From a virus: DNA of 64,000 nucleotides. Numbering within the stretch: position 1 is the stretch's first letter; the number at the start of each line of letters is the position of its first letter. Made by a program: the position numbers and the translations under genes. The notes beneath the pieces are model-generated. The model worked only from the letters and a program-made list of their open reading frames with translations. It had not been told where the DNA came from and did not search any database. Below are positions 1 to 64,000 of this stretch, one piece after another. The DNA is taken from the IMG/VR virus record IMGVR_UViG_3300019458_000027, positions 25,191 to 89,190 of that record. One strand, written 5' to 3'.

Positions 1-1029
1 TCGAGCAATAGTAGCCGCCGCTCCGAGGGCACCACCAGTACCAGCATACACTGAGCTATTAAACTTAGCCGTGGTAATACCGCCATCTTTAAGTCTAGCG
101 GTTCCGGGACCAGAACCCCCAACTTCGAGGGTCGAGTTATCTGGATTCCACTGGATATCGTCGGCGTTGACTACGATCGCTCCCGTTGTGTGTTGTCCAA
201 CGTCCAGCGTGTTCCCCGTCTTGGTCAAACCCGCACCAGCGGTGATCTGACCGGCCCCAGAGAACTGCGTAAAGGAGAGACTGTGAGTTCCCACAGTATC
301 ACTCCCTGAATTGCTAGTGCAAACCCATCCAGAATCAGCGTTTGCCGTGCCTTCCTCAACAAATGTAAACACACCAGCGGCAAAAGAACCAGCCGCCATG
401 TCGGTAGCACGGGTCGGTGCACCAGCGGCGTTTACGGTGTAAATGCCGTTCTCGATACCATCGGCCTGATTTTTGATCAGGATTCTGTTACCAGTAGCCA
501 GCACAACACCATCCACTGTATCGCCGTTCTCAAAGTCAGACGCTAAAGTTCCAGCAGCCGTAGTAGCTACTCGAACTGATTGTTTCACGTCTAACCCGCT
601 AGCAACACTGTCAACATACGACTTGTTAGCAGCATCGGTAACTGCGACAGGAGCAGACACTTTGATCGTACCACCCGCAGCAGCGAAGTCATATGTATCA
701 GACTTCAACAGTTTAGCAGCATTGACGTAACTATCTGCCATTTTTGCTCGACCAGTCGCATCAGCGGACAAATAACCATCCTGCATCTTCGAAAGGCCGG
801 TGGCATCAGCAGACAGTACGTTAGCAGCTAATTTTGCGGTAGTAACGTTCAGATTAGCGATTTTGACCGTTGTAACTGAATCCGTCGCCAGCAATGTGTC
901 GTTTACAAATCCCGCAGCAAATTTACCACGTCCAGTAACGTCAGCAGTAAATATCCCGTCCCCAACAATAGCTAGAGACAAAGAACCCGCTAACGCCTGT
1001 GTACTTAATCTAATTTTAGTTGCAGCCAT
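1..1029 (-). CDS. Virion fibre/decoration protein, partial (runs off window start)
   Basis: Not in ORF track; my translation is open from ATG 1029 to base 1 (343 codons). Contains DAANKSYVDSVASGLDVKQSVRVATT...DGVVLATGNRILIKNQ...ENGIY, a segment common in phage fibre proteins; stop of upstream gene overlaps its ATG. Confidence 0.75.
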   Translation of the reverse strand, partial: MAATKIRLSTQALAGSLSLAIVGDGIFTADVTGRGKFAAGFVNDTLLATDSVTTVKIANLNVTTAKLAANVLSADATGLSKMQDGYLSADATGRAKMADSYVNAAKLLKSDTYDFAAAGGTIKVSAPVAVTDAANKSYVDSVASGLDVKQSVRVATTAAGTLASDFENGDTVDGVVLATGNRILIKNQADGIENGIYTVNAAGAPTRATDMAAGSFAAGVFTFVEEGTANADSGWVCTSNSGSDTVGTHSLSFTQFSGAGQITAGAGLTKTGNTLDVGQHTTGAIVVNADDIQWNPDNSTLEVGGSGPGTARLKDGGITTAKFNSSVYAGTGGALGAAATIAR

Positions 1030-1367
1030 TAAATATCACCTCCGTAGGTATTACTTTTTATCATTTTCACCTTTTCGGAGTCGGGTTCAAGATTCACATA
1101 TCCAGCCCCATGGCAATGAGGGCATTTGGTATATCCTTGTCTCAAGTTTGCATTACAAGAGCATTTCACAATCAGTTTCTCGTCTGCCAATCCCTTGAGA
1201 AGCTCCTTTAACCGTACATAAAAGGTGTCCATAACTCGACGCTTGAAATAGGTGTACTCTTTAGAGTCTTTGCCCATTTTATACTCACCAAGGTCGAGGA
1301 CTTCTTTCATTACTTCAAGATTGCTTAGGAAGATCAATTCCGCTTGGTTTTTCACCCGTTCCCCCAT
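1029..1367 (-). CDS. Hypothetical protein with C-terminal CxC/CxxCxG Zn-binding motif
   Basis: 112 aa ORF, CSC...CPHCHG. Confidence 0.6.
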   Translation of the reverse strand: MGERVKNQAELIFLSNLEVMKEVLDLGEYKMGKDSKEYTYFKRRVMDTFYVRLKELLKGLADEKLIVKCSCNANLRQGYTKCPHCHGAGYVNLEPDSEKVKMIKSNTYGGDI

Positions 1368-1617
1368 TCAATAAGTCCTTAATGAGACCATTCATCTGCT
1401 CTTCGGTTAGGGCTTCCAACCGTTCCTCGTCCATGATTTTGTTCAAAACTGTTTGAAAGAATTGCGTTATAAAGGGTTTGATCAAATCGGGCTTAACGAC
1501 AATAGCCCTAGCTACCACCTCTTTATCACCTTCTTGCTGGTAGGTAATTCGGATTGCTTGGTCGCTAAATTCCACGAAGGTAACTTTACGCAACATTGAT
1601 GCGTTTCTTTCGCCCAA
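1315..1617 (-). CDS. Hypothetical protein (start uncertain, possibly 1596)
   Basis: Tiles between adaptor and next gene. Confidence 0.5.
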   Translation of the reverse strand: MGERNASMLRKVTFVEFSDQAIRITYQQEGDKEVVARAIVVKPDLIKPFITQFFQTVLNKIMDEERLEALTEEQMNGLIKDLLNGGTGEKPSGIDLPKQS

Positions 1618-2410
1618 GCAGATCGTATGCTTTCTTCTCCATCATCTCTATGACTTTACCGTAGGGCATGTCCCCAAAGCTTCGGCTAACACCCTCAAGG
1701 GTAATAGACTGAGCACCCGCTCCAGCCCACACCGCTTTGTCCTTCAAAACGTAAGAAGCGGCTAAAAGAGATGTAGCATCAACAAATTCTCTTGGAAGAC
1801 TGGGTTGGTCTTTATAGCCGTAGTCATAAGTAACAGAAATGTTCTTGTATCCACGCAACCAAGTATAATTCCAGAAAGGCACGGCTTGATTCTCAAGAAA
1901 CAAAATCCGTGGAGGAATAGAAAGAACTCCCTTTGCACAGTCTACATGGAGATCGCTCCTACCGTACTGCTCTTCTGAATCAGTAAAAGTAGCATTCGGT
2001 ACTCCTGGATCCCCTAAAGACGCCACAATATAAGGCGGTGTGGCGTTGCCAATAGGTTCAAATCCCCCCTGGGTGGCTATCTCGGTCCCAGTAATCTCCC
2101 TAACATTCATTTGGAACATTCGGCGAAATTCAAACCACTGAACACTAGGAATAACTCTAAGGATACAGGCCCTAATCCGATTAATGGGTCTGCGTCTCAA
2201 ATGCAGAGTGGCTGTACCAGAACCGTCATACCATTCTTGGTAATTGGTTACAAGATCAAGATTTTGGCCTAAAAAGGTATCAACGTCTCTTTTGGCCCAT
2301 GGAATATAGGTGTCGGTAATCCGATCAGTCAGAGACGACGGCAGATCAGAAACGTCGAGGCCCAAAAGCTGCCTCTTTACATCATCCGCTGTACAATAAT
2401 CAAATGGCAT
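1586..2410 (-). CDS. Head-tail connector/adaptor protein
   Basis: N-terminal YCTADDVK, YDGSG, VTYDYGY...LPREF, GAQSITLEGVSRSF pattern of gp6/gp15-like adaptors; downstream of capsid gene. Confidence 0.7.
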   Translation of the reverse strand: MPFDYCTADDVKRQLLGLDVSDLPSSLTDRITDTYIPWAKRDVDTFLGQNLDLVTNYQEWYDGSGTATLHLRRRPINRIRACILRVIPSVQWFEFRRMFQMNVREITGTEIATQGGFEPIGNATPPYIVASLGDPGVPNATFTDSEEQYGRSDLHVDCAKGVLSIPPRILFLENQAVPFWNYTWLRGYKNISVTYDYGYKDQPSLPREFVDATSLLAASYVLKDKAVWAGAGAQSITLEGVSRSFGDMPYGKVIEMMEKKAYDLLGRKKRINVA

Positions 2411-2441
2411 TGATTCCCACCTTTATAGGGTATTGCAAATA

Positions 2442-2636
2442 TTAAATCAAAGACTTCTTGAAAAGAACTACTAGATTCCTAACATCTGTAATGACCCCAT
2501 TGTCGTCGTAACTAACAGATGGATCAAACATGACCCCAACGGCCTCCCAACCGCTGGCTCCCTGAGTACTCATATCAGATTCTACTGCAGAACCAGTTCC
2601 ACTGAACACCATAATCTTATAATCCCAATTTGCCAT
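2442..2636 (-). CDS. DUF4177-like small protein
   Basis: WDYKI...E..MSTQGASGWEAVG pattern. Confidence 0.55.
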   Translation of the reverse strand: MANWDYKIMVFSGTGSAVESDMSTQGASGWEAVGVMFDPSVSYDDNGVITDVRNLVVLFKKSLI

Positions 2637-2637
2637 C

Positions 2638-4155
2638 TTATACCTCCACCCATTGAAATGTTACAGCCACCGTTCTGTTATTGGCATCAGGACTTCCAGT
2701 TATTAATATATCGTTCCCTGGTGTTAACTCAAGACCAAATTTAAAGTCAAGGGAGAGGCTACTGGCGTCTTTTCCTACTGAATAGGTTGCAACTCTAGTA
2801 CCATTTGCCGAAATAGTTGGGGCAGAATATAAAGTCATAACTGAAGCACCATTACCCCCCAAGCGGGAAGAAATCGGGGTAACCGCCGTTCCCACCGATG
2901 TTATAGTTGGATTTTTATACATTCTAATCGTAGCTTGTCCACCCTTAGTTAGCATATCCAGTATTGATATTCCGAGAAACAAATTTTTACCACTTCCTGA
3001 TGGATTTCTCAACAGAATGACTTTGTTTTCTGACCCGGCGGTGGCTAGGCTTAATTCTACAGATCCAAAAAAGGCTTTGTCTTCTCCGCACAAAGTTACT
3101 AAAAGATCGGAGATTACCGCCCTAACTAATTCTGCATCAGAATTTTCTTCTATTATATCATCTATACGATGGGACGATGGTTTGGTATGACGAGCTTTCA
3201 GAACTACCTGTAGTCTGAAAGTAGTTTGGGCAACAGAACCGTTTGTATAATAAATTCTAAAATACCGAGCTTCTGGGGAGAAAGTAAAGAACTTTCCATT
3301 ATTTGCCGGAATAGTGTAGGTGTCATCATCATCCCAGTTTGTGCCATCAATGGAATACTGAATTTTGAATCCATCTGTCGCCGAAGCTACATTTGAAAAT
3401 ATAAATACTGATATAGTTCCATATTTAGTTGCGTCTTCGGCTGTGCCTGTGAAAGTCCTGCCGATTCCCAATGGGGTAGTGGTAGAATTTGCCGTGGATA
3501 TAACATTATCCAAGTCGGCTTTAATTCCAGATAGGGTAGTCTCAGAAGCCCTCGTCGATAATGCTATATCTAGGTTGTCTGTTTTAGCTTTAATTAGGGC
3601 TAGTGTAGTTTGAGTTGCAAAGTCTTTGGAATTGAGGGAACTTAACGTAGACTCGGACGCTCTTGTACTTAAAGCCGCATCAAGATTATCAGTTTTCGCT
3701 TTTATCAGAGCTAGAGTAGCTTGTGTTGCAACGGTTGAAAGTAGAACATCTATATTATCCGTCTTAGCTTTAATAAGTGCAAGAGTGGCTTCCGAAGCTC
3801 TAGTCGAGGATAGAACATTGAGTTGGTCTCTAACTGATTGTACCTTAGATTCCAAGTCATCAGTGTTGACCTCTAAAGTATCCGTGTTGTCAATTAACGA
3901 TTGGAGTTTAGTCTCAACCGTGTCCAAGGAGTCCCGAACTTGCGCTAAAGTAGCTTCGGAGGCGTTTCCTGATATGATGGAGTCTAACTTCGTCTTTACA
4001 TCATCAAGGTTATTTTTTACGGAAAGTAGGTTTCCATCTTCTTTAGATGGGTTTATGATATTGCCCTGCGTATCTGCTACCTGTTGATTTGGGTCAGCAA
4101 TCGGCTCTGTTGGGATTACCGGATTTCCACTTCCGTCAACGATTATTGTCGGCAT
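2638..4155 (-). CDS. Head fibre/structural protein with STRASEATL helical repeats
   Basis: 505 aa; repeated (S/A)TRASE(A/T)TL and ATQTTLALIKAKTDN units, beta-rich C-terminal domains. Confidence 0.6.
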   Translation of the reverse strand: MPTIIVDGSGNPVIPTEPIADPNQQVADTQGNIINPSKEDGNLLSVKNNLDDVKTKLDSIISGNASEATLAQVRDSLDTVETKLQSLIDNTDTLEVNTDDLESKVQSVRDQLNVLSSTRASEATLALIKAKTDNIDVLLSTVATQATLALIKAKTDNLDAALSTRASESTLSSLNSKDFATQTTLALIKAKTDNLDIALSTRASETTLSGIKADLDNVISTANSTTTPLGIGRTFTGTAEDATKYGTISVFIFSNVASATDGFKIQYSIDGTNWDDDDTYTIPANNGKFFTFSPEARYFRIYYTNGSVAQTTFRLQVVLKARHTKPSSHRIDDIIEENSDAELVRAVISDLLVTLCGEDKAFFGSVELSLATAGSENKVILLRNPSGSGKNLFLGISILDMLTKGGQATIRMYKNPTITSVGTAVTPISSRLGGNGASVMTLYSAPTISANGTRVATYSVGKDASSLSLDFKFGLELTPGNDILITGSPDANNRTVAVTFQWVEV

Positions 4156-4156
4156 T

Positions 4157-5305
4157 TTATACTCCTAGTGCGTATGCTCTGGTTTCAACCGTGGTGGCCC
4201 CGCCAGGGATACGGGCTTCGATTCTTATATGAGTCAATGCTCTAGTTTCCTCTATTAACATTGTATTACCAGAGTTTACCGCAACATTATTTTGTATCAT
4301 TACATCAAAATTTACTCCGTCATCTACACTACCGTAAACACTCACCCTAGCATTGTTCGCTCCGGTGTTTACTATGGCTATTTGTTTTCTTGGGTAATTT
4401 TTTGTATTTAAGTTCCCATTGATTGGTCTAGCATTTGCAAATACAGCGGTTGGGCTATAGGATTCTGTAACGTATAGTTTTTCAGAAGCCAAAACTCTAC
4501 CAATCTCTCTAGTGGTATCATCCGATGGGTCGCTAGGAATTGCGGGTTGGTCAGAAGCCAAAACAACTGGAACTGATCCTACCGCCGTCTTCTGCCCTAA
4601 GCTATTAAGTTTAGAATCAATACTAGAGAGGGTAGCTTCGCTTGCTCTAGTGGACAAAAGAACATCTAGCTGATCACGAACGGACTGAATCTTGGCTTCT
4701 AGGTCATCTGTATTGACTTCAAGGGAATCTATATTATCAATAATTGATTGAAGTTTGACCTCAACGGTATCCACAAAGTCTCGAACCTGTTGAAGGGTTG
4801 CTTCGGTGGCATAATCTTTTGCTATCAAAGAGTCCAACTTTGTCTTAACATCATCCAGATTGGTCTTTACTGATACAAGAGTGGCCTCAGACGCTCTAGT
4901 GGATAGACCGACATCAAGGTTCTGAAATAAAGGAGTTAAATCGGCCCCAGTCTGGAGAGTCCCGCCCCATTTTTCTACGTTAACGTTCCCGCCACCTGTG
5001 GCTAAAGCTACCTGCACTACCCCGTCGGTGTCAGTCTTAATGTAACGAAGGGTACTTGGGGTTCCGCTCTGATCAATAGCTGCTACCTTGATATTGGTAA
5101 GGTTGAAAGTGGCCGAATCGACCTCAAGCTCACTATCTACCTTGATTCGCAGAGTGCCGTCTCCCTCTTCTGAACTGGCAATGGGGGCCCATCCAATAAT
5201 ATTTCCGGCCCCATCAACGATGGGCAAGCACAACCCTGCTAAAGGTCTGTTGTTCTCGTCGTAAGGAAGGGGCTTTACTTTTTTATTTCTTAGGTCATTC
5301 GCCAT
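4157..5305 (-). CDS. Head fibre/structural protein, paralogue of 5491..6228
   Basis: Shares PYDEN.RP N-terminus, NVEKWGGTLQ.GA.LTPLFQ and QSVRDQLDVLLSTRA module. Confidence 0.6.
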   Translation of the reverse strand: MANDLRNKKVKPLPYDENNRPLAGLCLPIVDGAGNIIGWAPIASSEEGDGTLRIKVDSELEVDSATFNLTNIKVAAIDQSGTPSTLRYIKTDTDGVVQVALATGGGNVNVEKWGGTLQTGADLTPLFQNLDVGLSTRASEATLVSVKTNLDDVKTKLDSLIAKDYATEATLQQVRDFVDTVEVKLQSIIDNIDSLEVNTDDLEAKIQSVRDQLDVLLSTRASEATLSSIDSKLNSLGQKTAVGSVPVVLASDQPAIPSDPSDDTTREIGRVLASEKLYVTESYSPTAVFANARPINGNLNTKNYPRKQIAIVNTGANNARVSVYGSVDDGVNFDVMIQNNVAVNSGNTMLIEETRALTHIRIEARIPGGATTVETRAYALGV

Positions 5306-5469
5306 TTAATAAGCTCTCCAATCCTATGAATCTCCCAACCAATTTTCTTCCAGAAAGACAAAGTAGGCCAAGTGCTAGGGATTACCCTATTCTTTTTAAT
5401 GACCAAAATAGCTTCCCCCGCACTTCCGATCATTTTTACTGTTTTTTTGGATACACTAGGAAGTCCCAC
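5290..5469 (-). CDS. Small hypothetical protein (59 aa)
   Basis: GTG start with AGGAG upstream; fills gap; not in ORF track. Confidence 0.35.
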   Translation of the reverse strand: MGLPSVSKKTVKMIGSAGEAILVIKKNRVIPSTWPTLSFWKKIGWEIHRIGELIKWRMT

Positions 5470-5490
5470 TTATGTAGACTCCTGCAAATA

Positions 5491-6228
5491 TTATAACTTA
5501 CGATAGTCAACCAAAAGCGTATCCCCAAGAATTGGGGCTACAGCTAAGGTTAGAGTAACGTTGTCAGCTTCTTCAACATAATCGAAACCAAGCCCCTCTT
5601 GAAGTCTAACTCCGTTCTTGAAAAGATGCGTGGTCGTTGGTTTCCAAGAATTGGCCGTGGTGAAGGTTACGTTAGACCCGTTAATAGTCCCTGATGGGGT
5701 TTCTCCATCCACGATAACATCAATCTTCGCTAGAATAGCAGCCAGAGTTGCCTCTGTAGCTCTAGTGGAAAGTAGAACATCTAGTTGGTCTCTAACCGAT
5801 TGAACTTTTGCTTCTAATTCGTCGGTATTGATATCTAGGTCAGCCGTGTTGTCTATGATAGATTGTAATTTGGCCTCTACCGTATCGAGGTGATCTCTTA
5901 CTTGAATTAAAGTGGCCTCGGTAGCTCTAGTGGACAAATCAACGTCAAGATGTTGAAATAGTGGAGTGAGGTTTGCCCCGCTTTGGAGAGTTCCTCCCCA
6001 TTTCTCAACATTCATATTGACGTTACTAATAACAACGTCTCCAATCTCTGTTTCAACCTTTAGTGTCGCTGTACCATCTCCGTTGTCAACGGCCGCTAAT
6101 GGAAGATAGCCATCAATTACTGTGGCACTAACAATCGGAGAAAACAACACACTGGCAGGCCGAGCATTTTCGTCGTAGGGAATCGCTTTAATCTTAGCTC
6201 CCTTGTAGTCTGCCGGATCTGTAGGCAT
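5491..6228 (-). CDS. Head fibre/decoration protein
   Basis: C-terminal ETPSGTINGSN...KNGVRLQEG..DY...APILGDTLLVDY module typical of virion decoration proteins; directly after capsid gene. Confidence 0.6.
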   Translation of the reverse strand: MPTDPADYKGAKIKAIPYDENARPASVLFSPIVSATVIDGYLPLAAVDNGDGTATLKVETEIGDVVISNVNMNVEKWGGTLQSGANLTPLFQHLDVDLSTRATEATLIQVRDHLDTVEAKLQSIIDNTADLDINTDELEAKVQSVRDQLDVLLSTRATEATLAAILAKIDVIVDGETPSGTINGSNVTFTTANSWKPTTTHLFKNGVRLQEGLGFDYVEEADNVTLTLAVAPILGDTLLVDYRKL

Positions 6229-6311
6229 TTTAAATTACACCCCCTTGTTATACTTCATATTGCAACTGTTTTATTTCATCTAACTTCGGTAATTTTAAAT
6301 CTAACTAGATC

Positions 6312-6350
6312 GTAGTGGGGATAGTGGACTGGCTACCACTATCCCCCTAC
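6312..6350 (-). terminator. Strong stem-loop after major capsid gene (terminator or mRNA stabiliser)
   Basis: GGGGATAGTGG (6317-6327)/CCACTATCCCC (6336-6346) perfect 11 bp plus GTAG/CTAC extension; no clear U-tract. Confidence 0.55.
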
Positions 6351-6378
6351 ATAAGATGATCGGTATTAACCCTAAGGA

Positions 6379-7398
6379 TTAAGGACCGACTTTCTTGATC
6401 TTGCCCTGGAACGCCTCCGACGTAAGCTGGAGAACGCTAAATTCCAAGACGATAGTTCTGTAAGCCGTCTGGAGCAACGCCAAATCAATGCTCGACAGAG
6501 GCATGAGATCCACCATCTGAATTGCGTTACCATCTTCCAACACCGTCTTGTCGTCCAAGACTAGCACGAAGTCTTCACTAGACCCGTCAGGAACGATGTA
6601 ACGTGAACCAACCACGTCCACAATCCCATAAGGGCTGACCCAACGAGTTACGCTGATACCCGACGGAATGTCGGCCAGCGTACCCGCTCCCGCCTGGAAC
6701 AGGCGATAGAACGAGGTGAAAATCAACTCGTTGAACTTCTGCAAGTCTCTATAGGACATGACCACTAGCTGCGGCTTACCACCCTTCGCAACGATTTCTC
6801 GTTCCGTAGTCGTGATATCCGACAAAGCCAAGGCCGCACCAGCGTTATCCTTAACGTTGGAAGTAACCTGAGCATTGAGACCATCAAACATCAGAGGATT
6901 AACAGCAGAATCCCCGTTGATGATCGCCCATTCCTCCATCAAAGCAACGTTGAGCATCTTCACCTTGATTTGGTGCTTTTTGATATCGGTGTAAGTACCA
7001 CCGGCCATCTGTTCGAAGAACGAGACGGTAACAACATCTCCAAGTGAAGTATACGGTGCGCTCTTAAACTTGTACGTCGGCTGAACCGCATCCGGCAACC
7101 CACCCTTCGGGAAGAACCCTTGATCCGGAGAAGTACCACCAAGAAACAAGTGGCCGCTGGACAGTGCTCCAGTAGAAGAAACTGGGGTCAACTGATACCA
7201 TGCGTGAGCTTTACCATTTCCAGGGATTCTGTTCAGGCGGTTGCGTAACGGAGTGTCCGTAGGAGCCATGATAGCCATCTCGGCCTGCAAGTCCTCACGG
7301 ACCAACAGTAACCCCGACACGTCAGTAGACGAAATCGCCTTCTGGATATCGTTGATAGCTTGCTCCACAACCTGCGCATTATACATTATAGAATACAC
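6379..7398 (-). CDS. Major capsid protein (HK97 fold)
   Basis: 339 aa after protease/scaffold; TPLRNRLNRIPG, EEWAIINGDS...FDGL, YGIVDVVGSRYI. Confidence 0.85.
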   Translation of the reverse strand: MYSIMYNAQVVEQAINDIQKAISSTDVSGLLLVREDLQAEMAIMAPTDTPLRNRLNRIPGNGKAHAWYQLTPVSSTGALSSGHLFLGGTSPDQGFFPKGGLPDAVQPTYKFKSAPYTSLGDVVTVSFFEQMAGGTYTDIKKHQIKVKMLNVALMEEWAIINGDSAVNPLMFDGLNAQVTSNVKDNAGAALALSDITTTEREIVAKGGKPQLVVMSYRDLQKFNELIFTSFYRLFQAGAGTLADIPSGISVTRWVSPYGIVDVVGSRYIVPDGSSEDFVLVLDDKTVLEDGNAIQMVDLMPLSSIDLALLQTAYRTIVLEFSVLQLTSEAFQGKIKKVGP

Positions 7399-7436
7399 CC
7401 CCTTGTTTTAGATCGTTCGAAACTAATTAGACGAGA

Positions 7437-9179
7437 TTAGGAAACCTTGCGAACGTCGTATTTTGAACTAAACATCTTGTTCAAAACGCCATCACGCTTA
7501 ATTTCCTGTTCTTTCGTGAGAGGTTTGCCAGTCGCTTTCGCAACTTCAACAAACGCACGAACTTCTTCGACTTCCTTTGCCAGTTCACTTTCGGGAGTCT
7601 CAGGTCCGCCAAAAGTCTTCTCGACCTTTGTAAACTTCCTTGGCAACGCCTTCTCATCAACTTCTTTCAGCCTCTTTTCGAGAGTCTGAATCCTCTCTTC
7701 TAACTTCCGAACGACCTTCTCGGTGCGGTTCGGCGATTCAGATTTCTGAGTCTCGTCTTTATCACCCTTATCATTGGTCTCGTCTTTCTTTTCCAATGTA
7801 TTGGATGCCTTACGAGTCCCATTATCATCGTCCTGTCCATCAACACTCTTTTTGGCTTTTTTCACAGGTGCGGCGGGATCTTCCTGAGTTTTCAGGTCCC
7901 CCTCGTCAGGGATGGCCTTCATTGTTTCCTCACTCTTATCCTCGTCGTCCTTTTCATCCCCATCGTGAGTTTTAGTAACTTTGACGGGGCCTTTTGCCGG
8001 GTATGCGCCCTTGGAGGGTTGAGTCTCTAGGTCTGACGTAGCGGGATCAGCCGCCTTCACAGGCCCCTTAGCGGGGTAAGCCCCTTCGGGCTTCTGTGTC
8101 TCAACGTCATCGGCCGCCCCCGGAGCGGATGGGGCTGATTCTCCAACCTTTGGGTTGGTATCAGCATCCGTCGGAGTCTCTTTTGCGCCGGGCTTAGGGG
8201 AGTGTGCTCCCTCGTAAGCCTTTTCAAGACCAACAACCTTCTCCACCAAAGCGGTTACCGTTCCAGCTAGCTCTTTGAGGAGCTTGATTGCTTCACCAGG
8301 CATTTCATTATCACCCCCATTTATACAGTATAAACACTTGTCGGCATTATGGGCCGATCCAAGTATTGCAGTTGCTTTCTCATGTACTTCCGATTTTTCT
8401 ATATCAGAAAGCCCTAAACCATCGATACTGTCCAGAGTGTTAAAAGCATGAACTTTATCGGGAAGGGGAACTCGTTTTTCAATGACTATGGTTCCATCCT
8501 CCTTGGTATACTTTCTTATAACACCCCAGGCACTTTCAGTAAGAGATTGTAGCTCGTCCTTATCCAAAACTTTCTTAGCTAAGGAATCCGCTTTTTCTCG
8601 GTGGATTTGTACTTCTTTGGCCAAAGGATCCTCTACCTCGACCATCAAAACTTTCTTTAAATCCTCTACTATTTGAGTTTGGTACAAGAGTCCATCAGAA
8701 GCTCTTTTTACTAACTCAAAAGCACAAGATGGATTAGCGGGGTTATCAACCAATGATAACTCATTCAGTCGATATTTTGTGATCTCCGTAACCTGCCTAT
8801 CTTGTTTAGTACCAGAATCCTTGACGATTTTAACGGTCTTGTTCATCGTCTGTCCACCGATGGAAAAACCAGTGAGGGTTCCGTCCAGAATCTTCTCCCA
8901 GGTATCTTTTGCGCCTTTGGAGACTTTTGCCGTAACCCAAACCTTACGAGAATCATCATCAGGGATAATCTCAATAGCTTTGCCAACGGCCTTGGGTTCG
9001 TGCATTTCACGGATATTCCCAGGCCAATCAGCGAAAGCTTCTTTGGAGGCCTCGTAGCCAACGATCTCGGACTGTTTGTCAATGTCCTCCGTCGTGGCCC
9101 ACCCTCCAACCGTCATTCGCTCTTTGTCTACCTTCTCGATAGGAGCGAATAATCGTATATCATTCTTAGCTTCACTCAT
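7437..9179 (-). CDS. Prohead protease (XkdF/HK97-like) fused to scaffold region
   Basis: GWATTEDIDKQSEIV, IREMH, TWEKILDGTLTGFSIGG, ELSLVDNPANP; low-complexity charged and coiled-coil C-terminal half. Confidence 0.85.
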   Translation of the reverse strand: MSEAKNDIRLFAPIEKVDKERMTVGGWATTEDIDKQSEIVGYEASKEAFADWPGNIREMHEPKAVGKAIEIIPDDDSRKVWVTAKVSKGAKDTWEKILDGTLTGFSIGGQTMNKTVKIVKDSGTKQDRQVTEITKYRLNELSLVDNPANPSCAFELVKRASDGLLYQTQIVEDLKKVLMVEVEDPLAKEVQIHREKADSLAKKVLDKDELQSLTESAWGVIRKYTKEDGTIVIEKRVPLPDKVHAFNTLDSIDGLGLSDIEKSEVHEKATAILGSAHNADKCLYCINGGDNEMPGEAIKLLKELAGTVTALVEKVVGLEKAYEGAHSPKPGAKETPTDADTNPKVGESAPSAPGAADDVETQKPEGAYPAKGPVKAADPATSDLETQPSKGAYPAKGPVKVTKTHDGDEKDDEDKSEETMKAIPDEGDLKTQEDPAAPVKKAKKSVDGQDDDNGTRKASNTLEKKDETNDKGDKDETQKSESPNRTEKVVRKLEERIQTLEKRLKEVDEKALPRKFTKVEKTFGGPETPESELAKEVEEVRAFVEVAKATGKPLTKEQEIKRDGVLNKMFSSKYDVRKVS

Positions 9180-9396
9180 CGACCATTACCTCCTCGGTTT
9201 TCCTAGTTATATACTCAACCAAACACTTATCGGAGCAGAAATGTTTATTCTCATCCAAACTGTCAAGCTTATGCCCGTATGGGAAGCTAACAGTAATAGC
9301 GTTCCCTATCTGTCCAATATTACAACGGGCATCGCAGTTATCGCAATGAATCCGATATTCAGTATGAAAGCCGTAAAATTTCATAGGTTTTATCAT
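9172..9396 (-). CDS. Small Zn-binding protein (CxxC...FCSxxC)
   Basis: HCDNC...HFCSDKC. Confidence 0.6.
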   Translation of the reverse strand: MIKPMKFYGFHTEYRIHCDNCDARCNIGQIGNAITVSFPYGHKLDSLDENKHFCSDKCLVEYITRKTEEVMVDE

Positions 9397-9494
9397 GGCA
9401 GAAAGATGGTTTTCAGAAAGGCACCGATAGCGATACCGACCGCAATTCCAATGACTGTGTACTTACTAAAGAATAACGCCCACATCTTGCTCAT
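9393..9494 (-). CDS. 33 aa single-TM peptide
   Basis: MSKMWALFFSKYTVIGIAVGIAIGAFLKTIFLP; stop overlaps next start; not in ORF track. Confidence 0.45.
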   Translation of the reverse strand: MSKMWALFFSKYTVIGIAVGIAIGAFLKTIFLP

Positions 9495-9496
9495 CC

Positions 9497-9802
9497 TTAC
9501 ATTACCTTAATCCACGTTCTTGTTTTAGAATCATAAATGGAGGTAGCTTTGTAGTTTGTTGGTCTTGTAACCCCGCCTCCACGTGCCTTCTCTTGAAACA
9601 TACCAAATTTCTTGGGGTCGTCAACCTTAAACTCCATATAGCCCCCATCCTCCATATGCACCCTGCCAGTATGGGTTCCAGTCCGCTCCATTCTAGTACC
9701 ACGAACGTCGGTCATTTGCTTCTTGGTCATTGTTTTGTTGTGCCGATATTGACCAGGTTTTGCCGACATGGATTGTGGTCTGTGAACTTCCCGCCGTGCC
9801 AT
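9497..9802 (-). CDS. Basic hypothetical protein
   Basis: 101 aa, TAATG coupling with MuF gene. Confidence 0.6.
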   Translation of the reverse strand: MARREVHRPQSMSAKPGQYRHNKTMTKKQMTDVRGTRMERTGTHTGRVHMEDGGYMEFKVDDPKKFGMFQEKARGGGVTRPTNYKATSIYDSKTRTWIKVM

Positions 9803-11679
9803 TACTTTTTCTCCCTGAAATTAAGATGATATTTTACATTACCAATCTGGGAATAATTGTCTTTCGCTTCGGGATCAACCTCAAGATTGTCTACACGACC
9901 CACTTGTTTGCTACCATCCTTGAATCTAAGTTCTGCGTTACCGTCATCCAGTCGGATTACAGCATCTTGATCTAAGACTCTGAAAGCTATGTTTTCCAAC
10001 CTGTCGGCATTTTCAGGACTAACACTTACAATAAAGCTAGTTTCTTCTTTCCCGCCCCAAACACCCTTTTGGCGAACTACATCATCAGAATATAATTTCA
10101 ATGATTGTTCCAGGTTGGCGGTTTTCCTAGCATTCTCTTCGGGAGTTAGATTTCCTCTCTCAGCCGACACTATAATCTTAGTTCCCGATCCCAAATGTTC
10201 TTTTACTCCACCAGATTCGGAGAACCGACCCGATTCATCCCTAGGATGAAGTTCCTCAATCCAACCTTTGGTCATTGACACCAATTTCTCGTACAATCCA
10301 CTAGTAGAAGGGAAGTAAACGGTAATAAGTTTTTCTTCAACCTTGGTTACTGGTTTAGTCTCATGGGTGTCAGGGTCGTAAATTCCAACTATCCATTCAG
10401 CTTTCACATGCGGGAGGGAGAAAGCCGAAGGTTCTCTCCCTGCTACGCTCAGAGCCAAATCCTCCTCAGCATTGGACTTGAAATAATCTTCGGGAATCTT
10501 GGCTACAACCGTAACTCCCTTTTCCCCTTCTGGAACGACCTCAGAATTGGTAGCATAAAAGGAAGCCCATACCTTGCTGGTAGTTACGAACACCTTATTG
10601 GCTCTATCTCCCGTATAAAAACTATCATCAAAATTTCTATACTTTCCTGAAACAATTCCCTCTTTTAAAATGGAGGCCGATCTTTCTAGGGTGGTGGAAT
10701 GATAAACTTCTACCTCACTGAATTTCCCCGTCTCGTCCCTTGGGTGCTGCGCTTCATCCCAAACTTTCATCATCTTTTCGGATTCATCATCTGGATGAGG
10801 GGCAGGTTCGAAAAGCTCACCACATCGGCAATTGGTAAGGCATTCGTTGGTTTGATACTCTGTAGCAAAGTGATCTAAAGTCATCCAAACGCCTTCGTTA
10901 CCTTCGCACCCATCACAAACCTTGTCGTCCTGGACCGTATGCCAATATCCACCCTCGTACTCGACTTCTCCCTCTTCGGTACTGGCGGCCTTGACCGATT
11001 CAGAAAACCCTAGGGAGAAAGCTCCCAATGCCGCCATAGCGTACATATCCAAACGGCTGAGCTTTTTGTCCATAACACCTTCAAGGGCTTCACTGTACGC
11101 TACTTCGTCGGGATATTCGCCGTCGATCACTCCGGCGAACTCAGCATAGAGATCGTTGTTAACAAAATTGTCGAATTTCTCTTGATGTTCCTCTATAAGA
11201 GATTCGATTTCTTCCTTATCTTCGGGGGAAAGCTCATCGTCGATCGGTTGCCCCGTCAATCCCTGTCCCCTCTCCTTACCAATTTGATAAAGACGGTCAA
11301 AAGAATTGGAGGCCGCTAAACTAAAAGCTAGAGCTAGCTCTGCTAAATGTTTCTGTACAATGCTTTTCTTCTCTGGTCGGTCGTCTGATTCAAATTCGGC
11401 CTTGGTAAACTTGCGAACTCCCTCTTCTGAGAGGATCGTTGCTTTAACTTTGTTCCATTCATCACGGAGCTTGTTATCAAGACCCTGCAAAGCACGATCA
11501 ATCTTTCTCTTTGCGTCTAGGGGAACGATTCGTCTCTTGAGGGCCTTTTGGATACCACCACTAAACTCGATGGCCTCTACCAACGGATATTGAGTAGTAG
11601 AGGTTATGTAGGTTACCGAGTCGTTAAACTCTTCCCTAAGTTTTTCAATCGGCGTTGGCTCATCAAGATAAATGCGCAT
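9802..11679 (-). CDS. MuF-like head morphogenesis protein with C-terminal ART-like and SAM-lyase-like domains
   Basis: WHTVQDDKVCDGC...NCRC MuF signature; two HPRD tags; YHSTT..SILKEGI/VFVTTS ART-like core; VSAERGNL...EET...DQDAV SAMase-like core. Confidence 0.8.
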   Translation of the reverse strand: MRIYLDEPTPIEKLREEFNDSVTYITSTTQYPLVEAIEFSGGIQKALKRRIVPLDAKRKIDRALQGLDNKLRDEWNKVKATILSEEGVRKFTKAEFESDDRPEKKSIVQKHLAELALAFSLAASNSFDRLYQIGKERGQGLTGQPIDDELSPEDKEEIESLIEEHQEKFDNFVNNDLYAEFAGVIDGEYPDEVAYSEALEGVMDKKLSRLDMYAMAALGAFSLGFSESVKAASTEEGEVEYEGGYWHTVQDDKVCDGCEGNEGVWMTLDHFATEYQTNECLTNCRCGELFEPAPHPDDESEKMMKVWDEAQHPRDETGKFSEVEVYHSTTLERSASILKEGIVSGKYRNFDDSFYTGDRANKVFVTTSKVWASFYATNSEVVPEGEKGVTVVAKIPEDYFKSNAEEDLALSVAGREPSAFSLPHVKAEWIVGIYDPDTHETKPVTKVEEKLITVYFPSTSGLYEKLVSMTKGWIEELHPRDESGRFSESGGVKEHLGSGTKIIVSAERGNLTPEENARKTANLEQSLKLYSDDVVRQKGVWGGKEETSFIVSVSPENADRLENIAFRVLDQDAVIRLDDGNAELRFKDGSKQVGRVDNLEVDPEAKDNYSQIGNVKYHLNFREKK

Positions 11680-12791
11680 TACTTTTTCTTTTCGGGTTTG
11701 TCTTCTATTCCTGATTGAACAATCATGTGCCGTCTAGCACCCTCATAATCACGCCCTTCAAACCCTGTCCTACGGGCTAGATCAACTACTTTCTTTTCGT
11801 AAACCTTCATGTGGCGATCCGTTTCCTGCTTTACCTTCTCATCGCCTTTTGGAAGACCAGCAATCGAGTCCGCTAAATAACGGCCATAATTAGACGCCAT
11901 AAACTCGGCTGCTTTGTCTTCGGCGGCTGTTCCCCTCCCTGCATAGCGTTCTCCTACAGCAGACTCTACAGCTTGGTCGTGTTGTTTATCTCGCTCAGTA
12001 GCCGTCCCATAATAACCCCACTTGGATGGTCCACCATCGGGTTCACGACTCTCGAATCGACCTCGACTAGGCTCTTCTTTTGAACCGCCTGATCCTTCAC
12101 CGAATTTTCCACTGGCATCCCGTGGGTGCTTACTTTCGTCCCACTCCTTACGAAGGTCGGCTAATTTCTTCATAGTGCTATCAATGAGACCCTTTTTCTC
12201 TTTCCGATCTTCTAGGTGTTGCTCGGCCATCATATAAAGAGCATCGGCCATATTCTCCCGCATTTCAGGATCATTTATGCTCATATCACGGATTTTGTCC
12301 ATAGCCAATTCAGCAACTTCTCTTAGAGACCACTCATCCCTTTCGGCTTCCTCCTGCTCTTCGTCGGATAAGTAAGGGAGAGCATTTTCTTTATCATCAT
12401 AGATTGAGTTCGCCAGGTTTTCCTGGGCTACTTCATATAATTCTTTGTCGCCAGGAATCTCGAATCCAGAAGCCACCGCTCTTTGAACGGCCTTTGCGGC
12501 GTCATCCTCAGGGGACCCAGGTTTCCCTTTAAAATAAGGTTGTTCTAGCCACTTTCTAGCTACCCTCATAGAGGTAGCCGCTCTCGCTCCCGTAGCTGCC
12601 CGTTCTTGACTTGGGGTTCTGCCTGACGGTTTCGCCCCACCCGTACCCTCACCAAATTTCCCACCCTCTCCACGGGGGTGCTTGGATTCGTCCCACTCGC
12701 CCTTATTAAGGTCTTGGTTGGGAATCTCGATTTCAGTTCTCTTTGCTACGGGACCAAAGGGATCTTTTAAAATTGCATATCTCTTTCCCAT
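11679..12791 (-). CDS. HPR-tag multi-module putative head cargo protein
   Basis: Start set at MGKRY (AAGGAGG RBS); two EWDESKHPR tags; WGYYGT...GRYLAD domain; lies between portal and MuF. Confidence 0.7.
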   Translation of the reverse strand: MGKRYAILKDPFGPVAKRTEIEIPNQDLNKGEWDESKHPRGEGGKFGEGTGGAKPSGRTPSQERAATGARAATSMRVARKWLEQPYFKGKPGSPEDDAAKAVQRAVASGFEIPGDKELYEVAQENLANSIYDDKENALPYLSDEEQEEAERDEWSLREVAELAMDKIRDMSINDPEMRENMADALYMMAEQHLEDRKEKKGLIDSTMKKLADLRKEWDESKHPRDASGKFGEGSGGSKEEPSRGRFESREPDGGPSKWGYYGTATERDKQHDQAVESAVGERYAGRGTAAEDKAAEFMASNYGRYLADSIAGLPKGDEKVKQETDRHMKVYEKKVVDLARRTGFEGRDYEGARRHMIVQSGIEDKPEKKK

Positions 12792-12801
12792 TATTCCTCC
12801 T

Positions 12802-14604
12802 TTACTTATCCTGAAATCCAATTAACAAGGTTGCTTGAACACCTTGATCTTGGAGGGACTTCACGGTGTTGTGTAGAAGTTGGTATTGTTTCAAGACAGG
12901 TTTCCTTCTGTTTACCACAATTTTTACCCTCTTCTCTTTCAAAACTTCCTCTTCCTCGGTTTCAGGAGGGACCTCTTCTTCCTCAACCACAGGTACTTCC
13001 TCTTCCCCAATAGGTTTACCATTAGGTCCCATTTTGGGTGGTTCTGGAGGAGCTTCTCCTACAGGTGCAGGAGGTTCAACAGGAAGCTTGCTCAAACCTT
13101 CAACAGGAATTAAACCACTAGCGGTTTCAATGACCGGAACGTCGCCGCCGTCAATCGGTTTCAGTCCCAATTTTTGCCTTCTATCGTTTCTAGAAATGAC
13201 ACCAGACTTAATATCCTGAATATCAATAGTTGATTCTCTCGATGGGTCTCCCAAGTCGATATCCAGCCACTCGAATTTCACATCTCGGTAAGAGAACTCA
13301 GACTTTACGATCTCTCTGTTGTAGTGTTCCTCTAATAGGGTTAAAAGAGATTGAACACCACGGGCCTTGGACAATTTCTCTTGGACCTGCGCTACCCCAC
13401 CCCCACCAAGACCCCTGGAGGAATCCATGAATCCTAAATCCTGCGGAGAAATACCGTATGCAGCGCATTTCACTCCCATTGTCCATTTCAGGTAATCGAT
13501 CAACTGCATCTCTTTGTTCGTTCTGGTTGACATTGGAATAAACTTTGGGTCCTCAGAACCAGAAATGAACATCATGCGGTGCTGGCCACCCCTACCCTGC
13601 ACTTCGTTCTCCCACATAGCACGGAAGGAATCCAACTGATCGGAGTCCACGCCCTTTCCAAGATCAAATACCCCAGGGGGAACGTTGGAGTGCTTAAAGT
13701 AGTCAATTTGGTATTCGTCGGCAAACAAGGAAGCCGTGATAATGTATGCCGCCACTTCCAATGGGGACATTCCGTAACCACTCTGTTGCGGATTCTCCAT
13801 AATGTAGATAAGTTCTTCGGAACTAAACTCGGCCCGATTTATTCCCATTTGCTCCCAAACAAAAGCGGGTTCAGGTGGGAGTGGGGCCGTCATGTCTTCG
13901 TTTCGATAAATCTTGACTTCATGCCCTGGAATGGTGTATAACTCAGCAAGTTTACCCGTAGCCGACCAGTTCTTTACGAGAACCCCCGAATCGTAAATTA
14001 AAAGATCATCTAGGATTTTCTCCTGCAAAGTCCTCCATGTCCTATCCGTACTGTTAGGGCATTCAAAGATTCTTTTGATATCGTGCCTGTGGGATTCAGC
14101 TTCTTGCTTAATTCTTCGTTTGAGGGATTGAATATACCACCTAATTATGGGCTTTTTATCGGCTTCTGGACCTTTCATAATTCTGACTAAGTTTTTACCC
14201 ATCTCGGTAACAAGAACCTGATCTAAAGCTTCGGAAATGAACTCTTCTTTCCCAGTGCTATACGGTTGCAAATTCGAGATGGCTAACTCTTCAAAACGGT
14301 CTAACTCCGCTTCCTGATTCTCGGTATCGGGAACAATATCCCACTTAATCTGACTGATATAAGACTTAATAGCTCTTCGAATTGCCCACGTGATAGGATC
14401 AGTATTTGCTAGTCTACCCAAAGTGGCGGTAGATAGCGTGAACATCTTTTGCTGTTTCTTGTTGATGGTGGTATTCACCAAACGGTACATACCCTTCCTG
14501 GGTTCAGGGTCAGGGAGATTCCCACGATCTCTTTTATAGATATCGTCCCGTTTGAAGTCCGTGGGGAGGGTTAAATCCTCCATCTTGAAGTCTTTAAATG
14601 GCAT
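12802..14604 (-). CDS. Portal protein
   Basis: 600 aa; DDLLIYDSG, YGMSPLEVAA, NVPPGVFDL, AYGISPQDLG, SRNDRRQKLGLKPIDGGD; Pro/Glu-rich tail. Confidence 0.85.
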   Translation of the reverse strand: MPFKDFKMEDLTLPTDFKRDDIYKRDRGNLPDPEPRKGMYRLVNTTINKKQQKMFTLSTATLGRLANTDPITWAIRRAIKSYISQIKWDIVPDTENQEAELDRFEELAISNLQPYSTGKEEFISEALDQVLVTEMGKNLVRIMKGPEADKKPIIRWYIQSLKRRIKQEAESHRHDIKRIFECPNSTDRTWRTLQEKILDDLLIYDSGVLVKNWSATGKLAELYTIPGHEVKIYRNEDMTAPLPPEPAFVWEQMGINRAEFSSEELIYIMENPQQSGYGMSPLEVAAYIITASLFADEYQIDYFKHSNVPPGVFDLGKGVDSDQLDSFRAMWENEVQGRGGQHRMMFISGSEDPKFIPMSTRTNKEMQLIDYLKWTMGVKCAAYGISPQDLGFMDSSRGLGGGGVAQVQEKLSKARGVQSLLTLLEEHYNREIVKSEFSYRDVKFEWLDIDLGDPSRESTIDIQDIKSGVISRNDRRQKLGLKPIDGGDVPVIETASGLIPVEGLSKLPVEPPAPVGEAPPEPPKMGPNGKPIGEEEVPVVEEEEVPPETEEEEVLKEKRVKIVVNRRKPVLKQYQLLHNTVKSLQDQGVQATLLIGFQDK

Positions 14605-14605
14605 A

Positions 14606-15019
14606 TTATTTTTCCTCTACTAAAGCTCTTGTAATCCCCACCACAACTTGGTGTTCTATTTTCCCCAACTGTTTGCAGAGAAACTCTTTACTATTTTTGT
14701 CCGAAACGTAAGAATTGATCGTGTCTGTTATAGATTCCATTAGAAGGTTAAGACGAGCATGAACTAATTCATGCACAACAGTATTCTCTGTCTCGTTTGG
14801 CTCTTCCTTCAAATACTTCTCATTAATGTAAATCTCGACTTCTTGTTTTTCTTCCGAGGTGATCACCTGGGCGTAGTCGTGGGTTGTGCCATCGTCGTGT
14901 TGCAAATCCTCCATATCCTCAGGTTTTACAATATGAACTATGTACTTATAATTGCCGATTCCCAGTCTGTTTGCCCACGTCTTTACTGATTCTGTCAACT
15001 TGGCTTCTCGCTTGGTCAT
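14606..15019 (-). CDS. Putative zincin-like metallopeptidase
   Basis: VVHELVH (HExxH) after short beta strands. Confidence 0.55.
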   Translation of the reverse strand: MTKREAKLTESVKTWANRLGIGNYKYIVHIVKPEDMEDLQHDDGTTHDYAQVITSEEKQEVEIYINEKYLKEEPNETENTVVHELVHARLNLLMESITDTINSYVSDKNSKEFLCKQLGKIEHQVVVGITRALVEEK

Positions 15020-15152
15020 CTCTGCGCCCTCTGTGATTGTCTGGTTTCTTAAGACACCATTGGCATACCATTAAAAAAATTTCCTTTCCGTGAGAACTGA
15101 CGGTCTTGGGAAAAAGAAGTGCTTTATTCATCTTGCACCGTGAGCACCTCAT
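14946..15152 (-). CDS. Small Zn-finger protein
   Basis: CSRC...CQWC; overlaps next gene by 74 nt. Confidence 0.45.
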   Translation of the reverse strand: MRCSRCKMNKALLFPKTVSSHGKEIFLMVCQWCLKKPDNHRGRRDDQARSQVDRISKDVGKQTGNRQL

Positions 15153-15355
15153 CCTAAGGTTACCTCTCCATCCACAAACTTCGGCGGTTTTATATTCTTG
15201 AACAAAGGCGGGGTTTCTTTAATTTTCTTAAATTTGCCCCCACACTTACAATCTACAATGGGTTCGGCAACTTTATATCTGCCTACAATTCCAAAGGCGG
15301 TCGTAACCTTCTTCTTACATTTAGTGCACTTAACCATATACACCATGTAAGACAT
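15149..15355 (-). CDS. Small Zn-ribbon protein
   Basis: CTKC...CKCGG. Confidence 0.6.
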   Translation of the reverse strand: MSYMVYMVKCTKCKKKVTTAFGIVGRYKVAEPIVDCKCGGKFKKIKETPPLFKNIKPPKFVDGEVTLG

Positions 15356-15489
15356 TATTTCTTCCTCTTATAGTAATTAGTCGCAACTCGCAAAAACTGA
15401 GCTAACAATATCATTAGAACCAACGCCATAACCTGCTTAGCAACGCTTACCATTTCCATCACAAGCATCAACAGCATCATAAGATCCAT
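15355..15489 (-). CDS. 44 aa hydrophobic Met-rich peptide
   Basis: MDLMMLLMLVMEMVSVAKQVMALVLMILLAQFLRVATNYYKRKK; fills gap exactly. Confidence 0.4.
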   Translation of the reverse strand: MDLMMLLMLVMEMVSVAKQVMALVLMILLAQFLRVATNYYKRKK

Positions 15490-15500
15490 TCTATCCCTCC

Positions 15501-16520
15501 TTAACGAAATGCGTCGGGTTCTGGAGTGGCCTGGTAATACGTGCCAACTCTGTAACTATCAGACACCATTCCCATACCAGCAGGAGGGGTCCTGTGCGGG
15601 TTCTTGGTGGGTTCTTGGTGCTTCTGACCAAAAGCAACGTCCCCCCGATGGGGTTCCTTGGTATCCTCTTTGACTTTTTTTGGTGTCGGGGGACCACCCT
15701 GAGTTTTGGGAGCTTTCGTCGCCTCTCGATTTCTCGGAAGGGCTTCTCCAAGAGTTTCCCTAGACGGTTCCCACACTAGAGAATCTGCTTTTTCGGTCTT
15801 CGGTTTATCTTTTGGTTCTCTTTGAGCGATCATACGTTGTACGGCGTCCGACTGACCCCCATGATATTTTCCATCGCCAAGAATGTAACCCCCGTCTACT
15901 ATATCGTCGGGGTCAAGATCGGCGTTATTGACCACATCTCCATGATGAAGGGCTTTGGGATCGGCGTAAATAGTTCCGTCTTTCATCTTTATAGCGTAAC
16001 TATGACGACCAATTCCACTCCACTTTGGGTCTTTGGGGTCAAAACGATATTGGGAAGCTCCACCACCTACCCCAGATTCCGTAAATTTCCCACTTTCGTC
16101 TCTTGGGTGTTGCTCCTCTTCGAAAGCTTTATTCATTCTTAATCTTCTATCTCTCCGAAGGATATACTTCAAATCCTCCAGAGGAATTATAGCTTCGCTT
16201 TGCTCTTCCCCTTCAATATCTATCGGAAGCACCATAAAGACCGCTCCCTCGTCATTCATTCGGGTGTAAACCAGTCTATTTTTGTAGCCCCGATCATACC
16301 CTCTTTTCCCTAAAAGTCCTTTATTCCTACCCACACTATCCCGCAAGTGATGAAGGGTGAAGATACCGGGACCCCCGATGGCCATATCCTCTTGGAGATC
16401 CTCTCTGACCAGTCCCAGACCGGATACCTCGGCCGTGAGGATACCTTTGCTGGTCGTAAGATTATCTCTTAGTTTTTCGACTTGTCTTTTTAGAGCTAAG
16501 TTTCTTGCCAGGGTGTCCAC
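15501..16520 (-). CDS. Putative head cargo protein with capsid-like N-arm and HPR tag
   Basis: Start reassigned to GTG 16520 (AAGGAG 7 nt upstream); KGILTAEVSGLGLVREDLQEDMAI; AFEEEQHPRDESGKF. Confidence 0.7.
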   Translation of the reverse strand: MDTLARNLALKRQVEKLRDNLTTSKGILTAEVSGLGLVREDLQEDMAIGGPGIFTLHHLRDSVGRNKGLLGKRGYDRGYKNRLVYTRMNDEGAVFMVLPIDIEGEEQSEAIIPLEDLKYILRRDRRLRMNKAFEEEQHPRDESGKFTESGVGGGASQYRFDPKDPKWSGIGRHSYAIKMKDGTIYADPKALHHGDVVNNADLDPDDIVDGGYILGDGKYHGGQSDAVQRMIAQREPKDKPKTEKADSLVWEPSRETLGEALPRNREATKAPKTQGGPPTPKKVKEDTKEPHRGDVAFGQKHQEPTKNPHRTPPAGMGMVSDSYRVGTYYQATPEPDAFR

Positions 16521-16614
16521 GCTTAATCTCCTTAAGGCAAACGCAGGAAAAAGTAATACTAGCATCGCTAGAGCCGGTAATGGTTGTCTGGGGTTTCATA
16601 ATATAGTGTTTCAT
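16462..16614 (-). CDS. 50 aa basic peptide
   Basis: TAATG-coupled to HAD gene; not in ORF track. Confidence 0.35.
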   Translation of the reverse strand: MKHYIMKPQTTITGSSDASITFSCVCLKEIKRGHPGKKLSSKKTSRKTKR

Positions 16615-16946
16615 TAAACCCTACCCCCATGCTTTTTGACCTGTTCCAAAGCTTCTTCTCTGGTGGTGTATTTAACCGAATTAGTTCCGAAATAAATATC
16701 CTTACGAGGCATGCCATAAAGGACATGATGGTATGGAATCTTGTGCTTACTAAGCCACTGCTCAGTCTCCATCATGAGACTGGGGTCTCTGCTGGTGTAA
16801 AGTTCGATCTGATAATTCTTTAAGTGGAGGAGCTTGAGGAACTCTACTACCTCTTCTTTTGGAACCCGATCTTTCACCTCATCAAAAGCTGTAGATTTGG
16901 AAATTGGATTACAAAGAACGCCATCAAGGTCGATTGCGATTATCAC
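16614..16946 (-). CDS. HAD-superfamily phosphatase-like protein
   Basis: IDLDGVL (motif I), YTSR (motif II); motif IV DD replaced by DIYFGTN. Confidence 0.65.
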   Translation of the reverse strand: MIIAIDLDGVLCNPISKSTAFDEVKDRVPKEEVVEFLKLLHLKNYQIELYTSRDPSLMMETEQWLSKHKIPYHHVLYGMPRKDIYFGTNSVKYTTREEALEQVKKHGGRV

Positions 16947-17203
16947 AGTCTATGCCCTCCACGACTTTTTACCCTTGGTTTTAGCTTGCCTTTTTCCCGA
17001 ATCTTCCATTTCTTCTTGATCACAGTAGGAATGGTATCATCCATACGAGGATCATAAGTTAACAACCCGATCTTCTTTTTGCTGATAATAAGTAGAACAT
17101 TCCCACATTTTGGGCAACCGTTCAATGTAGACGTAATCGCCTTAGTGCCTTCTCTGATCTGAAAAAGCTGACCACAATTCACACATTCTGCCCAAAGATA
17201 CAT
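16943..17203 (-). CDS. Zn-ribbon protein with KWKIREKGK motif
   Basis: CVNC...CPKC; C-terminal KKKWKIREKGKL. Confidence 0.65.
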   Translation of the reverse strand: MYLWAECVNCGQLFQIREGTKAITSTLNGCPKCGNVLLIISKKKIGLLTYDPRMDDTIPTVIKKKWKIREKGKLKPRVKSRGGHRL

Positions 17204-17337
17204 TAGACCTCAGTGGTTTCTCCGAGCTTGGTTACTCGAATCCGTGGGTCGCTTTTCACCGATTTCTTGGCGTTCCCGTTATCTTTCAGAGAACGAACTT
17301 TCTTTTTAAGACTTGCGTACTTACGAAATCTCACCAT
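17203..17337 (-). CDS. 44 aa basic peptide
   Basis: Fills gap, stop coupled to next ATG; not in ORF track. Confidence 0.35.
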   Translation of the reverse strand: MVRFRKYASLKKKVRSLKDNGNAKKSVKSDPRIRVTKLGETTEV

Positions 17338-17560
17338 TTTTACATACCTCACATTGTTCTGGTTTCACTAGATTGATCATAGCGGGTTGACCCGCAAATT
17401 TCTTAAACACCAAGGCCCGAACTTCCTTGTCCTCTTCGAAGTGCTGCTTACAAATGGGAAAGTATTTGAAATTTCCTACAGATTGTTTCATGATCGTACT
17501 ACCTTTAAAATTTGGATAATGGTCCATGTTAACCCTCCCGCACCCAGGGCAATTTTCCAT
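17321..17560 (-). CDS. Small Cys-containing protein (start possibly 17527)
   Basis: CPGC, CKQH, CEVC. Confidence 0.5.
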   Translation of the reverse strand: MENCPGCGRVNMDHYPNFKGSTIMKQSVGNFKYFPICKQHFEEDKEVRALVFKKFAGQPAMINLVKPEQCEVCKNGEIS

Positions 17561-17757
17561 AATAGTGCGGCAAACTCTTTCACAGCTTCGAAACCAATCT
17601 TTTGATTAAGCAGTGCATCCAATCCTTCTTCAATTTCCTCTAGGTCCTTCTTGTCCTGGAGCTTGTCCTCTGCATATTGCTTCTCAAAGTTTCTGACCTC
17701 GTTTTTGAGAACGGCCATTTCTTTCTCTACTTGGTTGCACTTTTCGCAATCGCTCAT
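17488..17757 (-). CDS. Coiled-coil plus C-terminal TM protein (XhlA/holin-like architecture)
   Basis: Charged helical N-terminus, hydrophobic ALLWKIALGAGGLTWTIIQIL end. Confidence 0.5.
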   Translation of the reverse strand: MSDCEKCNQVEKEMAVLKNEVRNFEKQYAEDKLQDKKDLEEIEEGLDALLNQKIGFEAVKEFAALLWKIALGAGGLTWTIIQILKVVRS

Positions 17758-17921
17758 TTAGCTTTCCTGTCTCCAAATCGGCTTTTAAATTCAACTATAA
17801 TTTCGTCTACAAATAAATTACAATCAAACAATCGGCAAACCCCGTACTGATTCAGTATATCGGTTACCCATTTTCTGACTTCGGAGAGGGAGAGTTCGTA
17901 TTTTTCGTCTTGATCGTCCAC
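17754..17921 (-). CDS. 55 aa hypothetical protein
   Basis: GTG start; ATGA overlap with next gene; not in ORF track. Confidence 0.4.
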   Translation of the reverse strand: MDDQDEKYELSLSEVRKWVTDILNQYGVCRLFDCNLFVDEIIVEFKSRFGDRKAK

Positions 17922-17939
17922 TTTTGTCTCATTGGAGGT

Positions 17940-18239
17940 TCAGACAAGCTTACCCTTTTCTCGAATTTTCCACTTGGTCTTGGAGGAGGTAGGAGGAGCG
18001 GGTACTTTGGTGCCATTGGGAGGTACTGTTCCCCATTTCCTAAGATATTCAATGAAGGCAAGTTCTTCGAGGTATCTCTGGAGTTCTTCTCTTGATGTGA
18101 TGAGGTACACGGTTTGCCCAGGGCCTTGGTTAGAAGAGGCTTGATTATCCGACTGAGTACGGTCAGAATTATAGCTAGTCCTTCGACGAAGCCCACCAGT
18201 GCCATTACTACTATAAAAATCGTAGCGAACAAATCGCAT
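17940..18239 (-). CDS. Hypothetical protein ending in KWKIREKGKLV
   Basis: GGAGG RBS; 99 aa. Confidence 0.6.
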   Translation of the reverse strand: MRFVRYDFYSSNGTGGLRRRTSYNSDRTQSDNQASSNQGPGQTVYLITSREELQRYLEELAFIEYLRKWGTVPPNGTKVPAPPTSSKTKWKIREKGKLV

Positions 18240-18255
18240 CCTCTCCTCCCAAACA

Positions 18256-19908
18256 TTATTTGGCTTTTGCCTTTACCGTTACATACCAATGCTGACTATT
18301 GGCAACACTGGCCCCACCTCTAAAAGGCGCATCGTGCGTTCCATAATTGACTACCTCATGATCAATTTTAGCGGATTTAAGCCCTGCAGTTACTTTATCT
18401 CTAAAGTCCTCGGCAGACTTCCCGTAACTATAGAAGAATTGCCGTCTAATTACAAGATTTCCAGATTTGTCCTTCCCCACCGAATCTGGGTGCACCCCCG
18501 CATTCTGTAGTGAAGTCTTCACGCTAGCTGGTGATAGGGTCTTTGGAGTCGGTGCTGGCCCTTCTTTTGGTTCCTTCTCGCCCCTAAAAGGCGGTTTATC
18601 GTAATGACCGGCGGTTGCCTGATCATAGGCTTCTTGAGCTTCTTGTCTTTCACTCTCGGTGTATCGATCCCTGCTCTCCCCTGCTCCTTCGCCAAATTTA
18701 CCATCGGGATCACGGGGATGCTTTGCCTCATCCCACTCTTTTTGAATTTTATCAAGCTCAAGATCGGACAATTCTTTGTTTCTACTAGCGAGACTAATAG
18801 CGTCCCGTGCTCTATCAAGAGCTTTAGTTACTTTCTCGTCCTTCACGCCCATATCATGAACATCTTCAGGCCGTGGATGAAGCTCTCTATCCGATTCTTT
18901 CTGATTCTCAGCATAGTCCTTATATACACGATCGATGACTTCTGACATTGATTGAGTATCCTGTTCGCTATACTCGGCGTCATCGTCCTGTTCGTAATCA
19001 CGAAGCTCATCGGCCAGATGCCTGCCATAACTAGATCCCAAGAAATCCTCCACCTCTTGATTGGTGAGGTCCATATACTCCAAAGAATCGGCCACAAACT
19101 CATCATGATCGGAGTTCCGATCTGTCGCCACACTAAAATAGCCCCAATCTTTCAGCGAAGCCCTTTCTGGAGTTGCCAAATCCCTCATATGCTCTCGAAG
19201 GGGCTTATCTTCTTTTCCTGCGCCCCCACCTGCTCCTTCACCGAATTTCCCACTCTCATCCCGTGGGTGTTTACTCTCATCCCACTCTCCTTTGAGAAGG
19301 GCCGACAAATCACGAAGTTGATCAATAAGTTTGGTGGTGTGCTTTCCTTTGTCCTCGCCGTGGGTCGTTCTCACGTTCTCGTTCTGGTATTCCTGCCCAT
19401 CTCTAGAACCAGCAGAACCCCCCGCACCAGGGTCATAATTGATCCCTGTTATTGGATTCGTACCAATAGCGTCGGGCTTAATACCAATGTCGGCTTTATT
19501 AAGATCATCGGCTAGTGGACCCAAAAACTTCTTTTGGTGGATAAGGGGATTTCCTCTCCAATCAAAGATCGGTCCGGATTCTCCTGTGAAGGAGTGCTCA
19601 GGATCGGTCGTTGCTCTTTCCTCTTCTTTAATAAGATCGGCATACTCGTTGACGCATTGCCCACCAACACCCTTGATCATGCCCCGATCTCCGATAAAAG
19701 CAGGATTACTAATGTCTCTACAAAGGGAAGCTAAATCATCAAAGAGTTTTCGTACCCACTTCCCCTTAGATTTCTTATATTTGGCTTTGGCAGCTGACCA
19801 AGCAATAGCGGAAGCTGTACCTTTGTCCTTCCCACTAGAAACAGCGGATCGGTAAGCTCCCTCTAAAATCCTATTAAGCCCCGAAGGGCCTCCTTCTACT
19901 TGAGGCAT
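18256..19908 (-). CDS. ChaB-domain protein with two HPR-tagged modules
   Basis: N-terminal RILEGAYRSA...ASAIAWSAAKAKYKKSKGKWVRK (ChaB pattern); EWDESKHPRD, EWDEAKHPRD. Confidence 0.7.
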   Translation of the reverse strand: MPQVEGGPSGLNRILEGAYRSAVSSGKDKGTASAIAWSAAKAKYKKSKGKWVRKLFDDLASLCRDISNPAFIGDRGMIKGVGGQCVNEYADLIKEEERATTDPEHSFTGESGPIFDWRGNPLIHQKKFLGPLADDLNKADIGIKPDAIGTNPITGINYDPGAGGSAGSRDGQEYQNENVRTTHGEDKGKHTTKLIDQLRDLSALLKGEWDESKHPRDESGKFGEGAGGGAGKEDKPLREHMRDLATPERASLKDWGYFSVATDRNSDHDEFVADSLEYMDLTNQEVEDFLGSSYGRHLADELRDYEQDDDAEYSEQDTQSMSEVIDRVYKDYAENQKESDRELHPRPEDVHDMGVKDEKVTKALDRARDAISLASRNKELSDLELDKIQKEWDEAKHPRDPDGKFGEGAGESRDRYTESERQEAQEAYDQATAGHYDKPPFRGEKEPKEGPAPTPKTLSPASVKTSLQNAGVHPDSVGKDKSGNLVIRRQFFYSYGKSAEDFRDKVTAGLKSAKIDHEVVNYGTHDAPFRGGASVANSQHWYVTVKAKAK

Positions 19909-19917
19909 TTATCCTCC

Positions 19918-22035
19918 TTAATCCAAAGCTAATTGCAGAACCCCGGCGAGGGGTTCAGTTATCGTATTCCCACGCCCTGCATTATAAAGAATAGACCGTT
20001 CATCCTCAGTTAACACCCGTTTCCAGAAACCGACCTCATCGATGCGACCATTCATAGCATTTGGGGTGGTGGGAAATGCCGGATTTATTCCTATGGCGAA
20101 CGCAGAGGCGGTAGAATTTATCGAATCGTCATGAAAAGCGGTCTCCACAGGTCCGTTATCAACCTGCATAGAAAGGAGATCGGCATCAGGATCATGCCAC
20201 GCTACTACAAAATACCATCTCCCTATCTGAATGGCTCCAGTAGAAACATAATTTAAATCAGAATCGTTGGTAGGAGCACCCCTAGTACCAAATTGGAATA
20301 AGATAGGTCCTAAGTCTGTAGCGGTTTGTAGAAAATATTCTACGGCGGAAGCCCCACCCGAACCAAACTTAGCAACCATAGTTTGCCCATTGCTGACGGA
20401 ATCGAAGTAGACCCAACAAGCGAGGGAAAATGGCACAGTCCCAGGTCTAAGTGGCGTAATATCCGCTCTACTGAGATACTCGGCGTTTGCCGCCGTAAAT
20501 TGCCCTGCTGATCCTACTTTTCCAGGGTTAAAAGTAACGGTATTATTGTCGGTTAAATCCTTCTTTCTGGTGTAGGAGTTTCCTAATCCAGAATTGTAAA
20601 GATCCTCTCTTTCTTTAGCCGTCAACAACCTCTTCCAAAAACCAACTTCATCAATTCGGCCATCCAAGGTCTGACTATCTTGGTTATTGGTACGACCCAG
20701 TTCAAATGGTGCTGTACCATCATTTGGTACAAGTCCAGCGGTTGCTGTTGACTCTATTATTCCGTTATTAATCTGTAGATTTATGGTATTAGCAACAGAA
20801 TCATGCCAAGCCACTACAAAATACCAGGTGGCATTTGCAAGAAGTACCGTCGAATTAACGGTTACAAAAGTACCGTCTGATGCAAATACACGCCATTTAA
20901 ATCTACGTTTTGTTTGATCCCCATCCAGATCGGTTTCGAAAAGATCGTATTCTCGATTGGGTGCTACGCCGGCCTTTGAAAGCATACCAGAAGTAACCGA
21001 TACATTATCGAAATAAATCCAACCGGCAAAAGTAAAATCAATGTCTCCCACAGAAAGATCGGCATTATCAGCAACCGAAAGGTATTCAATATTGGCCATA
21101 GTGAATTGCGCTGCTTTAACTTTTGTTCCTTGATTTTGAGTAACGGTATTATTGTCGGTAAGATTGCTTCCAGGAAGATAGGTGTTTCCTCTACTTGCTA
21201 AATAAAGGTCTTTACGCTCCCTCTCGGTAAGGACTCTTTTCCAAAAACCAACTTCGTCAATTCGGCCATCCCAAGGACCGGCAACTCCTAGTGAGCCGAT
21301 ATTAAAGGGGCCGGTCAAGTCGGAGATGGTTAGAGTCTTAGTTACACTATCTACCGCCCCGCCATTAACCTGAATATTAATAGTGTTTGCTGTCTCATCG
21401 TGCCAACCCACAACGAAGTACCAAACTCCAGTGGACAGAGTACCGAAAGAATCTGCTGTTACAAATTCGGAAGCATCTATTAAATCTTTTACTAGAAACT
21501 GAAATTTATTAAGACTTCCACTTACCCGAAGTTGCCATTCGTCTTTCCCACCAGTGTTATCCCCTTTGCTAGCTATGACTCTGGTGGTTCCGGTGCTATC
21601 GAGGTAAACCCATGCACAAATAGTAAAGTCAATCTCTCCAGTAGAGAGAGATGCATTGTCAGCTATCTGAAGATACTCGACGTTAGCAGCTACGAATTGC
21701 GCTGATTTTCCCCTTTTTCCATCAGCTTGTGTAACTGTGTTGTTGTCTGTAAGATGGTTAGAACCTTTTGAATCAAATCGGGTTCCGCTCGTCTCTTCTA
21801 GTTTCCAGTATGCTACCAAACTCTCTGACATTTTCTTGGTTCGGTCTACTGCAAATCGGTCTGTGGTTTCATCTTCTCTTGTTCCTGATGCTTCGTCTAA
21901 AGTCCAATAGCCAAACAACTCGTCGGTCAAGGTCCGGTTCGTATCAAGCTCGAAATGCCCTCCCCACCTATCTCTACGAATCCCACTAGTTTCTTCTAGC
22001 TTGTAATAGGCTTTAAGATCGGTAACTAAGGGCAT
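19918..22035 (-). CDS. LamG/concanavalin-A-like repeat protein (3 domains), putative adhesin/fibre
   Basis: Repeats of DFT.xxWVY, WYFVVAWHD, INIQ.N.G, DGRIDEVGFWKRVLT. Confidence 0.8.
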   Translation of the reverse strand: MPLVTDLKAYYKLEETSGIRRDRWGGHFELDTNRTLTDELFGYWTLDEASGTREDETTDRFAVDRTKKMSESLVAYWKLEETSGTRFDSKGSNHLTDNNTVTQADGKRGKSAQFVAANVEYLQIADNASLSTGEIDFTICAWVYLDSTGTTRVIASKGDNTGGKDEWQLRVSGSLNKFQFLVKDLIDASEFVTADSFGTLSTGVWYFVVGWHDETANTINIQVNGGAVDSVTKTLTISDLTGPFNIGSLGVAGPWDGRIDEVGFWKRVLTERERKDLYLASRGNTYLPGSNLTDNNTVTQNQGTKVKAAQFTMANIEYLSVADNADLSVGDIDFTFAGWIYFDNVSVTSGMLSKAGVAPNREYDLFETDLDGDQTKRRFKWRVFASDGTFVTVNSTVLLANATWYFVVAWHDSVANTINLQINNGIIESTATAGLVPNDGTAPFELGRTNNQDSQTLDGRIDEVGFWKRLLTAKEREDLYNSGLGNSYTRKKDLTDNNTVTFNPGKVGSAGQFTAANAEYLSRADITPLRPGTVPFSLACWVYFDSVSNGQTMVAKFGSGGASAVEYFLQTATDLGPILFQFGTRGAPTNDSDLNYVSTGAIQIGRWYFVVAWHDPDADLLSMQVDNGPVETAFHDDSINSTASAFAIGINPAFPTTPNAMNGRIDEVGFWKRVLTEDERSILYNAGRGNTITEPLAGVLQLALD

Positions 22036-23490
22036 TTAGACCTCCACCAACTCTTTCCCAAAGGCGGGAGACTTCGATTTCAAGATTGCTCTGACTGTGT
22101 TTCCCCTTCCGGCGTTGTAAAGATCAGAACGTTCTTGGGAAGTTAAAACCCGTTTCCAGAATACAGCTTCGTCTATCCTTCCATTCCAAAAATTGGATGG
22201 CGTGGTGTCAAGATTTATAGCTCCAATTCCTAAAGATGAAGTCCCAACAAAAACCCCTAGAGTGTGAGAGGAAGAATCTATGGTTCCATTATTAATTTGA
22301 ATGTTGATAGTATTAGCTTCGGGGTCATGCCATGCCACAATAAGATGCCATGAAGCGGTTGATGGGGAACCAAAGCTATTGGCAAGTAAGGAGACGATAC
22401 CGCCTGGTGATCCATCGTTGTCCACAAAGAACCTAAACCTGTCCTCTGAGTTTCGGTAGTCAATTCCAAACTCTCGTTGGTCAGTGGAATCGTTACTTTT
22501 AGTGTATATAGCCATGTTCCCTGGCTTGCTATCTAAATATACCCACGCCGACACCGTAAAACCTATATCGCCCGTTTTGATTGCGGAATTATTGGCTCGG
22601 TTAAGGTATTCACTGTTCGCCCGTACAAATTGCCCCGCTCGACTCCTGATCCCCGTGTTTACCCCAACTGTGTTATTATCGGTCAAACTTAACGACCTGG
22701 TATAAGAATTTCCTCTCCCTGAATTATAAAGAAGGGATCGTTCCTCTGCTGTCAAGACTCTTTTCCAAATTCCTACTTCGTCAATACGCCCATCGTGGAA
22801 ACCACCATGGGTAGTTGGTTCATTTCCCATAGTAAACTCATGAGTGCTATCAAAACTCCCGCCGCTTCTACTCGTAGAATCTATCGCACCACCATTAATT
22901 TGAACATTCATTGTATCATTAACCGAATCGTGCCAAACAACAACAAAGTACCAAGTATTAATAGATAAAATAACGGTGGATGACAAAGTGGTGGAATTGA
23001 TTCCATTGGCAACTACAAACTCAACAATAGGTCTTGTACCCCCCAACCCAGTGGCGTTATTGACTCTAACGAGATATTCATTTTGTGCGGCGACGTTGGA
23101 ACTTCCCTTTGCAACGAAATTGAACGCCGTATCTCCGGAGGACGGCGGCACTGAATCCATATAGAACCAGAACGCTATCGTAAAATCTATATCACCCATA
23201 CTAATATCAGAATTGTCTGCAACACTAAGATATTCACTATTGGCCCGTGTAAATTGCGCTCCCCTAACTTTCTTACCAAGTGCTTGAGTTACTGTATTAT
23301 TGTCGGTAAGATGGTTGGTTCCCTTTTCGTCCTCCCTGGTTCCGCTTAACTCATCCAAAGTCCAATAAGCCACCAGATTATTAGGAAGGGTGTTTCTAGC
23401 GTCCCGCTCGAATTTGTTGCCCCAGGCGTCAAATCTGGTCCCGCTCGTCTCATCCAATTGCCATAACGCTTTAAGATCGGAAGTTAGCAT
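22036..23490 (-). CDS. LamG-like repeat protein (2 domains)
   Basis: Same repeat motifs; own GGAG RBS. Confidence 0.8.
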   Translation of the reverse strand: MLTSDLKALWQLDETSGTRFDAWGNKFERDARNTLPNNLVAYWTLDELSGTREDEKGTNHLTDNNTVTQALGKKVRGAQFTRANSEYLSVADNSDISMGDIDFTIAFWFYMDSVPPSSGDTAFNFVAKGSSNVAAQNEYLVRVNNATGLGGTRPIVEFVVANGINSTTLSSTVILSINTWYFVVVWHDSVNDTMNVQINGGAIDSTSRSGGSFDSTHEFTMGNEPTTHGGFHDGRIDEVGIWKRVLTAEERSLLYNSGRGNSYTRSLSLTDNNTVGVNTGIRSRAGQFVRANSEYLNRANNSAIKTGDIGFTVSAWVYLDSKPGNMAIYTKSNDSTDQREFGIDYRNSEDRFRFFVDNDGSPGGIVSLLANSFGSPSTASWHLIVAWHDPEANTINIQINNGTIDSSSHTLGVFVGTSSLGIGAINLDTTPSNFWNGRIDEAVFWKRVLTSQERSDLYNAGRGNTVRAILKSKSPAFGKELVEV

Positions 23491-26441
23491 ATTAGAAGCT
23501 CCGTATCCTTCTCGAAGATTAAAGATCGGGTTCTTGGTTTCTTGGTTATAAGTGCATTACCACGCCCCTGCAAATATAAATCACGACGCTCCTGGGCTGT
23601 CAATATCCGCTTCCAGAACCCTAACTCATCAATAAAGCCATCCCATCTGCTAGCGTTTCCTGAAGTATCGGCACCCACAGTAAGAGGTTCTGAGGTAAAG
23701 TCTGGGACACCTATAGTCGCAACTGAATCTATAGCCCCGCCATCTATCTGAATGTTTACAGTGTTGGCAACGGAATCATGCCACCCAACTACATGAAGCC
23801 ATTGTCCTATCGGTGGAGACCCGAAAGAATTAGCAGGAACGGTTCCAACTATGGTGCCACTTCCTAGGCCAAAGATGGTAAATTCAAGTCGATCCAGAGA
23901 GCTATTATACCGCATTCGATATTCTCGACTTCCAGTGGTTGGATCGGACTTAGCAACGATCGTCATAAATGTGGCCTTTGACTCGAAGTAAATCCAAGCG
24001 GAGAAGGTGAAATCTATATCCCCAACGGAAACAGAAGTATTACTGGCTAAGGACAGGTATTCACTGTTGTCAACTTCAAAGTCCGCTGCATTCTCCCTAA
24101 CCCCTGCTATTGTGGAGCCAACGGTGTTGTTATCAGTCAACTCTAGCGATCTAGAGTAAGAATTGGCGTTTCCTGAATTATATAAGTCCGAACGCTCTTT
24201 CGCTGTAAGGGTACGCTTCCAAATACCGATCTCCTCTATTCTACCGTCCCAATGCTTGTCGATAGTCCCCAGCACGTTTCTTGCTCCAATGATGAGAGAA
24301 TTGCTGGTCCGCTGGGTGCCTTTTTCATGAGACGCCGACATTATCCCGTTATTGTTGACTTGAAAAAACAATCTGCCCTTAATCCCGTCGTACCAAGCTA
24401 CTAGGAATAACCAAGTACCTGTGGTTATCGTTACTCCAGCGTTGCCTTCTAGAGTAGTAAAATCTGCGCCATTCGATATGGTAAATTGCCAAATGTAGGT
24501 TGGCGTGTTTGGAGAGTTATTAGTGAGAGATATAGCATACTCTGAAGCCACGCTTCCGGCCTGAGCTTCGCCTTTATGAATCAGTTGGTGAACGTCTCCT
24601 GGAAGGGAATCGATATAGACCCAACAGGCAATAGTAAAATCTACCCGCCCTGAAGCCAGACCAACATCATCATTATCTGGGAGGGATAAATATTCCGAGT
24701 TAGCTTTGGTAAATTGCCCAGCTTTTACTTTCTTCCCTGCAGCTTGAGTTACTGTATTGTTATCAGTAAGATGATGGCCGCCGTGATATGGGTTGCCGAG
24801 GCCATCATTATAAAGGTCTTGACGTTCTTGGGCGGTAAGGACTTTCTTCCAAATTCCGACCTCATCGATTCGGCCATTATGACGGTTTTCTTGACCAGTG
24901 CTGGTGAACACCGCACCCATCTCGAAGGGATGAGAACTATCGTAGCTTCCGCCATTCCAAGATGTGCTTGCTATCGTCCCGTTGTCAATCTGTATGTTGA
25001 TGGTATCGGCTACAGAATCGTGCCAGGCAACGATAAAATACCACTGTCCTGTAACCTGAGTCCCATCGGCGTTTACGTTCGCAAAGGAGACATTGTTCCC
25101 AACATGAAGGACGAACCTAGTTCCATTCCAGTGGATATAATACTCAAGGGTCTTGGTAACGTTCCCATCGCCTTTGCCTAAGATTGTATTCCCCCCTGTA
25201 AAGGAATCGATAAATACCCAACAAGCGATGGAAAAGTCAATATCACCCATAGACAGGGCAGCGTTGTCGGTAATTGATAGGTACTCAGTGTTGGCTGCGA
25301 CAAATTGCGCTGCTTTGCTTACCTTCCCGTCATTTCGGGTTACGGTATTATTATCAGTAAGATGGCTAGAACCCTTGGAATCTATCCTGGTTCCACTCGG
25401 CTCCCCCAATTGCCAATACGCCACTAGACTTCGGGTGAGTGTTCCATCCGTGTCTTTTTCGAAATAGCTTACTTCGTCCTGTCTTGTGCCAGAAGCCTCA
25501 TCGAGGGTGTAATAGGCCGAAAGTCCGTCTCTAAGACTTCCAACTGGAATCCTCCTACCTGGAAAGAATGTGTTACCTCTTCCCCTCTGGTAAAGCTCTC
25601 GACGTTCGGAAGACGACAGCACTTTCTTCCAAAAACCTAACTCATCAATCCTACCGTTCATGAACTCCTTTACCCCGCCACCCCCACTTTCGGTTACAGC
25701 CCCTACCAAAAATTGCGTACTGCTGGAAAAAGCCGCCCCAGTGGTGGAAACAATTACTGGACTTCCTCCATTCACACTAATGGCTATCTGATTGTTCACT
25801 GCGTCATGCCAAGCCACTACAAAATACCAGGTTGCTGTGGTAAGTGCCGTTGGCCATTGTGCGTCGGCACCAGTTCCAGTGTGACCCAGGACTATCTTGT
25901 TGTCATTAGCATTTATCTGTAAGAGATACTCCTGATTGGGGGAACCAATTTCATACTTTGTTACTACGTTGAAAGAAGAACCAGCAATGGATGGAAGGGA
26001 ATCTAGGTAAATCCAGCAAGCGATGGTGTAGTCTATGTCGCCTGTCGTAAGATCACTGTTGCTGGCCCGGCTTAAGTATTCGCTGTTGGCTTTGGTAAAT
26101 TGGGCGGCCGGTCCTATAATCCCCGAACTTTGCGTTACGGTGTTGTTATCAGTAAGATGACTTGATCCTTTAGAATCTCGACGGGTTCCTGAGGTCTCGT
26201 CCAATTTCCAATAGGCCACCAATCTGTCGGCCAATGTAAGACTGGGGTCAACGTCGAATATACCAGGATCGCTACCCCCCATAATAGCCGTCCTGCCTTG
26301 ATTACAGTCGGTGTCTTTCTCGAATACTCCTCCCCAAGCCCCAAAACGGGTTCCGTCAGTTTCTTCAAGACGGAAATACGCTTTCAGATTTGTTCTTAGG
26401 GAATCGTTGGTATCGTATTCAAAGACAGGGGACTTAGGCAT
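23484..26441 (-). CDS. LamG-like repeat protein (4 domains)
   Basis: Same repeat motifs, four LTDNNTV bodies. Confidence 0.8.
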   Translation of the reverse strand: MPKSPVFEYDTNDSLRTNLKAYFRLEETDGTRFGAWGGVFEKDTDCNQGRTAIMGGSDPGIFDVDPSLTLADRLVAYWKLDETSGTRRDSKGSSHLTDNNTVTQSSGIIGPAAQFTKANSEYLSRASNSDLTTGDIDYTIACWIYLDSLPSIAGSSFNVVTKYEIGSPNQEYLLQINANDNKIVLGHTGTGADAQWPTALTTATWYFVVAWHDAVNNQIAISVNGGSPVIVSTTGAAFSSSTQFLVGAVTESGGGGVKEFMNGRIDELGFWKKVLSSSERRELYQRGRGNTFFPGRRIPVGSLRDGLSAYYTLDEASGTRQDEVSYFEKDTDGTLTRSLVAYWQLGEPSGTRIDSKGSSHLTDNNTVTRNDGKVSKAAQFVAANTEYLSITDNAALSMGDIDFSIACWVFIDSFTGGNTILGKGDGNVTKTLEYYIHWNGTRFVLHVGNNVSFANVNADGTQVTGQWYFIVAWHDSVADTINIQIDNGTIASTSWNGGSYDSSHPFEMGAVFTSTGQENRHNGRIDEVGIWKKVLTAQERQDLYNDGLGNPYHGGHHLTDNNTVTQAAGKKVKAGQFTKANSEYLSLPDNDDVGLASGRVDFTIACWVYIDSLPGDVHQLIHKGEAQAGSVASEYAISLTNNSPNTPTYIWQFTISNGADFTTLEGNAGVTITTGTWLFLVAWYDGIKGRLFFQVNNNGIMSASHEKGTQRTSNSLIIGARNVLGTIDKHWDGRIEEIGIWKRTLTAKERSDLYNSGNANSYSRSLELTDNNTVGSTIAGVRENAADFEVDNSEYLSLASNTSVSVGDIDFTFSAWIYFESKATFMTIVAKSDPTTGSREYRMRYNSSLDRLEFTIFGLGSGTIVGTVPANSFGSPPIGQWLHVVGWHDSVANTVNIQIDGGAIDSVATIGVPDFTSEPLTVGADTSGNASRWDGFIDELGFWKRILTAQERRDLYLQGRGNALITKKPRTRSLIFEKDTELLIC

Positions 26442-26483
26442 AATCCTTTTCTTCTACCTTTCCGAAACCACCTACTAGTGAGA

Positions 26484-26903
26484 TTAGATTTCTTCTATGA
26501 CTTCGGCCCAAGCAAAATCACGACTCTCAGGGCCAACTCCAACAGATCGGGAGTATTTCCTCACGACGTTCGGGGTAACGGAGGTGTCCGTTTCCTTAAC
26601 TGTCGCAACGATCACATATCCTTTTCCACTAGGCCCATTATAAGCGTGGACTTCCAAGCGTCCCTTGGCATTGGCCGGAACCGTAATTCCAGCATCGGTC
26701 CAGTCGGCGGTTTGATCGGTCGGACTGACTGTCGCATCGGTGGCAACGGTCGCCCCATCCTGTGGAATCGATGGCGTCCAAGCAATTCCCTGCCAGTATT
26801 TCCCATTGGCAGCCAAATAGTCGGCTTGCTTGGTGGTAAGTTGTGTTTGCAGATCGCTGATTTCTAAATCAACGGCATCTTTTAAAGCGGTTGAAAGTGG
26901 CAT
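26484..26903 (-). CDS. Hypothetical (probable virion) protein
   Basis: 139 aa, GGAGG RBS, within fibre cluster. Confidence 0.6.
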   Translation of the reverse strand: MPLSTALKDAVDLEISDLQTQLTTKQADYLAANGKYWQGIAWTPSIPQDGATVATDATVSPTDQTADWTDAGITVPANAKGRLEVHAYNGPSGKGYVIVATVKETDTSVTPNVVRKYSRSVGVGPESRDFAWAEVIEEI

Positions 26904-26921
26904 GTTCTAATCCTCCTCCTG

Positions 26922-27704
26922 TTAATATCCTTTAACGAAAGCTACAACGTCCCATTTATCATCAGTAGAATCATAAATGGCGGTCATATAATCGATGGCA
27001 CTTGGAGTGGTTGATAAAGTTACGTCAACAATATCAGTCCCCAAGCGAAACTTTGTATCAAGGGTGATTGTTCTCCCACCCGTAGAATCTTGTTTAAGAA
27101 TCCAGGTAACTTTCTGTCGATTTGACGGATTGGTCGGATTTCCCAGCGTTCTATTTCCCGCCAAAGTAACGGTAAATTGGTTCCCTAAAGCGGCGTTCGT
27201 AGCAATTGTGGCTGCATCGGTTAAAGCTGCCGTTCCTGATCTAAAGCTTTCACTAACGTCGAGCTTAGTAGATGGAGAAGAGGTTCCAATTCCAACCTTA
27301 TCGGTGGAGGTTTCTAGTCTAACAACCGTACCATCGTCAGTCCACCCATTAGCACCGCCACCACCACCACCTGCTCCCGAATTTACCCACGTCCTTTTGT
27401 CCGTGATAGTAGTAATTGCTCCACCTGCAGTTACTACTGTGGCAATGGGGATTCTACCAGTAGTGAATCCTACGGTGTTGGAAGTAGCTACTCCCGCCGT
27501 GTCAATCTCTACATAGTTAGTGGTAGCATTAGTAAGAGCAACAGTCTGCTCGTTTTTATCTGTAACCGTGTTATCGTTTCTAATTCGGCCCGCCCTGACT
27601 GTCAGATTTAGGCCCCCTCCATCTTCTGGAGAGAAATCACGGAGATCATCTATTAAGATGCTTTCGTCTCGTATTTGTCCTGATGGAACTGTAGTTCTAG
27701 GCAT
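26922..27704 (-). CDS. Fibre/structural protein
   Basis: Poly-Gly linker, DKVGIGTSSPSTKLDV repeat unit, TLAGNRTL.NPTN...LKQD.TGGRT C-terminal module. Confidence 0.6.
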   Translation of the reverse strand: MPRTTVPSGQIRDESILIDDLRDFSPEDGGGLNLTVRAGRIRNDNTVTDKNEQTVALTNATTNYVEIDTAGVATSNTVGFTTGRIPIATVVTAGGAITTITDKRTWVNSGAGGGGGGANGWTDDGTVVRLETSTDKVGIGTSSPSTKLDVSESFRSGTAALTDAATIATNAALGNQFTVTLAGNRTLGNPTNPSNRQKVTWILKQDSTGGRTITLDTKFRLGTDIVDVTLSTTPSAIDYMTAIYDSTDDKWDVVAFVKGY

Positions 27705-27928
27705 TACTTCTTCTCCTTCCTACACTTGGGGCAAACGTAATTATCGGATATCTCAAAGTGTGAGCGTTCTTCCCTAGGAAGATTCTTGAGTAATCCTGCT
27801 GGATATTCGACGATACACGCACACTTCACGCAGATTTGCTTTAGAAGTTTGTTATCTTTATCCATCGTTAACAATTGCAATCCCCACTTTGGTATTCTGC
27901 TTTTTTGATTTTGAAACAATCTCTGCAC
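27704..27928 (-). CDS. Zn-finger protein
   Basis: CVKC...CPKC. Confidence 0.55.
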   Translation of the reverse strand: MQRLFQNQKSRIPKWGLQLLTMDKDNKLLKQICVKCACIVEYPAGLLKNLPREERSHFEISDNYVCPKCRKEKK

Positions 27929-28056
27929 ATCAGTTTCTCAGGCGTTTCCACAATTTTTCTACCTGGGGGTAGTCCTTCTAATGCCCTCTTGGGGTAAATA
28001 ATTGGCTCTCCGCAATGTGAGCATTTATAAACTAACCTGGGGTCTATGTCTGCCAT
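27868..28056 (-). CDS. Zn-finger protein
   Basis: CSHC...CRDC; GAGGAG RBS. Confidence 0.6.
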   Translation of the reverse strand: MADIDPRLVYKCSHCGEPIIYPKRALEGLPPGRKIVETPEKLMCRDCFKIKKAEYQSGDCNC

Positions 28057-28061
28057 TTTTA

Positions 28062-28325
28062 CTCCTCAATAGGTGATGGGTTAACGTACCCATCGAACGA
28101 TCATAAGTCGCTTGACTTTATGACTGGTTGAAATTTTGCCTTTCTAGCCACTCGAAATTCGAGATGACTAGATCGGACTTTAATATTTTATGAGTGCAAG
28201 TGCCTCCTGTTCCCAAGAGGCACCGTCGAAATGTCTTAAGAATCATCCCTTTCGGGATTATCCCTTCACCAGGTTTTCACTGGCTGATTTCGAATCTACT
28301 TGTATTCGACACCCTACGGTGTCCT
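28062..28325 (-). ncRNA. Candidate structured RNA, about 8 consecutive hairpins, family unknown
   Basis: Non-coding gap; stems GACACC/GGUGUC, AUCCC-GAAA-GGGAU, CCAG/CUGG around GAAA, GUGCCUCUU/AGGAGGCAC, CUAGUCA+CUCGA/UCGAG+UGGCUAG, UCAUAA+GUC/GAC+UUAUGA, GAUGGGU/ACCCAUC; GNRA loops and G-U pairs favour minus strand. Confidence 0.6.
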
Positions 28326-28329
28326 CCTA

Positions 28330-28554
28330 TTAAACTGAGGTGATGGTTTTGACGCCAACGTTGTCCTTGTGCTTCAAGACATTAGCCGTGGTGTCATACC
28401 AGAGATCTCCCTCAACAGCATCGGTCGGGTTGCCGTCAACACCACGAAGGTGGACAGCGAGACAATCAACAACGTCTCCCCTCATCGTGCCTACCCACTC
28501 TCTCCTCGGAGATTCCAGAGAATCGTGGTCCCTAACTGAAGTCGGTACTGCCAT
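28330..28554 (-). CDS. Small structural-type protein
   Basis: NPTDAVEGDLWYDTTANVLK motif typical of fibre proteins. Confidence 0.55.
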   Translation of the reverse strand: MAVPTSVRDHDSLESPRREWVGTMRGDVVDCLAVHLRGVDGNPTDAVEGDLWYDTTANVLKHKDNVGVKTITSV

Positions 28555-28570
28555 TTAAATCACCATCCTT

Positions 28571-28846
28571 TCATAAAGAATTTGGTACATGATTAATCCC
28601 AGGTACATTAATCAAAACAAGAGTTCCTGCATCCACACCTAAAGTATAATTCGTAAGGTGCTTGCTGGTTTCTTCGTCCATCACTATCTGCACGTCTCCT
28701 ACCGTGGGGTGAACGACGATATCGCCTGGGTTGATTACTTTATCGAATCCAGCCGAAATAATTCCATCCCTGTAACGCAAACGGTAGAACGTACTTGGAC
28801 TTTCTTTGTTAAGTCTCTTTACTGCCACTTCCGTAAGTTCTAACAT
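28571..28846 (-). CDS. HesB/IscA-fold-like protein lacking Cys ligands
   Basis: MLELTEVAV..L....YRLRY...FD...GD......VQIVMD pattern; no cysteines. Confidence 0.35.
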   Translation of the reverse strand: MLELTEVAVKRLNKESPSTFYRLRYRDGIISAGFDKVINPGDIVVHPTVGDVQIVMDEETSKHLTNYTLGVDAGTLVLINVPGINHVPNSL

Positions 28847-29013
28847 TATCCTATTTTCCTCACTCTAACACCATTGTTTTCGAAATTAACCACTTCAAAG
28901 GTTCCAATCTTTATAGTGAACTGATCTCCTACTCTTGGTTTCCTTCCCAGGTAGTTCTCAACTATCCGCTCAGGGACTATCTGCGTCGAGTATTCCTTCC
29001 CAAAAGAAATCAG
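28846..29013 (-). CDS. 55 aa ORF with non-canonical (CTG or ATT) start
   Basis: AGGAGG directly upstream of CTG ATT; no in-frame ATG/GTG/TTG near the RBS; TAATG-coupled to next gene. Confidence 0.4.
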   Translation of the reverse strand: MISFGKEYSTQIVPERIVENYLGRKPRVGDQFTIKIGTFEVVNFENNGVRVRKIG

Positions 29014-29024
29014 TTACCCTCCTA

Positions 29025-29200
29025 ATAAACGACAGCAGGTAACGACGATCCGCCAGTACGTGGCAATTTTAATTCGTACACTCACGCCGTAAGGCTCCCG
29101 CTGTCAATTGGTTCGGGTGCTATAGTCTCTGACAGGCTGCATTAACCTAAGGCGATCTATTATCCATAGCTTCTACGCCCCATTACCAAACCAACCTGCT
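29025..29200 (-). ncRNA. Group I intron-like ribozyme core (P3-P4-P5-P6-R-P3'-P8)
   Basis: UCAGAGACUA R element at 29132-29123 with helices in canonical order; P7 3' strand not directly after P8. Confidence 0.45.
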
Positions 29201-29240
29201 TCTTAAAACACCTAATTATTAGTCCGTCCCCGACGATCTC

Positions 29241-30407
29241 TTACTTCTTTTTGTTCTTTTTCTCCCCACCAGCTTGCTCAACAATATGCTGAGCTAGAGC
29301 ATGCGGATCTTCCACCCCTGGTTGATCTACAACTCTCTCGTATGCCTCGGTGTGAGTTATTTCGCCCTTAGCAAGTTTACCAATTCTAGCCACTCGTTCT
29401 GCTAAGGAAATTACTTGCTCCGCTAATTCCATCGCTTGTGGAACAACATCGGCCCCTTCTTCCTCGGCATGTTCAGCACCCTCACGCCTGGCCTGATTCT
29501 CAAGGTAGGCAGCAGGTTCCTCTTCTTCATCCATCGAAGGTGCATCGCCTTCATCGATCGGTTCCCCGTTTTCGTCTACCTTCGGGGCCTCATCCGCTTT
29601 CTCTTCTCCAGGAACGACTTCCTCCTCACCCGCTTCTTCCTCCATACCCTCTTCTCCTGGTACTTCCTCCTCTTCCTCTTCCGTACCAACGTCATCCTTC
29701 GGAGGGAATCTAAAAGCACCAGCTTTCTTAACGGGGGGAGTGATTTCGTCCTCTTCCTCCTTGTAATTCTTGTCTACGAGCTTTCCCTTATAGACTTTCT
29801 TGACCGAATCGGGGGTTTCGAATGTCTGGGTCATGGTAGATTTCCAGAGAACGGTCAATCCGCCCTTTGAGGAGACACCAGCAACGACACCAACCTCTTT
29901 GCCCATCCTGGTCTCTCGAACGACAAGGTTCCCAACTTCGAACTTAATAACACCCGCTTTCTCACGGGTATACATCTCTCGGCGATCCGCCTCATTCTGC
30001 AGATCGTTCTTATCCTCGTCGGCGTCCTTATCAGAAGCTTTCGGCTTCCCTTTGGCGTCATCGTCTCCAATCTTGCCAGCTTGATCGGAATGTTTGTCGC
30101 TCTTGGTCGGGTCCTCCGCTTTCGGTGAGGTCTTAGCTTGTTCAAGCCCTCCCGCAGCTTCTGCCAGCCTATTGACGTGGGTCTCACTGGGAACCTGCCC
30201 AACAAAGGAAGCTGCTTTCTTCAACTCTTTGACTTGCTCTCCTGTAAGAGTATACCAATTCCTCTTCTGCATGGTGCTCTTAGCGGCGAGTAGCTTGTCG
30301 AAAGTCTCCGAGGCGAACTTATCTTCCTCTGGTGTTAATGGAATACAAGCCGATCTCTTTTCGAGAACAGACTTGAGCAATTCTTTTTCTTTCGGCGTTA
30401 AAGCCAT
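29241..30407 (-). CDS. Acidic low-complexity protein, possible scaffold/internal head protein
   Basis: 388 aa, Glu-rich, multiple K-A/K-G junctions, GVEDPHALAQHI end motif. Confidence 0.55.
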   Translation of the reverse strand: MALTPKEKELLKSVLEKRSACIPLTPEEDKFASETFDKLLAAKSTMQKRNWYTLTGEQVKELKKAASFVGQVPSETHVNRLAEAAGGLEQAKTSPKAEDPTKSDKHSDQAGKIGDDDAKGKPKASDKDADEDKNDLQNEADRREMYTREKAGVIKFEVGNLVVRETRMGKEVGVVAGVSSKGGLTVLWKSTMTQTFETPDSVKKVYKGKLVDKNYKEEEDEITPPVKKAGAFRFPPKDDVGTEEEEEEVPGEEGMEEEAGEEEVVPGEEKADEAPKVDENGEPIDEGDAPSMDEEEEPAAYLENQARREGAEHAEEEGADVVPQAMELAEQVISLAERVARIGKLAKGEITHTEAYERVVDQPGVEDPHALAQHIVEQAGGEKKNKKK

Positions 30408-30421
30408 CTTTCCTCCTTTTC

Positions 30422-30970
30422 CTAATATCCTCTTCGAAGAAGGTCTCGGCGTGTAATTACGTCAAGATCACTTTCTTCGTGTTCGTTTAAGTCCGTCTCC
30501 CTCTCGGCAAAAACTCTCCTAGCAAACTTTCTCAGAGTTCGAGGACTGTACTTGGCTAACAAGTACCTGATTAAAGTCTCCTCATCCACGTGGACGGGGA
30601 AATTTCCGCACATATTCGCTGTGTACATTCGGCTGAGCTTTTCGTGATCGGGAACAATACACAGACGTTCATAGGTTACTGGATTATGGCCACATTCAAC
30701 TGCATAAGGCCTCATCCACGTGTAATCGGAGGGATACCTTTTTCTAGCCGTGTTATACTTACGATAGTCGGCTCGGCTTCTAAAAACGTGAACCTCGGTT
30801 CTCTCCTTCGCCACCTCGTAAACCTGCTTGCCGTGGTACACTACAATAACCCTCTTTCGAAGGTATTTACTGTACTGCTTTTTGCCTAGAAGCCGTCTTA
30901 GGAGCTTCCTGGCCCTTCGTCCCGCCCGTTCCGACATGATCTGCTCATCGTCCATATAAGGAGCCATCAC
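30422..30970 (-). CDS. Hypothetical protein, partner of upstream GG-ending protein
   Basis: RARKLLRRLL...QY...RLCIVP pattern. Confidence 0.55.
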   Translation of the reverse strand: MMAPYMDDEQIMSERAGRRARKLLRRLLGKKQYSKYLRKRVIVVYHGKQVYEVAKERTEVHVFRSRADYRKYNTARKRYPSDYTWMRPYAVECGHNPVTYERLCIVPDHEKLSRMYTANMCGNFPVHVDEETLIRYLLAKYSPRTLRKFARRVFAERETDLNEHEESDLDVITRRDLLRRGY

Positions 30971-30988
30971 ACGCCACCCTTTAAGAGA

Positions 30989-31201
30989 TTAACCCCCAAC
31001 CATTGGCATTAGGAGAAACGTCTCTCGCTCGTTGATATCGAACGACTTGGAGACTTTCCCATCTTCGGTAATTCCTGTGTATCCCTGGCGAACACGGTTG
31101 CGAAACTCTTCTCTAGCTTTCGCAACGGAAGTCTCGTCTTTCACGTTAAACTCCAAAGTCGTGTCCCCAAAACGAGGATCAATAATAGTCAGTTTGTTCA
31201 C
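30989..31201 (-). CDS. Small protein ending in PMVGG
   Basis: GTG start at 31201 (AAGGGG RBS); GDTTLEF...AREEF...GY...FD..E...LMPMVGG. Confidence 0.6.
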   Translation of the reverse strand: MNKLTIIDPRFGDTTLEFNVKDETSVAKAREEFRNRVRQGYTGITEDGKVSKSFDINERETFLLMPMVGG

Positions 31202-31282
31202 TTGTTTCACCCCTTTAAAGGTAAATGATAAACAGAGCATGAGGTAAACTCAAGCTCTATGTGGCCACCCCATAAAACAAAA

Positions 31283-31930
31283 TTATTCCGCTACCTCGGC
31301 CTTCATCTTAGCTTGGGCTTCTTTAATCAACTTCAAAGCTAACTCCTTGGCTTCCCCCTTGCACACTTCTAGAGCGTTAGCTGCCTCGGAATCGCCAGAA
31401 TTATAAAGCATTCGAACATGATCGTCCATGCTCTTAGCAAGCCGAATCAGTTGCTCAGCGTAGTCAATGTAAACCTCTTCTGGTGTCTGCATGAGAGGAG
31501 TAGCAGGATAGGCCTGCGTCGAATCCATCTCCATGCCATTCTTTCTAATGTCGATTATTTTCTGAGTGAGATCAGCTAGTTTCTTAGCTTCCTCATCTAT
31601 GCCCTCTTCTTCTACGTGGCCGGCGATGGCTTCTCCAGTGGATTCTCCTGGTTCCTTACCAACGGGCTTACCGCCGATAGTAACCTCGGTTTCCTCTTCA
31701 CCCTCTTTAACTTTTACAACCACTCTCTTCTCCAGTCGGTCGAGGCGGGAGACTACTTTCTTAGTTTGGTCCGCTTCTTTCTCCACGGAACTCCCTTTTT
31801 CGATCTTGAGACCCTTACCGACGGCGGTCTTGATGGCTTCGGCTTCCTGGCGAGAGACTAATCTCTTAAAGCCGATCTTGGTCGCAAGGGATTTATCAAT
31901 CTCTTTGTTTTCAACTATATTTCTGTTCAT
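31283..31930 (-). CDS. Charged helical protein, possible internal head protein
   Basis: Start at MNRNI (GAAGGGGG RBS). Confidence 0.55.
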   Translation of the reverse strand: MNRNIVENKEIDKSLATKIGFKRLVSRQEAEAIKTAVGKGLKIEKGSSVEKEADQTKKVVSRLDRLEKRVVVKVKEGEEETEVTIGGKPVGKEPGESTGEAIAGHVEEEGIDEEAKKLADLTQKIIDIRKNGMEMDSTQAYPATPLMQTPEEVYIDYAEQLIRLAKSMDDHVRMLYNSGDSEAANALEVCKGEAKELALKLIKEAQAKMKAEVAE

Positions 31931-32040
31931 TACGCCCCCTTCCAGAGCTTTACTACAAGCTTCACAAACCAATATACAAAAACGATCAAGACCAGTCGGG
32001 TCACGATCATTTCATACATTGGAAGGCAACAGGGATTCAT
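31930..32040 (-). CDS. 36 aa single-TM peptide
   Basis: MNPCCLPMYEMIVTRLVLIVFVYWFVKLVVKLWKGA; coupled at both ends. Confidence 0.45.
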   Translation of the reverse strand: MNPCCLPMYEMIVTRLVLIVFVYWFVKLVVKLWKGA

Positions 32041-32115
32041 TTACTTGGCAATGTACTTTTTATAGAGCAGATACAACCCGTATGCCACACCCGCTAACAG
32101 TAATAGTTTCAGCAT
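32041..32115 (-). CDS. 24 aa single-TM peptide
   Basis: MLKLLLLAGVAYGLYLLYKKYIAK; AAAGGAG RBS. Confidence 0.5.
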   Translation of the reverse strand: MLKLLLLAGVAYGLYLLYKKYIAK

Positions 32116-32156
32116 TGAAATCATCTCCTTTAAATTAAGATTGCGAACTTCCCTCT

Positions 32157-32207
32157 TTACTGCGCCCGTCTTGCGTTGGGATCACACTCCTGGAAACATT
32201 GTTTCAT
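32157..32207 (-). CDS. 16 aa micro-ORF with CxxxC
   Basis: MKQCFQECDPNARRAQ behind AAGGAGGAG RBS. Confidence 0.3.
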   Translation of the reverse strand: MKQCFQECDPNARRAQ

Positions 32208-32216
32208 AGCTCCTCC

Positions 32217-33743
32217 TTAGGTTCGGTAAGCCCCGACCCCATCATTCGAGAAACTACCTCCTGCTTGTCCTTGTGCGCCTCTTGTTGGCCCGAAGCGGAA
32301 ATCCTGATTCTTAGGCCCCCTTTTACCCTCAGGATCGAGAGCGGTAATTGAGTAAGGTGGTTCTACCCCTTCATGAGCACCTGTAACCTTCTGAGTCTCT
32401 GCCTTTCTAGCTAGGTAATAGCTAGACTTCTTCTTATCAGCGTCGTATCGTTCTTCTACCCTCAATTGACCACGATCAACCAATGATAACAACGCTGCCC
32501 TTTCATTCTTATTCAGCCATTTCAACGGGTCAGAATACATTAAGGGATTAGAGACAAATCCAAGCTCTAAACCCCCAGATGGCACATATCTGTCTATCAC
32601 ACCTTGTTCTGTCCTAGTCAAAGGTGCATTGGGGTCTTTACTAGCAAATTCTACATATCTGGAGCTAAATCTAGGTACGGCCCTCGCCTCGTCTAAAACT
32701 CTGCCGGAAACGTCTTTATGTTCTTCAGTTGCAGAACCTTCTCCAAACTTCCCATCAGAACTACGTGGGTGCTTGCTCTCATCCCACTCAGCTTTTTCGA
32801 ATTTCTCGCACACTCCACCGATTCTCTCTTCGTCTCCGCATTGAAGACACCGTGGGTGTCCGTTTGGGTGGGTCCACTCAGCAGCTTTAAACTTGTGAGG
32901 AAACTTAGCTGTCTTCTTATTTTCATTAATTAGTTCGGTTTCTTTGTCAGCAGCAGGGTTGCTCTTCCTCTTTGCCACCCGATGTAAAACGCTTCCATCA
33001 GCGTCTAAATCATCACTTGCCCAAACTCCATAACGATCTCTGGTCTGATCCCTCGTAAGAAAGCGTCCTTTATCATCAACAAACCCATCAACGGCTGCGG
33101 AGGTATCATTCATCTGACTACGATGCCGAACGAATAACTGACCATGAGGGGCTATATCATTTGCTATAAAAATCCTGCCACTATCGTTTATTGCGGGTCG
33201 CAGACCCGTTTCAGGTATTGTCCCCACAACCACGTTGAGCTTAGGTGAACCCTCGCCTCCAGAGAACCGACCTTTTTCATCCCTAGAGTGCTTGGCTTCG
33301 TCAAAGGCAGCTTTATCTATTGACTTTGGCTCTCGCTCCTTTGCCGTTTCAGTCCCCCTATCGTCGGCCATTACAGCGGGGGCTGTCTTATACCCCATTT
33401 CTTTAAGAGCATGATATCTATGGTGACCGTCTGTAAGCATTAAGCTTTTCTTGCCGTCATTATCTACCTCGGTTACAACTAGAGGCTTGATCTCCCCCGA
33501 TTCCTTGATCTTGCCTTTGATTTCTTCGACCTTATCCTTGTCGATATCTTTATTGTAGGGATTTAGGAGAACTTCGTTTAGATTGATATCGAGGGATTTC
33601 TTATCTAAGGGCTTTGCTACCGGAGGAGACACGGCAAGGTTCTCCTCTTGCTTCATATAGACGATTCCCCGATTTTTCGAGGAGGCGTTCCGTGCCCTCT
33701 CAATACACGCTTTTACATTCTGATCATACTCAAATAGTGGCAT
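32217..33743 (-). CDS. ParB/Srx-domain protein with two HPR-tagged modules
   Basis: KVEEIK..IKESGEIKPLVV...LTDGHHRYHALKEMG; AFDEAKHSRDEKGRF and EWDESKHPRSSDGKF. Confidence 0.75.
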   Translation of the reverse strand: MPLFEYDQNVKACIERARNASSKNRGIVYMKQEENLAVSPPVAKPLDKKSLDINLNEVLLNPYNKDIDKDKVEEIKGKIKESGEIKPLVVTEVDNDGKKSLMLTDGHHRYHALKEMGYKTAPAVMADDRGTETAKEREPKSIDKAAFDEAKHSRDEKGRFSGGEGSPKLNVVVGTIPETGLRPAINDSGRIFIANDIAPHGQLFVRHRSQMNDTSAAVDGFVDDKGRFLTRDQTRDRYGVWASDDLDADGSVLHRVAKRKSNPAADKETELINENKKTAKFPHKFKAAEWTHPNGHPRCLQCGDEERIGGVCEKFEKAEWDESKHPRSSDGKFGEGSATEEHKDVSGRVLDEARAVPRFSSRYVEFASKDPNAPLTRTEQGVIDRYVPSGGLELGFVSNPLMYSDPLKWLNKNERAALLSLVDRGQLRVEERYDADKKKSSYYLARKAETQKVTGAHEGVEPPYSITALDPEGKRGPKNQDFRFGPTRGAQGQAGGSFSNDGVGAYRT

Positions 33744-33745
33744 CT

Positions 33746-34048
33746 TTACATCTGATAAGGTTCTGATGTTGCAGGAGTTACTGGCTCCGTTGCCTCTTTA
33801 GAGGGCTTAATTACCTTCACAACTTTGGCTTTGTAAGCACCAGAATCCTTGACGGATTTTTCGATAAATCCTAGTACACAGGGGTCTGAGCAAAAATGGA
33901 AGCTTGGGTCAGTCGCCAATGGATGACTTTCTGGGAAATAGACTATGATCGCTCCACCTTTGATCTCTTTAAGACAAGTATCACAAATGTATCCCTTGTT
34001 GTCTCCCGAACTCTCACCCCTTGGAGTTCTTTTGAACACCCTCATCAC
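33746..34048 (-). CDS. Zn-binding protein (CxxC...HFCSxxC)
   Basis: CDTC...HFCSDPC. Confidence 0.6.
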   Translation of the reverse strand: MMRVFKRTPRGESSGDNKGYICDTCLKEIKGGAIIVYFPESHPLATDPSFHFCSDPCVLGFIEKSVKDSGAYKAKVVKVIKPSKEATEPVTPATSEPYQM

Positions 34049-34144
34049 CTGTCCTATGCTATTAATAGTGGCTTACAGGGCCGATTATCTATGATTAGAT
34101 TTGCCCTGTTGTCCCTTTATGGTTGGAGGGGACGGATGGCTTCA

Positions 34145-34438
34145 TTAGGAAGCGAAACAAACACAAGGTTTTTGGTTGCAATCCTCACAAACTTCCACCT
34201 TCGTTGAACCACCATTATCCATCAAGATTTTCCGATTTAGTCTCGGCATATATTTCGATAAGAACGGATCGTCTAGGTCTATAGGAGTTGCAATTGTTCC
34301 AGTCTCTACTTGTTCAGGGTCATACCAAGTAACTTTCCCAAGATTGCCCTTATTGATTTCCATCCTCAATACTCCAGTGGGATTCTTGAAGAGGTGGGTT
34401 ATCAACCAATGGACAAAGGTACTGACCCGATCAGCCAT
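34145..34438 (-). CDS. Hypothetical protein
   Basis: 97 aa, C-terminal CEDC...CVC. Confidence 0.55.
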   Translation of the reverse strand: MADRVSTFVHWLITHLFKNPTGVLRMEINKGNLGKVTWYDPEQVETGTIATPIDLDDPFLSKYMPRLNRKILMDNGGSTKVEVCEDCNQKPCVCFAS

Positions 34439-34638
34439 TAAAAGTTCTTAACCTCTGTTTTGCCGTCATTATGATCGACGGACTGAATTTGGGTTACCCT
34501 GCCCTCCACCACCTGCAGAGTAATCCTCCCCGTCGGCTTCTTTTTGAACCAAGCGTTGACATAATCACCAGAGGGGTTTATCTTGAACTTTCGCTCTTTC
34601 GCCAGGTATGGTGGTTTGCCTCTCTCTCGAACTAGCAT
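34438..34638 (-). CDS. Hypothetical protein
   Basis: 66 aa; TGRITLQVVEGRVTQI resembles DUF2292/YezD-like motif. Confidence 0.5.
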   Translation of the reverse strand: MLVRERGKPPYLAKERKFKINPSGDYVNAWFKKKPTGRITLQVVEGRVTQIQSVDHNDGKTEVKNF

Positions 34639-34859
34639 GACTCCCCTCCGATCTCCTGAATCTTCTTACCCATGATCTTCAATGCTTCGGGTCCATACAA
34701 ATCTAAATTACAATCAGTGCAGTGTCCATACTCGATCTTTGGGGCTTCTATCTTCTTCTCCACAGGCCAAACCTGAATAGCAACGGTAGGATATGCCTCC
34801 ATTACCTCACAAGATTTCCCACAGTTAGGGCATTCGATCGTCTTGGGTTTGGCCATCAT
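34632..34859 (-). CDS. Zn-finger protein (YgiT-like spacing)
   Basis: CPNCG...CTDC. Confidence 0.55.
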   Translation of the reverse strand: MMAKPKTIECPNCGKSCEVMEAYPTVAIQVWPVEKKIEAPKIEYGHCTDCNLDLYGPEALKIMGKKIQEIGGESC

Positions 34860-35065
34860 TTTTGCACCTTCGCCTTCTTCTCCTCGTTGATCACTCTTGT
34901 AGTTCTCTGTTTGATAGTACGAGTAGCTATCGTTCTATTAGTCTCTAGCTCTTGAACCTCCCCACAGTCAGAGCAAATCTCAATGATTACTCTATGACCG
35001 TTGGCTAGAACTTTGTAGGTCGTTTTCGATGAACCCGTCGCTCGTTCGCAACTCGTACACCACAT
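34856..35065 (-). CDS. Zn-finger protein
   Basis: CTSC...CSDCG. Confidence 0.55.
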   Translation of the reverse strand: MWCTSCERATGSSKTTYKVLANGHRVIIEICSDCGEVQELETNRTIATRTIKQRTTRVINEEKKAKVQK

Positions 35066-35079
35066 GGTCCCGAACCCCC

Positions 35080-35229
35080 TTACTTTTCTAACCTGTCGCC
35101 ACCCAAAAGTTTGATCGCCTTGTCCAAACGCTTAATTATCCTCTGATCCTGCACCCAAATAAGTACCATGAGAGCCAAGGAACCCATCAACCCCAAAAAG
35201 ATAAATCGTAATATTGCAACTAGCTCCAT
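35080..35229 (-). CDS. 49 aa single-TM protein
   Basis: MELVAILRFIFLGLMGSLALMVLIWVQDQR...; GAGG RBS; not in ORF track. Confidence 0.45.
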   Translation of the reverse strand: MELVAILRFIFLGLMGSLALMVLIWVQDQRIIKRLDKAIKLLGGDRLEK

Positions 35230-35262
35230 CTGCCCTCGCTTTAATTGTAAAGGCTACCGCCG

Positions 35263-35454
35263 TTATTTAACTTTTTTCGGATAATCGTTGCAATGAAATC
35301 CAGGCCCTTTGAAGATGACCCCCAGTCCAGCCGAGATAAGCCTTTTCGAAGTGCCTCCACAGTCTGGACACTTAGCTGTTGGCTTTGAAGTAATTGGTTG
35401 AAGCTTATCAAACCGATAATAGCATTTATTACATTCGTACTCATAAGTTGGCAT
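35263..35454 (-). CDS. FmdB-family zinc-ribbon protein
   Basis: MPTYEYECNKC...CPDCGG...RLIS...FKGPGFH.NDY. Confidence 0.8.
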   Translation of the reverse strand: MPTYEYECNKCYYRFDKLQPITSKPTAKCPDCGGTSKRLISAGLGVIFKGPGFHCNDYPKKVK

Positions 35455-35583
35455 TTACCTCTTCCCCACCATCTTCCCAAAGACTACAATTGCGGTGATC
35501 AACACCATACCGATCACCGCCCAATTTCTCAGAATCAAAGCCCATTGAGGGCTTCCATTAGGAAACAGGAGACTTGCTAGCAT
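35455..35583 (-). CDS. 42 aa single-TM peptide
   Basis: TAATG-coupled to terL; hydrophobic C-half. Confidence 0.4.
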   Translation of the reverse strand: MLASLLFPNGSPQWALILRNWAVIGMVLITAIVVFGKMVGKR

Positions 35584-37376
35584 TACCAGTTCATCCTCCT
35601 GTGTGGCTTCTCCCCGTACCTCACCAATTTTTCCTGTTCTTCCCTCTGCGGGTCCACTGATTTCGGAGGTACGCCGGGAGTCCTATTTGCTGCCCACGAT
35701 CGGAACTCGTATTGACCCGCTTCCAAACAGAGGCGAACGACACCTGCGACAGCATCCGCAACGTCTTTGGATCCGCCCATTCTCCCTTCTTCAACCTGTC
35801 GTCTATAGGAGTTGTCAGGGTGATCTACCTTCTGTCCAACTTCCGTTAGTTGAAGTTCCTCCAGTTCTCTCTGGAGGATCGGCTGAGCGTAGAGGTCCAC
35901 CAAACCTTTGTATATTAGCTCCTTCAAAGAGTCGTAAGCAATCCTATCTCTATCGACTGACTGAACCTCTGACTGAATGCCAGCTTTGTTCAGCAGTTGA
36001 ATTTCACCTAGAGATTGCCAGCCGTCGTAAGTTACCTTGTGAATCGGAAACTTAGCACCATATTTCAACTTCTCAAGGAACAACCGAACTTCTTCTAATT
36101 GGATTTCTTGCCCTGGTCTCGCTCGAATTTGGATAGCCAGGTCTATTACCACCCCAACCTGGGGCTTACCCGCCACTCTTGAGAGGTCTATTCCCTCATT
36201 CTTTAGAACATTCTCGACATACTCTTGGCTGAGAGTCGTCGTCATACCTCTCACTAGGTGTCCAATTGAAATACCAGCACAGTCGCCACCTTCTTGCCCC
36301 TTCGCCAGGTCGACGTGGCAATAATAGCTGATACCAATCAAGGGGATGAAACTTTCTTTAAATCTAAGAGTTAAAAGGTCATCCGTCCATACCCTATCGC
36401 CAAAGACGGGGTTATCCCTACCTTTGTTAAAGCTTGCAGATATTCTCTCTCTATACCTGATATAGCCCCGTTCACCAGCTTCGATAATGCACTGATAGGT
36501 ACGTTTCGCTGCTATCGGGTCCTTGGCGAAATCGTCGGCGAAGTCCTCCATGGTAACCCTAGGATTCCACTCCCAGGTTGCCTTCCTATCTCGGAAGGTG
36601 GTAGGTTCGTTCTTCGCCTCATTGTACCGAATCATCATATAGTCGTTCTCATCCCGGGGATAGGATATCAAGAACGTCTTGTGGAGCTTTGGAAACCGGC
36701 TTCTTTGGGTAGTCTTGAGGGCAGAATAAAGCTTCTTGGCTTTCAGCGGGGGGAATCCTCCCACCTCATCGAAGATTACCACCAACAGGTTAAGTCCCTC
36801 CCCAGTATACTCCTCGGAATCTAGGGAATAGGCGGTAATATTCTTCGGGAACTTGACCTCCCTGATCTGGATGGCCTTCTGGAGGTCTACCCCGTGCTCC
36901 TCAAACCAATTCTTCCCAGTCTTGGGGTCTCTCGTCTCCCTTAGGAGGGTGGTAAAGTTTTTAAAGAAAACGTCTTTCGCCAGTCGGGAGTTAATCGACA
37001 CATTACCCAAGTCAATAGCTGATCCAACGCCAAGGGTAGCCCCCATCTCTCTAAGGTACTTTTGGGGATTCCTCATACAGAGGAGTTTGTAGACACAGTA
37101 CACCAGGATTTTGGAGATTGTCCTATCCTTCCCTCCACCCTTCCCAATTAGCCCTATTCCCTCCTGGAAGGTACTATCCCAGGTAGTAGGATTGGTTCCT
37201 AGAGTTTTATCGACAAATGATTGTTGTTCGGGATAAGCTGCTTCCCCTATGTACTTCTCAAAAAACTCTTGTGGGCTTACTGGAGGTTCCAACCATGCTT
37301 CCCCAGTCTCTTTTCCCTCGTTGACCACTCCTTGAAGGATCTCCTCAGTCTCCTTAGGGATATCATTAGCTTCCAT
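35583..37376 (-). CDS. terL: Terminase large subunit
   Basis: GKGGGKD Walker A, VIFDEVG Walker B, LISYP, HVDLA nuclease motif, VDHP...SKDVADA. Confidence 0.9.
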   Translation of the reverse strand: MEANDIPKETEEILQGVVNEGKETGEAWLEPPVSPQEFFEKYIGEAAYPEQQSFVDKTLGTNPTTWDSTFQEGIGLIGKGGGKDRTISKILVYCVYKLLCMRNPQKYLREMGATLGVGSAIDLGNVSINSRLAKDVFFKNFTTLLRETRDPKTGKNWFEEHGVDLQKAIQIREVKFPKNITAYSLDSEEYTGEGLNLLVVIFDEVGGFPPLKAKKLYSALKTTQRSRFPKLHKTFLISYPRDENDYMMIRYNEAKNEPTTFRDRKATWEWNPRVTMEDFADDFAKDPIAAKRTYQCIIEAGERGYIRYRERISASFNKGRDNPVFGDRVWTDDLLTLRFKESFIPLIGISYYCHVDLAKGQEGGDCAGISIGHLVRGMTTTLSQEYVENVLKNEGIDLSRVAGKPQVGVVIDLAIQIRARPGQEIQLEEVRLFLEKLKYGAKFPIHKVTYDGWQSLGEIQLLNKAGIQSEVQSVDRDRIAYDSLKELIYKGLVDLYAQPILQRELEELQLTEVGQKVDHPDNSYRRQVEEGRMGGSKDVADAVAGVVRLCLEAGQYEFRSWAANRTPGVPPKSVDPQREEQEKLVRYGEKPHRRMNW

Positions 37377-37538
37377 TTATACCCCTTCGGGTGTAGCTTC
37401 GGGTTCTTCAACTACCTTATTAACCCGCCTCCAACAACCCTTATGGCAGTAGTTTCTACCATCCCGAAAGTAATGCTTCTTCTTCTTAAAGATACTCTTT
37501 TTATCGGCGGGACAGATTCCCAACGGATCTTTCTTCAC
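37377..37538 (-). CDS. 53 aa TRASH-like Zn-binding protein
   Basis: CPADK...NYCHKGC; fills gap exactly; not in ORF track. Confidence 0.45.
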   Translation of the reverse strand: MKKDPLGICPADKKSIFKKKKHYFRDGRNYCHKGCWRRVNKVVEEPEATPEGV

Positions 37539-37802
37539 TTAACAATACCTTTCCCCGGGCGGTACATCTTCGTCGTCGGGTGTCATTCCTTGCGGATGCT
37601 CAGGAGGTATTTCTATGTTTTCCAGATACTCGATAGCTTCTAAGCACTCCTCCATAGTATTGCTAAGCTCAGCCAAGTCCTGAAGACTGTCCTCCCTGTC
37701 CTTCAGGTCGTGTCCTAACTTAATCTGAAGGTCTACCAGTCTCGCTCGAATTGCTTGCCTTCCCTCTGTGGTCATGGGGGATAGGGGATGAATTTCTCTC
37801 AT
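37539..37802 (-). CDS. Hypothetical coiled-coil protein
   Basis: 87 aa. Confidence 0.5.
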   Translation of the reverse strand: MREIHPLSPMTTEGRQAIRARLVDLQIKLGHDLKDREDSLQDLAELSNTMEECLEAIEYLENIEIPPEHPQGMTPDDEDVPPGERYC

Positions 37803-37837
37803 ATTGTCCGTTTCCGGGATTCCCCTCTGTGGGGTTC

Positions 37838-38380
37838 TTACCCTTCTTGAACCGGGGTCGAAGCGGTTTTGAGATATTCCTCGATCCTGGCGATTAGAGA
37901 TGCTTTCAAACTGGGTGAATCTCCCAGTACGTCTTCTATGGCTTTGCTAAGAATCTTGATCGTCTCTTCTACAGCTAAGTTTGGAACCCTCGACTTTAAC
38001 CCTTTTTCTATCTCAATTTTGGTCCTAACCAATTTCTCGATACTATTGACATACCCTTGAATTGCCAATGGTCCCAAGTTCTCTTGGGTTAGCATGGAAG
38101 CTCGAACGAAGTTAATCTCATCGTCCAACTTCTCTACCTCCTCCTTATCTAGTTCGGAAAGCTCCTCGTAGACTTGGCTTAAGGTGGTATTCTTCTTCAA
38201 AAGTTGTTCGGAATAGATAAGTCCTTTTTTCGGGGTAGAACCTGCTCCCCCATGGTAGAGGCACCTTCCGACACTTACATGGCCGGTCTTATAACCAGCG
38301 GGAAGAGAACAATACCCTGGACTATTCTTCTTCCTAGCATTGCACTTGGTGTCGGGTTCTTTTACGGGCAGATCGCTCAT
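37838..38380 (-). CDS. Terminase small subunit (putative)
   Basis: Start at MSDLP (GAGGAGG RBS); CNARK...CSLPAGYKTGH...GRCLYHGGA motif; upstream of terL. Confidence 0.7.
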   Translation of the reverse strand: MSDLPVKEPDTKCNARKKNSPGYCSLPAGYKTGHVSVGRCLYHGGAGSTPKKGLIYSEQLLKKNTTLSQVYEELSELDKEEVEKLDDEINFVRASMLTQENLGPLAIQGYVNSIEKLVRTKIEIEKGLKSRVPNLAVEETIKILSKAIEDVLGDSPSLKASLIARIEEYLKTASTPVQEG

Positions 38381-38394
38381 GGTCCTCCTCAGAA

Positions 38395-38585
38395 TAAGTT
38401 GGGCCTCCCCCATTAGAGGAGGAGGCCCTCTGGGCCCGCCTACGGGCATAACGGATACTTGAAAAAGGGAAGGTGGCCATCATCGGTCGCTAGAGAGCGG
38501 CCGATCCTTCCCGAAAACTATAAGTGCAGTGGTTTTTTAGTCCGCTTACCCTGTTGGGAAAATACCACTAAAAACCAACTTTTGT
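38395..38585 (-). ncRNA. Structured leader/ncRNA upstream of packaging genes
   Basis: Four stems: 38528-38580, 38467-38512 (followed by U5 on minus strand), 38434-38447, 38401-38428. Confidence 0.45.
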
Positions 38586-38595
38586 AAGGAGTCTT

Positions 38596-38623
38596 ATCAT
38601 AGTTTGTGCTCCTTTGTGGGCAA
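38596..38623 (-). promoter_or_regulatory. Possible sigma70-type promoter for late operon
   Basis: TTGCCC-16 nt-TATGAT on minus strand just upstream of the structured leader. Confidence 0.3.
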
Positions 38624-38672
38624 CTTTTAGGTTGCGGTTTCACAAATGCTGGGTCTTGCAGATATTTGGGGA

Positions 38673-39098
38673 TTATTCTTTGGTGGGTTTGACGAGCAGG
38701 ATTAGAGCGATTCTCTTACGAAGTTGGGTTAGCCCCCTTCTCATTATAATAGAGGCGGATTGGTGGGTTATTCCTAGTTCTTTACCAATCTCCTCCAGGG
38801 TCATTGGCTTCTGTCTACTCAATCCGAAATAAAGAGTTAAGATTTCTCTCTGTCTCTTGGGAAGCTGTTCGAAAACCTGGTACAAAGCCCTAAGTACCAT
38901 AGGGTCTACCCTCTTTATCATCTGTCCTTGCTTTCTCTGGATGATATTGCTGAGAACATCGGGGTCGAAGGAAAGCTCTTTGTAGGACTTATTCTTGGTA
39001 ACGTCCCGCAACTGGGATTCCCAAAATTCGGTTACCTCTTTAGGAAGCCGATTGTAAGCTTTAGTTGTACCCTGCTTATAGACTTTGCTCATAGCCAC
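38673..39098 (-). CDS. Sigma-70 region-4 HTH protein
   Basis: LPKRQREILTLYFGL...MTLEEIGKELGIT...RRGLTQLRK; no region 2 recognisable. Confidence 0.75.
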   Translation of the reverse strand: MAMSKVYKQGTTKAYNRLPKEVTEFWESQLRDVTKNKSYKELSFDPDVLSNIIQRKQGQMIKRVDPMVLRALYQVFEQLPKRQREILTLYFGLSRQKPMTLEEIGKELGITHQSASIIMRRGLTQLRKRIALILLVKPTKE

Positions 39099-39107
39099 CC
39101 TCTACTT

Positions 39108-39296
39108 TCACTTTTCCCACAATACACCACTCCAATCAGGCATTACAGCGTGTTCACCAGCTAAAACTTCATCGATCACTTTTATCTTGTCATAAAATCC
39201 GTTCCCGTCAACCTGTTCGGTTAGATGAATCCACCCTTTTCCCCGTTCAAAGATTGCCGCCCTATGACACGCTATGCACTTCGCCTCTCCTAACAT
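39108..39296 (-). CDS. Hypothetical protein
   Basis: CIAC...GWIH...HAVMP. Confidence 0.5.
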   Translation of the reverse strand: MLGEAKCIACHRAAIFERGKGWIHLTEQVDGNGFYDKIKVIDEVLAGEHAVMPDWSGVLWEK

Positions 39297-40047
39297 TCCC
39301 TTCCTCCTCTCGTTTTGGGAAGGGCTTTAGTAAGTGTTTGATCGCACCAAGGTTTTTCTTCGTTTCAGCTTTACTACCACGAAAGGCAAAGTATCGTGCT
39401 TTACTAAGCTGTTTTATGACCGTGGCGTCAGGCCACACCTTTCGTACCTCATCGATCCTTTGACACCCCACTCTAGCCCTAACCGTTCTACTCCCAATTA
39501 TTTTACCTCCCGATTTTATTGCCCAACGTGTTTTATTCTTTCTCATAACTCCAGTATAAACAAAGTTGCAAGCTTGATAAATCGTGCCAACTTCTCCAGC
39601 ATTCGCATCCACCGTTGCCGTTACTACTTTATATTTCGGCGGTAGAAGCCTCATAGATTCTCTAATAAGCTTGCTAGCCGTATTTTTCGGGGTCCAATGA
39701 GCACAAGCCCCCCTAGCTAACAAGATCATCTTTCCTGTATAACCGTACTTGTCCCAAACCCCACGATTCTCCACATAATCGTGGGCGTAAATAACCACAC
39801 CCCCACATTCGTAACCTAGTCCATTTTTCCAGGGAAAGAAGATTCCGTAAGATTGAAGCATGACAGACGGCATTGTGCCTAACCACTCGTATCTCAAGAT
39901 GATCTCTTTAGTAAGTTGATAGCTTGAAGGCTTGACCACGGCCACGGAAAGATCAACGTTCACGTGGGACCACGGTTCAAGCCCGAAGTTTTTTAATTCT
40001 CTTTCCCTAATTGTGGATTGATGTGCTTTCACGGCGAAGGGTTCCAC
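39262..40047 (-). CDS. Mom-like GNAT-fold DNA modification protein
   Basis: ILRYEWLG, LARGACAH..PKNTASKLI..S, TATVD..AGEVGTIYQACNFVYTG. Confidence 0.7.
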   Translation of the reverse strand: MEPFAVKAHQSTIRERELKNFGLEPWSHVNVDLSVAVVKPSSYQLTKEIILRYEWLGTMPSVMLQSYGIFFPWKNGLGYECGGVVIYAHDYVENRGVWDKYGYTGKMILLARGACAHWTPKNTASKLIRESMRLLPPKYKVVTATVDANAGEVGTIYQACNFVYTGVMRKNKTRWAIKSGGKIIGSRTVRARVGCQRIDEVRKVWPDATVIKQLSKARYFAFRGSKAETKKNLGAIKHLLKPFPKREEEGNVRRGEVHSVS

Positions 40048-40667
40048 TTTGGATAGGGTCTAATCTGATATCTTAACTTCTTTAGTAACACTTTCCTCCG
40101 AGCTTTGCTACAGTTAAAGTAGACGTACCGATGTTTCCTCGGCCTCTCTGTGGCCAACATTTGGTTTCCTAATGCTTCTTTAGTCCTGTTCACCCCACCG
40201 TATTTATCGTACTGATGCCGATCATGCCCGATTTCACCAGGCAATTTCCACAAAACATGACGAGTGCTAAGTCCAGTATAAACCCAATTAGAAGCTTGGT
40301 AAACGTAACCCACATGATTTACGGAAGGATCGGCAAAACTTACGACGATATCCTTCTTGACCTTCTTCAAAGATTGGCTAATGACAAAACTCTCTAAGTT
40401 TTTGGGAAGTCCGTCTTCGACCCATAACCTAGTCAGTTCTATAACATTATTCGCTTCGTCTGCGCCACAAATGCCCACCTGTAAGTTTCTACTGGCCGGA
40501 ACACCATAAAGTGCAATTCCCACCAATCGGCAAACAACCTCCCCGCAATCAAAAACCCCGAAAGCATAACTACAGGGAGCTTTTCGGTGTAAATAATGGT
40601 TTCTAATGCTCAAGTCTTGAGCTAACGATTTGGCAATTGTCGTTACAACGAATCGATCAGTAATCAT
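40029..40667 (-). CDS. Mom-family adenine-modification protein
   Basis: NHYLHR, YGVPAS, VIELTRLWV, ESFVISQSL, SFADPSVNHVGYVYQASNWVYTG. Confidence 0.8.
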   Translation of the reverse strand: MITDRFVVTTIAKSLAQDLSIRNHYLHRKAPCSYAFGVFDCGEVVCRLVGIALYGVPASRNLQVGICGADEANNVIELTRLWVEDGLPKNLESFVISQSLKKVKKDIVVSFADPSVNHVGYVYQASNWVYTGLSTRHVLWKLPGEIGHDRHQYDKYGGVNRTKEALGNQMLATERPRKHRYVYFNCSKARRKVLLKKLRYQIRPYPKWNPSP

Positions 40668-42048
40668 AATCGTCGTCCATCAACCTCTTCCATCGCAAAG
40701 ATTCCGATTCAACCGGGGAAAGGTCGGCGGGACTTTTGAAGCCAACGTCAGCGTTCTTCTTCTTTTTCACCCTCTTCACGGACTCTTCAAAATGCCTTCT
40801 GGTAAGGTGAATCTTCTCTTTCTTGTAGGACTTATCATCAATGGCCGAGATAATGGCGGTCGTTACAAGCTCCCTCACATGAGAACCAGTCATTCCATCC
40901 GTGGCATCCGCAAGGGCTTTATAATCTAGCTCGGTTAAATCGCAAACGCAATCCCCACGATTAATGTAGAGCTTAAGGAGAGCTTCCCTCTGCGTCGCCT
41001 CAGGTAACTTTATCTCATAAGATCGGTCGAAACGCCCAGGTCGGCTTCTTAGGGCTTCCTCAATTTGCTCGGCTCTATTGGTAGTAGCAATGGTAACGAC
41101 ATACTCATTTGTCGTCAGACCATCCAATTGATTCATAAGCTCCCCTAGTAACCCCATGTCGGTCGATTGTTCTCGGTGCTTGGTATAGAGGTCCATATCC
41201 TCAAGGAAAAGAATGGCGGGGGACAGGTCCCTTACCAATTCGTATATATCACTAACGTCTTTCGCCTCCCGAACAAACCTAGGAGTTACCCAAACAAAAG
41301 AGCACCCAACGGTGGAACACAAAATCTTGCCAATAAGGGTCTTCCCCGTTCCGGGCACACCCTTAAGCATGATTCCTCTTTTGAAAGGAAGCTCGGCTTT
41401 CTTGTATGCTTCAATATTGTTGAATAAGCTATCAATGTTTAGCTTAAGCTCTTTCTTCACTTTCTCAGGGAGAATCACATCATCCCAAGTATATTTTCTG
41501 TCTAGTTTAATGTGCTTGAAAGCGGGATTTATCTTTTTCCCTTTTAAGAAGTTGTGAGATTTCGCATAAGCCCTGGAATCATTGAGAAATTTTTGTGCTG
41601 CGTCGGCTCCCTCTTTTCTGCAAAGAACCTCGTAAGTATATAGTCTTGAACCAGAAGAAGCCATCTCCACAACAATAGATTCACCGTTAGGGGTTTTCAA
41701 GAAAATGTTGCCCTCGCCCCATCCCCTCTTGAAAACTTCCGGTTCTATTTCTATGTTGATGTACTCAGGGGCAGAAATATCGTCGTCCCAAACTTTGAAG
41801 GATTGACCCCTAATGTACCCCGCCTCCTTGCAGAAATCCTCAAAGGCGGCGGCAATGAGAATGTGTTCGTACTCGGATATTCTCTGCGTTATCGAAAGAA
41901 CGTTTTGAATTGGAATCCCAACATGATCGGAATATAATTTAGATCGTAATTTAGAGTACCAACCAGAATGCCGAAGGGCCTCAGCATACTCCTGTAGGTT
42001 GGCTTCCGTAAGCTTCTTTCCTTGCCAATCGGGTTTTTCGTCAGACAT
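40657..42048 (-). CDS. AAA+ ATPase (classical AAA clade, no TM or protease domain)
   Basis: GVPGTGKT, LFLEDMD, IATTNR, ALRSRPGRFDR. Confidence 0.9.
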   Translation of the reverse strand: MSDEKPDWQGKKLTEANLQEYAEALRHSGWYSKLRSKLYSDHVGIPIQNVLSITQRISEYEHILIAAAFEDFCKEAGYIRGQSFKVWDDDISAPEYINIEIEPEVFKRGWGEGNIFLKTPNGESIVVEMASSGSRLYTYEVLCRKEGADAAQKFLNDSRAYAKSHNFLKGKKINPAFKHIKLDRKYTWDDVILPEKVKKELKLNIDSLFNNIEAYKKAELPFKRGIMLKGVPGTGKTLIGKILCSTVGCSFVWVTPRFVREAKDVSDIYELVRDLSPAILFLEDMDLYTKHREQSTDMGLLGELMNQLDGLTTNEYVVTIATTNRAEQIEEALRSRPGRFDRSYEIKLPEATQREALLKLYINRGDCVCDLTELDYKALADATDGMTGSHVRELVTTAIISAIDDKSYKKEKIHLTRRHFEESVKRVKKKKNADVGFKSPADLSPVESESLRWKRLMDDDYDY

Positions 42049-42066
42049 TAAGGAGTCCCTCCTCTA

Positions 42067-42216
42067 TTACGTACTATGAGCGCACTGATCACAAAGATAA
42101 ATGATCACACCATAAAACGGGTCAATCTCATAGCCCCAGACAGCGGGACGTTTATCACAACGAGAGCACATATAGATTCGCTTGGGTTTATGAGACTTTC
42201 TGACGAAAACGTTCAC
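42067..42216 (-). CDS. 49 aa Zn-finger protein
   Basis: CSRC...LCDQC; GGAGGG RBS, GTG start; not in ORF track. Confidence 0.5.
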   Translation of the reverse strand: MNVFVRKSHKPKRIYMCSRCDKRPAVWGYEIDPFYGVIIYLCDQCAHST

Positions 42217-42437
42217 AATCCCTCCTCGTACTCCTCCAATCCTTCTTGAATCTGCTCTTGCTCAGGAGGCAATTCACGACTTTCGTCGTTGTGAACTTGA
42301 GTGCCTGGATTACGAGGCCAGGACTTTCGTATTTTTATCCTATCCCGCCTTCTCTGTTTCTCGTCTTTCTTATCAGAGAACTCTCTCGTGGGTCTCCTGA
42401 TGTTCTCAGGTATCCTACCCTTCCCGAATCGTCCCAT
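42213..42437 (-). CDS. Hypothetical protein
   Basis: 74 aa, WPRNPGTQVH. Confidence 0.5.
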   Translation of the reverse strand: MGRFGKGRIPENIRRPTREFSDKKDEKQRRRDRIKIRKSWPRNPGTQVHNDESRELPPEQEQIQEGLEEYEEGL

Positions 42438-42446
42438 CGATCTTAC

Positions 42447-42524
42447 CTAGACATAATGGCAATCACAGTAGCAATCTCTATCTTTACAGTTTTTGTGATT
42501 CCCGTCGGAACAGTCATCACTCAT
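42447..42524 (-). CDS. 25 aa Cys/His-rich micropeptide
   Basis: MSDDCSDGNHKNCKDRDCYCDCHYV; overlaps protease stop. Confidence 0.4.
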   Translation of the reverse strand: MSDDCSDGNHKNCKDRDCYCDCHYV

Positions 42525-43242
42525 TAACTTTTTGTACTAAACCTGCGTCTGTTAACAATCTTCTGGCGTCTTCGATTGGGTAAGCAAAGTACATCGTGTG
42601 CTGAGGTCCTCCCTCGCTCGAAAACTCCGTAGCCGTCATACAAGCGATACCTACCAGGTAACCATCTTCTGACATTAATGCTCCACCCGATGAACCCGGG
42701 GCAACAAACACATCTAACTGCAACAGATTAGGCGTTGCCCCATCTGGTACATTTAGGGTAACATGAGTATTAGCTATAATTCCACTGTAGATCGAGGGAC
42801 GAGAATGCCGTATCATCCCAATTAGCGGGTAGGCGATCACCGCCACGCTGTCCCCAGGGAGGACAGGTCGTGTCAGATCAATCTTTACTGGAATTAATCC
42901 TGTAGCGTCCACCTTAATTAAGGCCAGGTCCTCCTCAGGGTCTAATATAATTGTAGTTGCACGGTATATTGTTCTATCCGCCATCCTGACGACTACTCCA
43001 GCGATTCCTACCGTGGAGAAGTTATGCTTTGTGGTTAAGATGTAACCGCCTTCCCCAACGACAACTCCGCTTCCCACCGTGTGGATTTTCTGGAGATCGC
43101 TCTTATCAAAGGTTATGCCAACGGAAACTATAGAGGGAAGAGTATCCAAATATAGCTTATCCTTGCCAGAATCGGCAAGGGAGGAACCACCAAACAACAA
43201 GATCGAACTAAGTGCCAGAGATACCAGGACCCGTACCTTCAT
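42517..43242 (-). CDS. Secreted/periplasmic trypsin-like serine protease (S1C, no PDZ)
   Basis: Signal peptide, GSGVVV...ILTTKHN, DLALIKV, PGSSGGAL; start at MKVRV (GAGGAGG RBS). Confidence 0.85.
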   Translation of the reverse strand: MKVRVLVSLALSSILLFGGSSLADSGKDKLYLDTLPSIVSVGITFDKSDLQKIHTVGSGVVVGEGGYILTTKHNFSTVGIAGVVVRMADRTIYRATTIILDPEEDLALIKVDATGLIPVKIDLTRPVLPGDSVAVIAYPLIGMIRHSRPSIYSGIIANTHVTLNVPDGATPNLLQLDVFVAPGSSGGALMSEDGYLVGIACMTATEFSSEGGPQHTMYFAYPIEDARRLLTDAGLVQKVNE

Positions 43243-43579
43243 TGCCTTCCTCCTCAGGCCCCATATCAAACGGCAAGGGGCCAAGTCTATTCTCAAAATC
43301 GTATTGTTCAACTAACGCCCTCGCTTGGTCCAGTACCTCAGGCGGTACATTTTTCGATAAAAGGGAAAGTACCTTTATTAGGAAGGTCGTCTGAACGGTT
43401 ACTTTGTCGAAGTCCTGCAGAATCATAACCCTCTCACGGAGGAGAGCTTGGGTAAGCTCTTCATAGCGTTGAACTAACAGCGTGAGATTTCTGAAATTCG
43501 TATATAATTCTTCCAACTCGTCGTAAGTAACAAGTTGGGGTCCAGACACCCATTTACTTATCCAGTTTAGGAGTCCCAT
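43208..43579 (-). CDS. Hypothetical protein
   Basis: Start reassigned to MGLLNW (AGGAG RBS). Confidence 0.5.
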   Translation of the reverse strand: MGLLNWISKWVSGPQLVTYDELEELYTNFRNLTLLVQRYEELTQALLRERVMILQDFDKVTVQTTFLIKVLSLLSKNVPPEVLDQARALVEQYDFENRLGPLPFDMGPEEEGNEGTGPGISGT

Positions 43580-43826
43580 CCTTCTCCTTTTGCCACCTAA
43601 CGTAGGCGTAACTTCCAACCCCGCTACCAGCTGCATACGACACAGCCAACCAAAGATTGCTAATATTAGACACGATAGACACCAAAACAGCATACCAAAT
43701 GATAACGTAGGCAAAATCCAGCATACCCGATAGAAATGCATGACCTCTGCTAATAGCTTTTACGTGCCAAGAACTAACGAAATCCTCCAACACCCCGGCG
43801 AGGAATAATCCAACAAGAAGAAGCAT
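43554..43826 (-). CDS. DUF5698/DUF2179-like 3-TM protein
   Basis: Three hydrophobic helices, YAAGSGVGSY. Confidence 0.6.
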   Translation of the reverse strand: MLLLVGLFLAGVLEDFVSSWHVKAISRGHAFLSGMLDFAYVIIWYAVLVSIVSNISNLWLAVSYAAGSGVGSYAYVRWQKEKDGTPKLDK

Positions 43827-44335
43827 TACTTTTCCTCGTCTTTGATCTTCTTGGTATACTCTTCCTTGATATGATCAAGCATGGAATCCCAGGTGTCGAA
43901 TCTCCTGCCCGTTTCCAGTAAAAGGGACAGAATCCATGAATTGACCTTACTAACGCTACCCGAACACTTCCAAAGAACGGGGATTTTTTGCTCCCAAGCT
44001 TTCACGATTTCGTGCACTGTACCACCCATCTGTGCACCGTCGGAATCGGGAACCAAAGCGATTAGAAACAAGGATTTACTAACGGCCGTGATATCCTGAT
44101 CTCTAATGGGAGCCATATCCTTAAGGAACAACTCCCACTGACCTTGTTCCTTAATCTTGGTCATTTTCGTCTTGTGTTCTACTACGGGGAGACCCGATAC
44201 GTCGGCCTCCCGAATACATGGGTCGAATACATGGAGGCCCAATTTCTCAAGATCGGGAGTCAGTCGTTCTCTCCACTTACTCCCTCCATCCTTAGCGTCC
44301 TCGATAGGTCCGCAGAGATAAACCATATATTTCAC
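43826..44335 (-). CDS. Nucleoside 2-deoxyribosyltransferase / deoxynucleotide N-hydrolase family
   Basis: VYLCGPI, FDP, DITAV, GTVHEI (catalytic Glu position), KIPV. Confidence 0.75.
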   Translation of the reverse strand: MKYMVYLCGPIEDAKDGGSKWRERLTPDLEKLGLHVFDPCIREADVSGLPVVEHKTKMTKIKEQGQWELFLKDMAPIRDQDITAVSKSLFLIALVPDSDGAQMGGTVHEIVKAWEQKIPVLWKCSGSVSKVNSWILSLLLETGRRFDTWDSMLDHIKEEYTKKIKDEEK

Positions 44336-44610
44336 GATTCCTCCTTCTCTGAACTTCCATCCTTTGGAAACTCCAACGTAACACTAACCATATTGAACTT
44401 AGCTCGGATGGTATTCAGTATCATCAGTTTGTCGGTAATCTTGTCGGCGGCGGCGTCCTCCGCTTCTGGAACAGCGATCACTGCATGGGCATTACGCAAC
44501 TCAGCATCGAGAAAGTCGCCGTAGGTCCTTAGTGCATCGAGAACCATTCGGTATTCATCAAAAGGGAACACTACTTCTGTTTTGTCGGTTTTTATCGTAA
44601 CGTCTGTCAT
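44332..44610 (-). CDS. Hypothetical protein
   Basis: 92 aa, coupled both sides. Confidence 0.55.
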   Translation of the reverse strand: MTDVTIKTDKTEVVFPFDEYRMVLDALRTYGDFLDAELRNAHAVIAVPEAEDAAADKITDKLMILNTIRAKFNMVSVTLEFPKDGSSEKEES

Positions 44611-45293
44611 TTTTCCCCTTCCTGCGTCGGAGATTTTGGATTATCTCGGTCGGTAAGTTGCTTCATAATATCCACACCGGAAGATGTTCCAATTCTCTCG
44701 GCACCATGGTTTATAAGCTCTTCCACTACATCAATTTGACGAATCCCACCAGAAGCTTTCACCTTAAGGTCATCCCTCTTGTAGTGGTTTATGATAAATA
44801 GATCGTGCGGGGTTACACCCCTAGTCTCCCATCCCGTACAAGTTTTAATCCACTCCGCTTTTGTCTCAGACACCAACCTCGCAGCGTCGGCGATCTGCCT
44901 ATCCGTCAGATGCGGAGTGCTGATAATTATCTTTAGTACCTTTTCAGGATAAGCCTCCTTAACAAGGTTAATTTCGTCCTCAACTTTATGATACGACCCG
45001 TCGAGAAAGGCAGAAATGTTCATAACCATGTCAATTTCGTCTACCCTCTTTTGAACCTCAGCAAGCTTAGCTTCCGGAGAGTTGTATCCTAAGGGAAATC
45101 CAACAACCTGTCCCACCTTAACGGGAGCATGAAGAAGTCTAGTATAAACATAGTCTACCCAATAAGGAGGAACCATTACGCTATAGAATCTATAATCCTC
45201 TGCTTCCTCAACCAGTTTGTCGTAGTCCTTTCTGGTCTTGTTCGGATTCAACATCGTGTGATCTATAAGAAGAGCCAACTCTTGCTTAATCAT
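44607..45293 (-). CDS. deoC: 2-deoxyribose-5-phosphate aldolase
   Basis: IDHTML, VVGFPLG, DEIDMV, IKTCTG (Schiff-base Lys), VKASGGIR, RIGTSSG. Confidence 0.92.
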   Translation of the reverse strand: MIKQELALLIDHTMLNPNKTRKDYDKLVEEAEDYRFYSVMVPPYWVDYVYTRLLHAPVKVGQVVGFPLGYNSPEAKLAEVQKRVDEIDMVMNISAFLDGSYHKVEDEINLVKEAYPEKVLKIIISTPHLTDRQIADAARLVSETKAEWIKTCTGWETRGVTPHDLFIINHYKRDDLKVKASGGIRQIDVVEELINHGAERIGTSSGVDIMKQLTDRDNPKSPTQEGEK

Positions 45294-45684
45294 CGACTTC
45301 TACCATCCTTTTCAACCTTCTATCGCTATAAAATCCATGCTGAGCTTTTTTCTCTTTGGTTAAGAGATCGAAGGAGTCCATCACGAATAACCACGGATTC
45401 CAGGGTCTCGTCTTAGCCCTCTTCGGGTAGAGATTGTAGGACACCCAAAGTAAGTATCCAGTCGTGAGCACCCCCACACCATAAACTGCATCCAGAATAA
45501 AGTCCCCCTTCGGGAGGACGTATATAGTTCCAATTAGGTGGGAGAGAAACGACACAATTACGAACTTTCTCGAAATAAGAATCGAGGTTGAATATTTCTT
45601 GACTTTTTTTGCTTGCCAAATGTACTTCAAGTTGTCTATCGTTCCCACAAGCAAGAGGAACGTTCCAATCAACCAAGGGATCAT
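45286..45684 (-). CDS. PQ-loop/SemiSWEET-like 3-TM protein
   Basis: TM1-YIWQAKKV...S..IS-TM2-TM3 layout. Confidence 0.45.
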   Translation of the reverse strand: MIPWLIGTFLLLVGTIDNLKYIWQAKKVKKYSTSILISRKFVIVSFLSHLIGTIYVLPKGDFILDAVYGVGVLTTGYLLWVSYNLYPKRAKTRPWNPWLFVMDSFDLLTKEKKAQHGFYSDRRLKRMVEVDD

Positions 45685-45908
45685 TTGTCCTCCTTAGTGA
45701 ATCTAACGAATTGTAGAACGTTTATCATGGCCAGTAATCCGTTTAGAATCACAAAAACCATGTCCCCCTTAAAATGGGAGTAGAAGAGCAATACAAAACA
45801 AGCTACGGCTAAAACCCCATGAAGCTTGTATCGCTTTTTCTGGAAGTAGGACACCAGTATCAGCACCATCCCAAGGTATCCGATACCATCAACAATAAGG
45901 GGGTTCAC
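45681..45908 (-). CDS. YgjV/CBU_0592-like 3-TM protein (SemiSWEET-like)
   Basis: IGYLGMVLILVSY...LLFYS...D.VFVILN. Confidence 0.55.
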   Translation of the reverse strand: MNPLIVDGIGYLGMVLILVSYFQKKRYKLHGVLAVACFVLLFYSHFKGDMVFVILNGLLAMINVLQFVRFTKEDK

Positions 45909-46396
45909 GTTTTCTGCCCTGTCTCATCAATTAACTTAATGGAAACCAACCAATCGAAGAAGTCATTATCTTCCATAGTTGCTGGCGTCGTGGTAATGTC
46001 CTTCCTAGATTTCTGAACGAACGCCACAGCTTCCTTTTTCCAATCGGCAACCGTTCTGACATTAGGAAGAATGTAAGTGTCTTTCAGTCTCGCCAATACT
46101 CTGGCCTTGAAATCGGGTGCTTTGGGGTCAATATCGTCTAATCGGACTTCTGGAGTGGTTTCTGTCGGAGTGGCCCTCTTAACCACCGTAGTGGCCTGTT
46201 TCGGGTTGTCCAATGCATCCTTTAGTCCTGTAAGAAGGGCAGTAGACTTGGGATTAAGCAATTTCAGCATCGGGCTACCCTCTACCAGAAGCTCCCCAAT
46301 CAAGTCGGATAGGGCTTGAGCTTCTGGTGCTTCGAACCCGACCACCACCTTCTCAAATGTTACGGGCTTTACTTCTTTTTCGACTACTGAATCCAT
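45905..46396 (-). CDS. Hypothetical protein
   Basis: 163 aa, GGAG RBS. Confidence 0.55.
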   Translation of the reverse strand: MDSVVEKEVKPVTFEKVVVGFEAPEAQALSDLIGELLVEGSPMLKLLNPKSTALLTGLKDALDNPKQATTVVKRATPTETTPEVRLDDIDPKAPDFKARVLARLKDTYILPNVRTVADWKKEAVAFVQKSRKDITTTPATMEDNDFFDWLVSIKLIDETGQKT

Positions 46397-46404
46397 TTTG
46401 TCTC

Positions 46405-47616
46405 CTATTCATGCGGTACTACATTGAGATTGGCTTTCTCCTGCAGTACCTTGTATTTCCTAGTCTGACCGACTGGAAGGTTAGTATCCGCTAGATCGAT
46501 CGTGTAAATCCAAGTCATGCCCCTCTTCTTGTTGACCCCGAAGAATTGCTGAGCAGGGTTAGATTCGATCTTCAACACTCTCATAGCAAAGTCGTCGGAA
46601 CTAGTGAAGGTTCCGTTGGTAATAAGAGTAAGGTCTTTAGTCCAGTGAATAATGTTTGCCGTGTGGAAATGCCCCACCACCAAGTATCTAAACTTCTCTG
46701 GAATCGTGGTGGCCCATCGCATGAGGGCGGCGATAAGTCCAACCAAAGGAAGGCCCGTGCTACCACCACTAACAGCGTCTCCGTGTGTCAGCAAGAAGTT
46801 ATGCCCTTGAACTGGCACAACCGCTTTCCAGTCGTCATAGACATTGAACTTGATCTGCTTATAATTTCTGAAATGGGCTTCCAGGTGTTTGTATAGCACG
46901 TAGTCGAAGTTAGTTTTCCTGGAAGCGTACTTGTTTACCCGTCCGTGGTTCCCGTAAATACAATGTACTTCCACCTTCTTAAATAGCTTCATCATCGTCA
47001 GGAGGAAATCCCGCAGCATCGGAATCCCAAGTTGGTAAATCTGGTCAATGACCGGCATCTCAATCCCGTGGGCTTGGCCTGGATATATCATATCTCCATC
47101 AACCACGTCCCCAATGAGGAAGATGTTCAGCTTGTTAATCTTGTACCCTCTTCGGAGAAGGTTAACAATACGATGGACAGAGTAATTTAGCTTAGTGAAT
47201 CTTTCCCCCATGACGTGATAATTGAAAGTTTCCGTCCGCTTCCCGAAGTGGATATCGGACAGAACCAACACCGCCTCTTCCACAGAACGATCATCGACGG
47301 GGCCCATGATTGGCTTTTCTATGACGGGCTTGGGGTCGAAATAATTCAAGTCCTTAACCAGGGGGGTAAGGGCCTCAACCACCTGTTGTGTCTGTGTTTT
47401 CTGTTCCTCAATCTGGTCCTGAGCGGCCATAGACATGGCTCTCTTCACAATCTTTCCCTTACTTCTCAGAAGAGTTAAACGGGCAGAAACCTTCCCATAC
47501 TCAGTTTCAAGATTCTGAGCGATAGCAACCAGGGAAAGCCGACGATTGTATAGGTCAATCAACTTATCGTCGTCTGCCTGTTCCCAATATGTCCGGCCTG
47601 CTGGCGATGTTCTCAT
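46405..47616 (-). CDS. Calcineurin-like metallophosphoesterase with N-terminal HTH
   Basis: SDIHFG, GDVVDG, GNHGR, THGD, GHFH. Confidence 0.85.
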   Translation of the reverse strand: MRTSPAGRTYWEQADDDKLIDLYNRRLSLVAIAQNLETEYGKVSARLTLLRSKGKIVKRAMSMAAQDQIEEQKTQTQQVVEALTPLVKDLNYFDPKPVIEKPIMGPVDDRSVEEAVLVLSDIHFGKRTETFNYHVMGERFTKLNYSVHRIVNLLRRGYKINKLNIFLIGDVVDGDMIYPGQAHGIEMPVIDQIYQLGIPMLRDFLLTMMKLFKKVEVHCIYGNHGRVNKYASRKTNFDYVLYKHLEAHFRNYKQIKFNVYDDWKAVVPVQGHNFLLTHGDAVSGGSTGLPLVGLIAALMRWATTIPEKFRYLVVGHFHTANIIHWTKDLTLITNGTFTSSDDFAMRVLKIESNPAQQFFGVNKKRGMTWIYTIDLADTNLPVGQTRKYKVLQEKANLNVVPHE

Positions 47617-47635
47617 TACTTACCCTCCATTTCCA

Positions 47636-47800
47636 TTATACTTCGTGTGTATCCCAATGTGATTTTGAGAGTTTCTTTGATTTCTTTTTACCGCCCCCTG
47701 TTAACCGTAGCATCTCGTCTGCATAGGTCCCACGGGGTCCTAATTCATCCCTTCTACCCTGCAAAGCACTAATCCGCCTTTTCTTCATAAATGGCGTCAT
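47636..47800 (-). CDS. 54 aa basic peptide
   Basis: Fills gap after purZ homologue; not in ORF track. Confidence 0.35.
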   Translation of the reverse strand: MTPFMKKRRISALQGRRDELGPRGTYADEMLRLTGGGKKKSKKLSKSHWDTHEV

Positions 47801-47801
47801 A

Positions 47802-48869
47802 TTAGTGAAGTATCGGTCCTTCTGCTAAGCGATCAACCATATGTGTAATATCTGGCCCCGTTCCAACCAAGGTCACAGGAACACCTGTCAACTCCTGTAT
47901 TTTATCAATAAATCTCTTGGCCGATGAGGTCAGATTCTCATATTTATTGACCCCGTGATTTTTCCAGTCTATATAATCCGCAAACATCAGGGCAATTGCA
48001 CTGGGGCGGTTCGCTTTCACGGCTCGAACAACCATTTCCTCATTGAACTCGCTCACCCTCCGAACTCTTTTAGTAACCGTGGTTAGCTCTGTGATAATCC
48101 CCTCAGGAGCACCACACCGCTTAGGAACCGTTGGCCAATCAATCTCATCCGCTCCCATCGGCCCTGAGTTACCCGCCACCCTGATTGGATAGGTTCTAAC
48201 TACCATGTAGACATTATTAACCACCGTCGGAGCTAACCCACTATCAGATAGTAAACTAGCGGAGATCACATCACGTGAAGTAACAAATGGCCACTCCCCA
48301 TGATTTAAACTGATACCGTAGCCCTGTGTACCCTCAATCATAATCTTAAGGCCCCGATCTACGGCCTCATTAAGGTAGTCGGACACATTGGTTACGAACG
48401 GCTTTAACCAACCAACGTCTTTGGCTCGAAGGAAACCATCCGTACGGAGAACTTTCTCAGCTTGAGCTTCTCCAATTCCTTCGCAAGTGGAACCCAGTTT
48501 CTCGAACATTCTCCTTTGCTGTTCGTTTAACCGATGTTTCTCGGTAACTATGCCGGCATTCCGGTCGATCTTTAGGCGAGTTGTGGAGTGGGGAACCAAG
48601 TCCATTTCGGCTTTGAGGACTGTTTCCTCCAACAATCCATTCGCACCAACACACAACACCGTGGTGTCGTCAACCAAACCCGCACACGGAAGCTGTCTCA
48701 TCTTCCACTTCTGGTCACCAACCTGAACGGTATGCCCTGCATTGGGGGCACCAACCCGTACGGCAACATCATAATGACTTTTCTTGGCAAGATAGGCAAC
48801 CACGGCTCCCTTACCCTCCGAGCCATATTGCCCCCCAACAATTAGATCGACCGATTTAGTCTTTTCCAT
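47802..48869 (-). CDS. purZ: Adenylosuccinate synthetase homologue of PurZ/PurZ0 type
   Basis: GGQYGSEGKG (Ser where PurA has Asp), PNAGHT, IEGTQG, PFVTSRD, PIRVAGNSG, TTVTKRVRRV, MFADY; start at MEKTK (GAGGAG RBS). Confidence 0.8.
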   Translation of the reverse strand: MEKTKSVDLIVGGQYGSEGKGAVVAYLAKKSHYDVAVRVGAPNAGHTVQVGDQKWKMRQLPCAGLVDDTTVLCVGANGLLEETVLKAEMDLVPHSTTRLKIDRNAGIVTEKHRLNEQQRRMFEKLGSTCEGIGEAQAEKVLRTDGFLRAKDVGWLKPFVTNVSDYLNEAVDRGLKIMIEGTQGYGISLNHGEWPFVTSRDVISASLLSDSGLAPTVVNNVYMVVRTYPIRVAGNSGPMGADEIDWPTVPKRCGAPEGIITELTTVTKRVRRVSEFNEEMVVRAVKANRPSAIALMFADYIDWKNHGVNKYENLTSSAKRFIDKIQELTGVPVTLVGTGPDITHMVDRLAEGPILH

Positions 48870-48888
48870 TGATTTCTCCTCACCGTTA

Positions 48889-50550
48889 TTATACCCTCTC
48901 CAACACCTTAGATACTCCGTTCTCTTTAACGACCTCAGACACATTGATGGTTCTATCCCGAACGTCAGTATGACTAATCACCAATACCTTCTTGAATTGT
49001 TCTGTTAATCGGGACACAAGGGAAATGAATCGATCTCTTCCTTCCTCGTCCAATGATTCCGAAGCTTCATCAATAATGAGGGTCTTGAGACGATAGCTAT
49101 TCCTACGGGCCAAGACCACAGCAATTCCTAACCGAACAGCCAAATCTATTCGGGCCTTCTCTCCCCCGCTGAAATTGCTATAAATTCGGTCGTGTAACCC
49201 ATCGTAGATGAAAAGCTGTAGAGTGTCAGCTATTCCTCCACCCTTTAATTCCTTCTCCAAACGCAATTCTACCCTGAACCGTCCGTTTGTTAACTGATCA
49301 AGAAAGGTATTGGCCGCCAGTTGGACTTCCTCCAATGCGGAGGACATGATAATGGTGGGGATACCGTTACTGCCAAAAGCGTCCAACAGATACCGATAAA
49401 TGGCAAATTCCTCCTTCTTTGTTGTTATCTTACTCTGTAATTCGCTAAGTTGGGCTTTCAAACGGGTCTGGTTGTCATACATGGAAACAATATAACCACG
49501 CTTTTCGCTAAGCTCCTGCAAAGTTTTCTCATATCCATTCACTAATATAGCGTTCTCACTGATCTCGAAAGTTAGATTCCCGAAATCCTTCTTAGAAAAG
49601 GTCTCAATCTCGGCATAAATAGCTTCCAGCTTGTCTTTATATGAGGCCATATGCTCTTGGAGTCTCTGGATGGCCACACTACGGGATTTATCGCTCCATC
49701 CCCCTCCACAAAAGGGACAACTATCGGAGCTTATCCCATTTAGAGACGACTCCAACAATTGAAGCTCCTCTACTTTATTTTGTAAGAACTCTCTCTTTCC
49801 ATTTAGCTTGTCGAGGAGGTCTTGATTTTCTTTTTTAGCCGCCTCCAATATGTGTGTCAAGTAACGTTGTTTGCTATTAACTTCTATCCTAGCATCGTTG
49901 ACAACGTTAATTCGAAGGTCGAGAGATTGAAGTTTCTCTTCCGAACCCTCTAGTGGGATAGCTTCTTGTTCTAAAGTTTTGGCCCTAGTTTCATATTCAA
50001 TGAGGTCGTTTTGGATTATTCTCACGTTTTCTCGTACTTTGGTTTCGTAAGTTTGATACTCCGACAATCCTAGGATATCATAAAAGACCCTCTTAGCTTC
50101 CTTGGGGGTTAGGGAAGAGAAGGAACTTAGTTTTCCTTGTTCAATACAAGCGGAATTGGAAAAAGTTTCATATGTAAATCCTAAAACCCGTTCAATCTTT
50201 TGCTGTGTGTCTGCCAGAGTGTCCCCCGTTATTTCCTCGTCGTTCTTAAAAAAGGAAAGGTAAGACTTTTCGTTACGATTCCTACCCCGAATTACAGTAT
50301 AAGAATCCCCGTTCAAACCAAATCCTACCGTAACCTCGGCGTAATCTTCGCCCTCGGTTATAAGCTGGTCCCCCGCCCTATCTTTGTTCCGGGCCACCCC
50401 AAACAAACCCCAAGTTATGGAATCTTTAACTAACGAGGACTTCCCCGCTCCATTTTTTCCGACAAAAACCTTAACCGATGTGTTGGAGAAATCCAACACC
50501 GTGTCCTTATGACTAAGGAAATTAGTCAGTTTCAGACTTAGGATATTCAT
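48889..50550 (-). CDS. sbcC: Rad50/SbcC/gp46-like ATPase
   Basis: GKNGAGKS, CPFC hook, FSGGE, LIIDE, VISH. Confidence 0.92.
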   Translation of the reverse strand: MNILSLKLTNFLSHKDTVLDFSNTSVKVFVGKNGAGKSSLVKDSITWGLFGVARNKDRAGDQLITEGEDYAEVTVGFGLNGDSYTVIRGRNRNEKSYLSFFKNDEEITGDTLADTQQKIERVLGFTYETFSNSACIEQGKLSSFSSLTPKEAKRVFYDILGLSEYQTYETKVRENVRIIQNDLIEYETRAKTLEQEAIPLEGSEEKLQSLDLRINVVNDARIEVNSKQRYLTHILEAAKKENQDLLDKLNGKREFLQNKVEELQLLESSLNGISSDSCPFCGGGWSDKSRSVAIQRLQEHMASYKDKLEAIYAEIETFSKKDFGNLTFEISENAILVNGYEKTLQELSEKRGYIVSMYDNQTRLKAQLSELQSKITTKKEEFAIYRYLLDAFGSNGIPTIIMSSALEEVQLAANTFLDQLTNGRFRVELRLEKELKGGGIADTLQLFIYDGLHDRIYSNFSGGEKARIDLAVRLGIAVVLARRNSYRLKTLIIDEASESLDEEGRDRFISLVSRLTEQFKKVLVISHTDVRDRTINVSEVVKENGVSKVLERV

Positions 50551-50812
50551 CGCCCATCCTCATGTCCAAAGTTTTTCCTAATTTACCAAGCTCGATCTCA
50601 ATATCAAGGTAGATCATCCGTTCACAAGTAGCGCACCAATCATACACGGTGATATGCCCCTGCAAGACCCTAAGAGACGGCGTTGAAAGCTGGTCTCCAG
50701 GTTTATACTCATACATTTCGCATCCAAGGGCCTTGCTCTGAAAATTGTCAAGGATACCCCCACACCCAGGGCATTGAACGGCGTAAGCGAAACTATCGTA
50801 TAGGCCCATCAT
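50522..50812 (-). CDS. Zn-binding hypothetical protein
   Basis: CPGCG...FQSK...C..Y..GD...CATC. Confidence 0.6.
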   Translation of the reverse strand: MMGLYDSFAYAVQCPGCGGILDNFQSKALGCEMYEYKPGDQLSTPSLRVLQGHITVYDWCATCERMIYLDIEIELGKLGKTLDMRMGDEYPKSETD

Positions 50813-51300
50813 CCACCAAGCATAATTCTCTGAATCAAATCCAGCAGAATAGCATACAAAACTAGAGACCCCTCGGCACTTCCTACAGCGTTTTCAACGG
50901 AAGGCCATGAATAGTCGTTATTGTTTCTGGACACAGCGTACAACGGAACAAAGGCCACCACCGTAATCAAAGCTGGAAAAATTGTATGGTAGAGCGGATA
51001 AAACGCCAATCCGTAGCTCAGGCCAACTAGAGATCGAATGAACCATGCCATCGGCTTCCCCAGTTTGTCGAACTTCTCTCCATACGGCAAAGAGTGAGCC
51101 GCACCCAGCAGAACCGCAACAAGAACGGCGGTCCCTAAGTGGGCTACGCCCGACAGCCACAGAACAATACCAACCAAGGCCGGCCACACCACAACCTTTA
51201 CTAAACGTTTGTACGTCCCTCCGATAAAGTGAAGCTGTCCCCCGATGGTAGGGAGCAAAACCGTGAACATTGAAACCAACCAAGCCAATAGAATAGCCAT
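50809..51300 (-). CDS. Multi-pass membrane protein
   Basis: Several hydrophobic helices, SLPYG. Confidence 0.6.
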   Translation of the reverse strand: MAILLAWLVSMFTVLLPTIGGQLHFIGGTYKRLVKVVVWPALVGIVLWLSGVAHLGTAVLVAVLLGAAHSLPYGEKFDKLGKPMAWFIRSLVGLSYGLAFYPLYHTIFPALITVVAFVPLYAVSRNNNDYSWPSVENAVGSAEGSLVLYAILLDLIQRIMLGG

Positions 51301-51301
51301 A

Positions 51302-51520
51302 TTATTTCCTCCTTATAATACCAAAAAGTCCCCTTGAGGGTTCCTCTTTTTTACTCTTCATGTGGTCTTCATGTTTCTTTTGGGCTATTTCCAATTGGCT
51401 GGCCCAAAAGTCGTCCACCCTTAAACAAATTTTGCATTGAGCAAGGATATGGCCACCAGTTAGGTGAATTGTAATTACTCGATAGTCGTGAACTCCCAAC
51501 TCACAGGGTGCGCTCATCAA
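51302..51520 (-). CDS. Small protein with C..H..H...CxxC
   Basis: CELGVHDY...CKIC. Confidence 0.55.
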   Translation of the reverse strand: MMSAPCELGVHDYRVITIHLTGGHILAQCKICLRVDDFWASQLEIAQKKHEDHMKSKKEEPSRGLFGIIRRK

Positions 51521-51639
51521 TCCTCCAGTTTATAACCGCAATCAGGACATTCAAAATCATCGATATCCACCGCACATGAGCATATTGGGCAATACCAAAA
51601 CTCTCCGTCGGGGTCGTACTCAATATCCATGTCAGCCAC
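51517..51639 (-). CDS. 40 aa double Zn-ribbon peptide
   Basis: YCPIC...ECPDCG; AAGGGG RBS; not in ORF track. Confidence 0.55.
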   Translation of the reverse strand: MADMDIEYDPDGEFWYCPICSCAVDIDDFECPDCGYKLED

Positions 51640-52180
51640 AGATTGTCCCCTTTTCCTTAATGACCCACTTCTTCTTTAAAATCTCTGGTTTAGTATATTC
51701 GTACAATTTTTTAACTTCCTGAGAGCTTAGCTTCTTAATGGTTCCGGTGGAAATTCCCACGGGTTCCTCTTTCAAATCCCAATATGTGGCTATACTAGAT
51801 GCCACGTAAACTGCTGTCTTTGGGGCTTTAACAATGCCGTTGTAAAATCGAGGCATCTGGCTAACCAAACTGTACGTAATAGAGTTACTAAAGTAGTTAA
51901 TAAGGGCGTTAGAATCCCGAAATATGATTCTAGGGTCCGTTAATCTAAATTCTTCGATTGGAAGCGTCTTAATCTCTAACCTTATCAAAACCCCGCTCAA
52001 TCTTTCCTCTTCTCTCATCTCAACGATAGTAACTTGGGTTGGGAATTTCATCCCTCTATAACAACCGTCAGCAATCTGGAGGCCAATGTTTTGGCACCAA
52101 TAAGACAGGACGGTAGTTATATCCTTTCCTATGAAAAGAACGTTTGATAACACCGTATCCAAAATAACTGTATCACCCAC
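51632..52180 (-). CDS. Hypothetical protein ending in KKKWVIKEKGTI
   Basis: 182 aa. Confidence 0.6.
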   Translation of the reverse strand: MGDTVILDTVLSNVLFIGKDITTVLSYWCQNIGLQIADGCYRGMKFPTQVTIVEMREEERLSGVLIRLEIKTLPIEEFRLTDPRIIFRDSNALINYFSNSITYSLVSQMPRFYNGIVKAPKTAVYVASSIATYWDLKEEPVGISTGTIKKLSSQEVKKLYEYTKPEILKKKWVIKEKGTICG

Positions 52181-53126
52181 CGATTACCTCAATTCCCTTT
52201 TCCAAGACTTTCTTCTCCAACTCGTCCCCAATTTTAAGGGTCTTCACATACTCTTCAAGGGCCTTTTGCGCTGTAACTCCCTCTTTTATGACTTCTCGAT
52301 CTTCACGTACCGTCTTTGGTCTTTCTATGTCGTAACTAACGGAAAGGGAATACGCATTGACAAGCTGACCCCTTATAGAGGCCTCGTCGAAATTTTTCAA
52401 CTCATTCCTTGTTCCACTAACGATGACTTTTACTATAGAATCTTTGTAGTCCCCGACGGGAAAGGAAGCCGTCGCTTTCATGTTTATCTGAATCATGGGT
52501 CTTAGAGGAAGCTTTATGCTGTCCAATGTGTGTACTTGTCCATCACCACCAGTTTCCGCAAAATAAACGAACTTATCCTCCCCCAACTCCCCAAAATCTG
52601 TTCTGTCAATGCTACCCGTATGAAATACCGTGGGGTTTTGGTGCATAAATTGTGGCTTATGAATATGCCCTAAGGCATAAAGAGAGCAACCAGGGTATGA
52701 AACCAAAAAGTCCCGCAGGAGCATCTGATTTGGAATATGAAAATCAAGGGGTCCCATTGAGGATTCCGCTAGGCCAAAATGCCCCATAAAAATGTCGTCC
52801 TCAATATGGGGAGAACCATATACGTGAATGCCAGGAATATTCAAAATTTTGAACTCTCCCAACGCCGATGTGCCACCCGTCAGATCGTGATTCCCCTCAA
52901 TAAACACCACATCAATCCCTCTATCAGCAATCCTCTTAGCCCAGGTTTCTAAGGCCCTCATTTCCTGTTGATAAGGGCGGCGGGATTCATAAGCGTCCCC
53001 TAACTGCAGGACTTTATCTACCTTATAATCAAAAGCAAGGTCGGCAATGTAATGCAAGAGACTGACGGTATCCTCAAATCGGCGGTGCAAATCTAGGTGT
53101 AAGTCTCCCACTAAAAGGTATCTCAT
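52173..53126 (-). CDS. sbcD: Mre11/SbcD/gp47-like nuclease
   Basis: GDLHL, LGDAYE, GNHD, MGH, LGHIH, GSIDRTDFGE. Confidence 0.9.
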   Translation of the reverse strand: MRYLLVGDLHLDLHRRFEDTVSLLHYIADLAFDYKVDKVLQLGDAYESRRPYQQEMRALETWAKRIADRGIDVVFIEGNHDLTGGTSALGEFKILNIPGIHVYGSPHIEDDIFMGHFGLAESSMGPLDFHIPNQMLLRDFLVSYPGCSLYALGHIHKPQFMHQNPTVFHTGSIDRTDFGELGEDKFVYFAETGGDGQVHTLDSIKLPLRPMIQINMKATASFPVGDYKDSIVKVIVSGTRNELKNFDEASIRGQLVNAYSLSVSYDIERPKTVREDREVIKEGVTAQKALEEYVKTLKIGDELEKKVLEKGIEVIGG

Positions 53127-53899
53127 TTCTTCTCTTTCTTACCTTTAGCTTCATCCATCTTTTGTTCAACCTTTTGTTCTTCCTCGGTCTGCCTCAAGAC
53201 TTGGTTGATCTCAGAATCGGGCACAGGAGGTTCCTCCACCATCTTTTTGCAGTAAACCGCTACTCTGCGTCTTAAAGCGAAGTCATCCTCGTCGGCCCGC
53301 CTTTTTAGTCCTATTAGCCCAACAAGATCATCCAACTTAGCGGGGGATTCGTTCTTGAAAAACTCATCGCTCCTGCCGATAACGTAAACTTCGTAAAATT
53401 GATCAACGCTTATCTGTGCCTTGAGCAATTCTTCAATGGGCTTTAGCTCTCTAACCCGCAATTCAACCAAGATTTTCCCGCTCGTATCCCGTTCGCATTT
53501 CCTGTCGAAGAGAACACGGAAATTTTGTATCTTAGAATAACTTGGACGATTCTTTGCTCTCATTAGAACCAATAAACTCTCAGCACCCGTTATTGTCTCT
53601 ACCATATCGGGCGATAACACCCCAATAAGAAAAATAACCTGAGAACTAGTCCTGCCTTCAATTCTGTACTCATCAGGGTATTCGAAGGGAACATTGCTCC
53701 GTCGCTCTTCCTCGGATTCAACGTCCACCAGTTGAACTTGAAACTTCTTGCTCCCAACAATGACCAAAATCGGGGATACAATCTCCCCCGACGAACCATA
53801 ACGTCCAGGAGACTTTTCCATCTTGATAAGACGAACAACCTCCTCAGCGTCTAGGTCTAGGGTATGCTTTATTTCTTTATCTACTATCGAGAGCTTCAT
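53123..53899 (-). CDS. Hypothetical protein
   Basis: 258 aa; LDDLVGLIGLKRRADEDDFALRRRV motif. Confidence 0.6.
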   Translation of the reverse strand: MKLSIVDKEIKHTLDLDAEEVVRLIKMEKSPGRYGSSGEIVSPILVIVGSKKFQVQLVDVESEEERRSNVPFEYPDEYRIEGRTSSQVIFLIGVLSPDMVETITGAESLLVLMRAKNRPSYSKIQNFRVLFDRKCERDTSGKILVELRVRELKPIEELLKAQISVDQFYEVYVIGRSDEFFKNESPAKLDDLVGLIGLKRRADEDDFALRRRVAVYCKKMVEEPPVPDSEINQVLRQTEEEQKVEQKMDEAKGKKEKK

Positions 53900-54255
53900 T
53901 CTTTGGTTGTTGCTTTCTTGTGAATTGGAATTGTTCTACGCTCAATGTCGGCCAAGAACTCTCTCATTTCCTCCAGAATGTCTTCCAACTTCTCCAAATC
54001 CTCCTCCACCTCTTCGATTTCCTTCTCAAGCTGTCGCTTTTCAAGCTCGGAGGTAGCTTCTCTAAGCCGTTTTCGTAGCTTCTCCAATTCCTTCTTGTGA
54101 TCTTCGATTAATGAGGCCACCTTACCAGCAAAACTTTCTAGAGCTTTTTTGCCTTTTTCACGGATTTCGTCTTTCGAGAGGTCTTGCTTTTCATAATTCC
54201 GGACTTCTTCTTTCTTGATTTCCCATTCACGCCTCATCTTAACATCACACGGCAT
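53896..54255 (-). CDS. Coiled-coil hypothetical protein
   Basis: 119 aa, E/K-rich. Confidence 0.55.
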   Translation of the reverse strand: MPCDVKMRREWEIKKEEVRNYEKQDLSKDEIREKGKKALESFAGKVASLIEDHKKELEKLRKRLREATSELEKRQLEKEIEEVEEDLEKLEDILEEMREFLADIERRTIPIHKKATTKE

Positions 54256-55201
54256 TGTCGCTCACCCCCTTAGATTCTGTTGCCCTCTCCGTTAGAAACG
54301 CCTTTAATACGTTCAAGCATAGTTTAGGAGCGTTCTTTTTAATAACATCGAACCGAACGGTGTTGAACTCTTTGACCACTCCCCATGTTTCTTCCTTAAA
54401 GATATCCTCAATCACATCTTTGGGCAACGAGTGCATCATAGGAAGTCCGAAGGGCTGACCTCCCTCCTCATGTAACCTGTGAATTGCCTTTTTAATCCGT
54501 GCCTCGGTATAGTACATCTCGATGAACTTACTAGTATCGTCCGTCAATGGCTTTAGATTGGCCCCACCACCGAACGTTACTTGATTCAACTCCTTGAACT
54601 CCTGTCGAACCAACTTTCCAAACAACTGCCTACCATAAACATTTCGACGGAAGTAATTCTTTATTACAATCCCCTCCATCTGACACTCACCATAGGCCGT
54701 TTTTCCGATGAAATTCTCCAGTCTGGTAATGTCAACCTCGGAAACCTTGCCCTTAAAAAGCAGAGGAATGGTGGGTATCCCCAACCGTTCAAATTCCTCC
54801 CTTAAGGGGGCGTCTGGAATATAGTTATGGGCCGATAGGCAGTAGATATCAAGCCCAACGAATTTAGGGGTGGCGGCCCAATCGTATACTAGAGTGTGTT
54901 TCTTCATCCACTCCCCGTAATAGATGTAGTCTGGATTTAACTCTACGTCCTGCAACTGTTCAAGCACCCATTGGGCGTTATCCCCAAACTGCTTTTTCTG
55001 AGCACTCTCCACATTCAACGTGAACATATTGTTCCTACTCCCGAAGATAACCTGTCCATCCCAAAGACGAAAATGCCCATTACCACCATCAACTTTTTCG
55101 GTAATGGTGATTACGTCCTCAGGAACGTCCAGAAGCCCATAATTCTCCTCAGAACCGAGGCGATCTATGTCTATGTATTTGTGGAAAGTCGGGTTATCCA
55201 C
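54245..55201 (-). CDS. RNA ligase, Rnl2 family
   Basis: TEKVDG (motif I), YYGEW, EGIVIK, GKLVRQEF; C-terminal helical domain. Confidence 0.85.
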   Translation of the reverse strand: MDNPTFHKYIDIDRLGSEENYGLLDVPEDVITITEKVDGGNGHFRLWDGQVIFGSRNNMFTLNVESAQKKQFGDNAQWVLEQLQDVELNPDYIYYGEWMKKHTLVYDWAATPKFVGLDIYCLSAHNYIPDAPLREEFERLGIPTIPLLFKGKVSEVDITRLENFIGKTAYGECQMEGIVIKNYFRRNVYGRQLFGKLVRQEFKELNQVTFGGGANLKPLTDDTSKFIEMYYTEARIKKAIHRLHEEGGQPFGLPMMHSLPKDVIEDIFKEETWGVVKEFNTVRFDVIKKNAPKLCLNVLKAFLTERATESKGVSDNAV

Positions 55202-55210
55202 CTGTCCTCC

Positions 55211-55540
55211 TTACGGACTAACTATTGCACCCGTTCTTTTGTTGACTTTCATATTGCCCATCACATTAGCCACGAGGCCAACCAGCTTTCTAAGGTCGTA
55301 TTCCTCGATAGCTTCACGGCACAATTGCTTAGCATCCGTGGAATGGGGGCAATTCTGAACGTTAACAACCTCGACAATTCTACCCACTGCCGGATCACGA
55401 ACGATGAGGAGCTTCTGATATCGGGCCTCGGCTGCCTCAAGGGCCTTCTTAGCCTCTTCGTTCTCTTTCTCCACACCCTCGGCAAACTCGTTCGATTTCT
55501 TAACCACTTCTTCTCCCTCTTTCTTGTTTTCCTCTACCAT
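55211..55540 (-). CDS. Hypothetical protein
   Basis: 109 aa. Confidence 0.55.
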   Translation of the reverse strand: MVEENKKEGEEVVKKSNEFAEGVEKENEEAKKALEAAEARYQKLLIVRDPAVGRIVEVVNVQNCPHSTDAKQLCREAIEEYDLRKLVGLVANVMGNMKVNKRTGAIVSP

Positions 55541-55541
55541 T

Positions 55542-55778
55542 TTACCTTTCCTCCTTGTTTGGATACGACAAGCGGTAGAAATACGTCATCGCCGCCTGTT
55601 CATCGATTGCCAACTGTAACCCTCTGAAATTACTCCGAAACGCTTTAACGCCCTTCTCCGTCAAGGCGTATTTCTGATTAAAGTCGCCATCTAGATAGTT
55701 GTAAATAAGCCCTTTATTTATCAACCCATTTATCACGGCATCCCATGAATTATATTTGTCTTTAGACGATCTTTCCAT
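55542..55778 (-). CDS. Winged-helix-like small protein
   Basis: Start reassigned to MERSS; LINKGLI...YALTEKG. Confidence 0.45.
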   Translation of the reverse strand: MERSSKDKYNSWDAVINGLINKGLIYNYLDGDFNQKYALTEKGVKAFRSNFRGLQLAIDEQAAMTYFYRLSYPNKEER

Positions 55779-56085
55779 TTCTGGTAACTTTCCCTCTAAG
55801 AGTGATTGAGCCAAAATCGATGATGAATATGGCTTCTTTGCCCACTCTTGTAGCTTCTGAATAAATCTTCTCCAATAACAGCTTATGTAGTACGAAGCTT
55901 TTATTTGCAGTAGATTTAACTTCAACCAAAGTGTCATTGGTCTTTATGTCTCCTTTGGTACTCCAATTGGCCCCGCTATTTTTAGTCAGTCGGCCACTCG
56001 TCTCTTTGGCTATCTTTTTCTCTCTTTTCGTTGCCCACTTCCTGGTCGGGAGGGGCCCCTTCTCCAACCATTTCGATTTTGCCAC
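55762..56085 (-). CDS. PD-(D/E)xK nuclease / archaeal-type Holliday junction resolvase
   Basis: E...A...G...NSGA...KGDI....LVEVKST; GTG start behind GGAGG, overlapping upstream gene by about 100 nt. Confidence 0.7.
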   Translation of the reverse strand: MAKSKWLEKGPLPTRKWATKREKKIAKETSGRLTKNSGANWSTKGDIKTNDTLVEVKSTANKSFVLHKLLLEKIYSEATRVGKEAIFIIDFGSITLRGKVTRNGKIV

Positions 56086-56431
56086 GGTCATCCTCCAGAG
56101 CATGGTTGTGCTGAATCAGTTTTTCTATTAGTTCATTCCCGAAAATATACCGTAAATCCTTGTCGTTTTCCGTCAACACGTAGCCAGAACCGAAACCAAT
56201 CACCCTCGTCGTTGGTTTCTTGAATCCGTGCTTCAACTCCAGAATCGTTCCCACGGTCCTTAGAATGTCGTGGAGGCCAACAGATAAATCCGAACTCAGC
56301 CATTCTTCGGCGGCCTCTATCATTAGGTCGTGTACAAATTTCCTCCATTCTTCCTCCCCCATCTCCAAGTCGTGTTCCAATAGAGTAGACCACCGATCAT
56401 TACGACTTCTCCACTCTATCTTGTATAACAT
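55982..56431 (-). CDS. Hypothetical protein
   Basis: 149 aa. Confidence 0.55.
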   Translation of the reverse strand: MLYKIEWRSRNDRWSTLLEHDLEMGEEEWRKFVHDLMIEAAEEWLSSDLSVGLHDILRTVGTILELKHGFKKPTTRVIGFGSGYVLTENDKDLRYIFGNELIEKLIQHNHALEDDRGKIEMVGEGAPPDQEVGNEKREKDSQRDEWPTD

Positions 56432-56688
56432 CAGAGCTTCTCCCGAATAGCGTTAACACCACTAACGAATCCCATCGTCCAGTCAAACTCTCTTTGTCCA
56501 AAATGTTTGGCTTCCTGGGTCTGTTTCATAGCAACCTTTAGATCATCCATGGTGTTAACAAAAGCTCTATGTACTTTTACTTCATGAACTACGGCCCCAC
56601 CCAAGTACCCTAGAGCTAGACCTGTAACTAACGCCAAGGCAACGGCAACCAAATCCACCTTCGACTTAAGAAATTGTGGGCTTTTCAT
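56431..56688 (-). CDS. Single-TM protein
   Basis: N-terminal hydrophobic helix. Confidence 0.55.
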   Translation of the reverse strand: MKSPQFLKSKVDLVAVALALVTGLALGYLGGAVVHEVKVHRAFVNTMDDLKVAMKQTQEAKHFGQREFDWTMGFVSGVNAIREKL

Positions 56689-57127
56689 TAGTCAGAAGCT
56701 CCGCATAGTCGGCTCCCGCTACAATATACCTCCAATAACGGGGGTACTTAGCTTTGTACTTCATATGGACTTGGCGATAGACCTTCACTTGCTTTTCGTC
56801 GGCCAACCCATTGGTATAAACCCTCACCTGTCCAAATTTCTCCTTCCAATCAGCGACGGAGATTCCTCTCTTTTTTAAGTCTTTGGCGATCTCGCTGGCG
56901 ATCTTCCCAATAACTCGGAAGAAGTTAGTAGAGATTGGTCGTCCTCTCCAGTCCTTCTTAGCTCCCCAGTACGCTCCCTCGCCTTTACCAGCAAAGGTTA
57001 CGATAACCCCCACTTTAGTTCCTCCTACATCAATCTCCCCACGCAACCTCCCGGTATTGGGGTCTACTTTCAGTTTTTTATTCATCTTATCCTCCGCAAC
57101 ATTTCTTCCACTTTTTAGTGCTTCCAC
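56666..57127 (-). CDS. Hypothetical protein
   Basis: 153 aa. Confidence 0.5.
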   Translation of the reverse strand: MEALKSGRNVAEDKMNKKLKVDPNTGRLRGEIDVGGTKVGVIVTFAGKGEGAYWGAKKDWRGRPISTNFFRVIGKIASEIAKDLKKRGISVADWKEKFGQVRVYTNGLADEKQVKVYRQVHMKYKAKYPRYWRYIVAGADYAELLTNEKPTIS

Positions 57128-57569
57128 AAAGACATGGCTCGTTACGCCCAGGTTCCTTGGCCCTACGATCTTCGATAGTTAGTCCTTGTAGGTGGTCGAT
57201 CTCATGCTGAATGCATTGCGCCGTCAGTCCGTACACAGCGAAACGTCTACCGTCCCCATTCTCAAAGACAACATCAGAAGCCCGTTTAACCGTGAAGATT
57301 TGGCCGGGATAACTCAAACAACCCTCATGGTAAAACTTTAGTCCCGTCATTTCAATGATCTTAGGATTCCACAAATCTACCTTTTCTTCGCCAATCCTAA
57401 CAATAGCAATCTGCATAGGAAGTCCGATTTGAACTCCAGCAAGTCCGATTCCGGGAACCTTTGACGCCTTTAGCTCAAGCTCCAACTGAGCAAATAGACT
57501 GGGGAGATTTACCTCCTCATTCCTTTCAACTTTTCTGCTTACCCGTCCTCGAATCCCACCGTAGATCAT
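57087..57569 (-). CDS. def: Peptide deformylase with C-terminal SEC-C motif
   Basis: GIGLAGVQ, EGCLS, QHEIDH; GRNEPCLCGSTKKWKKCCG. Confidence 0.9.
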   Translation of the reverse strand: MIYGGIRGRVSRKVERNEEVNLPSLFAQLELELKASKVPGIGLAGVQIGLPMQIAIVRIGEEKVDLWNPKIIEMTGLKFYHEGCLSYPGQIFTVKRASDVVFENGDGRRFAVYGLTAQCIQHEIDHLQGLTIEDRRAKEPGRNEPCLCGSTKKWKKCCGG

Positions 57570-58321
57570 TTTTCCTCCACCATATCTCCAAAGTTGTTGA
57601 GGATTGCCATAATCAGTCGGGCCCCACCACGAAGCTGATCGGCTTCTTTTGCTTTTCCAGGAATTTCAACCGTAATGGAGAAAGTAGCACCTTTGTCAAA
57701 CATTAACTCTTCCATGGTCTTTTCTCCATCGGCACTAGAAACTACCCCATCCTTGCAAGGTTCCTCATAAACGGTGGAATTGGGTGCTATATCGAAGTAA
57801 TCTTCCGTATCCTGTAAAGCTACCCTCGCCAACGATTTCTTTTTGGGGTCTCTGCGCTCGTAGGCGTAAACATACGGCTTATCCACGTCGCTGTGGATAT
57901 CAATAAAAAGATCGAACTTAGACGGTATGTTTTTTAGAACTAAATCAATTTCGGGTAAGTCTCGTTCTCCAACTCTACGATTAATGCCTTTCCCGTCCCC
58001 CGTCTTTCTAGATATGTGCCTGAACCCAAACGGGTTTACTGCTGGAAAAACGTAGAAATTCCACTCGTCAACGTCGAACTTTTCCAACGCCTCTATCAAA
58101 GCCCTAATTCCTATACTTTCGTCTCCATGAGCACCCGCTGTTATAACGGCCGTTCTCTTAGCCCTCTTTTGATAGGACTTAAGCATCAAAAACGGATAAT
58201 CTTCATCCCCATAGCGAAGGTTTTTTAGGTACAGAACGTCAAGATCGATCTTAGAACCCTTCGCTAAGATATCATTGACAAGACGTTGGTAATCACGCTT
58301 TAGCTTCAATCCATCCTCCAT
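57566..58321 (-). CDS. M14-family Zn carboxypeptidase/desuccinylase-like protein
   Basis: AGAHGDE, NPFG, INR, IDIHSD, TVEIP. Confidence 0.8.
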   Translation of the reverse strand: MEDGLKLKRDYQRLVNDILAKGSKIDLDVLYLKNLRYGDEDYPFLMLKSYQKRAKRTAVITAGAHGDESIGIRALIEALEKFDVDEWNFYVFPAVNPFGFRHISRKTGDGKGINRRVGERDLPEIDLVLKNIPSKFDLFIDIHSDVDKPYVYAYERRDPKKKSLARVALQDTEDYFDIAPNSTVYEEPCKDGVVSSADGEKTMEELMFDKGATFSITVEIPGKAKEADQLRGGARLIMAILNNFGDMVEEK

Positions 58322-58454
58322 ATTCGACTATGGTGATCGGCCATTTTCCATAGTTAGCGAAAGAAAAGTGGCAGGAGCAAGATGTTAAGAAATATCCTCT
58401 CCATTGTGTCGTCGGTGCTGAGGGGCAACCTTCTCCACATTTCGGACATTTCAA
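58293..58454 (-). CDS. Small Zn-finger protein
   Basis: CPKCG...CSC; start uncertain. Confidence 0.4.
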   Translation of the reverse strand: MKCPKCGEGCPSAPTTQWRGYFLTSCSCHFSFANYGKWPITIVEYGGWIEAKA

Positions 58455-58606
58455 CGTCCTGGAAATTTCGGGTCCTGACAACAGCCGTCGCATCCGTGTA
58501 CGTCTCCGTGTCCAATTTCGTGGGGACAATCATATTCTACCTTGTCCCGTCTAAAATTACGGGGCCATTTCCAATGCTTAAGGTCGGCTTTTTGCCGTTT
58601 GTTCAT
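58451..58606 (-). CDS. 51 aa Cys/His-rich protein
   Basis: CPHEIGH...HGCDGCC; not in ORF track. Confidence 0.45.
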   Translation of the reverse strand: MNKRQKADLKHWKWPRNFRRDKVEYDCPHEIGHGDVHGCDGCCQDPKFPGR

Positions 58607-58877
58607 TGGTAGCTTCATCTAGGATTTCCTTGAATCGTTTATGTAGTTCCCCTTTTAACTGCCCGTAGGAGTCGTCGTCAACCCTACTAAGTTTCAATAT
58701 ATTGGTCTCTATCAACCATAAGGTGAATGATTCGGCCTCTCGACTGGCTCTCTCATTATTCTCCTCAATCCTAGCTCTTTGGGATTCAGCACTAGCAGCT
58801 ATTGACACAACAGTGGCTACCGTGATGAAAGAGAATATAAATAATGCTAGGATAATGGTGAACGTTTTTAAGGTCAT
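58578..58877 (-). CDS. Single-TM protein
   Basis: N-terminal hydrophobic helix. Confidence 0.55.
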   Translation of the reverse strand: MTLKTFTIILALFIFSFITVATVVSIAASAESQRARIEENNERASREAESFTLWLIETNILKLSRVDDDSYGQLKGELHKRFKEILDEATNEQTAKSRP

Positions 58878-59902
58878 TTTTTCAGGTATAACTCCTTTAT
58901 TTCCTTCTCGTACTTTTTATAATTCTTCCCGTCCCGAAAAAACTCTGCCAATCCTGCCTTCCCTTGAAGTTTTTCTTCTCCGGCCTGGAAGAATGACCCT
59001 TTTTGTGTAACTAGCCCTAACATAAGAGCGTATCTGGCCATGGACTCGGCGTTATCAATCTGCCCCTGATTTTCTCCTGAGAAGTAGAAAGGAATCTCTG
59101 CCGTTCTGTATGGAGGAAAAGTCTTGTTCTTATCGGTTCTGCCCTTGAAATGCCTACCGATCTTGACCTTTTCCCCATCTTTATCGTCCTCTATCCATTC
59201 CCCCGTCCGCATTTCTACCGTAATGGAGGAAGCAAACTTAATGCCCATGCCTCCTGGGGTGGTCGTATTCGGGCCGTACATCACTCCAACTTTATATCGT
59301 AGCTGGTTTATGAGGAATACCAAGCATTGGTTGAGAGTGCCATCATCGGCCCGTACATTGATGGCTGAATGAAGCTTCCTAATTAAACGATTCATCATTA
59401 ACGCTCGGTCTCCGATCTTTTCTACCTCTGTCATTGGGGTCTCGTTGTCCATAGAGGGGAGCATAGCAGCCACGGAATCTAAGACTACCAATCCACAATC
59501 ACCGGATCGGGTAACGGCGTCAACAAAGTCGGCGGCCTCTTCTCCTGTGTTGGGTTGAACCACAGTAATCTTATCAATATCCACCCCTAGAATCTTAGAC
59601 CATTCGGGGTCGAATGCCCTTTCTTGGTCTATCCACACTACAGGCCTTCCAAGCTTCTGAACCTCAGAGGCGGCCTTCAAGGCCAGCATGGTCTTTCCGC
59701 AGCTTTCCCACCCATGAACCTCCACCACCCTGCCGAGGGGCCAACCCCCGCCGATCTCCAGGTCAAGAGCTAGGGAGCCGGTGGATACTCGTTCCAGTTT
59801 AGTCCTTTTCAGAACTTCTGGGTCAATGATCGTATGGCTACCGTACTTCTTGGCTAACTCTTTCAGGGTTTCCTGTAGCTCTCCCAACGACGTTCCTCCC
59901 AC
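58874..59902 (-). CDS. recA: RecA/UvsX recombinase
   Basis: STGSLALD, GWESCGKT, WIDQE, VVLDSVAA, INQLR, TPGG.GIKF. Confidence 0.92.
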   Translation of the reverse strand: MGGTSLGELQETLKELAKKYGSHTIIDPEVLKRTKLERVSTGSLALDLEIGGGWPLGRVVEVHGWESCGKTMLALKAASEVQKLGRPVVWIDQERAFDPEWSKILGVDIDKITVVQPNTGEEAADFVDAVTRSGDCGLVVLDSVAAMLPSMDNETPMTEVEKIGDRALMMNRLIRKLHSAINVRADDGTLNQCLVFLINQLRYKVGVMYGPNTTTPGGMGIKFASSITVEMRTGEWIEDDKDGEKVKIGRHFKGRTDKNKTFPPYRTAEIPFYFSGENQGQIDNAESMARYALMLGLVTQKGSFFQAGEEKLQGKAGLAEFFRDGKNYKKYEKEIKELYLKK

Positions 59903-60554
59903 TTGTATGATACCTTACGCCTAACTCATGGGCCCTCTTCTTCTGTAATTCCTTAGCCAGTCTCTTCTCTTCTGGAGTTTCATTGGCCCACGATGAAACG
60001 TGCATTCCAGTTGGGGCTACTGGGTGTAAATCTGCCCAACGGCAATAAATTAGTTTCGGTGCTGTCGTAGCTCTCTTATGGGGATTGGAGATGTTGCGAC
60101 TGACCTTAGTGCTTCCCGCCGTCTGGCCCAGGAAAGTCCAATTGTCGGCCTTGTACAACGCCCCCACCCTAGTAGGAGTCTCAACTACGAATGTCTCGAA
60201 TCCAATAACCGAAGTCCCATAAAATTTCTCCCACAAGAGGGTAACTACCTTCCTCCAAGTAGATAACACCATCGTTGCTAGGTTTTTCTCATGAGATTCT
60301 AACCTGAACACCGTGTTATTAACTAGGTGAGGAAGCAAGGAATCTCTATTCTGCTGGTTAATTTCGAAGAATATATCTCTCGCCTTTACTGAGTAAACCG
60401 ATGAGGCCCCCGAAATGATACCAACTATCGTCTCGTCCTTCCAGATTAAGAAATGAATCTGCCTTCCAATGGCCCCATGATTTTCTACATAATGCCTATC
60501 CCGAAACGTTTGGTATCGAGGGTCAGAAATCTTGCACACTTCCAACTCTATCAT
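59838..60554 (-). CDS. DUF4338/DruA-like (Mom-related GNAT) protein
   Basis: RHY...GRQIHFLI, NNTVFRL, ETFV...GALYKADNWTFLGQTAG. Confidence 0.65.
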   Translation of the reverse strand: MIELEVCKISDPRYQTFRDRHYVENHGAIGRQIHFLIWKDETIVGIISGASSVYSVKARDIFFEINQQNRDSLLPHLVNNTVFRLESHEKNLATMVLSTWRKVVTLLWEKFYGTSVIGFETFVVETPTRVGALYKADNWTFLGQTAGSTKVSRNISNPHKRATTAPKLIYCRWADLHPVAPTGMHVSSWANETPEEKRLAKELQKKRAHELGVRYHTSGRNVVGRATGNPERVSQEVR

Positions 60555-60928
60555 ATCCTACCCTTCTCTTTAATTTTCCACCTTTTCTTTGGTTTCTTAT
60601 TGGTCGGTTTCGGGTTCTTCTTCACCACTATTCGGTCATATGGGTCAAGGCCAACAAGTGATTTCTTAGTGAGATTCCTCTTTCCTAACTCCTGTAACAT
60701 GCTGTCATAAAGAGGAGACAATTTGGAGGCCACTCTCTCCAAACTAACATCGTTCATCCCGTCCTCAATATCGAACGGAACCATATTTCTCAATACCAGT
60801 AGATACTTAATAGAAGCTCTCTCGATATAACGGACAACGTTCCTAAGATGATCGTCCGTCATATCTTTGATCTTTACTTTGGTGCCATCGGCTGTCGTCC
60901 AGATTTGGTTTCTGCTGGTATTAGCCAT
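60551..60928 (-). CDS. Hypothetical phage protein ending in KKRWKIKEKGRI
   Basis: WTTADG..VKIKDMTDDHLRNV family pattern. Confidence 0.65.
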   Translation of the reverse strand: MANTSRNQIWTTADGTKVKIKDMTDDHLRNVVRYIERASIKYLLVLRNMVPFDIEDGMNDVSLERVASKLSPLYDSMLQELGKRNLTKKSLVGLDPYDRIVVKKNPKPTNKKPKKRWKIKEKGRI

Positions 60929-60931
60929 GAC

Positions 60932-61513
60932 TTACCGTATTCTCCTCTTAGTGATACCGAGATCACCTTCTTTTTCACCACCAAAAGACCCTTCTGGAGC
61001 TTCTTCCTCCACTCTCCCCGCCACCTTCCAGGCGTGATAAGCCACCGCCACCGCATCGGCTTCGTTGTTATCTTCAATAGCTGGACGGAACTTAAATTTC
61101 TCATTCACCGCTTTGATCACGTCCTCTTTTTGGCAATTCCCCTTCACTCCAATGGACGGACGAACACTTGTAGCATAATAGTAAGTAACGCTTTTGCCCT
61201 TCATGTTGTACCACATAGACTGAACGGCTCCCGCCAATCGATCAAGAACCTTAGCCGTCATGAAATTTTTCCCTAAAAAGACATTTTCAATGGCGCATTC
61301 TTCTGGATTATAGAGCTTAATCAGCCCCACAATTTGATGAACCAACCAGTACATCTTCTGACTATCATTCAAATTCTTCCCAAACTTGATTACTCCTTTA
61401 GCTGTGACCTCAGCAATTTCCACCTTCGACAGAACAGGGTCTAAGCTATCCTCGGCCTCCACAATGGCCCATCCTGTACAGACACTACTTATATCGAGGC
61501 CCAATACTCTCAT
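60932..61513 (-). CDS. ruvC: RuvC-like Holliday junction resolvase
   Basis: VLGLDISS..TGWA, AIENVF, GNCQKEDV, NEADAVAVA; start reassigned to MRVLG. Confidence 0.85.
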   Translation of the reverse strand: MRVLGLDISSVCTGWAIVEAEDSLDPVLSKVEIAEVTAKGVIKFGKNLNDSQKMYWLVHQIVGLIKLYNPEECAIENVFLGKNFMTAKVLDRLAGAVQSMWYNMKGKSVTYYYATSVRPSIGVKGNCQKEDVIKAVNEKFKFRPAIEDNNEADAVAVAYHAWKVAGRVEEEAPEGSFGGEKEGDLGITKRRIR

Positions 61514-61636
61514 TTCTTTAAATCCCCATAGAATAATTGACAGATTGCCAACGTCCACACGAACACAAATACTGGCATAGGGGCCACCCAAAAGCCAGCC
61601 CACTTAAAAATATGAAGCAATATCAACCAATCCAAA

Positions 61637-61828
61637 CTATCCATCTAAGCATTCCTCTGAATCATAGATACAATCCTTACAGTATCCACCGATAGTTTCC
61701 TCGACCAACTTATCGCAACCCCTACATCGCTTCATGTGTACCCTCAAAGTGGAGCGGGTTGAAGGAACCACCCCTTCCCTTCCCGTTGGAACAGGCGTAT
61801 CTTTCTTGATACCTAACCCGCAATACAA
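61637..61828 (-). CDS. Small Cys-rich protein
   Basis: CRGC...YCKDC; start uncertain. Confidence 0.4.
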   Translation of the reverse strand: MYCGLGIKKDTPVPTGREGVVPSTRSTLRVHMKRCRGCDKLVEETIGGYCKDCIYDSEECLDG

Positions 61829-62332
61829 CTATCTCTTAACTAGAGTTTCCGCTTTAGCAAATAAAGCGTCTACCTTAGCATAGAGATCATCGAATCCTGT
61901 ATTGTTGTCAAGTACCGCAGATACGGGGTACTCGTCCATCTCGGTTTCAGAGGCATGGTTGTCAACGATTCCAGTATCCCGTTGGACACGGACGACAATG
62001 CCGCCCAATTCCTTAATGGCCTCGGCCTCATTTGGGAAACGAACATCTGGAATGACGAAGCATACACTATCGTCTTTCTTCCACACCTTCTCAATGAACT
62101 TTGTTACAACCCGAATCCAGAAACCTTGGTCGTAGTTTCTGACCACCATACCCAACTCCTGGAGAAGCTTCCGTCCTTGCTGATCTTTCTTTCCGCTCCA
62201 ACCGACAAGCCCCGCTACCTTTTTCAAGTAGTCGGCGTTGCCGATTCTTTCATACCCATAGCGGAGAACAAGATACGATGCTACTGTATCCTTGCCCACC
62301 CGTTGCTTTCCGGTAAGTCCAATTACAACCAT
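61829..62332 (-). CDS. Deoxynucleoside monophosphate kinase
   Basis: GLTGKQRVGKDT, RKLLQELG, PDVRFPNEA, HASE. Confidence 0.9.
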   Translation of the reverse strand: MVVIGLTGKQRVGKDTVASYLVLRYGYERIGNADYLKKVAGLVGWSGKKDQQGRKLLQELGMVVRNYDQGFWIRVVTKFIEKVWKKDDSVCFVIPDVRFPNEAEAIKELGGIVVRVQRDTGIVDNHASETEMDEYPVSAVLDNNTGFDDLYAKVDALFAKAETLVKR

Positions 62333-62351
62333 TGGCGATCTCCTTTATTGG

Positions 62352-63017
62352 TTAAAACGGCTGGTCGTCTGACGATATCTCTGGAACCGGAGCGGGGGTG
62401 GGTTCGGACTTAGCCAAAACCTGCCTGGGCGGTGCACTACCCTGGGTTTTTTGGTTCTCAGGGGGAAGCTCACCACGAAGGTAGTAAGCGACCTTCGCCA
62501 TGTCCGTAACCTTGTAAATCCGATCAAGGTCAGGAGCACCAGAAACCGCCGTCTTTTCTTCCTCCGTAAGCTCCGTAACCGCACCCTTGTTCGCAGGAGT
62601 GGTGAACCACTTAGTGTCCTTCTTTGTTCCCTGCCGAGTGAGAGTTACGTCATAATCCTTGGGGTCTCCGAATGCCTCGGCCATAGAAGCGATTTGCTCC
62701 TTGACCGTTCGGCTGAACTCCCAAAGCTCGATCTTGCCCGTAGCCCGATTGATAATGTAGGCAAAGTACCTAAGCTGAGGGCTAAGGCCTTTGTCGCAGG
62801 TGAGGCACTGAACGGTTTCTCCCTCTTGTGCCGTAGTCTTTGGGCAAACGGCTCTCCGCTTTACGGAATCGAACCAATGCACCAATGCAAACTTCGGCTC
62901 AGAGACGATCTTGATTAGGTGCTTCCCCGGTGTGAAATTTGCCTTGTCGGGCAAATCTCCCTTCTGTCTTTCTCGAACCACACGTCCTTCTGTATCGGTA
63001 TCGGCGTTCCAAGGCAT
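62352..63017 (-). CDS. Single-stranded DNA-binding protein (gp32-like)
   Basis: HWF...VC...C..C, YIINR...ELWEFS, GDPKDYDVTLTRQG; acidic DDQPF tail. Confidence 0.7.
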   Translation of the reverse strand: MPWNADTDTEGRVVRERQKGDLPDKANFTPGKHLIKIVSEPKFALVHWFDSVKRRAVCPKTTAQEGETVQCLTCDKGLSPQLRYFAYIINRATGKIELWEFSRTVKEQIASMAEAFGDPKDYDVTLTRQGTKKDTKWFTTPANKGAVTELTEEEKTAVSGAPDLDRIYKVTDMAKVAYYLRGELPPENQKTQGSAPPRQVLAKSEPTPAPVPEISSDDQPF

Positions 63018-63021
63018 CGAA

Positions 63022-64000: not shown

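Follow-up and report, generated by a model that had tools for sequence, protein, structure and literature searches.

Why should five late proteins of one uncultured phage carry the same short peptide in front of one domain after another? The window (the whole stretch of DNA that was analysed, 64,000 nucleotides) is part of a contig of 104,918 bp. Window and contig were scanned in six frames for [WFY]-x-E-x-x-H-[PS]-R-x3-G-[KR]-F, hereafter the HPR tag. Exactly nine matches are found, all on the minus strand and within five genes, against 6.6e-5 expected by chance in the contig (six-frame residue frequencies); the nine copies listed in the first-pass annotation are all present where it had placed them. 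Judged from sequence, the tag most likely marks enzymes that are carried in the phage head, cut apart there and then injected into the host. Packaged, injected phage proteins are the first weapons that reach the host. To our knowledge, the rules by which they are loaded are known only for T4 and P1, and descriptions of polyvalent proteins and MuF toxins have not yet gone beyond lists of domains.

The five proteins of this 105-kb phage comprise about 14 modules, nine of them headed by a tag. The gene order is TerL ... portal, g11679, MuF, protease, MCP, and all five tagged genes lie between TerL and MCP, in the late head/packaging block. Three of the five are 1-19 kb from the portal gene, though inside the TerL-to-MCP block.

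Table 1. Tags, tagged genes and neighbouring head genes, in window coordinates. The W/F codon of each tag starts at the higher coordinate. Tags are numbered by gene.
Feature	Coordinates	Strand	Remarks
Major capsid protein (MCP), SU10 type	6379..7398	-	PF17236; invariant [IL]-x-K-[AS] at residues 14-17
Prohead serine protease S78 (aa 1-165) + scaffold-like C-terminal part	7437..9179	-	PF04586; phrog_9427 4e-41
MuF-type head protein (aa 1-305) + two tag-headed modules	9802..11679	-	ART-like lead aa 321-471; S-AdoMet lyase aa 502-614
Tag 1, MuF aa 307-320	10720..10761	-	after MMK
Tag 2, MuF aa 473-486	10222..10263	-	after MTK
g11679, between portal and MuF	11679..12821	-	30-aa leader (Met at 12791), tag-headed modules of 185 + 155 aa
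Tag 3, g11679	12654..12695	-	after LNK
Tag 4, g11679	12102..12143	-	after LRK
Portal protein	12802..14604	-	PF04860 1.6e-30; phrog_12
SprT-like zincin, 137 aa	14606..15019	-	HELVH; PF10263 5.5e-5, below cut-off
g15501	15501..16565	-	N-terminal MCP N-arm copy, then one tag-headed module of 208 aa
Tag 5, g15501	16083..16124	-	after MNK
MCP N-arm mimic, aa 39-82 of g15501	16320..16451	-	BLASTP 63% identity over 27 aa
ChaB-domain protein (aa 13-54)	18256..19908	-	PF06150 4.3e-6, 27.7 bits vs cut-off 27; tag-headed modules of 184 + 160 aa
Tag 6, ChaB protein	19243..19284	-	after LLK
Tag 7, ChaB protein	18694..18735	-	after IQK
ParB_N-domain protein (aa 57-128)	32217..33743	-	PF02195 1.4e-7; NCBIfam parB_part; tag-headed modules of 173 + 191 aa
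Tag 8, ParB protein	33264..33305	-	HSR variant; after IDK
Tag 9, ParB protein	32745..32786	-	after FEK
Large terminase TerL	35583..37376	-	weak match, phrog_9 1e-7; upstream border of the block with all five tagged genes

The 14-residue motif is the core of an element of about 23 residues. Consensus: hydrophobic, small, K/A/G, D/E/A, [WF], D, E, x, x, H-P-R, x3, G, [KRQ], [FW], Gly-rich. Seven positions are near-invariant as peptide across phyla. Identical tag residues share the same codon in 44% of pairs (0.44), against 40% (0.40) expected from codon usage, and overall codon identity of the tags is 0.49 against 0.42; since these values are close to the expectation, selection acts on the tag peptide, as had been proposed from the varying codons. 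At the variable positions, from -9 to +11, agreement within one protein exceeds that between proteins by 0.15-0.29, and the flanks beyond show no such excess. Lineage-specific selection on the peptide is thereby indicated, which a shared partner would lead one to expect; another source of this agreement could be that the tags are adapted to a host partner. Both tags of the MuF protein are unstructured in the AF2 model (pLDDT < 50), which is consistent with a linear motif. A Gly/Ser-rich stretch follows eight of the nine tags, so the linker previously described after the tag holds with one exception, in which the tag enters an ART-like domain directly. No description of the tag was found in papers, in Pfam or NCBIfam models or in solved structures.

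The modules behind the tags are uniformly small in the form in which they would be released (154-208 aa). In the MuF protein, the 320-aa extension after MuF contains the ART-like lead and the SAM lyase. The lyase is assigned to the T3 SAMase type above the gathering score and over most of the model (PF23780, E 2.2e-11, 44.3 bits vs cut-off 28, model positions 1-126 of 133). The AF2 model shows an ordered N-terminal helical domain and an ordered lyase (pLDDT about 70-77 across aa 500-590), and the ART-like lead has ART-fold neighbours in the Atlas (scores 0.88-0.90). The domain names given earlier stand above the Pfam cut-offs for ChaB, ParB_N (31.8 bits vs 26.3) and S-AdoMet lyase. The match to MuF (PF04233) is below its cut-off (18.8 vs 29.6 bits), though the gene adjoins the portal gene, one gene downstream of it; relatives of the N-terminal part also adjoin portal genes in L006, L036 and L057 (phmmer, E 1e-49 to 1e-53). 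No immunity gene was identified beside the MuF gene; for the small gene that follows it downstream (9497-9802), no match was found.

The domains behind the tags, described as unrelated by the first-pass annotation, mostly are so; one module type occurs twice, as the second module of the ChaB protein and of g11679 (aa 183-333 and aa 202-349: 36.5% identity, E 1e-16). Most modules have no recognisable function, the effector leads being the SAM lyase, the ParB-like domain and the ART-like lead. The word effector is thus secure for the SAM lyase alone; to the ParB-like and ART-like modules it applies by analogy. Sequence comparison shows that the modules are portable as tag + domain cassettes. In the relative L006, the SAM-lyase module, which is here fused to MuF, stands alone as an ORF headed by a tag. 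The N-arm mimic of g15501 also matches the MCP family profile (hhalign, probability 90%, E 1.7e-6), and its homologue P0273 begins with this mimic too and is untagged; g15501 is a P0273-like protein with an inserted tag-cargo cassette.

The Lys formerly noted just upstream of every copy is present in 9/9, two or three residues before the aromatic residue, so that one or two residues stand in between. In all nine, M, L, I or F is found two residues before this Lys (hydrophobic-x-Lys, phi-x-K), a context found at 4.6% of all W/F residues in the long minus-strand ORFs of the contig. The rule also holds for 24/24 tags of the phage's clade (L006, L036, L057, P0010, P0014). In the MCP family, Lys is found in 89/89 homologues within [IL]-x-K-[AS], at the end of the N-terminal helix. 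Taken together, these contexts make cutting at Lys plausible; the MCP Lys may have a structural role, and the Lys upstream of the tags could be part of a binding motif instead of a cleavage site. The most likely candidate for cutting after phi-x-K is the S78 prohead protease, encoded here beside scaffold and MCP (PF04586 and phrog_9427). The SprT-like zincin is an alternative candidate processing peptidase. Four head protease families were searched for elsewhere (S78, S78_2, Mu-like [Mu-like_Pro] and DUF2213). At least one is encoded by 8/11 tag-bearing records, so an S78-type enzyme does not accompany every tag; none of the four was found on the contigs of L049 and L058 (complete, tag-bearing), nor in any of four phages with untagged polyvalent giants (0/4).

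The tag is found in at least 1,860 protein clusters, from phages and prophages of about a dozen phyla, with up to 18 copies in one protein. Its link to head genes extends beyond this phage: at 29 viral and 46 prokaryotic loci, the neighbours of tagged genes are TerL, portal, MuF, head protease and MCP, and fusions to portal or MuF occur. P0139: portal at 78-434, tags at 519 and 661, LPD3 after a tag. P0086: portal at 72-465, tags at 547, 756 and 1017. P0148: tags C-terminal to MuF. Elsewhere, tags follow portal or MuF domains in this way or separate effector domains typical of polyvalent proteins. The partner domains met most often in a census of 65 multi-tag proteins are ARTs, GNATs and Zeta toxin; others found there are NUDIX, topoisomerase I, PBECR3, MuF, portal and head protease. 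At every junction the tag is on the side of the cargo, even where a portal, MuF or protease anchor is present. Among 65 tags from prokaryote genomes, 32 start 0-3 residues after the start Met, as do several from IMG/VR; this is the same end that cutting after Lys would create here. Cleavage is thus not needed for the tag to work, and cleavage and tag function are separable. The polyvalent giants of P1, phi24B, F116 and Jess A have no tag, which therefore marks a subset that is processed or handled by a logic of its own.

In the proposed scheme, which as a whole is given an even chance, the tag heads each cargo module of capsid-internal 'polyvalent' proteins. The five late proteins would enter the procapsid, anchored by the MuF domain at the portal, by the MCP N-arm copy in the 15501 protein and possibly by the tag itself. 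A phage peptidase, most likely the S78 prohead protease, whose gene is the second one downstream of MuF, would cut after the Lys of hydrophobic-x-Lys, one or two residues before each tag. Nine modules of 154-208 residues would be freed, each with the tag as its new N-terminus, a form that free-standing cargo proteins of other phages have naturally. The tag would then be a short linear N-terminal signal read by a head component; it would keep or position the module in the head and/or ready it for exit. The modules would exit together with the DNA and be directed against the host at an early stage: SAM lyase, ART-like enzyme, ParB-like and ChaB domains and several modules without recognisable function. 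The interpretation given earlier is supported in part, by the late head block, the MuF fusion by the portal, the polyvalent context and the portable cassettes; the DNA binding that it suggested for the tag is unlikely, the peptide being nearly neutral and acid-rich. A wider claim is offered tentatively, at somewhat less than an even chance: for proteins carried in the heads of tailed phages, the HPR peptide would be an N-terminal address or handling signal, portable and near-universal, and a conserved component of the head would read it in phages of about a dozen bacterial phyla.

The tag might instead act during or after ejection, as a leader that threads the module through the portal/tail channel or as a signal to a conserved host factor (refolding, stability, localisation). 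Its place on the cargo even where a portal, MuF or protease anchor ensures loading favours this, as do the uniformly small size of the freed modules and the invariant core across about a dozen phyla, which fits a very conserved partner. However, free-standing tag-headed proteins share no other feature for loading, the giants of P1, phi24B, F116 and Jess A are delivered without a tag, and we know of no host-binding motif that resembles it; this explanation is considered rather unlikely. Somewhat less probable still is a tag that serves only as the primed-side recognition element of the processing peptidase (prohead protease or SprT-like zincin), separating modules and having no later role. The tag is always at module boundaries, the phi-x-K rule is obeyed and a head protease accompanies most tag-bearing records; zincin domains have been proposed as processing enzymes of polyvalent proteins (PMC5512222), and the local zincin has the HELVH motif. 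Against this, half of the prophage tags directly follow the start Met, with nothing there to cut off, the MCP site here is phi-x-K without a tag, and in two complete tag-bearing genomes none of the four protease families was found. About three residues, moreover, are enough for known prohead-protease sites such as the L/I-x-E of T4. A recombination junction for cassette shuffling (like the VENN boundary of CdiA toxins), or a conserved linker without peptide function of its own, is very improbable: cassettes are clearly swapped at the tag boundary, but a DNA junction predicts nucleotide conservation, and codon identity is at usage level while seven positions are near-invariant as peptide across phyla.

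If the peptide is indeed a shared start of modules, it would give a sequence handle by which capsid cargo (candidate anti-defence enzymes, toxins) can be sought in phage and prophage genomes of every kind, a concrete rule of processing and loading, and a possible tool to load chosen proteins into phage particles. If the address-signal reading is true, any enzyme given a tag behind the protease site proper to the phage would be loaded into the head, freed there and injected. Cargo delivery would then follow a general rule comparable to the signal peptide, open to engineered protein-delivering phages. For this phage, the prediction is that the SAM lyase is delivered as protein and not made after entry. 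The SAM lyase of T3 is a known counter to restriction and BREX.

Among known systems, the T4 capsid-targeting sequence (CTS) is a short N-terminal peptide that sends the anti-host proteins IPI-III and Alt into the head, from which they are injected with the DNA; the prohead protease gp21 cuts internal proteins at L/I-x-E (PMC9024508). Both peptides are short, and the HPR tag, like the CTS, would mark head-interior proteins, with a hydrophobic-x-charged site (here the candidate phi-x-K). The CTS precedes the cut and is lost on cleavage, whereas the HPR tag lies downstream of the putative site and would stay on the cargo; a T4-type CTS removed on maturation is rejected for this reason and because the tag starts proteins in other phages. 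The two have no sequence likeness, and the CTS is confined to T4-like phages. In the Dar system of P1, the N-terminal 30 residues of DarB suffice to load DarB and a reporter into the head, ParB-like DdrB is part of the packaged set, and no consensus among the Dar proteins is reported by the authors (PMC9024508). An N-terminal signal for large polyvalent proteins and a ParB-like member of the set would be shared with the present phage; the HPR tag is absent from DarB, and P1 has none of the four head-protease families.

Polyvalent proteins, for which packaging and injection are predicted, combine MuF, ART, ParB-like, NUDIX, GNAT, PBECR and peptidase domains (Iyer, Burroughs, Anand, de Souza, Aravind 2017, PMC5512222). 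This repertoire agrees with the domain census of tag-bearing proteins. Two or more unrelated conflict-system domains are combined here (MuF + ART-like + SAM lyase; ParB_N + two modules; ChaB + two modules), and the link to head-morphogenesis genes is found in gene order here and in portal and MuF fusions elsewhere. In a text search of PMC5512222, neither the HPR motif nor a linker nor any shared peptide at domain boundaries was found to be mentioned. MuF polymorphic toxins have an N-terminal MuF, proposed as a capsid-targeting domain, by the portal gene and a variable C-terminal enzyme (Jamet et al. 2017, PMC5576092; Bxa, PMC11699363). In these descriptions each MuF carries a single C-terminal toxin, and a boundary motif is not mentioned (PMC5576092; PMC11699363). 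In the present phage, by contrast, two modules follow MuF, and four further proteins are tagged without MuF. Encapsulin cargo-loading peptides are short and, by a flexible linker, tether unrelated enzymes inside an HK97-fold shell. They are usually C-terminal, differ in sequence and involve no cleavage or ejection; the likeness to the HPR tag, whose binding to the capsid is putative, is that of a short linear peptide carried by unrelated enzymes.

The tag, an HPR peptide, lies on a virus contig of 104,918 bp with 45.7% G+C, of which the window forms part. A six-frame scan with [WFY]-x-E-x-x-H-[PS]-R-x3-G-[KR]-F gives exactly nine matches, all on the minus strand and in five ORFs; 6.6e-5 are expected by chance from residue frequencies. 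The nine-fold repeat is thus real and far beyond chance. The coordinates and domain names of the first-pass annotation hold: S-AdoMet lyase, ChaB and ParB_N exceed the Pfam cut-offs. Its name MuF holds in part: the Pfam score is under the cut-off, but only g11679 separates this gene from the portal gene upstream. From the gene order (TerL to MCP), all five tagged genes belong to the late head/packaging block.

Features of the window. Rows from TerL to the MCP follow minus-strand order; other features are listed after them.
Feature	Position	Strand	Remark
TerL	35583-37376	-	first in minus-strand order; weak match
ParB-tag gene	32217-33743	-	after TerL
Three Laminin_G_3 paralogues	19918-26441	-	between ParB-tag and ChaB-tag genes
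ChaB-tag gene	18256-19908	-	between Laminin_G_3 paralogues and 15501 tag gene
15501 tag gene	15501-16565	-	between ChaB-tag and SprT-like zincin genes
SprT-like zincin gene	14606-15019	-	between 15501 tag gene and portal
Portal	12802-14604	-	between SprT-like zincin gene and g11679
g11679 (tagged)	11679-12821	-	between portal and MuF
MuF (tagged)	9802-11679	-	followed by a small gene, then the protease-scaffold
S78 protease-scaffold	7437-9179	-	just before MCP
SU10-type MCP	6379-7398	-	last in this order
MCP N-terminal hydrophobic-x-K motif	7330-7341	-	residues 14-17, Met at 7386
MCP N-arm block copied in 15501 protein	16320-16451	-	
Small ORF	9175-9462	-	just upstream of protease gene
Small ORF	33746-34048	-	just upstream of ParB-tag gene
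Genes downstream of capsid gene	2638-6228	-	three genes
PurZ-like gene	47802-48944	-	
SbcD-like and SbcC-like genes	46405-47616 and 48889-50550	-	flank the PurZ-like gene

Each of the nine tags is preceded by M/L/I/F-x-K, with one or two residues between the Lys and the aromatic residue; this context is found at only 4.6% of the W/F residues in the long ORFs of the contig. Eight tags are followed by a Gly/Ser-rich stretch and the remaining one runs straight into an ART-like domain. If the proteins are cut after each Lys, the nine resulting modules would each have a tag at their head and measure 154-208 residues. A SAM lyase and an ART-fold lead are recognised among them, and one module type has two copies, one each in g11679 and the ChaB protein (36.5% identity). 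For six of the nine, nothing usable is found in Pfam, PHROGs, NCBIfam or Atlas. In the AF2 model of the MuF protein (shallow alignment), both tags are unstructured (pLDDT < 50); such predicted disorder fits a linear motif and names no partner. A complex prediction of the protease-scaffold, the MCP and a 40-aa tag peptide scored 0.00, which is evidence neither way.

Gene conversion as the cause of the repeat is ruled out by the codon data. Among the nine copies, 44% of pairs of identical residues agree in codon (40% expected from codon usage); at 21 multi-tag loci the fraction is 0.49 (0.42 expected). As these values are near expectation, neither recent duplication nor gene conversion accounts for the likeness of the tags. 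Agreement around the His, from position -9 to position +11, is higher within than between proteins (86 proteins with at least three tags); the excess is 0.15-0.29, with a peak at the two residues before the aromatic residue, and is absent from the flanks. The functional unit measures about 23 residues. Its variable positions are tuned per lineage, which is what a single partner for all the copies of a phage would predict.

Among the prophage tags, 32 of 65 follow the start Met of a free-standing protein at a distance of 0-3 residues, as do several IMG/VR copies. Hence the tag works as an N-terminal peptide. Cleavage after hydrophobic-x-K in this phage would produce ends with the geometry of these free-standing proteins. 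Lys stands at this place before 24 of 24 tags in the clade formed by this phage, loci L006, L036 and L057 and proteins P0010 and P0014; in other lineages, the residues before the tag are of different types (R, D, E or A-A). The hydrophobic-x-K motif is also found near the N-terminus of the MCP. The Lys of the corresponding [IL]-x-K-[AS] of SU10-type capsid proteins is invariant in 89 of 89 homologues and the residues ahead of the motif vary; AF2 places it in the MCP at the end of the N-terminal helix, before a low-confidence stretch. For the SU10-type capsid family, this motif is a candidate site of cleavage on maturation. The SU10 structure paper (PMC9509320) gives no cleavage data for these capsid proteins.

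The first five large tag-bearing records each encode one head-maturation protease (S78_2, Mu-like_Pro or DUF2213, the last being so labelled by PHROGs). In a second set, a protease is found in two of five records, and two complete genomes lack all four families (these three and S78). None of these families is found in four phages with tag-less polyvalent giants, P1, phi24B, F116 and Jess A. The association of tag and protease (8 of 11 tag-bearing records including this phage versus 0 of these 4 phages, a small and non-independent sample) is suggestive and not universal. The SprT-like protein, of 137 aa and with a HELVH zincin motif, adjoins the portal gene and is a possible alternative processing peptidase.

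The cassette is portable. The SAM-lyase module is fused to MuF here; in L006, a locus of a close relative, it is a separate 208-aa ORF that has a leader, VAK and a tag of its own. The most conserved block of the MCP N-arm recurs as a copy in the 15501 protein (hhalign probability 90%, E 1.7e-6). The only homologue of this protein, P0273, begins with the same mimic and has the N-domain and the C-terminal tail in common with it; the tag and the middle module are absent from P0273. This comparison suggests that a cassette of tag and cargo was inserted into a protein whose imitation of the MCP N-arm probably gives it entry to the head. In the MuF protein of the close relative (L006:1529-5302, +), MuF and the first tag are separated by extra domains that by eye look HAD-like and RelA/SpoT-like. 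No tag divides these domains: some domain boundaries are untagged.

Other features of the contig are as follows. The PurZ-like gene strongly matches phrog_1211 (E 4.8e-72), the PurZ-type relative of adenylosuccinate synthetase that serves 2-aminoadenine (Z) genomes; Z may take the place of A in the DNA of this phage. The genes flanking it encode SbcD-like and SbcC-like nucleases. The tandem paralogues of 705, 484 and 985 aa (42-46% mutual identity), with repeated Laminin_G_3 domains, are bordered by the ChaB-tag gene and a tail-assembly-like gene. The two small ORFs are paralogous (36% identity over 52 aa, E 3e-6); the one scanned, beside the ParB-tag gene, has no family match. The genes downstream of the capsid gene have repeated segments in common (44-69% identity) and may encode decoration or fibre proteins. 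At the contig start, which lies outside the window, a run of T precedes 15 C and possibly marks an assembly end or a terminal feature.

No chain with the tag was found among solved structures by a tag profile search, and no Pfam or NCBIfam model covers it. In tblastn searches, the MuF protein and a 32-aa tag had no match in GenBank phages (BLAST is too weak for a motif so short), and an ART-PolyVal module had none in plasmids. Laboratory phages considered as carriers were rejected: phi24B gp47, P1 DarB, F116 p59/p60 and Caulobacter phage Jess A are all without the tag. Literature searches yield no account of it, and it is undescribed in the polyvalent-protein, MuF-toxin, Bxa and SU10 papers (PMC5512222, PMC5576092, PMC11699363, PMC9509320).

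Of 1.84 billion cluster representatives, 1,860 match the profile of the nine copies (E <= 1e-3); the largest tag-bearing proteins reach 7,334 residues and 18 copies. A strict degenerate DNA pattern has 66 matches in prokaryotes; the hosts include Bacillota, Actinomycetota, Pseudomonadota, Desulfovibrio, Treponema, Bacteroides, Planctomycetota, Verrucomicrobiota, Chloroflexota, Melainabacteria and others. Oligella sp. MSHR50489EDL, Acinetobacter modestus CCM 8639, Comamonas nitrativorans CCUG 45781 and Rhodoblastus acidophilus DSM 137 are candidate lysogens among them. At 29 viral and 46 prokaryotic loci, tagged genes mostly neighbour the genes for terminase, portal, MuF, head protease and MCP. 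Some tags are C-terminal to portal domains (P0139, P0086) or to MuF (P0148). Given the known topology of portals, a position C-terminal to the portal domain would put the cargo inside the head.

The first-pass annotation had proposed head cargo, cut at Lys, each piece being headed by a tag. This is the best available reading and is partly supported, from context and sequence logic only. The tagged proteins are likely virion-internal, and in this phage they are probably, with less assurance, cut just upstream of the tags. The tag itself might be a loading or retention signal, a tentative assignment; a main role in exit or in the host is unlikely. Across 65 multi-tag proteins, ARTs, GNATs and Zeta toxin are the most frequent partner domains; others are NUDIX, topoisomerase I, PBECR3, MuF, portal and head-protease. 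This set of partner domains is the domain repertoire of the polyvalent proteins (PMC5512222).

Follow-up and report, generated by a model that had tools for sequence, protein, structure and literature searches.

A copy of the major capsid protein N-terminus on non-capsid phage proteins, a candidate signal for procapsid incorporation and maturation cleavage

The selection of cargo proteins for the phage head, and their injection, are understood in few models, namely the T4 CTS, P1 Dar and MuF/gp7. The T4 CTS, carried by IPI-III and Alt, is a short peptide that brings its protein into the prohead, where the prohead protease takes it off; when the DNA is ejected, the cargo leaves with it. It is about 10 aa long and strictly N-terminal, contains an L/I-x-E site cut after the Glu by gp21, and is not a copy of the gp23 N-terminus. 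Encapsulin cargo-loading peptides, which are C-terminal, are also short and portable and load an HK97-fold shell. In engineered P22, cargo fused to the scaffold is loaded into capsids, and in the cases that we know, whether engineered or natural, the cargo rides on the scaffold side.

In the procapsids of 80alpha and SPP1, scaffolding protein binds the N-terminal helix or N-arm of the HK97-fold major capsid protein (MCP), and after scaffold release the MCP arm makes contacts across subunits and capsomers (PMC5744158, PMC6813328). The 80alpha capsid protein, its scaffolding protein and ribosomal protein L27 share an N-terminal motif that is cut by host Prp (PMC5744158). This motif is 13-14 aa long, is cut between F and A by the host cysteine protease, is wholly removed and excludes the N-arm; motifs of this type are also found on non-homologous proteins of other phages (PMC5744158). 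The capsid protein of phage phi12 is HK97-like and includes a delta domain; where its maturation cuts have been observed, P1 is K or R, and Ccm likewise has K/R at P1 (PMC8569155). Anti-defence enzymes of the polyvalent or MuF type are packed in the head in association with MuF or portal, as described in the sections of the polyvalent-protein paper drawn on here, in which neither an HPR motif nor an MCP-like tag is mentioned (PMC5512222). The P1 Dar proteins are bound inside the head, with DarA-Hdf contacts to the shell (PMC12810830).

The locus analysed here is the head module of an uncultured phage (G000) with a source record of 104,918 bp; the window, the whole stretch of 64,000 nucleotides that was analysed, corresponds to positions 25191-89190 of G000. 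All genes discussed are on the minus strand, and gene order is given in ascending window coordinates, opposite to the direction of transcription. The MCP (335 aa, HK97 fold; 6379..7386) was identified by Pfam SU10_MCP (6.8e-13). Next come a prohead protease of the S78 type with a fused, charged, scaffold-like C-terminal region (7437..9179; Pfam Peptidase_S78, phrog_9427 head maturation protease 4e-41), a 625-aa protein that combines a weak, sub-threshold Pfam match to MuF with a C-terminal SAM-lyase domain (9802-11679), a 380-aa protein (11679-12821) and the portal protein (12802..14604; Pfam Phage_portal 1.6e-30), our synteny anchor. Beyond the portal gene lies a gene for a SprT-like, zincin-type protein with an HELVH motif (14606..15019; Pfam SprT-like 5.5e-5, under the curated cut-off), then small zinc-ribbon-like ORFs, gene X (339 aa; 15501..16520) and a gene for a small HAD-like protein (16614..16946; weak, sub-threshold Pfam match to HAD_PNKP). 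Searches of 50,697 phage records by tblastn, with X and also with the MCP, gave no match, so that this collection contains no cultured relative; the portal protein as a single-sequence query against viral contigs gave no match either. A scan of genome contigs returned only two contigs from MAG bins, whose labels disagree (Gallionella and Chitinophagaceae) and so point to no host.

Near its N-terminus, X carries a copy of the MCP N-arm peptide. Residues 25-51 of X (K-GILTAE-VSGLGLVREDL-QEDMAIGGP; 16368..16448) aligned by BLASTP with MCP residues 16-42 (7261-7341) without gaps, with 17/27 residues identical and an E value of 1e-6; in long-ORF numbering the same alignment pairs X 40-66 with MCP 20-46. 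The first-pass annotation had counted 16 identities over the 24-residue strings that it quoted, a count that we reproduced within the longer segment, and its approximate coordinates agree with those given here. Among the copies, it is in X and in P0165 that similarity to the MCP runs beyond R-E-D-L-Q into (E/D)-(D/E)-M. We placed the start of X at the GTG at 16520, 7 nt after an AAGGAG ribosome-binding site (the longest ORF starts at an ATG at 16565); from this GTG the N-terminus reads M-D-T-L-A-R, to be compared with the M-D-x-I-A-R start of homologues. The MCP starts at the ATG at 7386, after GGGGGTG, and reads MYNAQ, as in its homologues. The leaders are thus 24 aa followed by Lys25 in X and 15 aa followed by Lys16 in the MCP; a leader of 20-25 aa ending in Lys, as had been ascribed to both, fits X but is slightly long for the MCP.

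The similarity is restricted to this segment and is specific to X. BLASTP detected no MCP similarity past residue 51 of X, which bears out the earlier view that the remainder of the protein is unrelated to the MCP. X as an MCP paralogue was ruled out, as there is no HK97-fold similarity past the N-arm and as X, like its ~90-aa relatives described below, has no Pfam or PHROG match. When the first 50 aa of the MCP were compared with all 1161 ORFs (six frames, 40 aa or more) of the 104,918-bp genome, X was the sole match (E 1.8e-8; next best 1.2). Sixteen of the 17 identical residues have degenerate codons and the same codon is used in 3/16, with a nucleotide identity of 46/81 over the segment. 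Because the codons mostly differ and synonymous sites are saturated, it is the peptide and not the DNA that is conserved, and the similarity is old and under selection. The codon comparison ruled out a recent gene-conversion relic or other recent DNA copy.

The template of this mimic was characterized in 39 MCP homologues, 51-88% identical to the MCP of G000. Few parts of the protein are as strongly conserved as this N-terminal segment, in which no homologue departs from Lys16 or from L28-V-R-E-D-L-Q34, and V23, G25 and L26 hardly vary. The motif was also looked at for co-variation between each mimic and the MCP of its own genome, and proved almost invariant across genomes. The leader helix (residues 4-17), Lys16 and the N-arm peptide (16-42) together span 7261..7386, as defined by the alignment and an AF2 model. 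In the model, helix 4-17 is followed by an extended stretch with pLDDT <50 over residues 15-38, ahead of the E-loop, and the fold matches the SPO1, SU10 and HK97 capsids and encapsulins. A helix followed by low pLDDT is as expected for an HK97-fold N-arm that would become ordered only in the assembled shell. By analogy with phi12 and Ccm, the putative maturation cleavage site of the MCP would lie between Lys16 and Ala17.

Gene order and profile searches place X in a conserved family. A profile of small forms retrieved 22 protein clusters of this ~90-aa family, called mini-X here. The leader of mini-X typically reads M-D-x-I-A-R-L-x-L-L-E-K-L-R-D-L and is followed by a Lys; then come E-[IV]-x-S-x-P-V-x-G-L-E-L-V-R-E-D-L and a Gly with a basic patch. 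The C-terminal half contains H-G-Q-K-H-x-Q-P and then T-P-P-A-G-M-G-x-x-S-D-S-P-x-V-G-x-Y-Y-Q-A-G-P-N. An hhalign comparison of mini-X 11-42 with MCP 5-36, each as a family, gave a probability of 95.7% and an E value of 9.3e-9 and covers part of the leader; the constrained positions common to both families are K, V, G, L, L, R, E/D and L. The AF2 model of mini-X mirrors the MCP N-terminus, with a helix at 3-26 (pLDDT above 90) and disorder after it. A helix with a disordered peptide, predicted in both proteins, is expected of a segment that would order only on binding. The copied unit is the leader helix, a near-invariant Lys and the N-arm peptide, ~45 aa in all.

The family resemblance of X extends over its whole length. 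The family profile covers X 11-338, and X has the leader helix to Lys25, the core (K25, GILTAE and VSGLGLVREDL), the tail and the gene slot of the family. G001 and G002 both run portal, SprT-like, mini-X, HAD-like, and X of G000 has the same neighbours on either side; in all three genomes X or mini-X sits upstream of portal between the SprT-like gene, a conserved neighbour on the portal side, and the HAD-like gene, the upstream synteny marker of the slot. By these marks X is an expanded orthologue of the mini-X family. Larger forms were also found: P0002 (228 aa), the sole match in a word-indexed search with X, has the X tail, two inner segments and the N-arm motif. An exhaustive profile search added P0152 (261 aa), which has the N-terminal module of X and, across the middle domain and the tail, 43% identity to it, and P0150 (165 aa), an intermediate form. 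An hmmsearch of 1.84 billion representatives with the family profile returned only 28 proteins at E <= 1e-3, so the module is seldom met and does not extend beyond this phage group.

Family-wide conservation bears on a reading in which the resemblance is due to chance, or is a functionless relic of recombination with the MCP gene, for example an exon-1 duplication by the mobile introns seen in relatives. In the MCP gene of G002, an insertion whose 238-aa ORF has LAGLIDADG-like motifs interrupts the sequence at these very codons, immediately behind LVREDLQAEIG, and duplication of exon 1 is conceivable as the origin of the module. We nevertheless consider this reading highly improbable: the match stands out in the genome at E 1.8e-8, the codons have diverged to saturation, and the module has been kept in at least 41 proteins with its residues constrained as in the MCP. 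On the comparison of these sequences, an origin by duplication is possible, a lack of function is not, and the relic is effectively refuted.

X consists of the MCP-like N-terminal module, about 240 aa of inserted segments and the conserved GQKH/PPAGMG tail. The leader (residues 1-25; 16446..16520) is predicted to form an amphipathic helix that ends at Lys25, in line with the helix of the homologous mini-X leader in the AF2 model, and Lys25 would occupy P1 of a proposed maturation cleavage. A second leader-like repeat (X 56-70, L-x-x-LRD-x-VG-x-x-KG-LL; 16311..16355) resembles X 14-28 and lacks the N-arm core; it is conserved in P0002 and P0152, and the segment X 56-117 is common to X and P0002. 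The inserted part includes, besides a V-W-E-P-S segment, the HPR tag and small domain reported by the first-pass annotation, both of which we find. The tag occupies residues 133-146 (FEEEQHPRDESGKF; 16083..16124), with the HPR motif at 138-140 (codon start 16109), and fits the pattern W/F-x-E-x-x-H-P-R-x-x-x-G-K/R-F that precedes an exchangeable domain. The window contains 8 such motifs in 5 proteins, one of them in X; the X homologue P0152 has none. The small middle domain, of unassigned fold (about 155-241; 15798..16058), is also present in P0152 and recurs in a 258-aa protein of G004 and in a 1162-aa protein of G003 (L005 3134-6619) that has a weak, sub-threshold MuF match. The family tail (X 294-339, GQKH-x-x-P ... 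TPPAGMGMVSDSYRVG-x-YY; 15504..15641) aligns to the C-terminal half of mini-X; over X 294-331 it is 79% identical to P0002 and 47% to the mini-X of G002. An ESM Atlas search with X returned no usable feature match, and the model of X was poor (pLDDT 0.48), with uninformative structural neighbours.

A Lys lies 5-8 residues ahead of V-x-G-L-x-L-[VT]-R-E-D-L in 41/46 non-MCP family proteins. The five exceptions are truncated gene calls, one degenerate member, one tail-only match and P0161, in which the Lys is present and only the 14-residue prefix of the search pattern did not fit. A near-invariant Lys at a fixed distance from the core would be expected if the module were a protease substrate and nothing more, processed on the same schedule as the MCP by the prohead protease or the SprT-like zincin and with no part in taking its carrier into the head. 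Genes for both enzymes are in the same module, the SprT-like protein being an alternative candidate processing protease, and the 80alpha capsid protein, scaffolding protein and L27 offer a parallel, as they share a short N-terminal cleavage motif for which targeting is unproven (PMC5744158). On the other hand, the core lies 7-17 residues past the Lys and is more conserved than the flanks of the putative scissile bond, which is odd for a simple site; moreover, a prohead protease acts within the procapsid, so its substrates must reach that compartment anyway. We regard a role as substrate alone as unlikely.

For a broader view of the module, 27 viral loci were fetched by MCP alignment and further stretches of the same records were then scanned. 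A search for MCP N-arm copies in non-MCP genes of other genomes had been suggested by the first-pass annotation, and among these loci and records many were found. The motif is carried by a ~93-aa protein in G001, a ~90-aa protein in G002 and a 76-aa protein in G004, by the C-terminus of a 158-aa open frame in G003 (137-aa protein P0155), within a 404-aa protein in G008, by the C-terminus of a 695-aa protein in G010 and by the middle of an 830-aa protein in G011-G013. Several carriers are fusions: P0157 combines ChaB, the module, ParB_N and SAM lyase; P0160 has ParB_N and a C-terminal module; P0165 has ParB_N, an internal module and a C-terminal domain of no known type; and P0158, P0164 and P0166 are very basic proteins of 690-860 aa that end in the module and a Lys/Arg tail. 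P0157 gave no match in viral contigs, and in metagenome contigs it gave matches to the ChaB domain only. The module is thus found at N-terminal, internal and C-terminal positions. The module genes located so far are in the head module, either in the X/mini-X slot or, for the large carriers of G010 (695 aa) and G011 (830 aa), directly upstream of portal. In G005, G006 and G007, all complete, searches with the module and family profiles found only the MCP itself; with no non-MCP copy in these three relatives, the module is accessory and dispensable and does not belong to the core capsid machinery.

The domain types fused to the module recur in G000 on HPR-tagged proteins, which bear SAM lyase (in the protein with the weak MuF match), ChaB and ParB_N. 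One domain set therefore appears on two tags, HPR in G000 and the module elsewhere. The other HPR-tagged proteins of G000 are without the MCP-like module, so the module is not the general cargo route. An enzyme such as SAM lyase, which would counter restriction, makes sense only if it is delivered with the DNA. Fusion of the module to domains typical of virion-delivered cargo, together with its encoding in the head module, leads us to read it as a tag: the module, patterned on the MCP N-terminus, would be a portable signal by which a protein enters the procapsid and undergoes maturation cleavage, a reading to which we assign a probability of roughly 0.55 from the comparison of these genomes. 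More tentatively, and at somewhat less than even odds, these patterns suggest a natural, position-independent encapsidation tag for the HK97-fold capsid of a tailed phage, by which cargo would be captured at the scaffold/shell interface, trimmed at the Lys and delivered to the next host, in parallel to MuF-linked cargo.

If the module is such a signal, it would engage the same partner as the MCP N-terminus during head assembly. Two candidates for that partner are the scaffold-like region fused to the protease and the surface of neighbouring MCP subunits on which the N-arm docks; from its sequence, the fusion protein (7437..9179) is a candidate partner and/or processing enzyme. The tagged protein would thereby be enclosed in the procapsid and next be cut on the C-terminal side of its Lys by the S78 prohead protease, as we propose for the MCP. 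Cargo downstream of the module (X, mini-X) would retain the N-arm peptide; cargo upstream of it (G003, G010, P0160) would be freed from the peptide. The Lys/Arg-rich patch that frequently follows the motif may face the DNA. X would bring in its HPR-tagged small domain and the family tail, and in relatives the ParB_N, ChaB and SAM-lyase cargo would act on entry into the next host. Head incorporation, binding partner, cleavage at the Lys and delivery to the host are what we infer from the conserved unit, its fusions and its gene neighbourhood.

This mechanism retains part of what the first-pass annotation had proposed, namely mimicry of the N-arm for tethering or co-assembly in the procapsid as a second route of cargo targeting. 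The mimicry proved to be ancient and selected, as judged by codons and family profile, and tethering in the procapsid with a second cargo route agrees with all the results and gains support from the cargo-type fusions P0157, P0160 and P0165. Co-assembly as a pseudo-subunit is unlikely given internal and C-terminal placements of the module, and the unit is leader, Lys and N-arm, not the N-arm alone. Since leader and Lys belong to the unit, co-assembly into the lattice is no likelier a function than a maturation-cleavage site shared with the MCP.

The small forms invite another explanation, in which X and mini-X are assembly regulators or decoys that compete with the MCP for scaffold or N-arm sites, or a minor protein at the portal vertex. 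Such proteins could time or limit polymerisation, cap assembly or fill vacant N-arm sites around the portal vertex. The ~90-aa form contains little besides the mimic, the basic patch and a short tail, and the genes adjoin portal. Competition for capsid-assembly interfaces does exist: SaPI1 CpmB is reported to compete with scaffolding protein in the determination of capsid size (PMC5644958), and Ccm, the capsid-protein homologue of a satellite, co-assembles into the capsids of the helper phage (PMC8569155). Such a role leaves unexplained the fusions to ParB_N, ChaB and SAM lyase and to 700-850-aa proteins, however, and the lack of a copy in three complete relatives argues against a core structural role. 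As an account of X and mini-X we therefore judge it improbable, in any of these variants; a regulator, decoy or minor shell role is easier to credit in the 90-aa forms than in the fusions, and the small form, to judge from the basic patch and tail of mini-X, may have some other role. Were the small proteins assembly regulators, they would be, to our knowledge, the first phage-encoded N-arm decoys.

If the module is an incorporation and cleavage signal, use of a copy of the MCP propeptide and N-arm as a tag would be new and very economical, as it reuses both a capsid interface and a protease site. Cargo, including SAM lyase, ParB-like and ChaB domains, would be loaded by mimicry of the coat-protein side, not of the scaffold side. 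The sequence rule Lys + x6 + V-x-G-L-x-L-V-R-E-D-L would then predict packaged anti-defence cargo in metagenomic phages. The short peptide could likewise be tested for the loading of foreign proteins into HK97-fold shells, which would be useful for engineering.

Compared with the described systems, the proposed tag shares the logic of the T4 CTS, a peptide on non-capsid proteins, but would be built by mimicry of the coat protein. The module does not conform to a T4-type CTS (about 10 aa, N-terminal, L/I-x-E): it is ~45 aa long and Lys-centred, copies the MCP leader, Lys and N-arm, can stand at any position in the protein, and is accompanied by a protease of the S78 type. Closer in one respect is 80alpha, in which a non-capsid protein also bears the N-terminal processing motif of the MCP. 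In the present phages, however, what is conserved is the N-arm stretch beyond the presumed cut, and an S78 protease is encoded by the phage itself; no Prp-type F-A motif was found in the module, in which the conserved residue is Lys. Encapsulin peptides differ more, being unrelated in sequence, not derived from the shell and without a link to proteolysis, although structural comparison of the AF2 model places encapsulin shells near this MCP. The ParB_N, ChaB and SAM-lyase domains and the tag-plus-domain cassettes found here fit the theme of polyvalent and MuF-type cargo. With the scaffold and N-arm systems of 80alpha, SPP1 and P22 the proposal shares the use of the MCP N-terminal helix or N-arm as the docking site of the scaffold; in contrast to cargo fused to scaffold, the cargo here would carry the coat-protein side of that contact.

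Cluster P0157 (533 aa) combines ChaB, the MCP-like module (a leader helix, a near-invariant Lys and an N-arm peptide), ParB_N and a T3-type SAM-lyase domain in one chain, a cargo set that in the phage's own genome, G000, is distributed over three HPR-tagged proteins. The module is also carried by large basic proteins: those encoded in the related genomes G010 (L039 3948-6032) and G011 (L040 3486-5975), and clusters P0164 and P0166. These carriers are 690-860 aa long, show extreme Lys/Arg content, hydrophobic stretches and ~150-aa repeats inside the chain, and have the module at an internal or C-terminal position. In two cases, G010 and G011, the carrier gene adjoins the portal gene on its upstream side. 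The Lys/Arg-rich carriers could belong to the internal core or act as ejection proteins.

A different linker recurs in the polyvalent proteins of the relative G015 (L057 4935-10100); it has the pattern K-H-x-[PE]-G-[QK]-H-D-Q-x-x-H-x-P-x-G, and P0165 contains three copies of it. The linker is similar to the H-G-Q-K-H-x-Q-P motif located downstream of the module in X, the 339-aa non-capsid protein, and in mini-X, the ~90-aa family that occupies its gene slot in relatives. Judged by sequence, this linker suggests a second inter-domain tag family, analogous to the HPR tag that precedes exchangeable domains in G000. Directly after the portal gene lies a gene for a 137-aa SprT-like protein with a HELVH zincin motif (window 14606-15019, minus strand), and this position is kept in G001-G004. 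It could serve as the protease that processes the HPR or GQHDQ tags, or as the one acting at the Lys site.

Within X itself the end of the leader recurs once more (L-x-x-L-R-D-x-V-G-x-x-K-G-L-L; window 16311-16355, minus strand), this time lacking the N-arm core. This repeat, also kept in P0002 and P0152, may be an additional Lys processing site. Clustered around X are very small ORFs of 44-86 aa (window 15149-15489 and 16943-17560, minus strand), whose paired CxxC motifs look like zinc ribbons.

A weak match (E 0.012) was detected ~10 kb upstream of MCP on a MAG contig labelled Gallionella sp. (L065 1-345), where G-G-L-T-R-E-D-L is followed by a basic patch; on sequence grounds, it is a candidate divergent module. 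MAG labels disagree between the two matches among genome contigs, and therefore no host can be inferred.

MCP genes are split by insertions in several relatives (L019 8884-10001, from G002; L015 7677-8649; L026 8833-10001). In G002, the codons of the N-arm, LVREDLQAEIG, are directly followed by the insertion, which is ~950 bp long and includes an ORF of 238 aa that shows LAGLIDADG-like motifs. An HNH domain (PF01844) is present in two MCP homologues, P0097 and P0101. The interruptions are probably mobile introns or inteins aimed at the most conserved MCP codons.

What the first reader, a model, noticed from the sequence alone, without database searches (positions are those of the whole stretch)
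16984..60590. C-terminal K-W-K-I-R-E-K-G-K-L motif shared by four unrelated proteins
Seen: KKKWKIREKGKL (16943 gene), KTKWKIREKGKLV* (17940 gene), KKKWVIKEKGTI (51632 gene), KKRWKIKEKGRI* (60551 gene). The first two encode WKIREKGKL as TGG AAG ATT CGG GAA AAA GGC AAG CTA versus TGG AAA ATT CGA GAA AAG GGT AAG CTT, differing only synonymously, so selection acts on the peptide. All copies sit after a Pro/Lys/Thr-rich linker at or near the C-terminus, in both replication and late regions. Inference: a short docking motif for one hub (phage or host protein, nucleic acid or membrane), analogous to clamp-binding or SSB-tail motifs. I know of no description.
Basis: partly seen in the sequence, partly recalled or inferred. 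Interest (0 to 1): 0.7.

Follow-up and report, generated by a model that had tools for sequence, protein, structure and literature searches.

The report
Shared C-terminal tag on phage proteins
Four otherwise unrelated small proteins of an uncultured 105-kb phage end in the same short basic tryptophan-containing peptide; related phages carry their own versions on several proteins, so it looks like an address label read by one partner that is still unknown.

Summary
The pattern [KR]-W-x-I-[KR]-E-K-G occurs four times in the 104,918-bp genome. All four lie in the coding frame, 1-14 residues from a C-terminus (expected by chance 0.00016). Copies 1 and 2 differ at six codons synonymously and at one non-synonymously.

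New here:
- Copy 1 belongs to a small zinc-ribbon family that related 94-105-kb phages encode between portal and MuF. The family keeps W-[KRT]-[IV]-I-x-K-[GAD]-K.
- Relatives G003, G004 and G005 carry the peptide on one to three further homologue-less proteins.
- Each genome has its own variant. G004 has K-[SNK]-K where the others have [KR]-G-K. Tags resemble each other more within a genome than between genomes (permutation p about 1e-4).
- Codons differ between copies, so selection acts on the peptide, not gene conversion.
- Tags and the zinc-ribbon family occur in the same genomes.
- The tail is predicted disordered.

Best reading (0.5): a portable short linear motif docking several proteins on one partner. 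The partner is unidentified and no binding was tested. Carriers cluster in DNA-end, recombination and packaging modules.

Rivals: nucleic-acid-binding tail, capsid cargo signal, degron. An RNA or DNA-level role is unlikely.

This scan has reported co-varying C-terminal tags in other phages before; this tag is a different sequence.

The parts
16943..17203 (-). Carrier 1: 86-aa zinc-ribbon protein (two CxxC pairs) with a disordered basic tail. It is a member of the family that relatives encode between portal and MuF.
   Evidence: weak Zn_ribbon hits; tblastn to L006 ORF, E 1.7e-6; alignment A2; AF2: residues 1-43 mostly pLDDT 75-80, residues 44-86 mostly below 50.
16982..17017 (-). Tag copy 1 (K-K-K-W-K-I-R-E-K-G-K-L), followed by 12 more residues.
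17940..18239 (-). Carrier 2: 99-aa protein with no family match. The N-terminal half is low-complexity. It is a probable weak orthologue of a 107-aa tagged protein of relative G005.
   Evidence: coding-frame test; BLASTP E 1e-4 over 38 residues, reaching upstream of the tag.
17946..17981 (-). Tag copy 2 (K-T-K-W-K-I-R-E-K-G-K-L), then V and stop.
51632..52180 (-). Carrier 3: 182-aa protein with no family match. It overlaps the stop of the SbcD-like gene by 8 nt. Relatives G005 and G004 hold a tagged orphan protein in the same slot.
51641..51676 (-). Tag copy 3 (K-K-K-W-V-I-K-E-K-G-T-I), then C-G and stop.
60551..60928 (-). Carrier 4: 125-aa protein between the RuvC-like resolvase and a Mom-like gene. 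The N-terminal part (about 95 aa) resembles common small phage proteins of 93-113 aa. Linker and tag appear to be appended.
   Evidence: (phrog_16964 E 3e-5 over residues 4-62).
60554..60589 (-). Tag copy 4 (K-K-R-W-K-I-K-E-K-G-R-I), directly followed by the stop.
18259..18288 (-). Candidate degenerate fifth copy (W-Y-V-T-V-K-A-K-A-K, then stop) ending the 550-aa ChaB-domain protein 18256-19908. Unproven.
   Evidence: It matches only the loose pattern W-x-[IV]-x-x-[KR]-x-[KR].
52173..53126 (-). Context: SbcD-like nuclease subunit. Tagged orphan genes sit directly downstream of it in three genomes.
12802..14604 (-). Context: portal protein. In relatives the tagged zinc-ribbon gene lies directly downstream of it.
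9802..11679 (-). Context: MuF-like head protein with a SAM-lyase end. In relatives its start codon lies 4-13 nt after the K-G-K codons of the zinc-ribbon gene's tag, and the two genes overlap out of frame.

Best explanation
The peptide is a portable short linear motif, an address tag. Its consensus across the clade is a basic run, then W-x-[IV]-x-x-[KR]-[G or small/polar]-[KRT]-[aliphatic]. It sits at or near the C-terminus, at the end of a disordered Pro/Lys/Thr-rich linker. Its universal carrier is a small zinc-ribbon protein of the head-morphogenesis module, encoded between portal and MuF in relatives. In each genome one to three or four further unrelated, fast-evolving small proteins carry that genome's own version. 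The inferred mechanism is that the tag binds one common partner, probably as an extended strand. Alternating positions would put W, I and the last aliphatic residue on one face and the lysines on the other. The partner is probably phage-encoded. All carriers would then be brought to the same place. Carrier genes lie beside SbcD, RuvC/UvsX, terminase and portal/MuF, so that place is most likely the machinery that processes and packages phage DNA. Shown: the motif exists, it is selected at peptide level, it is portable, it has lineage-specific variants, and it co-occurs with the zinc-ribbon family. Inferred: docking, the strand geometry and the identity of the partner.
For: 1. Four in-frame C-terminal copies against 0.00016 expected.
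2. Amino acids are conserved while synonymous sites are nearly saturated. Copies 1 and 2 show six synonymous and one non-synonymous codon difference in 12 codons. G004's 75-aa and 124-aa proteins share 7 of 9 residues but only one identical codon.
3. The zinc-ribbon family keeps W and I as invariant as its zinc ligands (alignment A2). About 13 representatives at 50% clustering all keep the motif.
4. Relatives carry extra copies on homologue-less proteins: G004 three, G005 two or three, G003 one. Main-strand ORFs gave 16 hits to the loose C-terminal pattern, antisense-ORF controls gave 2.
5. Mean tag identity is 5.6/9 within genomes and 4.2/9 between genomes (label permutation p about 1e-4). 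The after-SbcD proteins share only 3/9 between genomes but 5-7/9 with the other tags of their own genome.
6. Tags and the zinc-ribbon family are present in G000 and G003-G005 and absent from G006-G010, with positive controls.
7. AF2 with the family alignment folds the zinc ribbon (mostly pLDDT 75-80) and leaves the tail, motif included, mostly below 50.
8. Tagged orphan genes recur in two slots flanking the 258-aa/SbcD gene pair.
Against: Only four complete tag-bearing genomes could be compared. Within-genome likeness could therefore partly reflect each lineage spreading its own tag recently rather than co-evolution with a reader. The after-SbcD proteins are only positional counterparts, with no detectable sequence similarity, so their common descent is unproven. 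The tag is very basic, so plain nucleic-acid binding could explain its presence on DNA-handling proteins without any protein hub. Several extra copies in relatives match only a loose pattern (G003 68-aa protein, G005 81-aa protein, the 550-aa protein here).
Confidence: 0.5

Rival explanations
1. The tail binds nucleic acid directly, with no protein hub. A basic tail with one stacking tryptophan would hold DNA-handling proteins on phage DNA or DNA ends, much as AT-hooks or Lys-Trp-Lys-type peptides do.
For: The tails carry a strong net positive charge, and copies in this genome have a K-W-K core. Carriers lie in DNA-transaction modules: after SbcD, beside RuvC/UvsX, near terminase, and between portal and MuF. 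The universal carrier is a zinc ribbon, a common nucleic-acid-binding fold. Recalled knowledge, not tested here: Lys-Trp-Lys peptides stack on single-stranded and abasic DNA.
Against: Residues flanking W are not basic in many relatives. They include A-W-S, A-W-C, K-W-D and P-W-E, which speaks against a K-W-K stacking unit. The invariance of W and I, together with genome-specific changes at other positions, is more typical of a protein interface than of unspecific DNA binding.
Confidence: 0.2
2. The tag is a capsid or portal loading signal. It would dock small proteins on an internal head component (portal, MuF, scaffold or the zinc-ribbon protein itself), so that they are packed and delivered with the DNA. 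This would be analogous to encapsulin cargo-loading peptides.
For: It is a C-terminal short peptide after a flexible linker on unrelated proteins. The universal carrier gene lies between portal and MuF and overlaps the MuF start. The clade has MuF proteins with effector ends, such as the SAM-lyase domain found. Carriers are orphan, fast-evolving proteins of the kind expected for host-takeover factors.
Against: The major capsid protein is 63-82% identical across the clade, including in genomes without any tag, so it is an unlikely lineage-specific reader. Most carrier genes lie in early or recombination regions, not in the head module. No virion proteome exists. In this genome the zinc-ribbon gene is no longer next to portal and MuF.
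Confidence: 0.13
3. The tag is a degradation or processing signal. It would be read by an unfoldase or protease (for example host ClpX, whose zinc-binding N-domain binds short basic-hydrophobic peptides) or trimmed by a phage peptidase, and so would time the lifetime of a set of proteins.
For: The peptide is short, basic-hydrophobic, terminal or near-terminal, and follows a flexible linker. An M14-type carboxypeptidase-like gene (57566-58321) and a secreted trypsin-like protease gene (42517-43311) were detected only in the tag-bearing genomes.
Against: In the zinc-ribbon family the motif lies 2-25 residues from the end, so it is not a strict C-terminal degron. The trypsin-like protein has a signal-peptide-like start. 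The phylogenetic profile is weak, because G007-G009 are simply more divergent. No match to known degron consensus sequences was tested or found.
Confidence: 0.08
4. The conserved unit acts at DNA or RNA level and the peptide is a by-product. The unit could be a ribosome-binding or coupling element for the downstream gene, a recombination junction or a regulatory site.
For: The K-G codons (AAR-GGN) are purine-rich. In relatives they lie 4-13 nt before the MuF start codon (10 nt in five of seven loci). Downstream of copy 4 a start codon follows within 5 nt; downstream of copy 3 a candidate GTG follows 7 nt on and an ATG 16 nt on.
Against: Variation between copies is concentrated at third codon positions while the amino acids stay. 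The gene after copy 1 starts about 40 nt further on, behind its own GGAGGG. This phage uses canonical GGAG/GAGG sites 5-10 nt before starts. There is no Rfam match and no RNA structure beyond shuffled controls. The W and I codons have no role in a ribosome-binding site.
Confidence: 0.03

Closest known systems
C-terminal docking peptides of phage replisome proteins (T4 gp45-clamp-binding ends of gp43, gp33 and gp55; T7 acidic tails of gp2.5 and gp4 docking on gp5). Recalled knowledge; reviews PMC3012046 and PMC8472574 were listed but not read.
   Same: Several different proteins of one phage end in the same short peptide, which docks them on one hub. The carriers are DNA-handling proteins.
   Different: Those peptides are acidic and/or hydrophobic and end in aromatic residues. 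This tag is strongly basic with an internal W and I. The hub here is unknown, and the carriers include a head-module zinc-ribbon protein and orphan proteins.
SspB XB peptide (and similar short peptides) docking on the zinc-binding N-domain of ClpX.
   Same: A short basic-hydrophobic peptide at the end of a long flexible linker binds a small zinc-binding domain. Here the only universal tag carrier is itself a small zinc-binding protein, and it occurs in the same genomes as the tags.
   Different: There is no sequence match. No ClpX-like gene was looked for or found in this phage. The AF2 model shows no docking of the tail on the zinc ribbon.
Encapsulin cargo-loading peptides and the T4 capsid targeting sequence
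   Same: Short portable peptides joined by flexible linkers address unrelated proteins to the inside of an HK97-fold shell. The universal carrier here is encoded in the head module.
   Different: The T4 signal is N-terminal and is cleaved off. Encapsulin peptides have a different consensus (hydrophobic-G-S-L type). Here the capsid protein does not vary with the tag, and packaging is untested.
AT-hook
   Same: A very short motif with an invariant core, flanked by K/R, occurs on unrelated proteins.
   Different: The AT-hook core is R-G-R-P and binds the DNA minor groove. That core is absent here, and DNA binding is untested.
Shared co-varying C-terminal tags reported earlier by this scan in other phages (e1-173140, e1-831089, e1-5772389 and others)
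   Different: The sequence and the phage clade are different. There are far fewer carriers per genome (2-5). Here one carrier, the zinc-ribbon protein, is conserved throughout the tag-bearing clade.

Membership tests
Bacterial/phage sliding-clamp-binding motif (Q-L-[SD]-L-F type; T4 type hydrophobic-acidic end) | Peptide matches the clamp-binding consensus | tested here: not met
   The tag sequences contain no Q-L-x-L-F-like pattern and are basic.
Bacterial/phage sliding-clamp-binding motif | A clamp is encoded by the phage or host and binds the peptide | not tested
   Only a weak clamp-loader-like AAA ATPase hit was seen. That gene was not detected in the tag-bearing genome G004.
SSB C-terminal tail (acidic run ending in I-P-F or F) | Acidic tail with a terminal aromatic residue | tested here: not met
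   The tails are strongly basic and end in L, I, V or short extensions.
Encapsulin cargo-loading peptide | C-terminal peptide after a flexible linker on unrelated cargo proteins | tested here: met
Encapsulin cargo-loading peptide | Consensus of the hydrophobic-x-hydrophobic-G-S-L-[KR] type, and binding to the shell protein | tested here: not met
   The sequence differs. The capsid protein is 63-82% identical in genomes with and without tags. Binding itself is not testable with these tools.
AT-hook | R-G-R-P core | tested here: not met
   The core is absent from all copies.
Zinc-ribbon small proteins (carrier 1 only) | Two CxxC knuckles forming a small beta-rich zinc-binding fold | tested here: met
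   The second CxxC pair is invariant in all 8 sequences; the first is kept in 7 (L009's ORF as called starts after it). The AF2 model gives strands at mostly pLDDT 75-80. Pfam zinc-ribbon hits are all below the curated cut-offs.
Short linear motif in a disordered region (general class) | Under about 12 residues with a few invariant positions, set in a disordered region, and gained independently by unrelated proteins | tested here: met
Short linear motif in a disordered region (general class) | A defined binding partner | not testable with these tools
   Only monomer prediction of unaltered natural sequences was available.

The most novel reading that the evidence does not exclude
The tag is a virion-loading handle. 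The small zinc-ribbon protein sits at the portal/MuF complex and reads the same strand-like peptide that it carries itself. A lineage-specific set of small effector proteins would then be tethered there, packed into the head and delivered into the host with the DNA. This would be a phage counterpart of encapsulin cargo loading, with a zinc-ribbon adaptor.
Probability: 0.12. Interest if true: 0.8.

Novelty: new variant of a known kind. Interest (0 to 1): 0.55.

Why it matters
If one partner reads this tag, it defines a small wiring system inside a poorly known clade of environmental phages of about 100 kb. These phages also carry PurZ-type and Mom-type DNA-modification genes and effector-tipped MuF proteins. 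The tag would give a handle for assigning function to orphan proteins, since everything bearing it goes to the same place. It would also offer a natural short peptide for directing foreign proteins to that place. Together with the other co-varying C-terminal tags found by this scan, it suggests that genome-specific address peptides are a common, little-described way for phages to organise accessory proteins.

Tried and rejected
- Exact-motif scans of IMG/VR and of the metagenome collection returned only chance hits. These included an internal site in an antiterminator-Q-like protein, HU/IHF-like proteins whose arm base happens to read the same eight residues, and a repeated non-coding element on ten contigs of one sample series.
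- Single-protein locus searches with carrier 4, the 550-aa protein and the protease found no relatives. A word-based homologue search with carrier 4 found only itself.
- Relatives were reached only through a portal alignment.
- Carriers 2, 3 and 4 have no detectable homologues in ten related records.
- Pfam and PHROGs gave nothing useful for any non-zinc-ribbon carrier, here or in relatives.
- The ESM Atlas gave no usable lead.
- AF2 of carrier 3 without an alignment was uninformative (pLDDT 32).
- Ideas considered and dropped: a programmed frameshift fusing the zinc-ribbon protein to MuF (MuF conservation begins exactly at its own Met); an amphipathic membrane-targeting helix (this genome's variant has R/K-E on the would-be hydrophobic face); the capsid protein as reader (too conserved); the AAA ATPase as reader (not detected in G004).
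The other long contigs of the clade, known from portal homologues P0010, P0023, P0025, P0031, P0045, P0070, P0079, P0100 and P0101, could therefore not be examined.


Full report
**What is there.** The window is bases 25191-89190 of a 104,918-bp IMG/VR virus record that CheckV rates complete. Nearly all its genes are on the minus strand.

A six-frame scan finds [KR]-W-x-I-[KR]-E-K-G four times in the whole genome. All four lie in the window, in the frames of ORFs 16943-17203, 17940-18239, 51632-52180 and 60551-60928, and 14, 3, 4 and 2 residues before the stop. Proteome composition predicts 0.00016 matches, and 2,000 shuffles gave none.

A blind comparison of the last 20 residues of all ORFs puts the tag pairs first. 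They score 42, 41, 37 and 35, against 34 for the best antisense-ORF control. Codon-usage scoring supports all four frames. For the second gene it favours the 99-aa frame over an overlapping 141-aa ORF. Outside linker and tag the four proteins show no similarity. They have no significant Pfam or PHROG family apart from weak zinc-ribbon hits for the first and weak unknown-function PHROG hits for the fourth.

**Selection is on the peptide.** Over 12 codons, copies 1 and 2 differ at six codons synonymously and at one non-synonymously. The coding regions have no Rfam match and fold no better than shuffles. The phage uses canonical GGAG/GAGG ribosome-binding sites, and the gene after copy 1 has its own GGAGGG about 40 nt past the tag. 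A DNA- or RNA-level role is therefore unlikely.

**Relatives.** Single-protein searches found nothing. Portal homologues at about 50% identity define a clade of 93-105-kb phages. An alignment-based scan of IMG/VR returned 37 loci.

In a sub-clade, a small zinc-ribbon gene lies directly between portal and the MuF-like gene. Near its C-terminus it carries W-K-I-[IV]-[NY]-K-G-K-[LIYT]; the L007/G004 member has the degenerate W-N-I-V-Y-K-K-K. tblastn links carrier 1 of this window to that family (E 1.7e-6). In the alignment W and I are as invariant as the second CxxC pair. A full HMMER search of 1.84 billion representatives found about 13 family members. All keep W-[KRT]-[IV]-I-x-K-[GAD]-K, and some read K-K-W-K-I-I-E-K-G-K, almost as here.

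In relatives the MuF start codon lies 4-13 nt (10 nt in five of seven loci) after the K-G-K codons. The rest of the zinc-ribbon tail is therefore read out of frame over the conserved MuF N-terminus. That explains the variable extension after the motif. AF2 with the family alignment folds residues 1-43 (pLDDT mostly 75-80) and leaves residues 44-86, the motif included, mostly below 50.

**The tag is portable in relatives too.** I fetched the full records of the relatives. I then scanned the last 25 residues of all ORFs for the loose pattern W-x-[IV]-x-x-[KR]-x-[KR]. Main-strand ORFs gave 16 hits and antisense-ORF controls gave 2.

| Genome | Carriers besides the zinc-ribbon protein |
|---|---|
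| G004 | proteins of 75, 124 and 139 aa |
| G005 | proteins of 197 and 107 aa, and a weaker 81-aa candidate |
| G003 | a 68-aa protein |
| G000 (this genome) | the three other carriers, and a possible degenerate fifth copy ending the 550-aa ChaB-domain protein |

None of these carriers has a homologue in the other genomes at BLAST 1e-5, nor any Pfam or PHROG match. G006-G010 have neither tags nor the zinc-ribbon family; the same profile search found the family in G000 and G003-G005 as positive controls.

**Genome-specific variants.**

| Genome | Variant |
|---|---|
| G000 | all four copies read W-x-I-[RK]-E-K-G |
| G004 | all four lack the glycine (K-K-K, K-S-K, K-S-K, K-N-K), and three share I-[IV]-R-K |
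| G003 | both copies end G-K-I |

Mean identity over nine positions is 5.6 within genomes and 4.2 between genomes. Label permutation gives p about 1e-4. The proteins in the slot directly after SbcD (G000, G005, G004) share only 3/9 with one another but 5-7/9 with the other tags of their own genome. G004's 75-aa and 124-aa proteins share 7/9 residues but only one identical codon. The likeness is therefore kept at the peptide level, not by gene conversion.

Two caveats apply. Only four complete tag-bearing genomes were available. The after-SbcD proteins are positional counterparts without detectable sequence similarity.

**Where carriers sit.**
- Tagged orphan genes recur directly after the SbcD-like gene in three genomes.
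- They recur between the orthologues of window genes 53896-54255 and 53123-53899 in two genomes.
- Carrier 4 lies between a RuvC-like resolvase and a Mom-like gene, two genes from a UvsX-like recombinase.
- The probable orthologue of carrier 2 in G005 and a G004 carrier lie 1-1.5 kb downstream of the large terminase gene.
- The zinc-ribbon gene lies between portal and MuF.

All these neighbourhoods deal with DNA ends, branches or packaging.

**Interpretation.** The data fit a short linear motif read by one partner. Alternating positions would put W, I and the final aliphatic residue on one face of an extended strand and the lysines on the other. This geometry is inference. The partner is unknown.
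- The capsid protein is too conserved to be a lineage-specific reader.
- The AAA ATPase was not detected in G004.
- Genes found only in tag-bearing genomes include the 258-aa and 119-aa proteins next to SbcD, an M14-like peptidase and a secreted trypsin-like protease. This profile is weak, because the tag-less genomes are simply more divergent.
- The zinc ribbon itself is a candidate reader, by analogy with the ClpX N-domain. That analogy is recalled knowledge and was not tested.

A direct nucleic-acid-binding tail is the main rival. The non-basic residues flanking W in relatives speak against it.

**Novelty.** I found no description of this motif or of the zinc-ribbon family. Pfam and PHROGs gave nothing above threshold. 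The principle of shared terminal docking peptides is known from T4 and T7. This scan has already reported co-varying C-terminal tags in other phages, and later checks there priced the docking reading at 6-33%. I therefore class this as a new variant of a known kind, with a solid observation and an unproven mechanism.

Noticed in passing
window 19918-26441 (three genes: 19918-22035, 22036-23490, 23484-26441): Three tandem large proteins with ConA-like/Laminin_G_3 repeats (Pfam E 4e-54 for the first). Their N-termini are similar, and they share a near-C-terminal N-A-G-R-G-N / Q-G-R-G-N motif. Homologues were detected only in the tag-bearing genomes G003-G005.
   Followed up: partly
window 17864-17933, minus strand: Just after the stop of carrier 2, a 22-codon mini-ORF begins M-R-Q-K-W-T-I-K-T-K-N-T. 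It is tag-like, but it overlaps the start of the next gene in another frame. It may be chance.
   Followed up: no
window 18256-19908: This 550-aa protein has a ChaB domain (Pfam E 4e-6) and two copies of an E-W-D-E-x-K-H-P-R-D...G-K-F-G-E-G motif, which also occurs in the 380-aa protein 11679-12821. It ends in a loose tag-like W-Y-V-T-V-K-A-K-A-K.
   Followed up: partly
L006 4760-5092, L011 11745-12089, L021 1417-1722, L024 1270-1575, L012 4565-4996: In relatives the zinc-ribbon gene overlaps the MuF gene out of frame by about 45-90 nt. Its last 15-25 residues (recurrent A-P-R/K-S/P-R-R) are an overprint of the conserved MuF N-terminus.
   Followed up: yes
window 57566-58321 and 42517-43311: An M14 zinc-carboxypeptidase-like protein (H-G-D-E motif) and a trypsin-like serine protease with a signal-peptide-like start. 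Both were detected only in the tag-bearing genomes.
   Followed up: partly
L166, L176, L183 (metagenome contigs): HU/IHF-like proteins in which the strand leading into the DNA-binding arm reads G-F-G-K-W-K-I-R-E-K-G-A-R-R-G-R-N-P. This is a chance identity to the tag. It shows that the eight residues can form a DNA-facing beta-strand.
   Followed up: no
L134, L137, L141, L157, L162, L170, L171, L182, L184, L190 (contigs of the Ga0224510/Ga0224511 samples): A repeated element of roughly 150 nt, apparently non-coding, occurs on ten contigs and happens to contain the searched DNA pattern. It is unrelated to this phage.
   Followed up: partly
G009 95084-95221; G008 17191-17358; G010 42726-43067: In the tag-less distant relatives, a 45-aa very basic ORF two genes after SbcD contains W-K-I-N-P-R-T-R. 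Small membrane proteins end in N-W-K-I-P-K-K-K. Their relation to the tag is unknown.
   Followed up: no
window 51517-51639: A 40-aa zinc-ribbon-like ORF (C-P-I-C ... C-P-D-C) starts right after carrier 3. Its coding potential is positive.
   Followed up: partly
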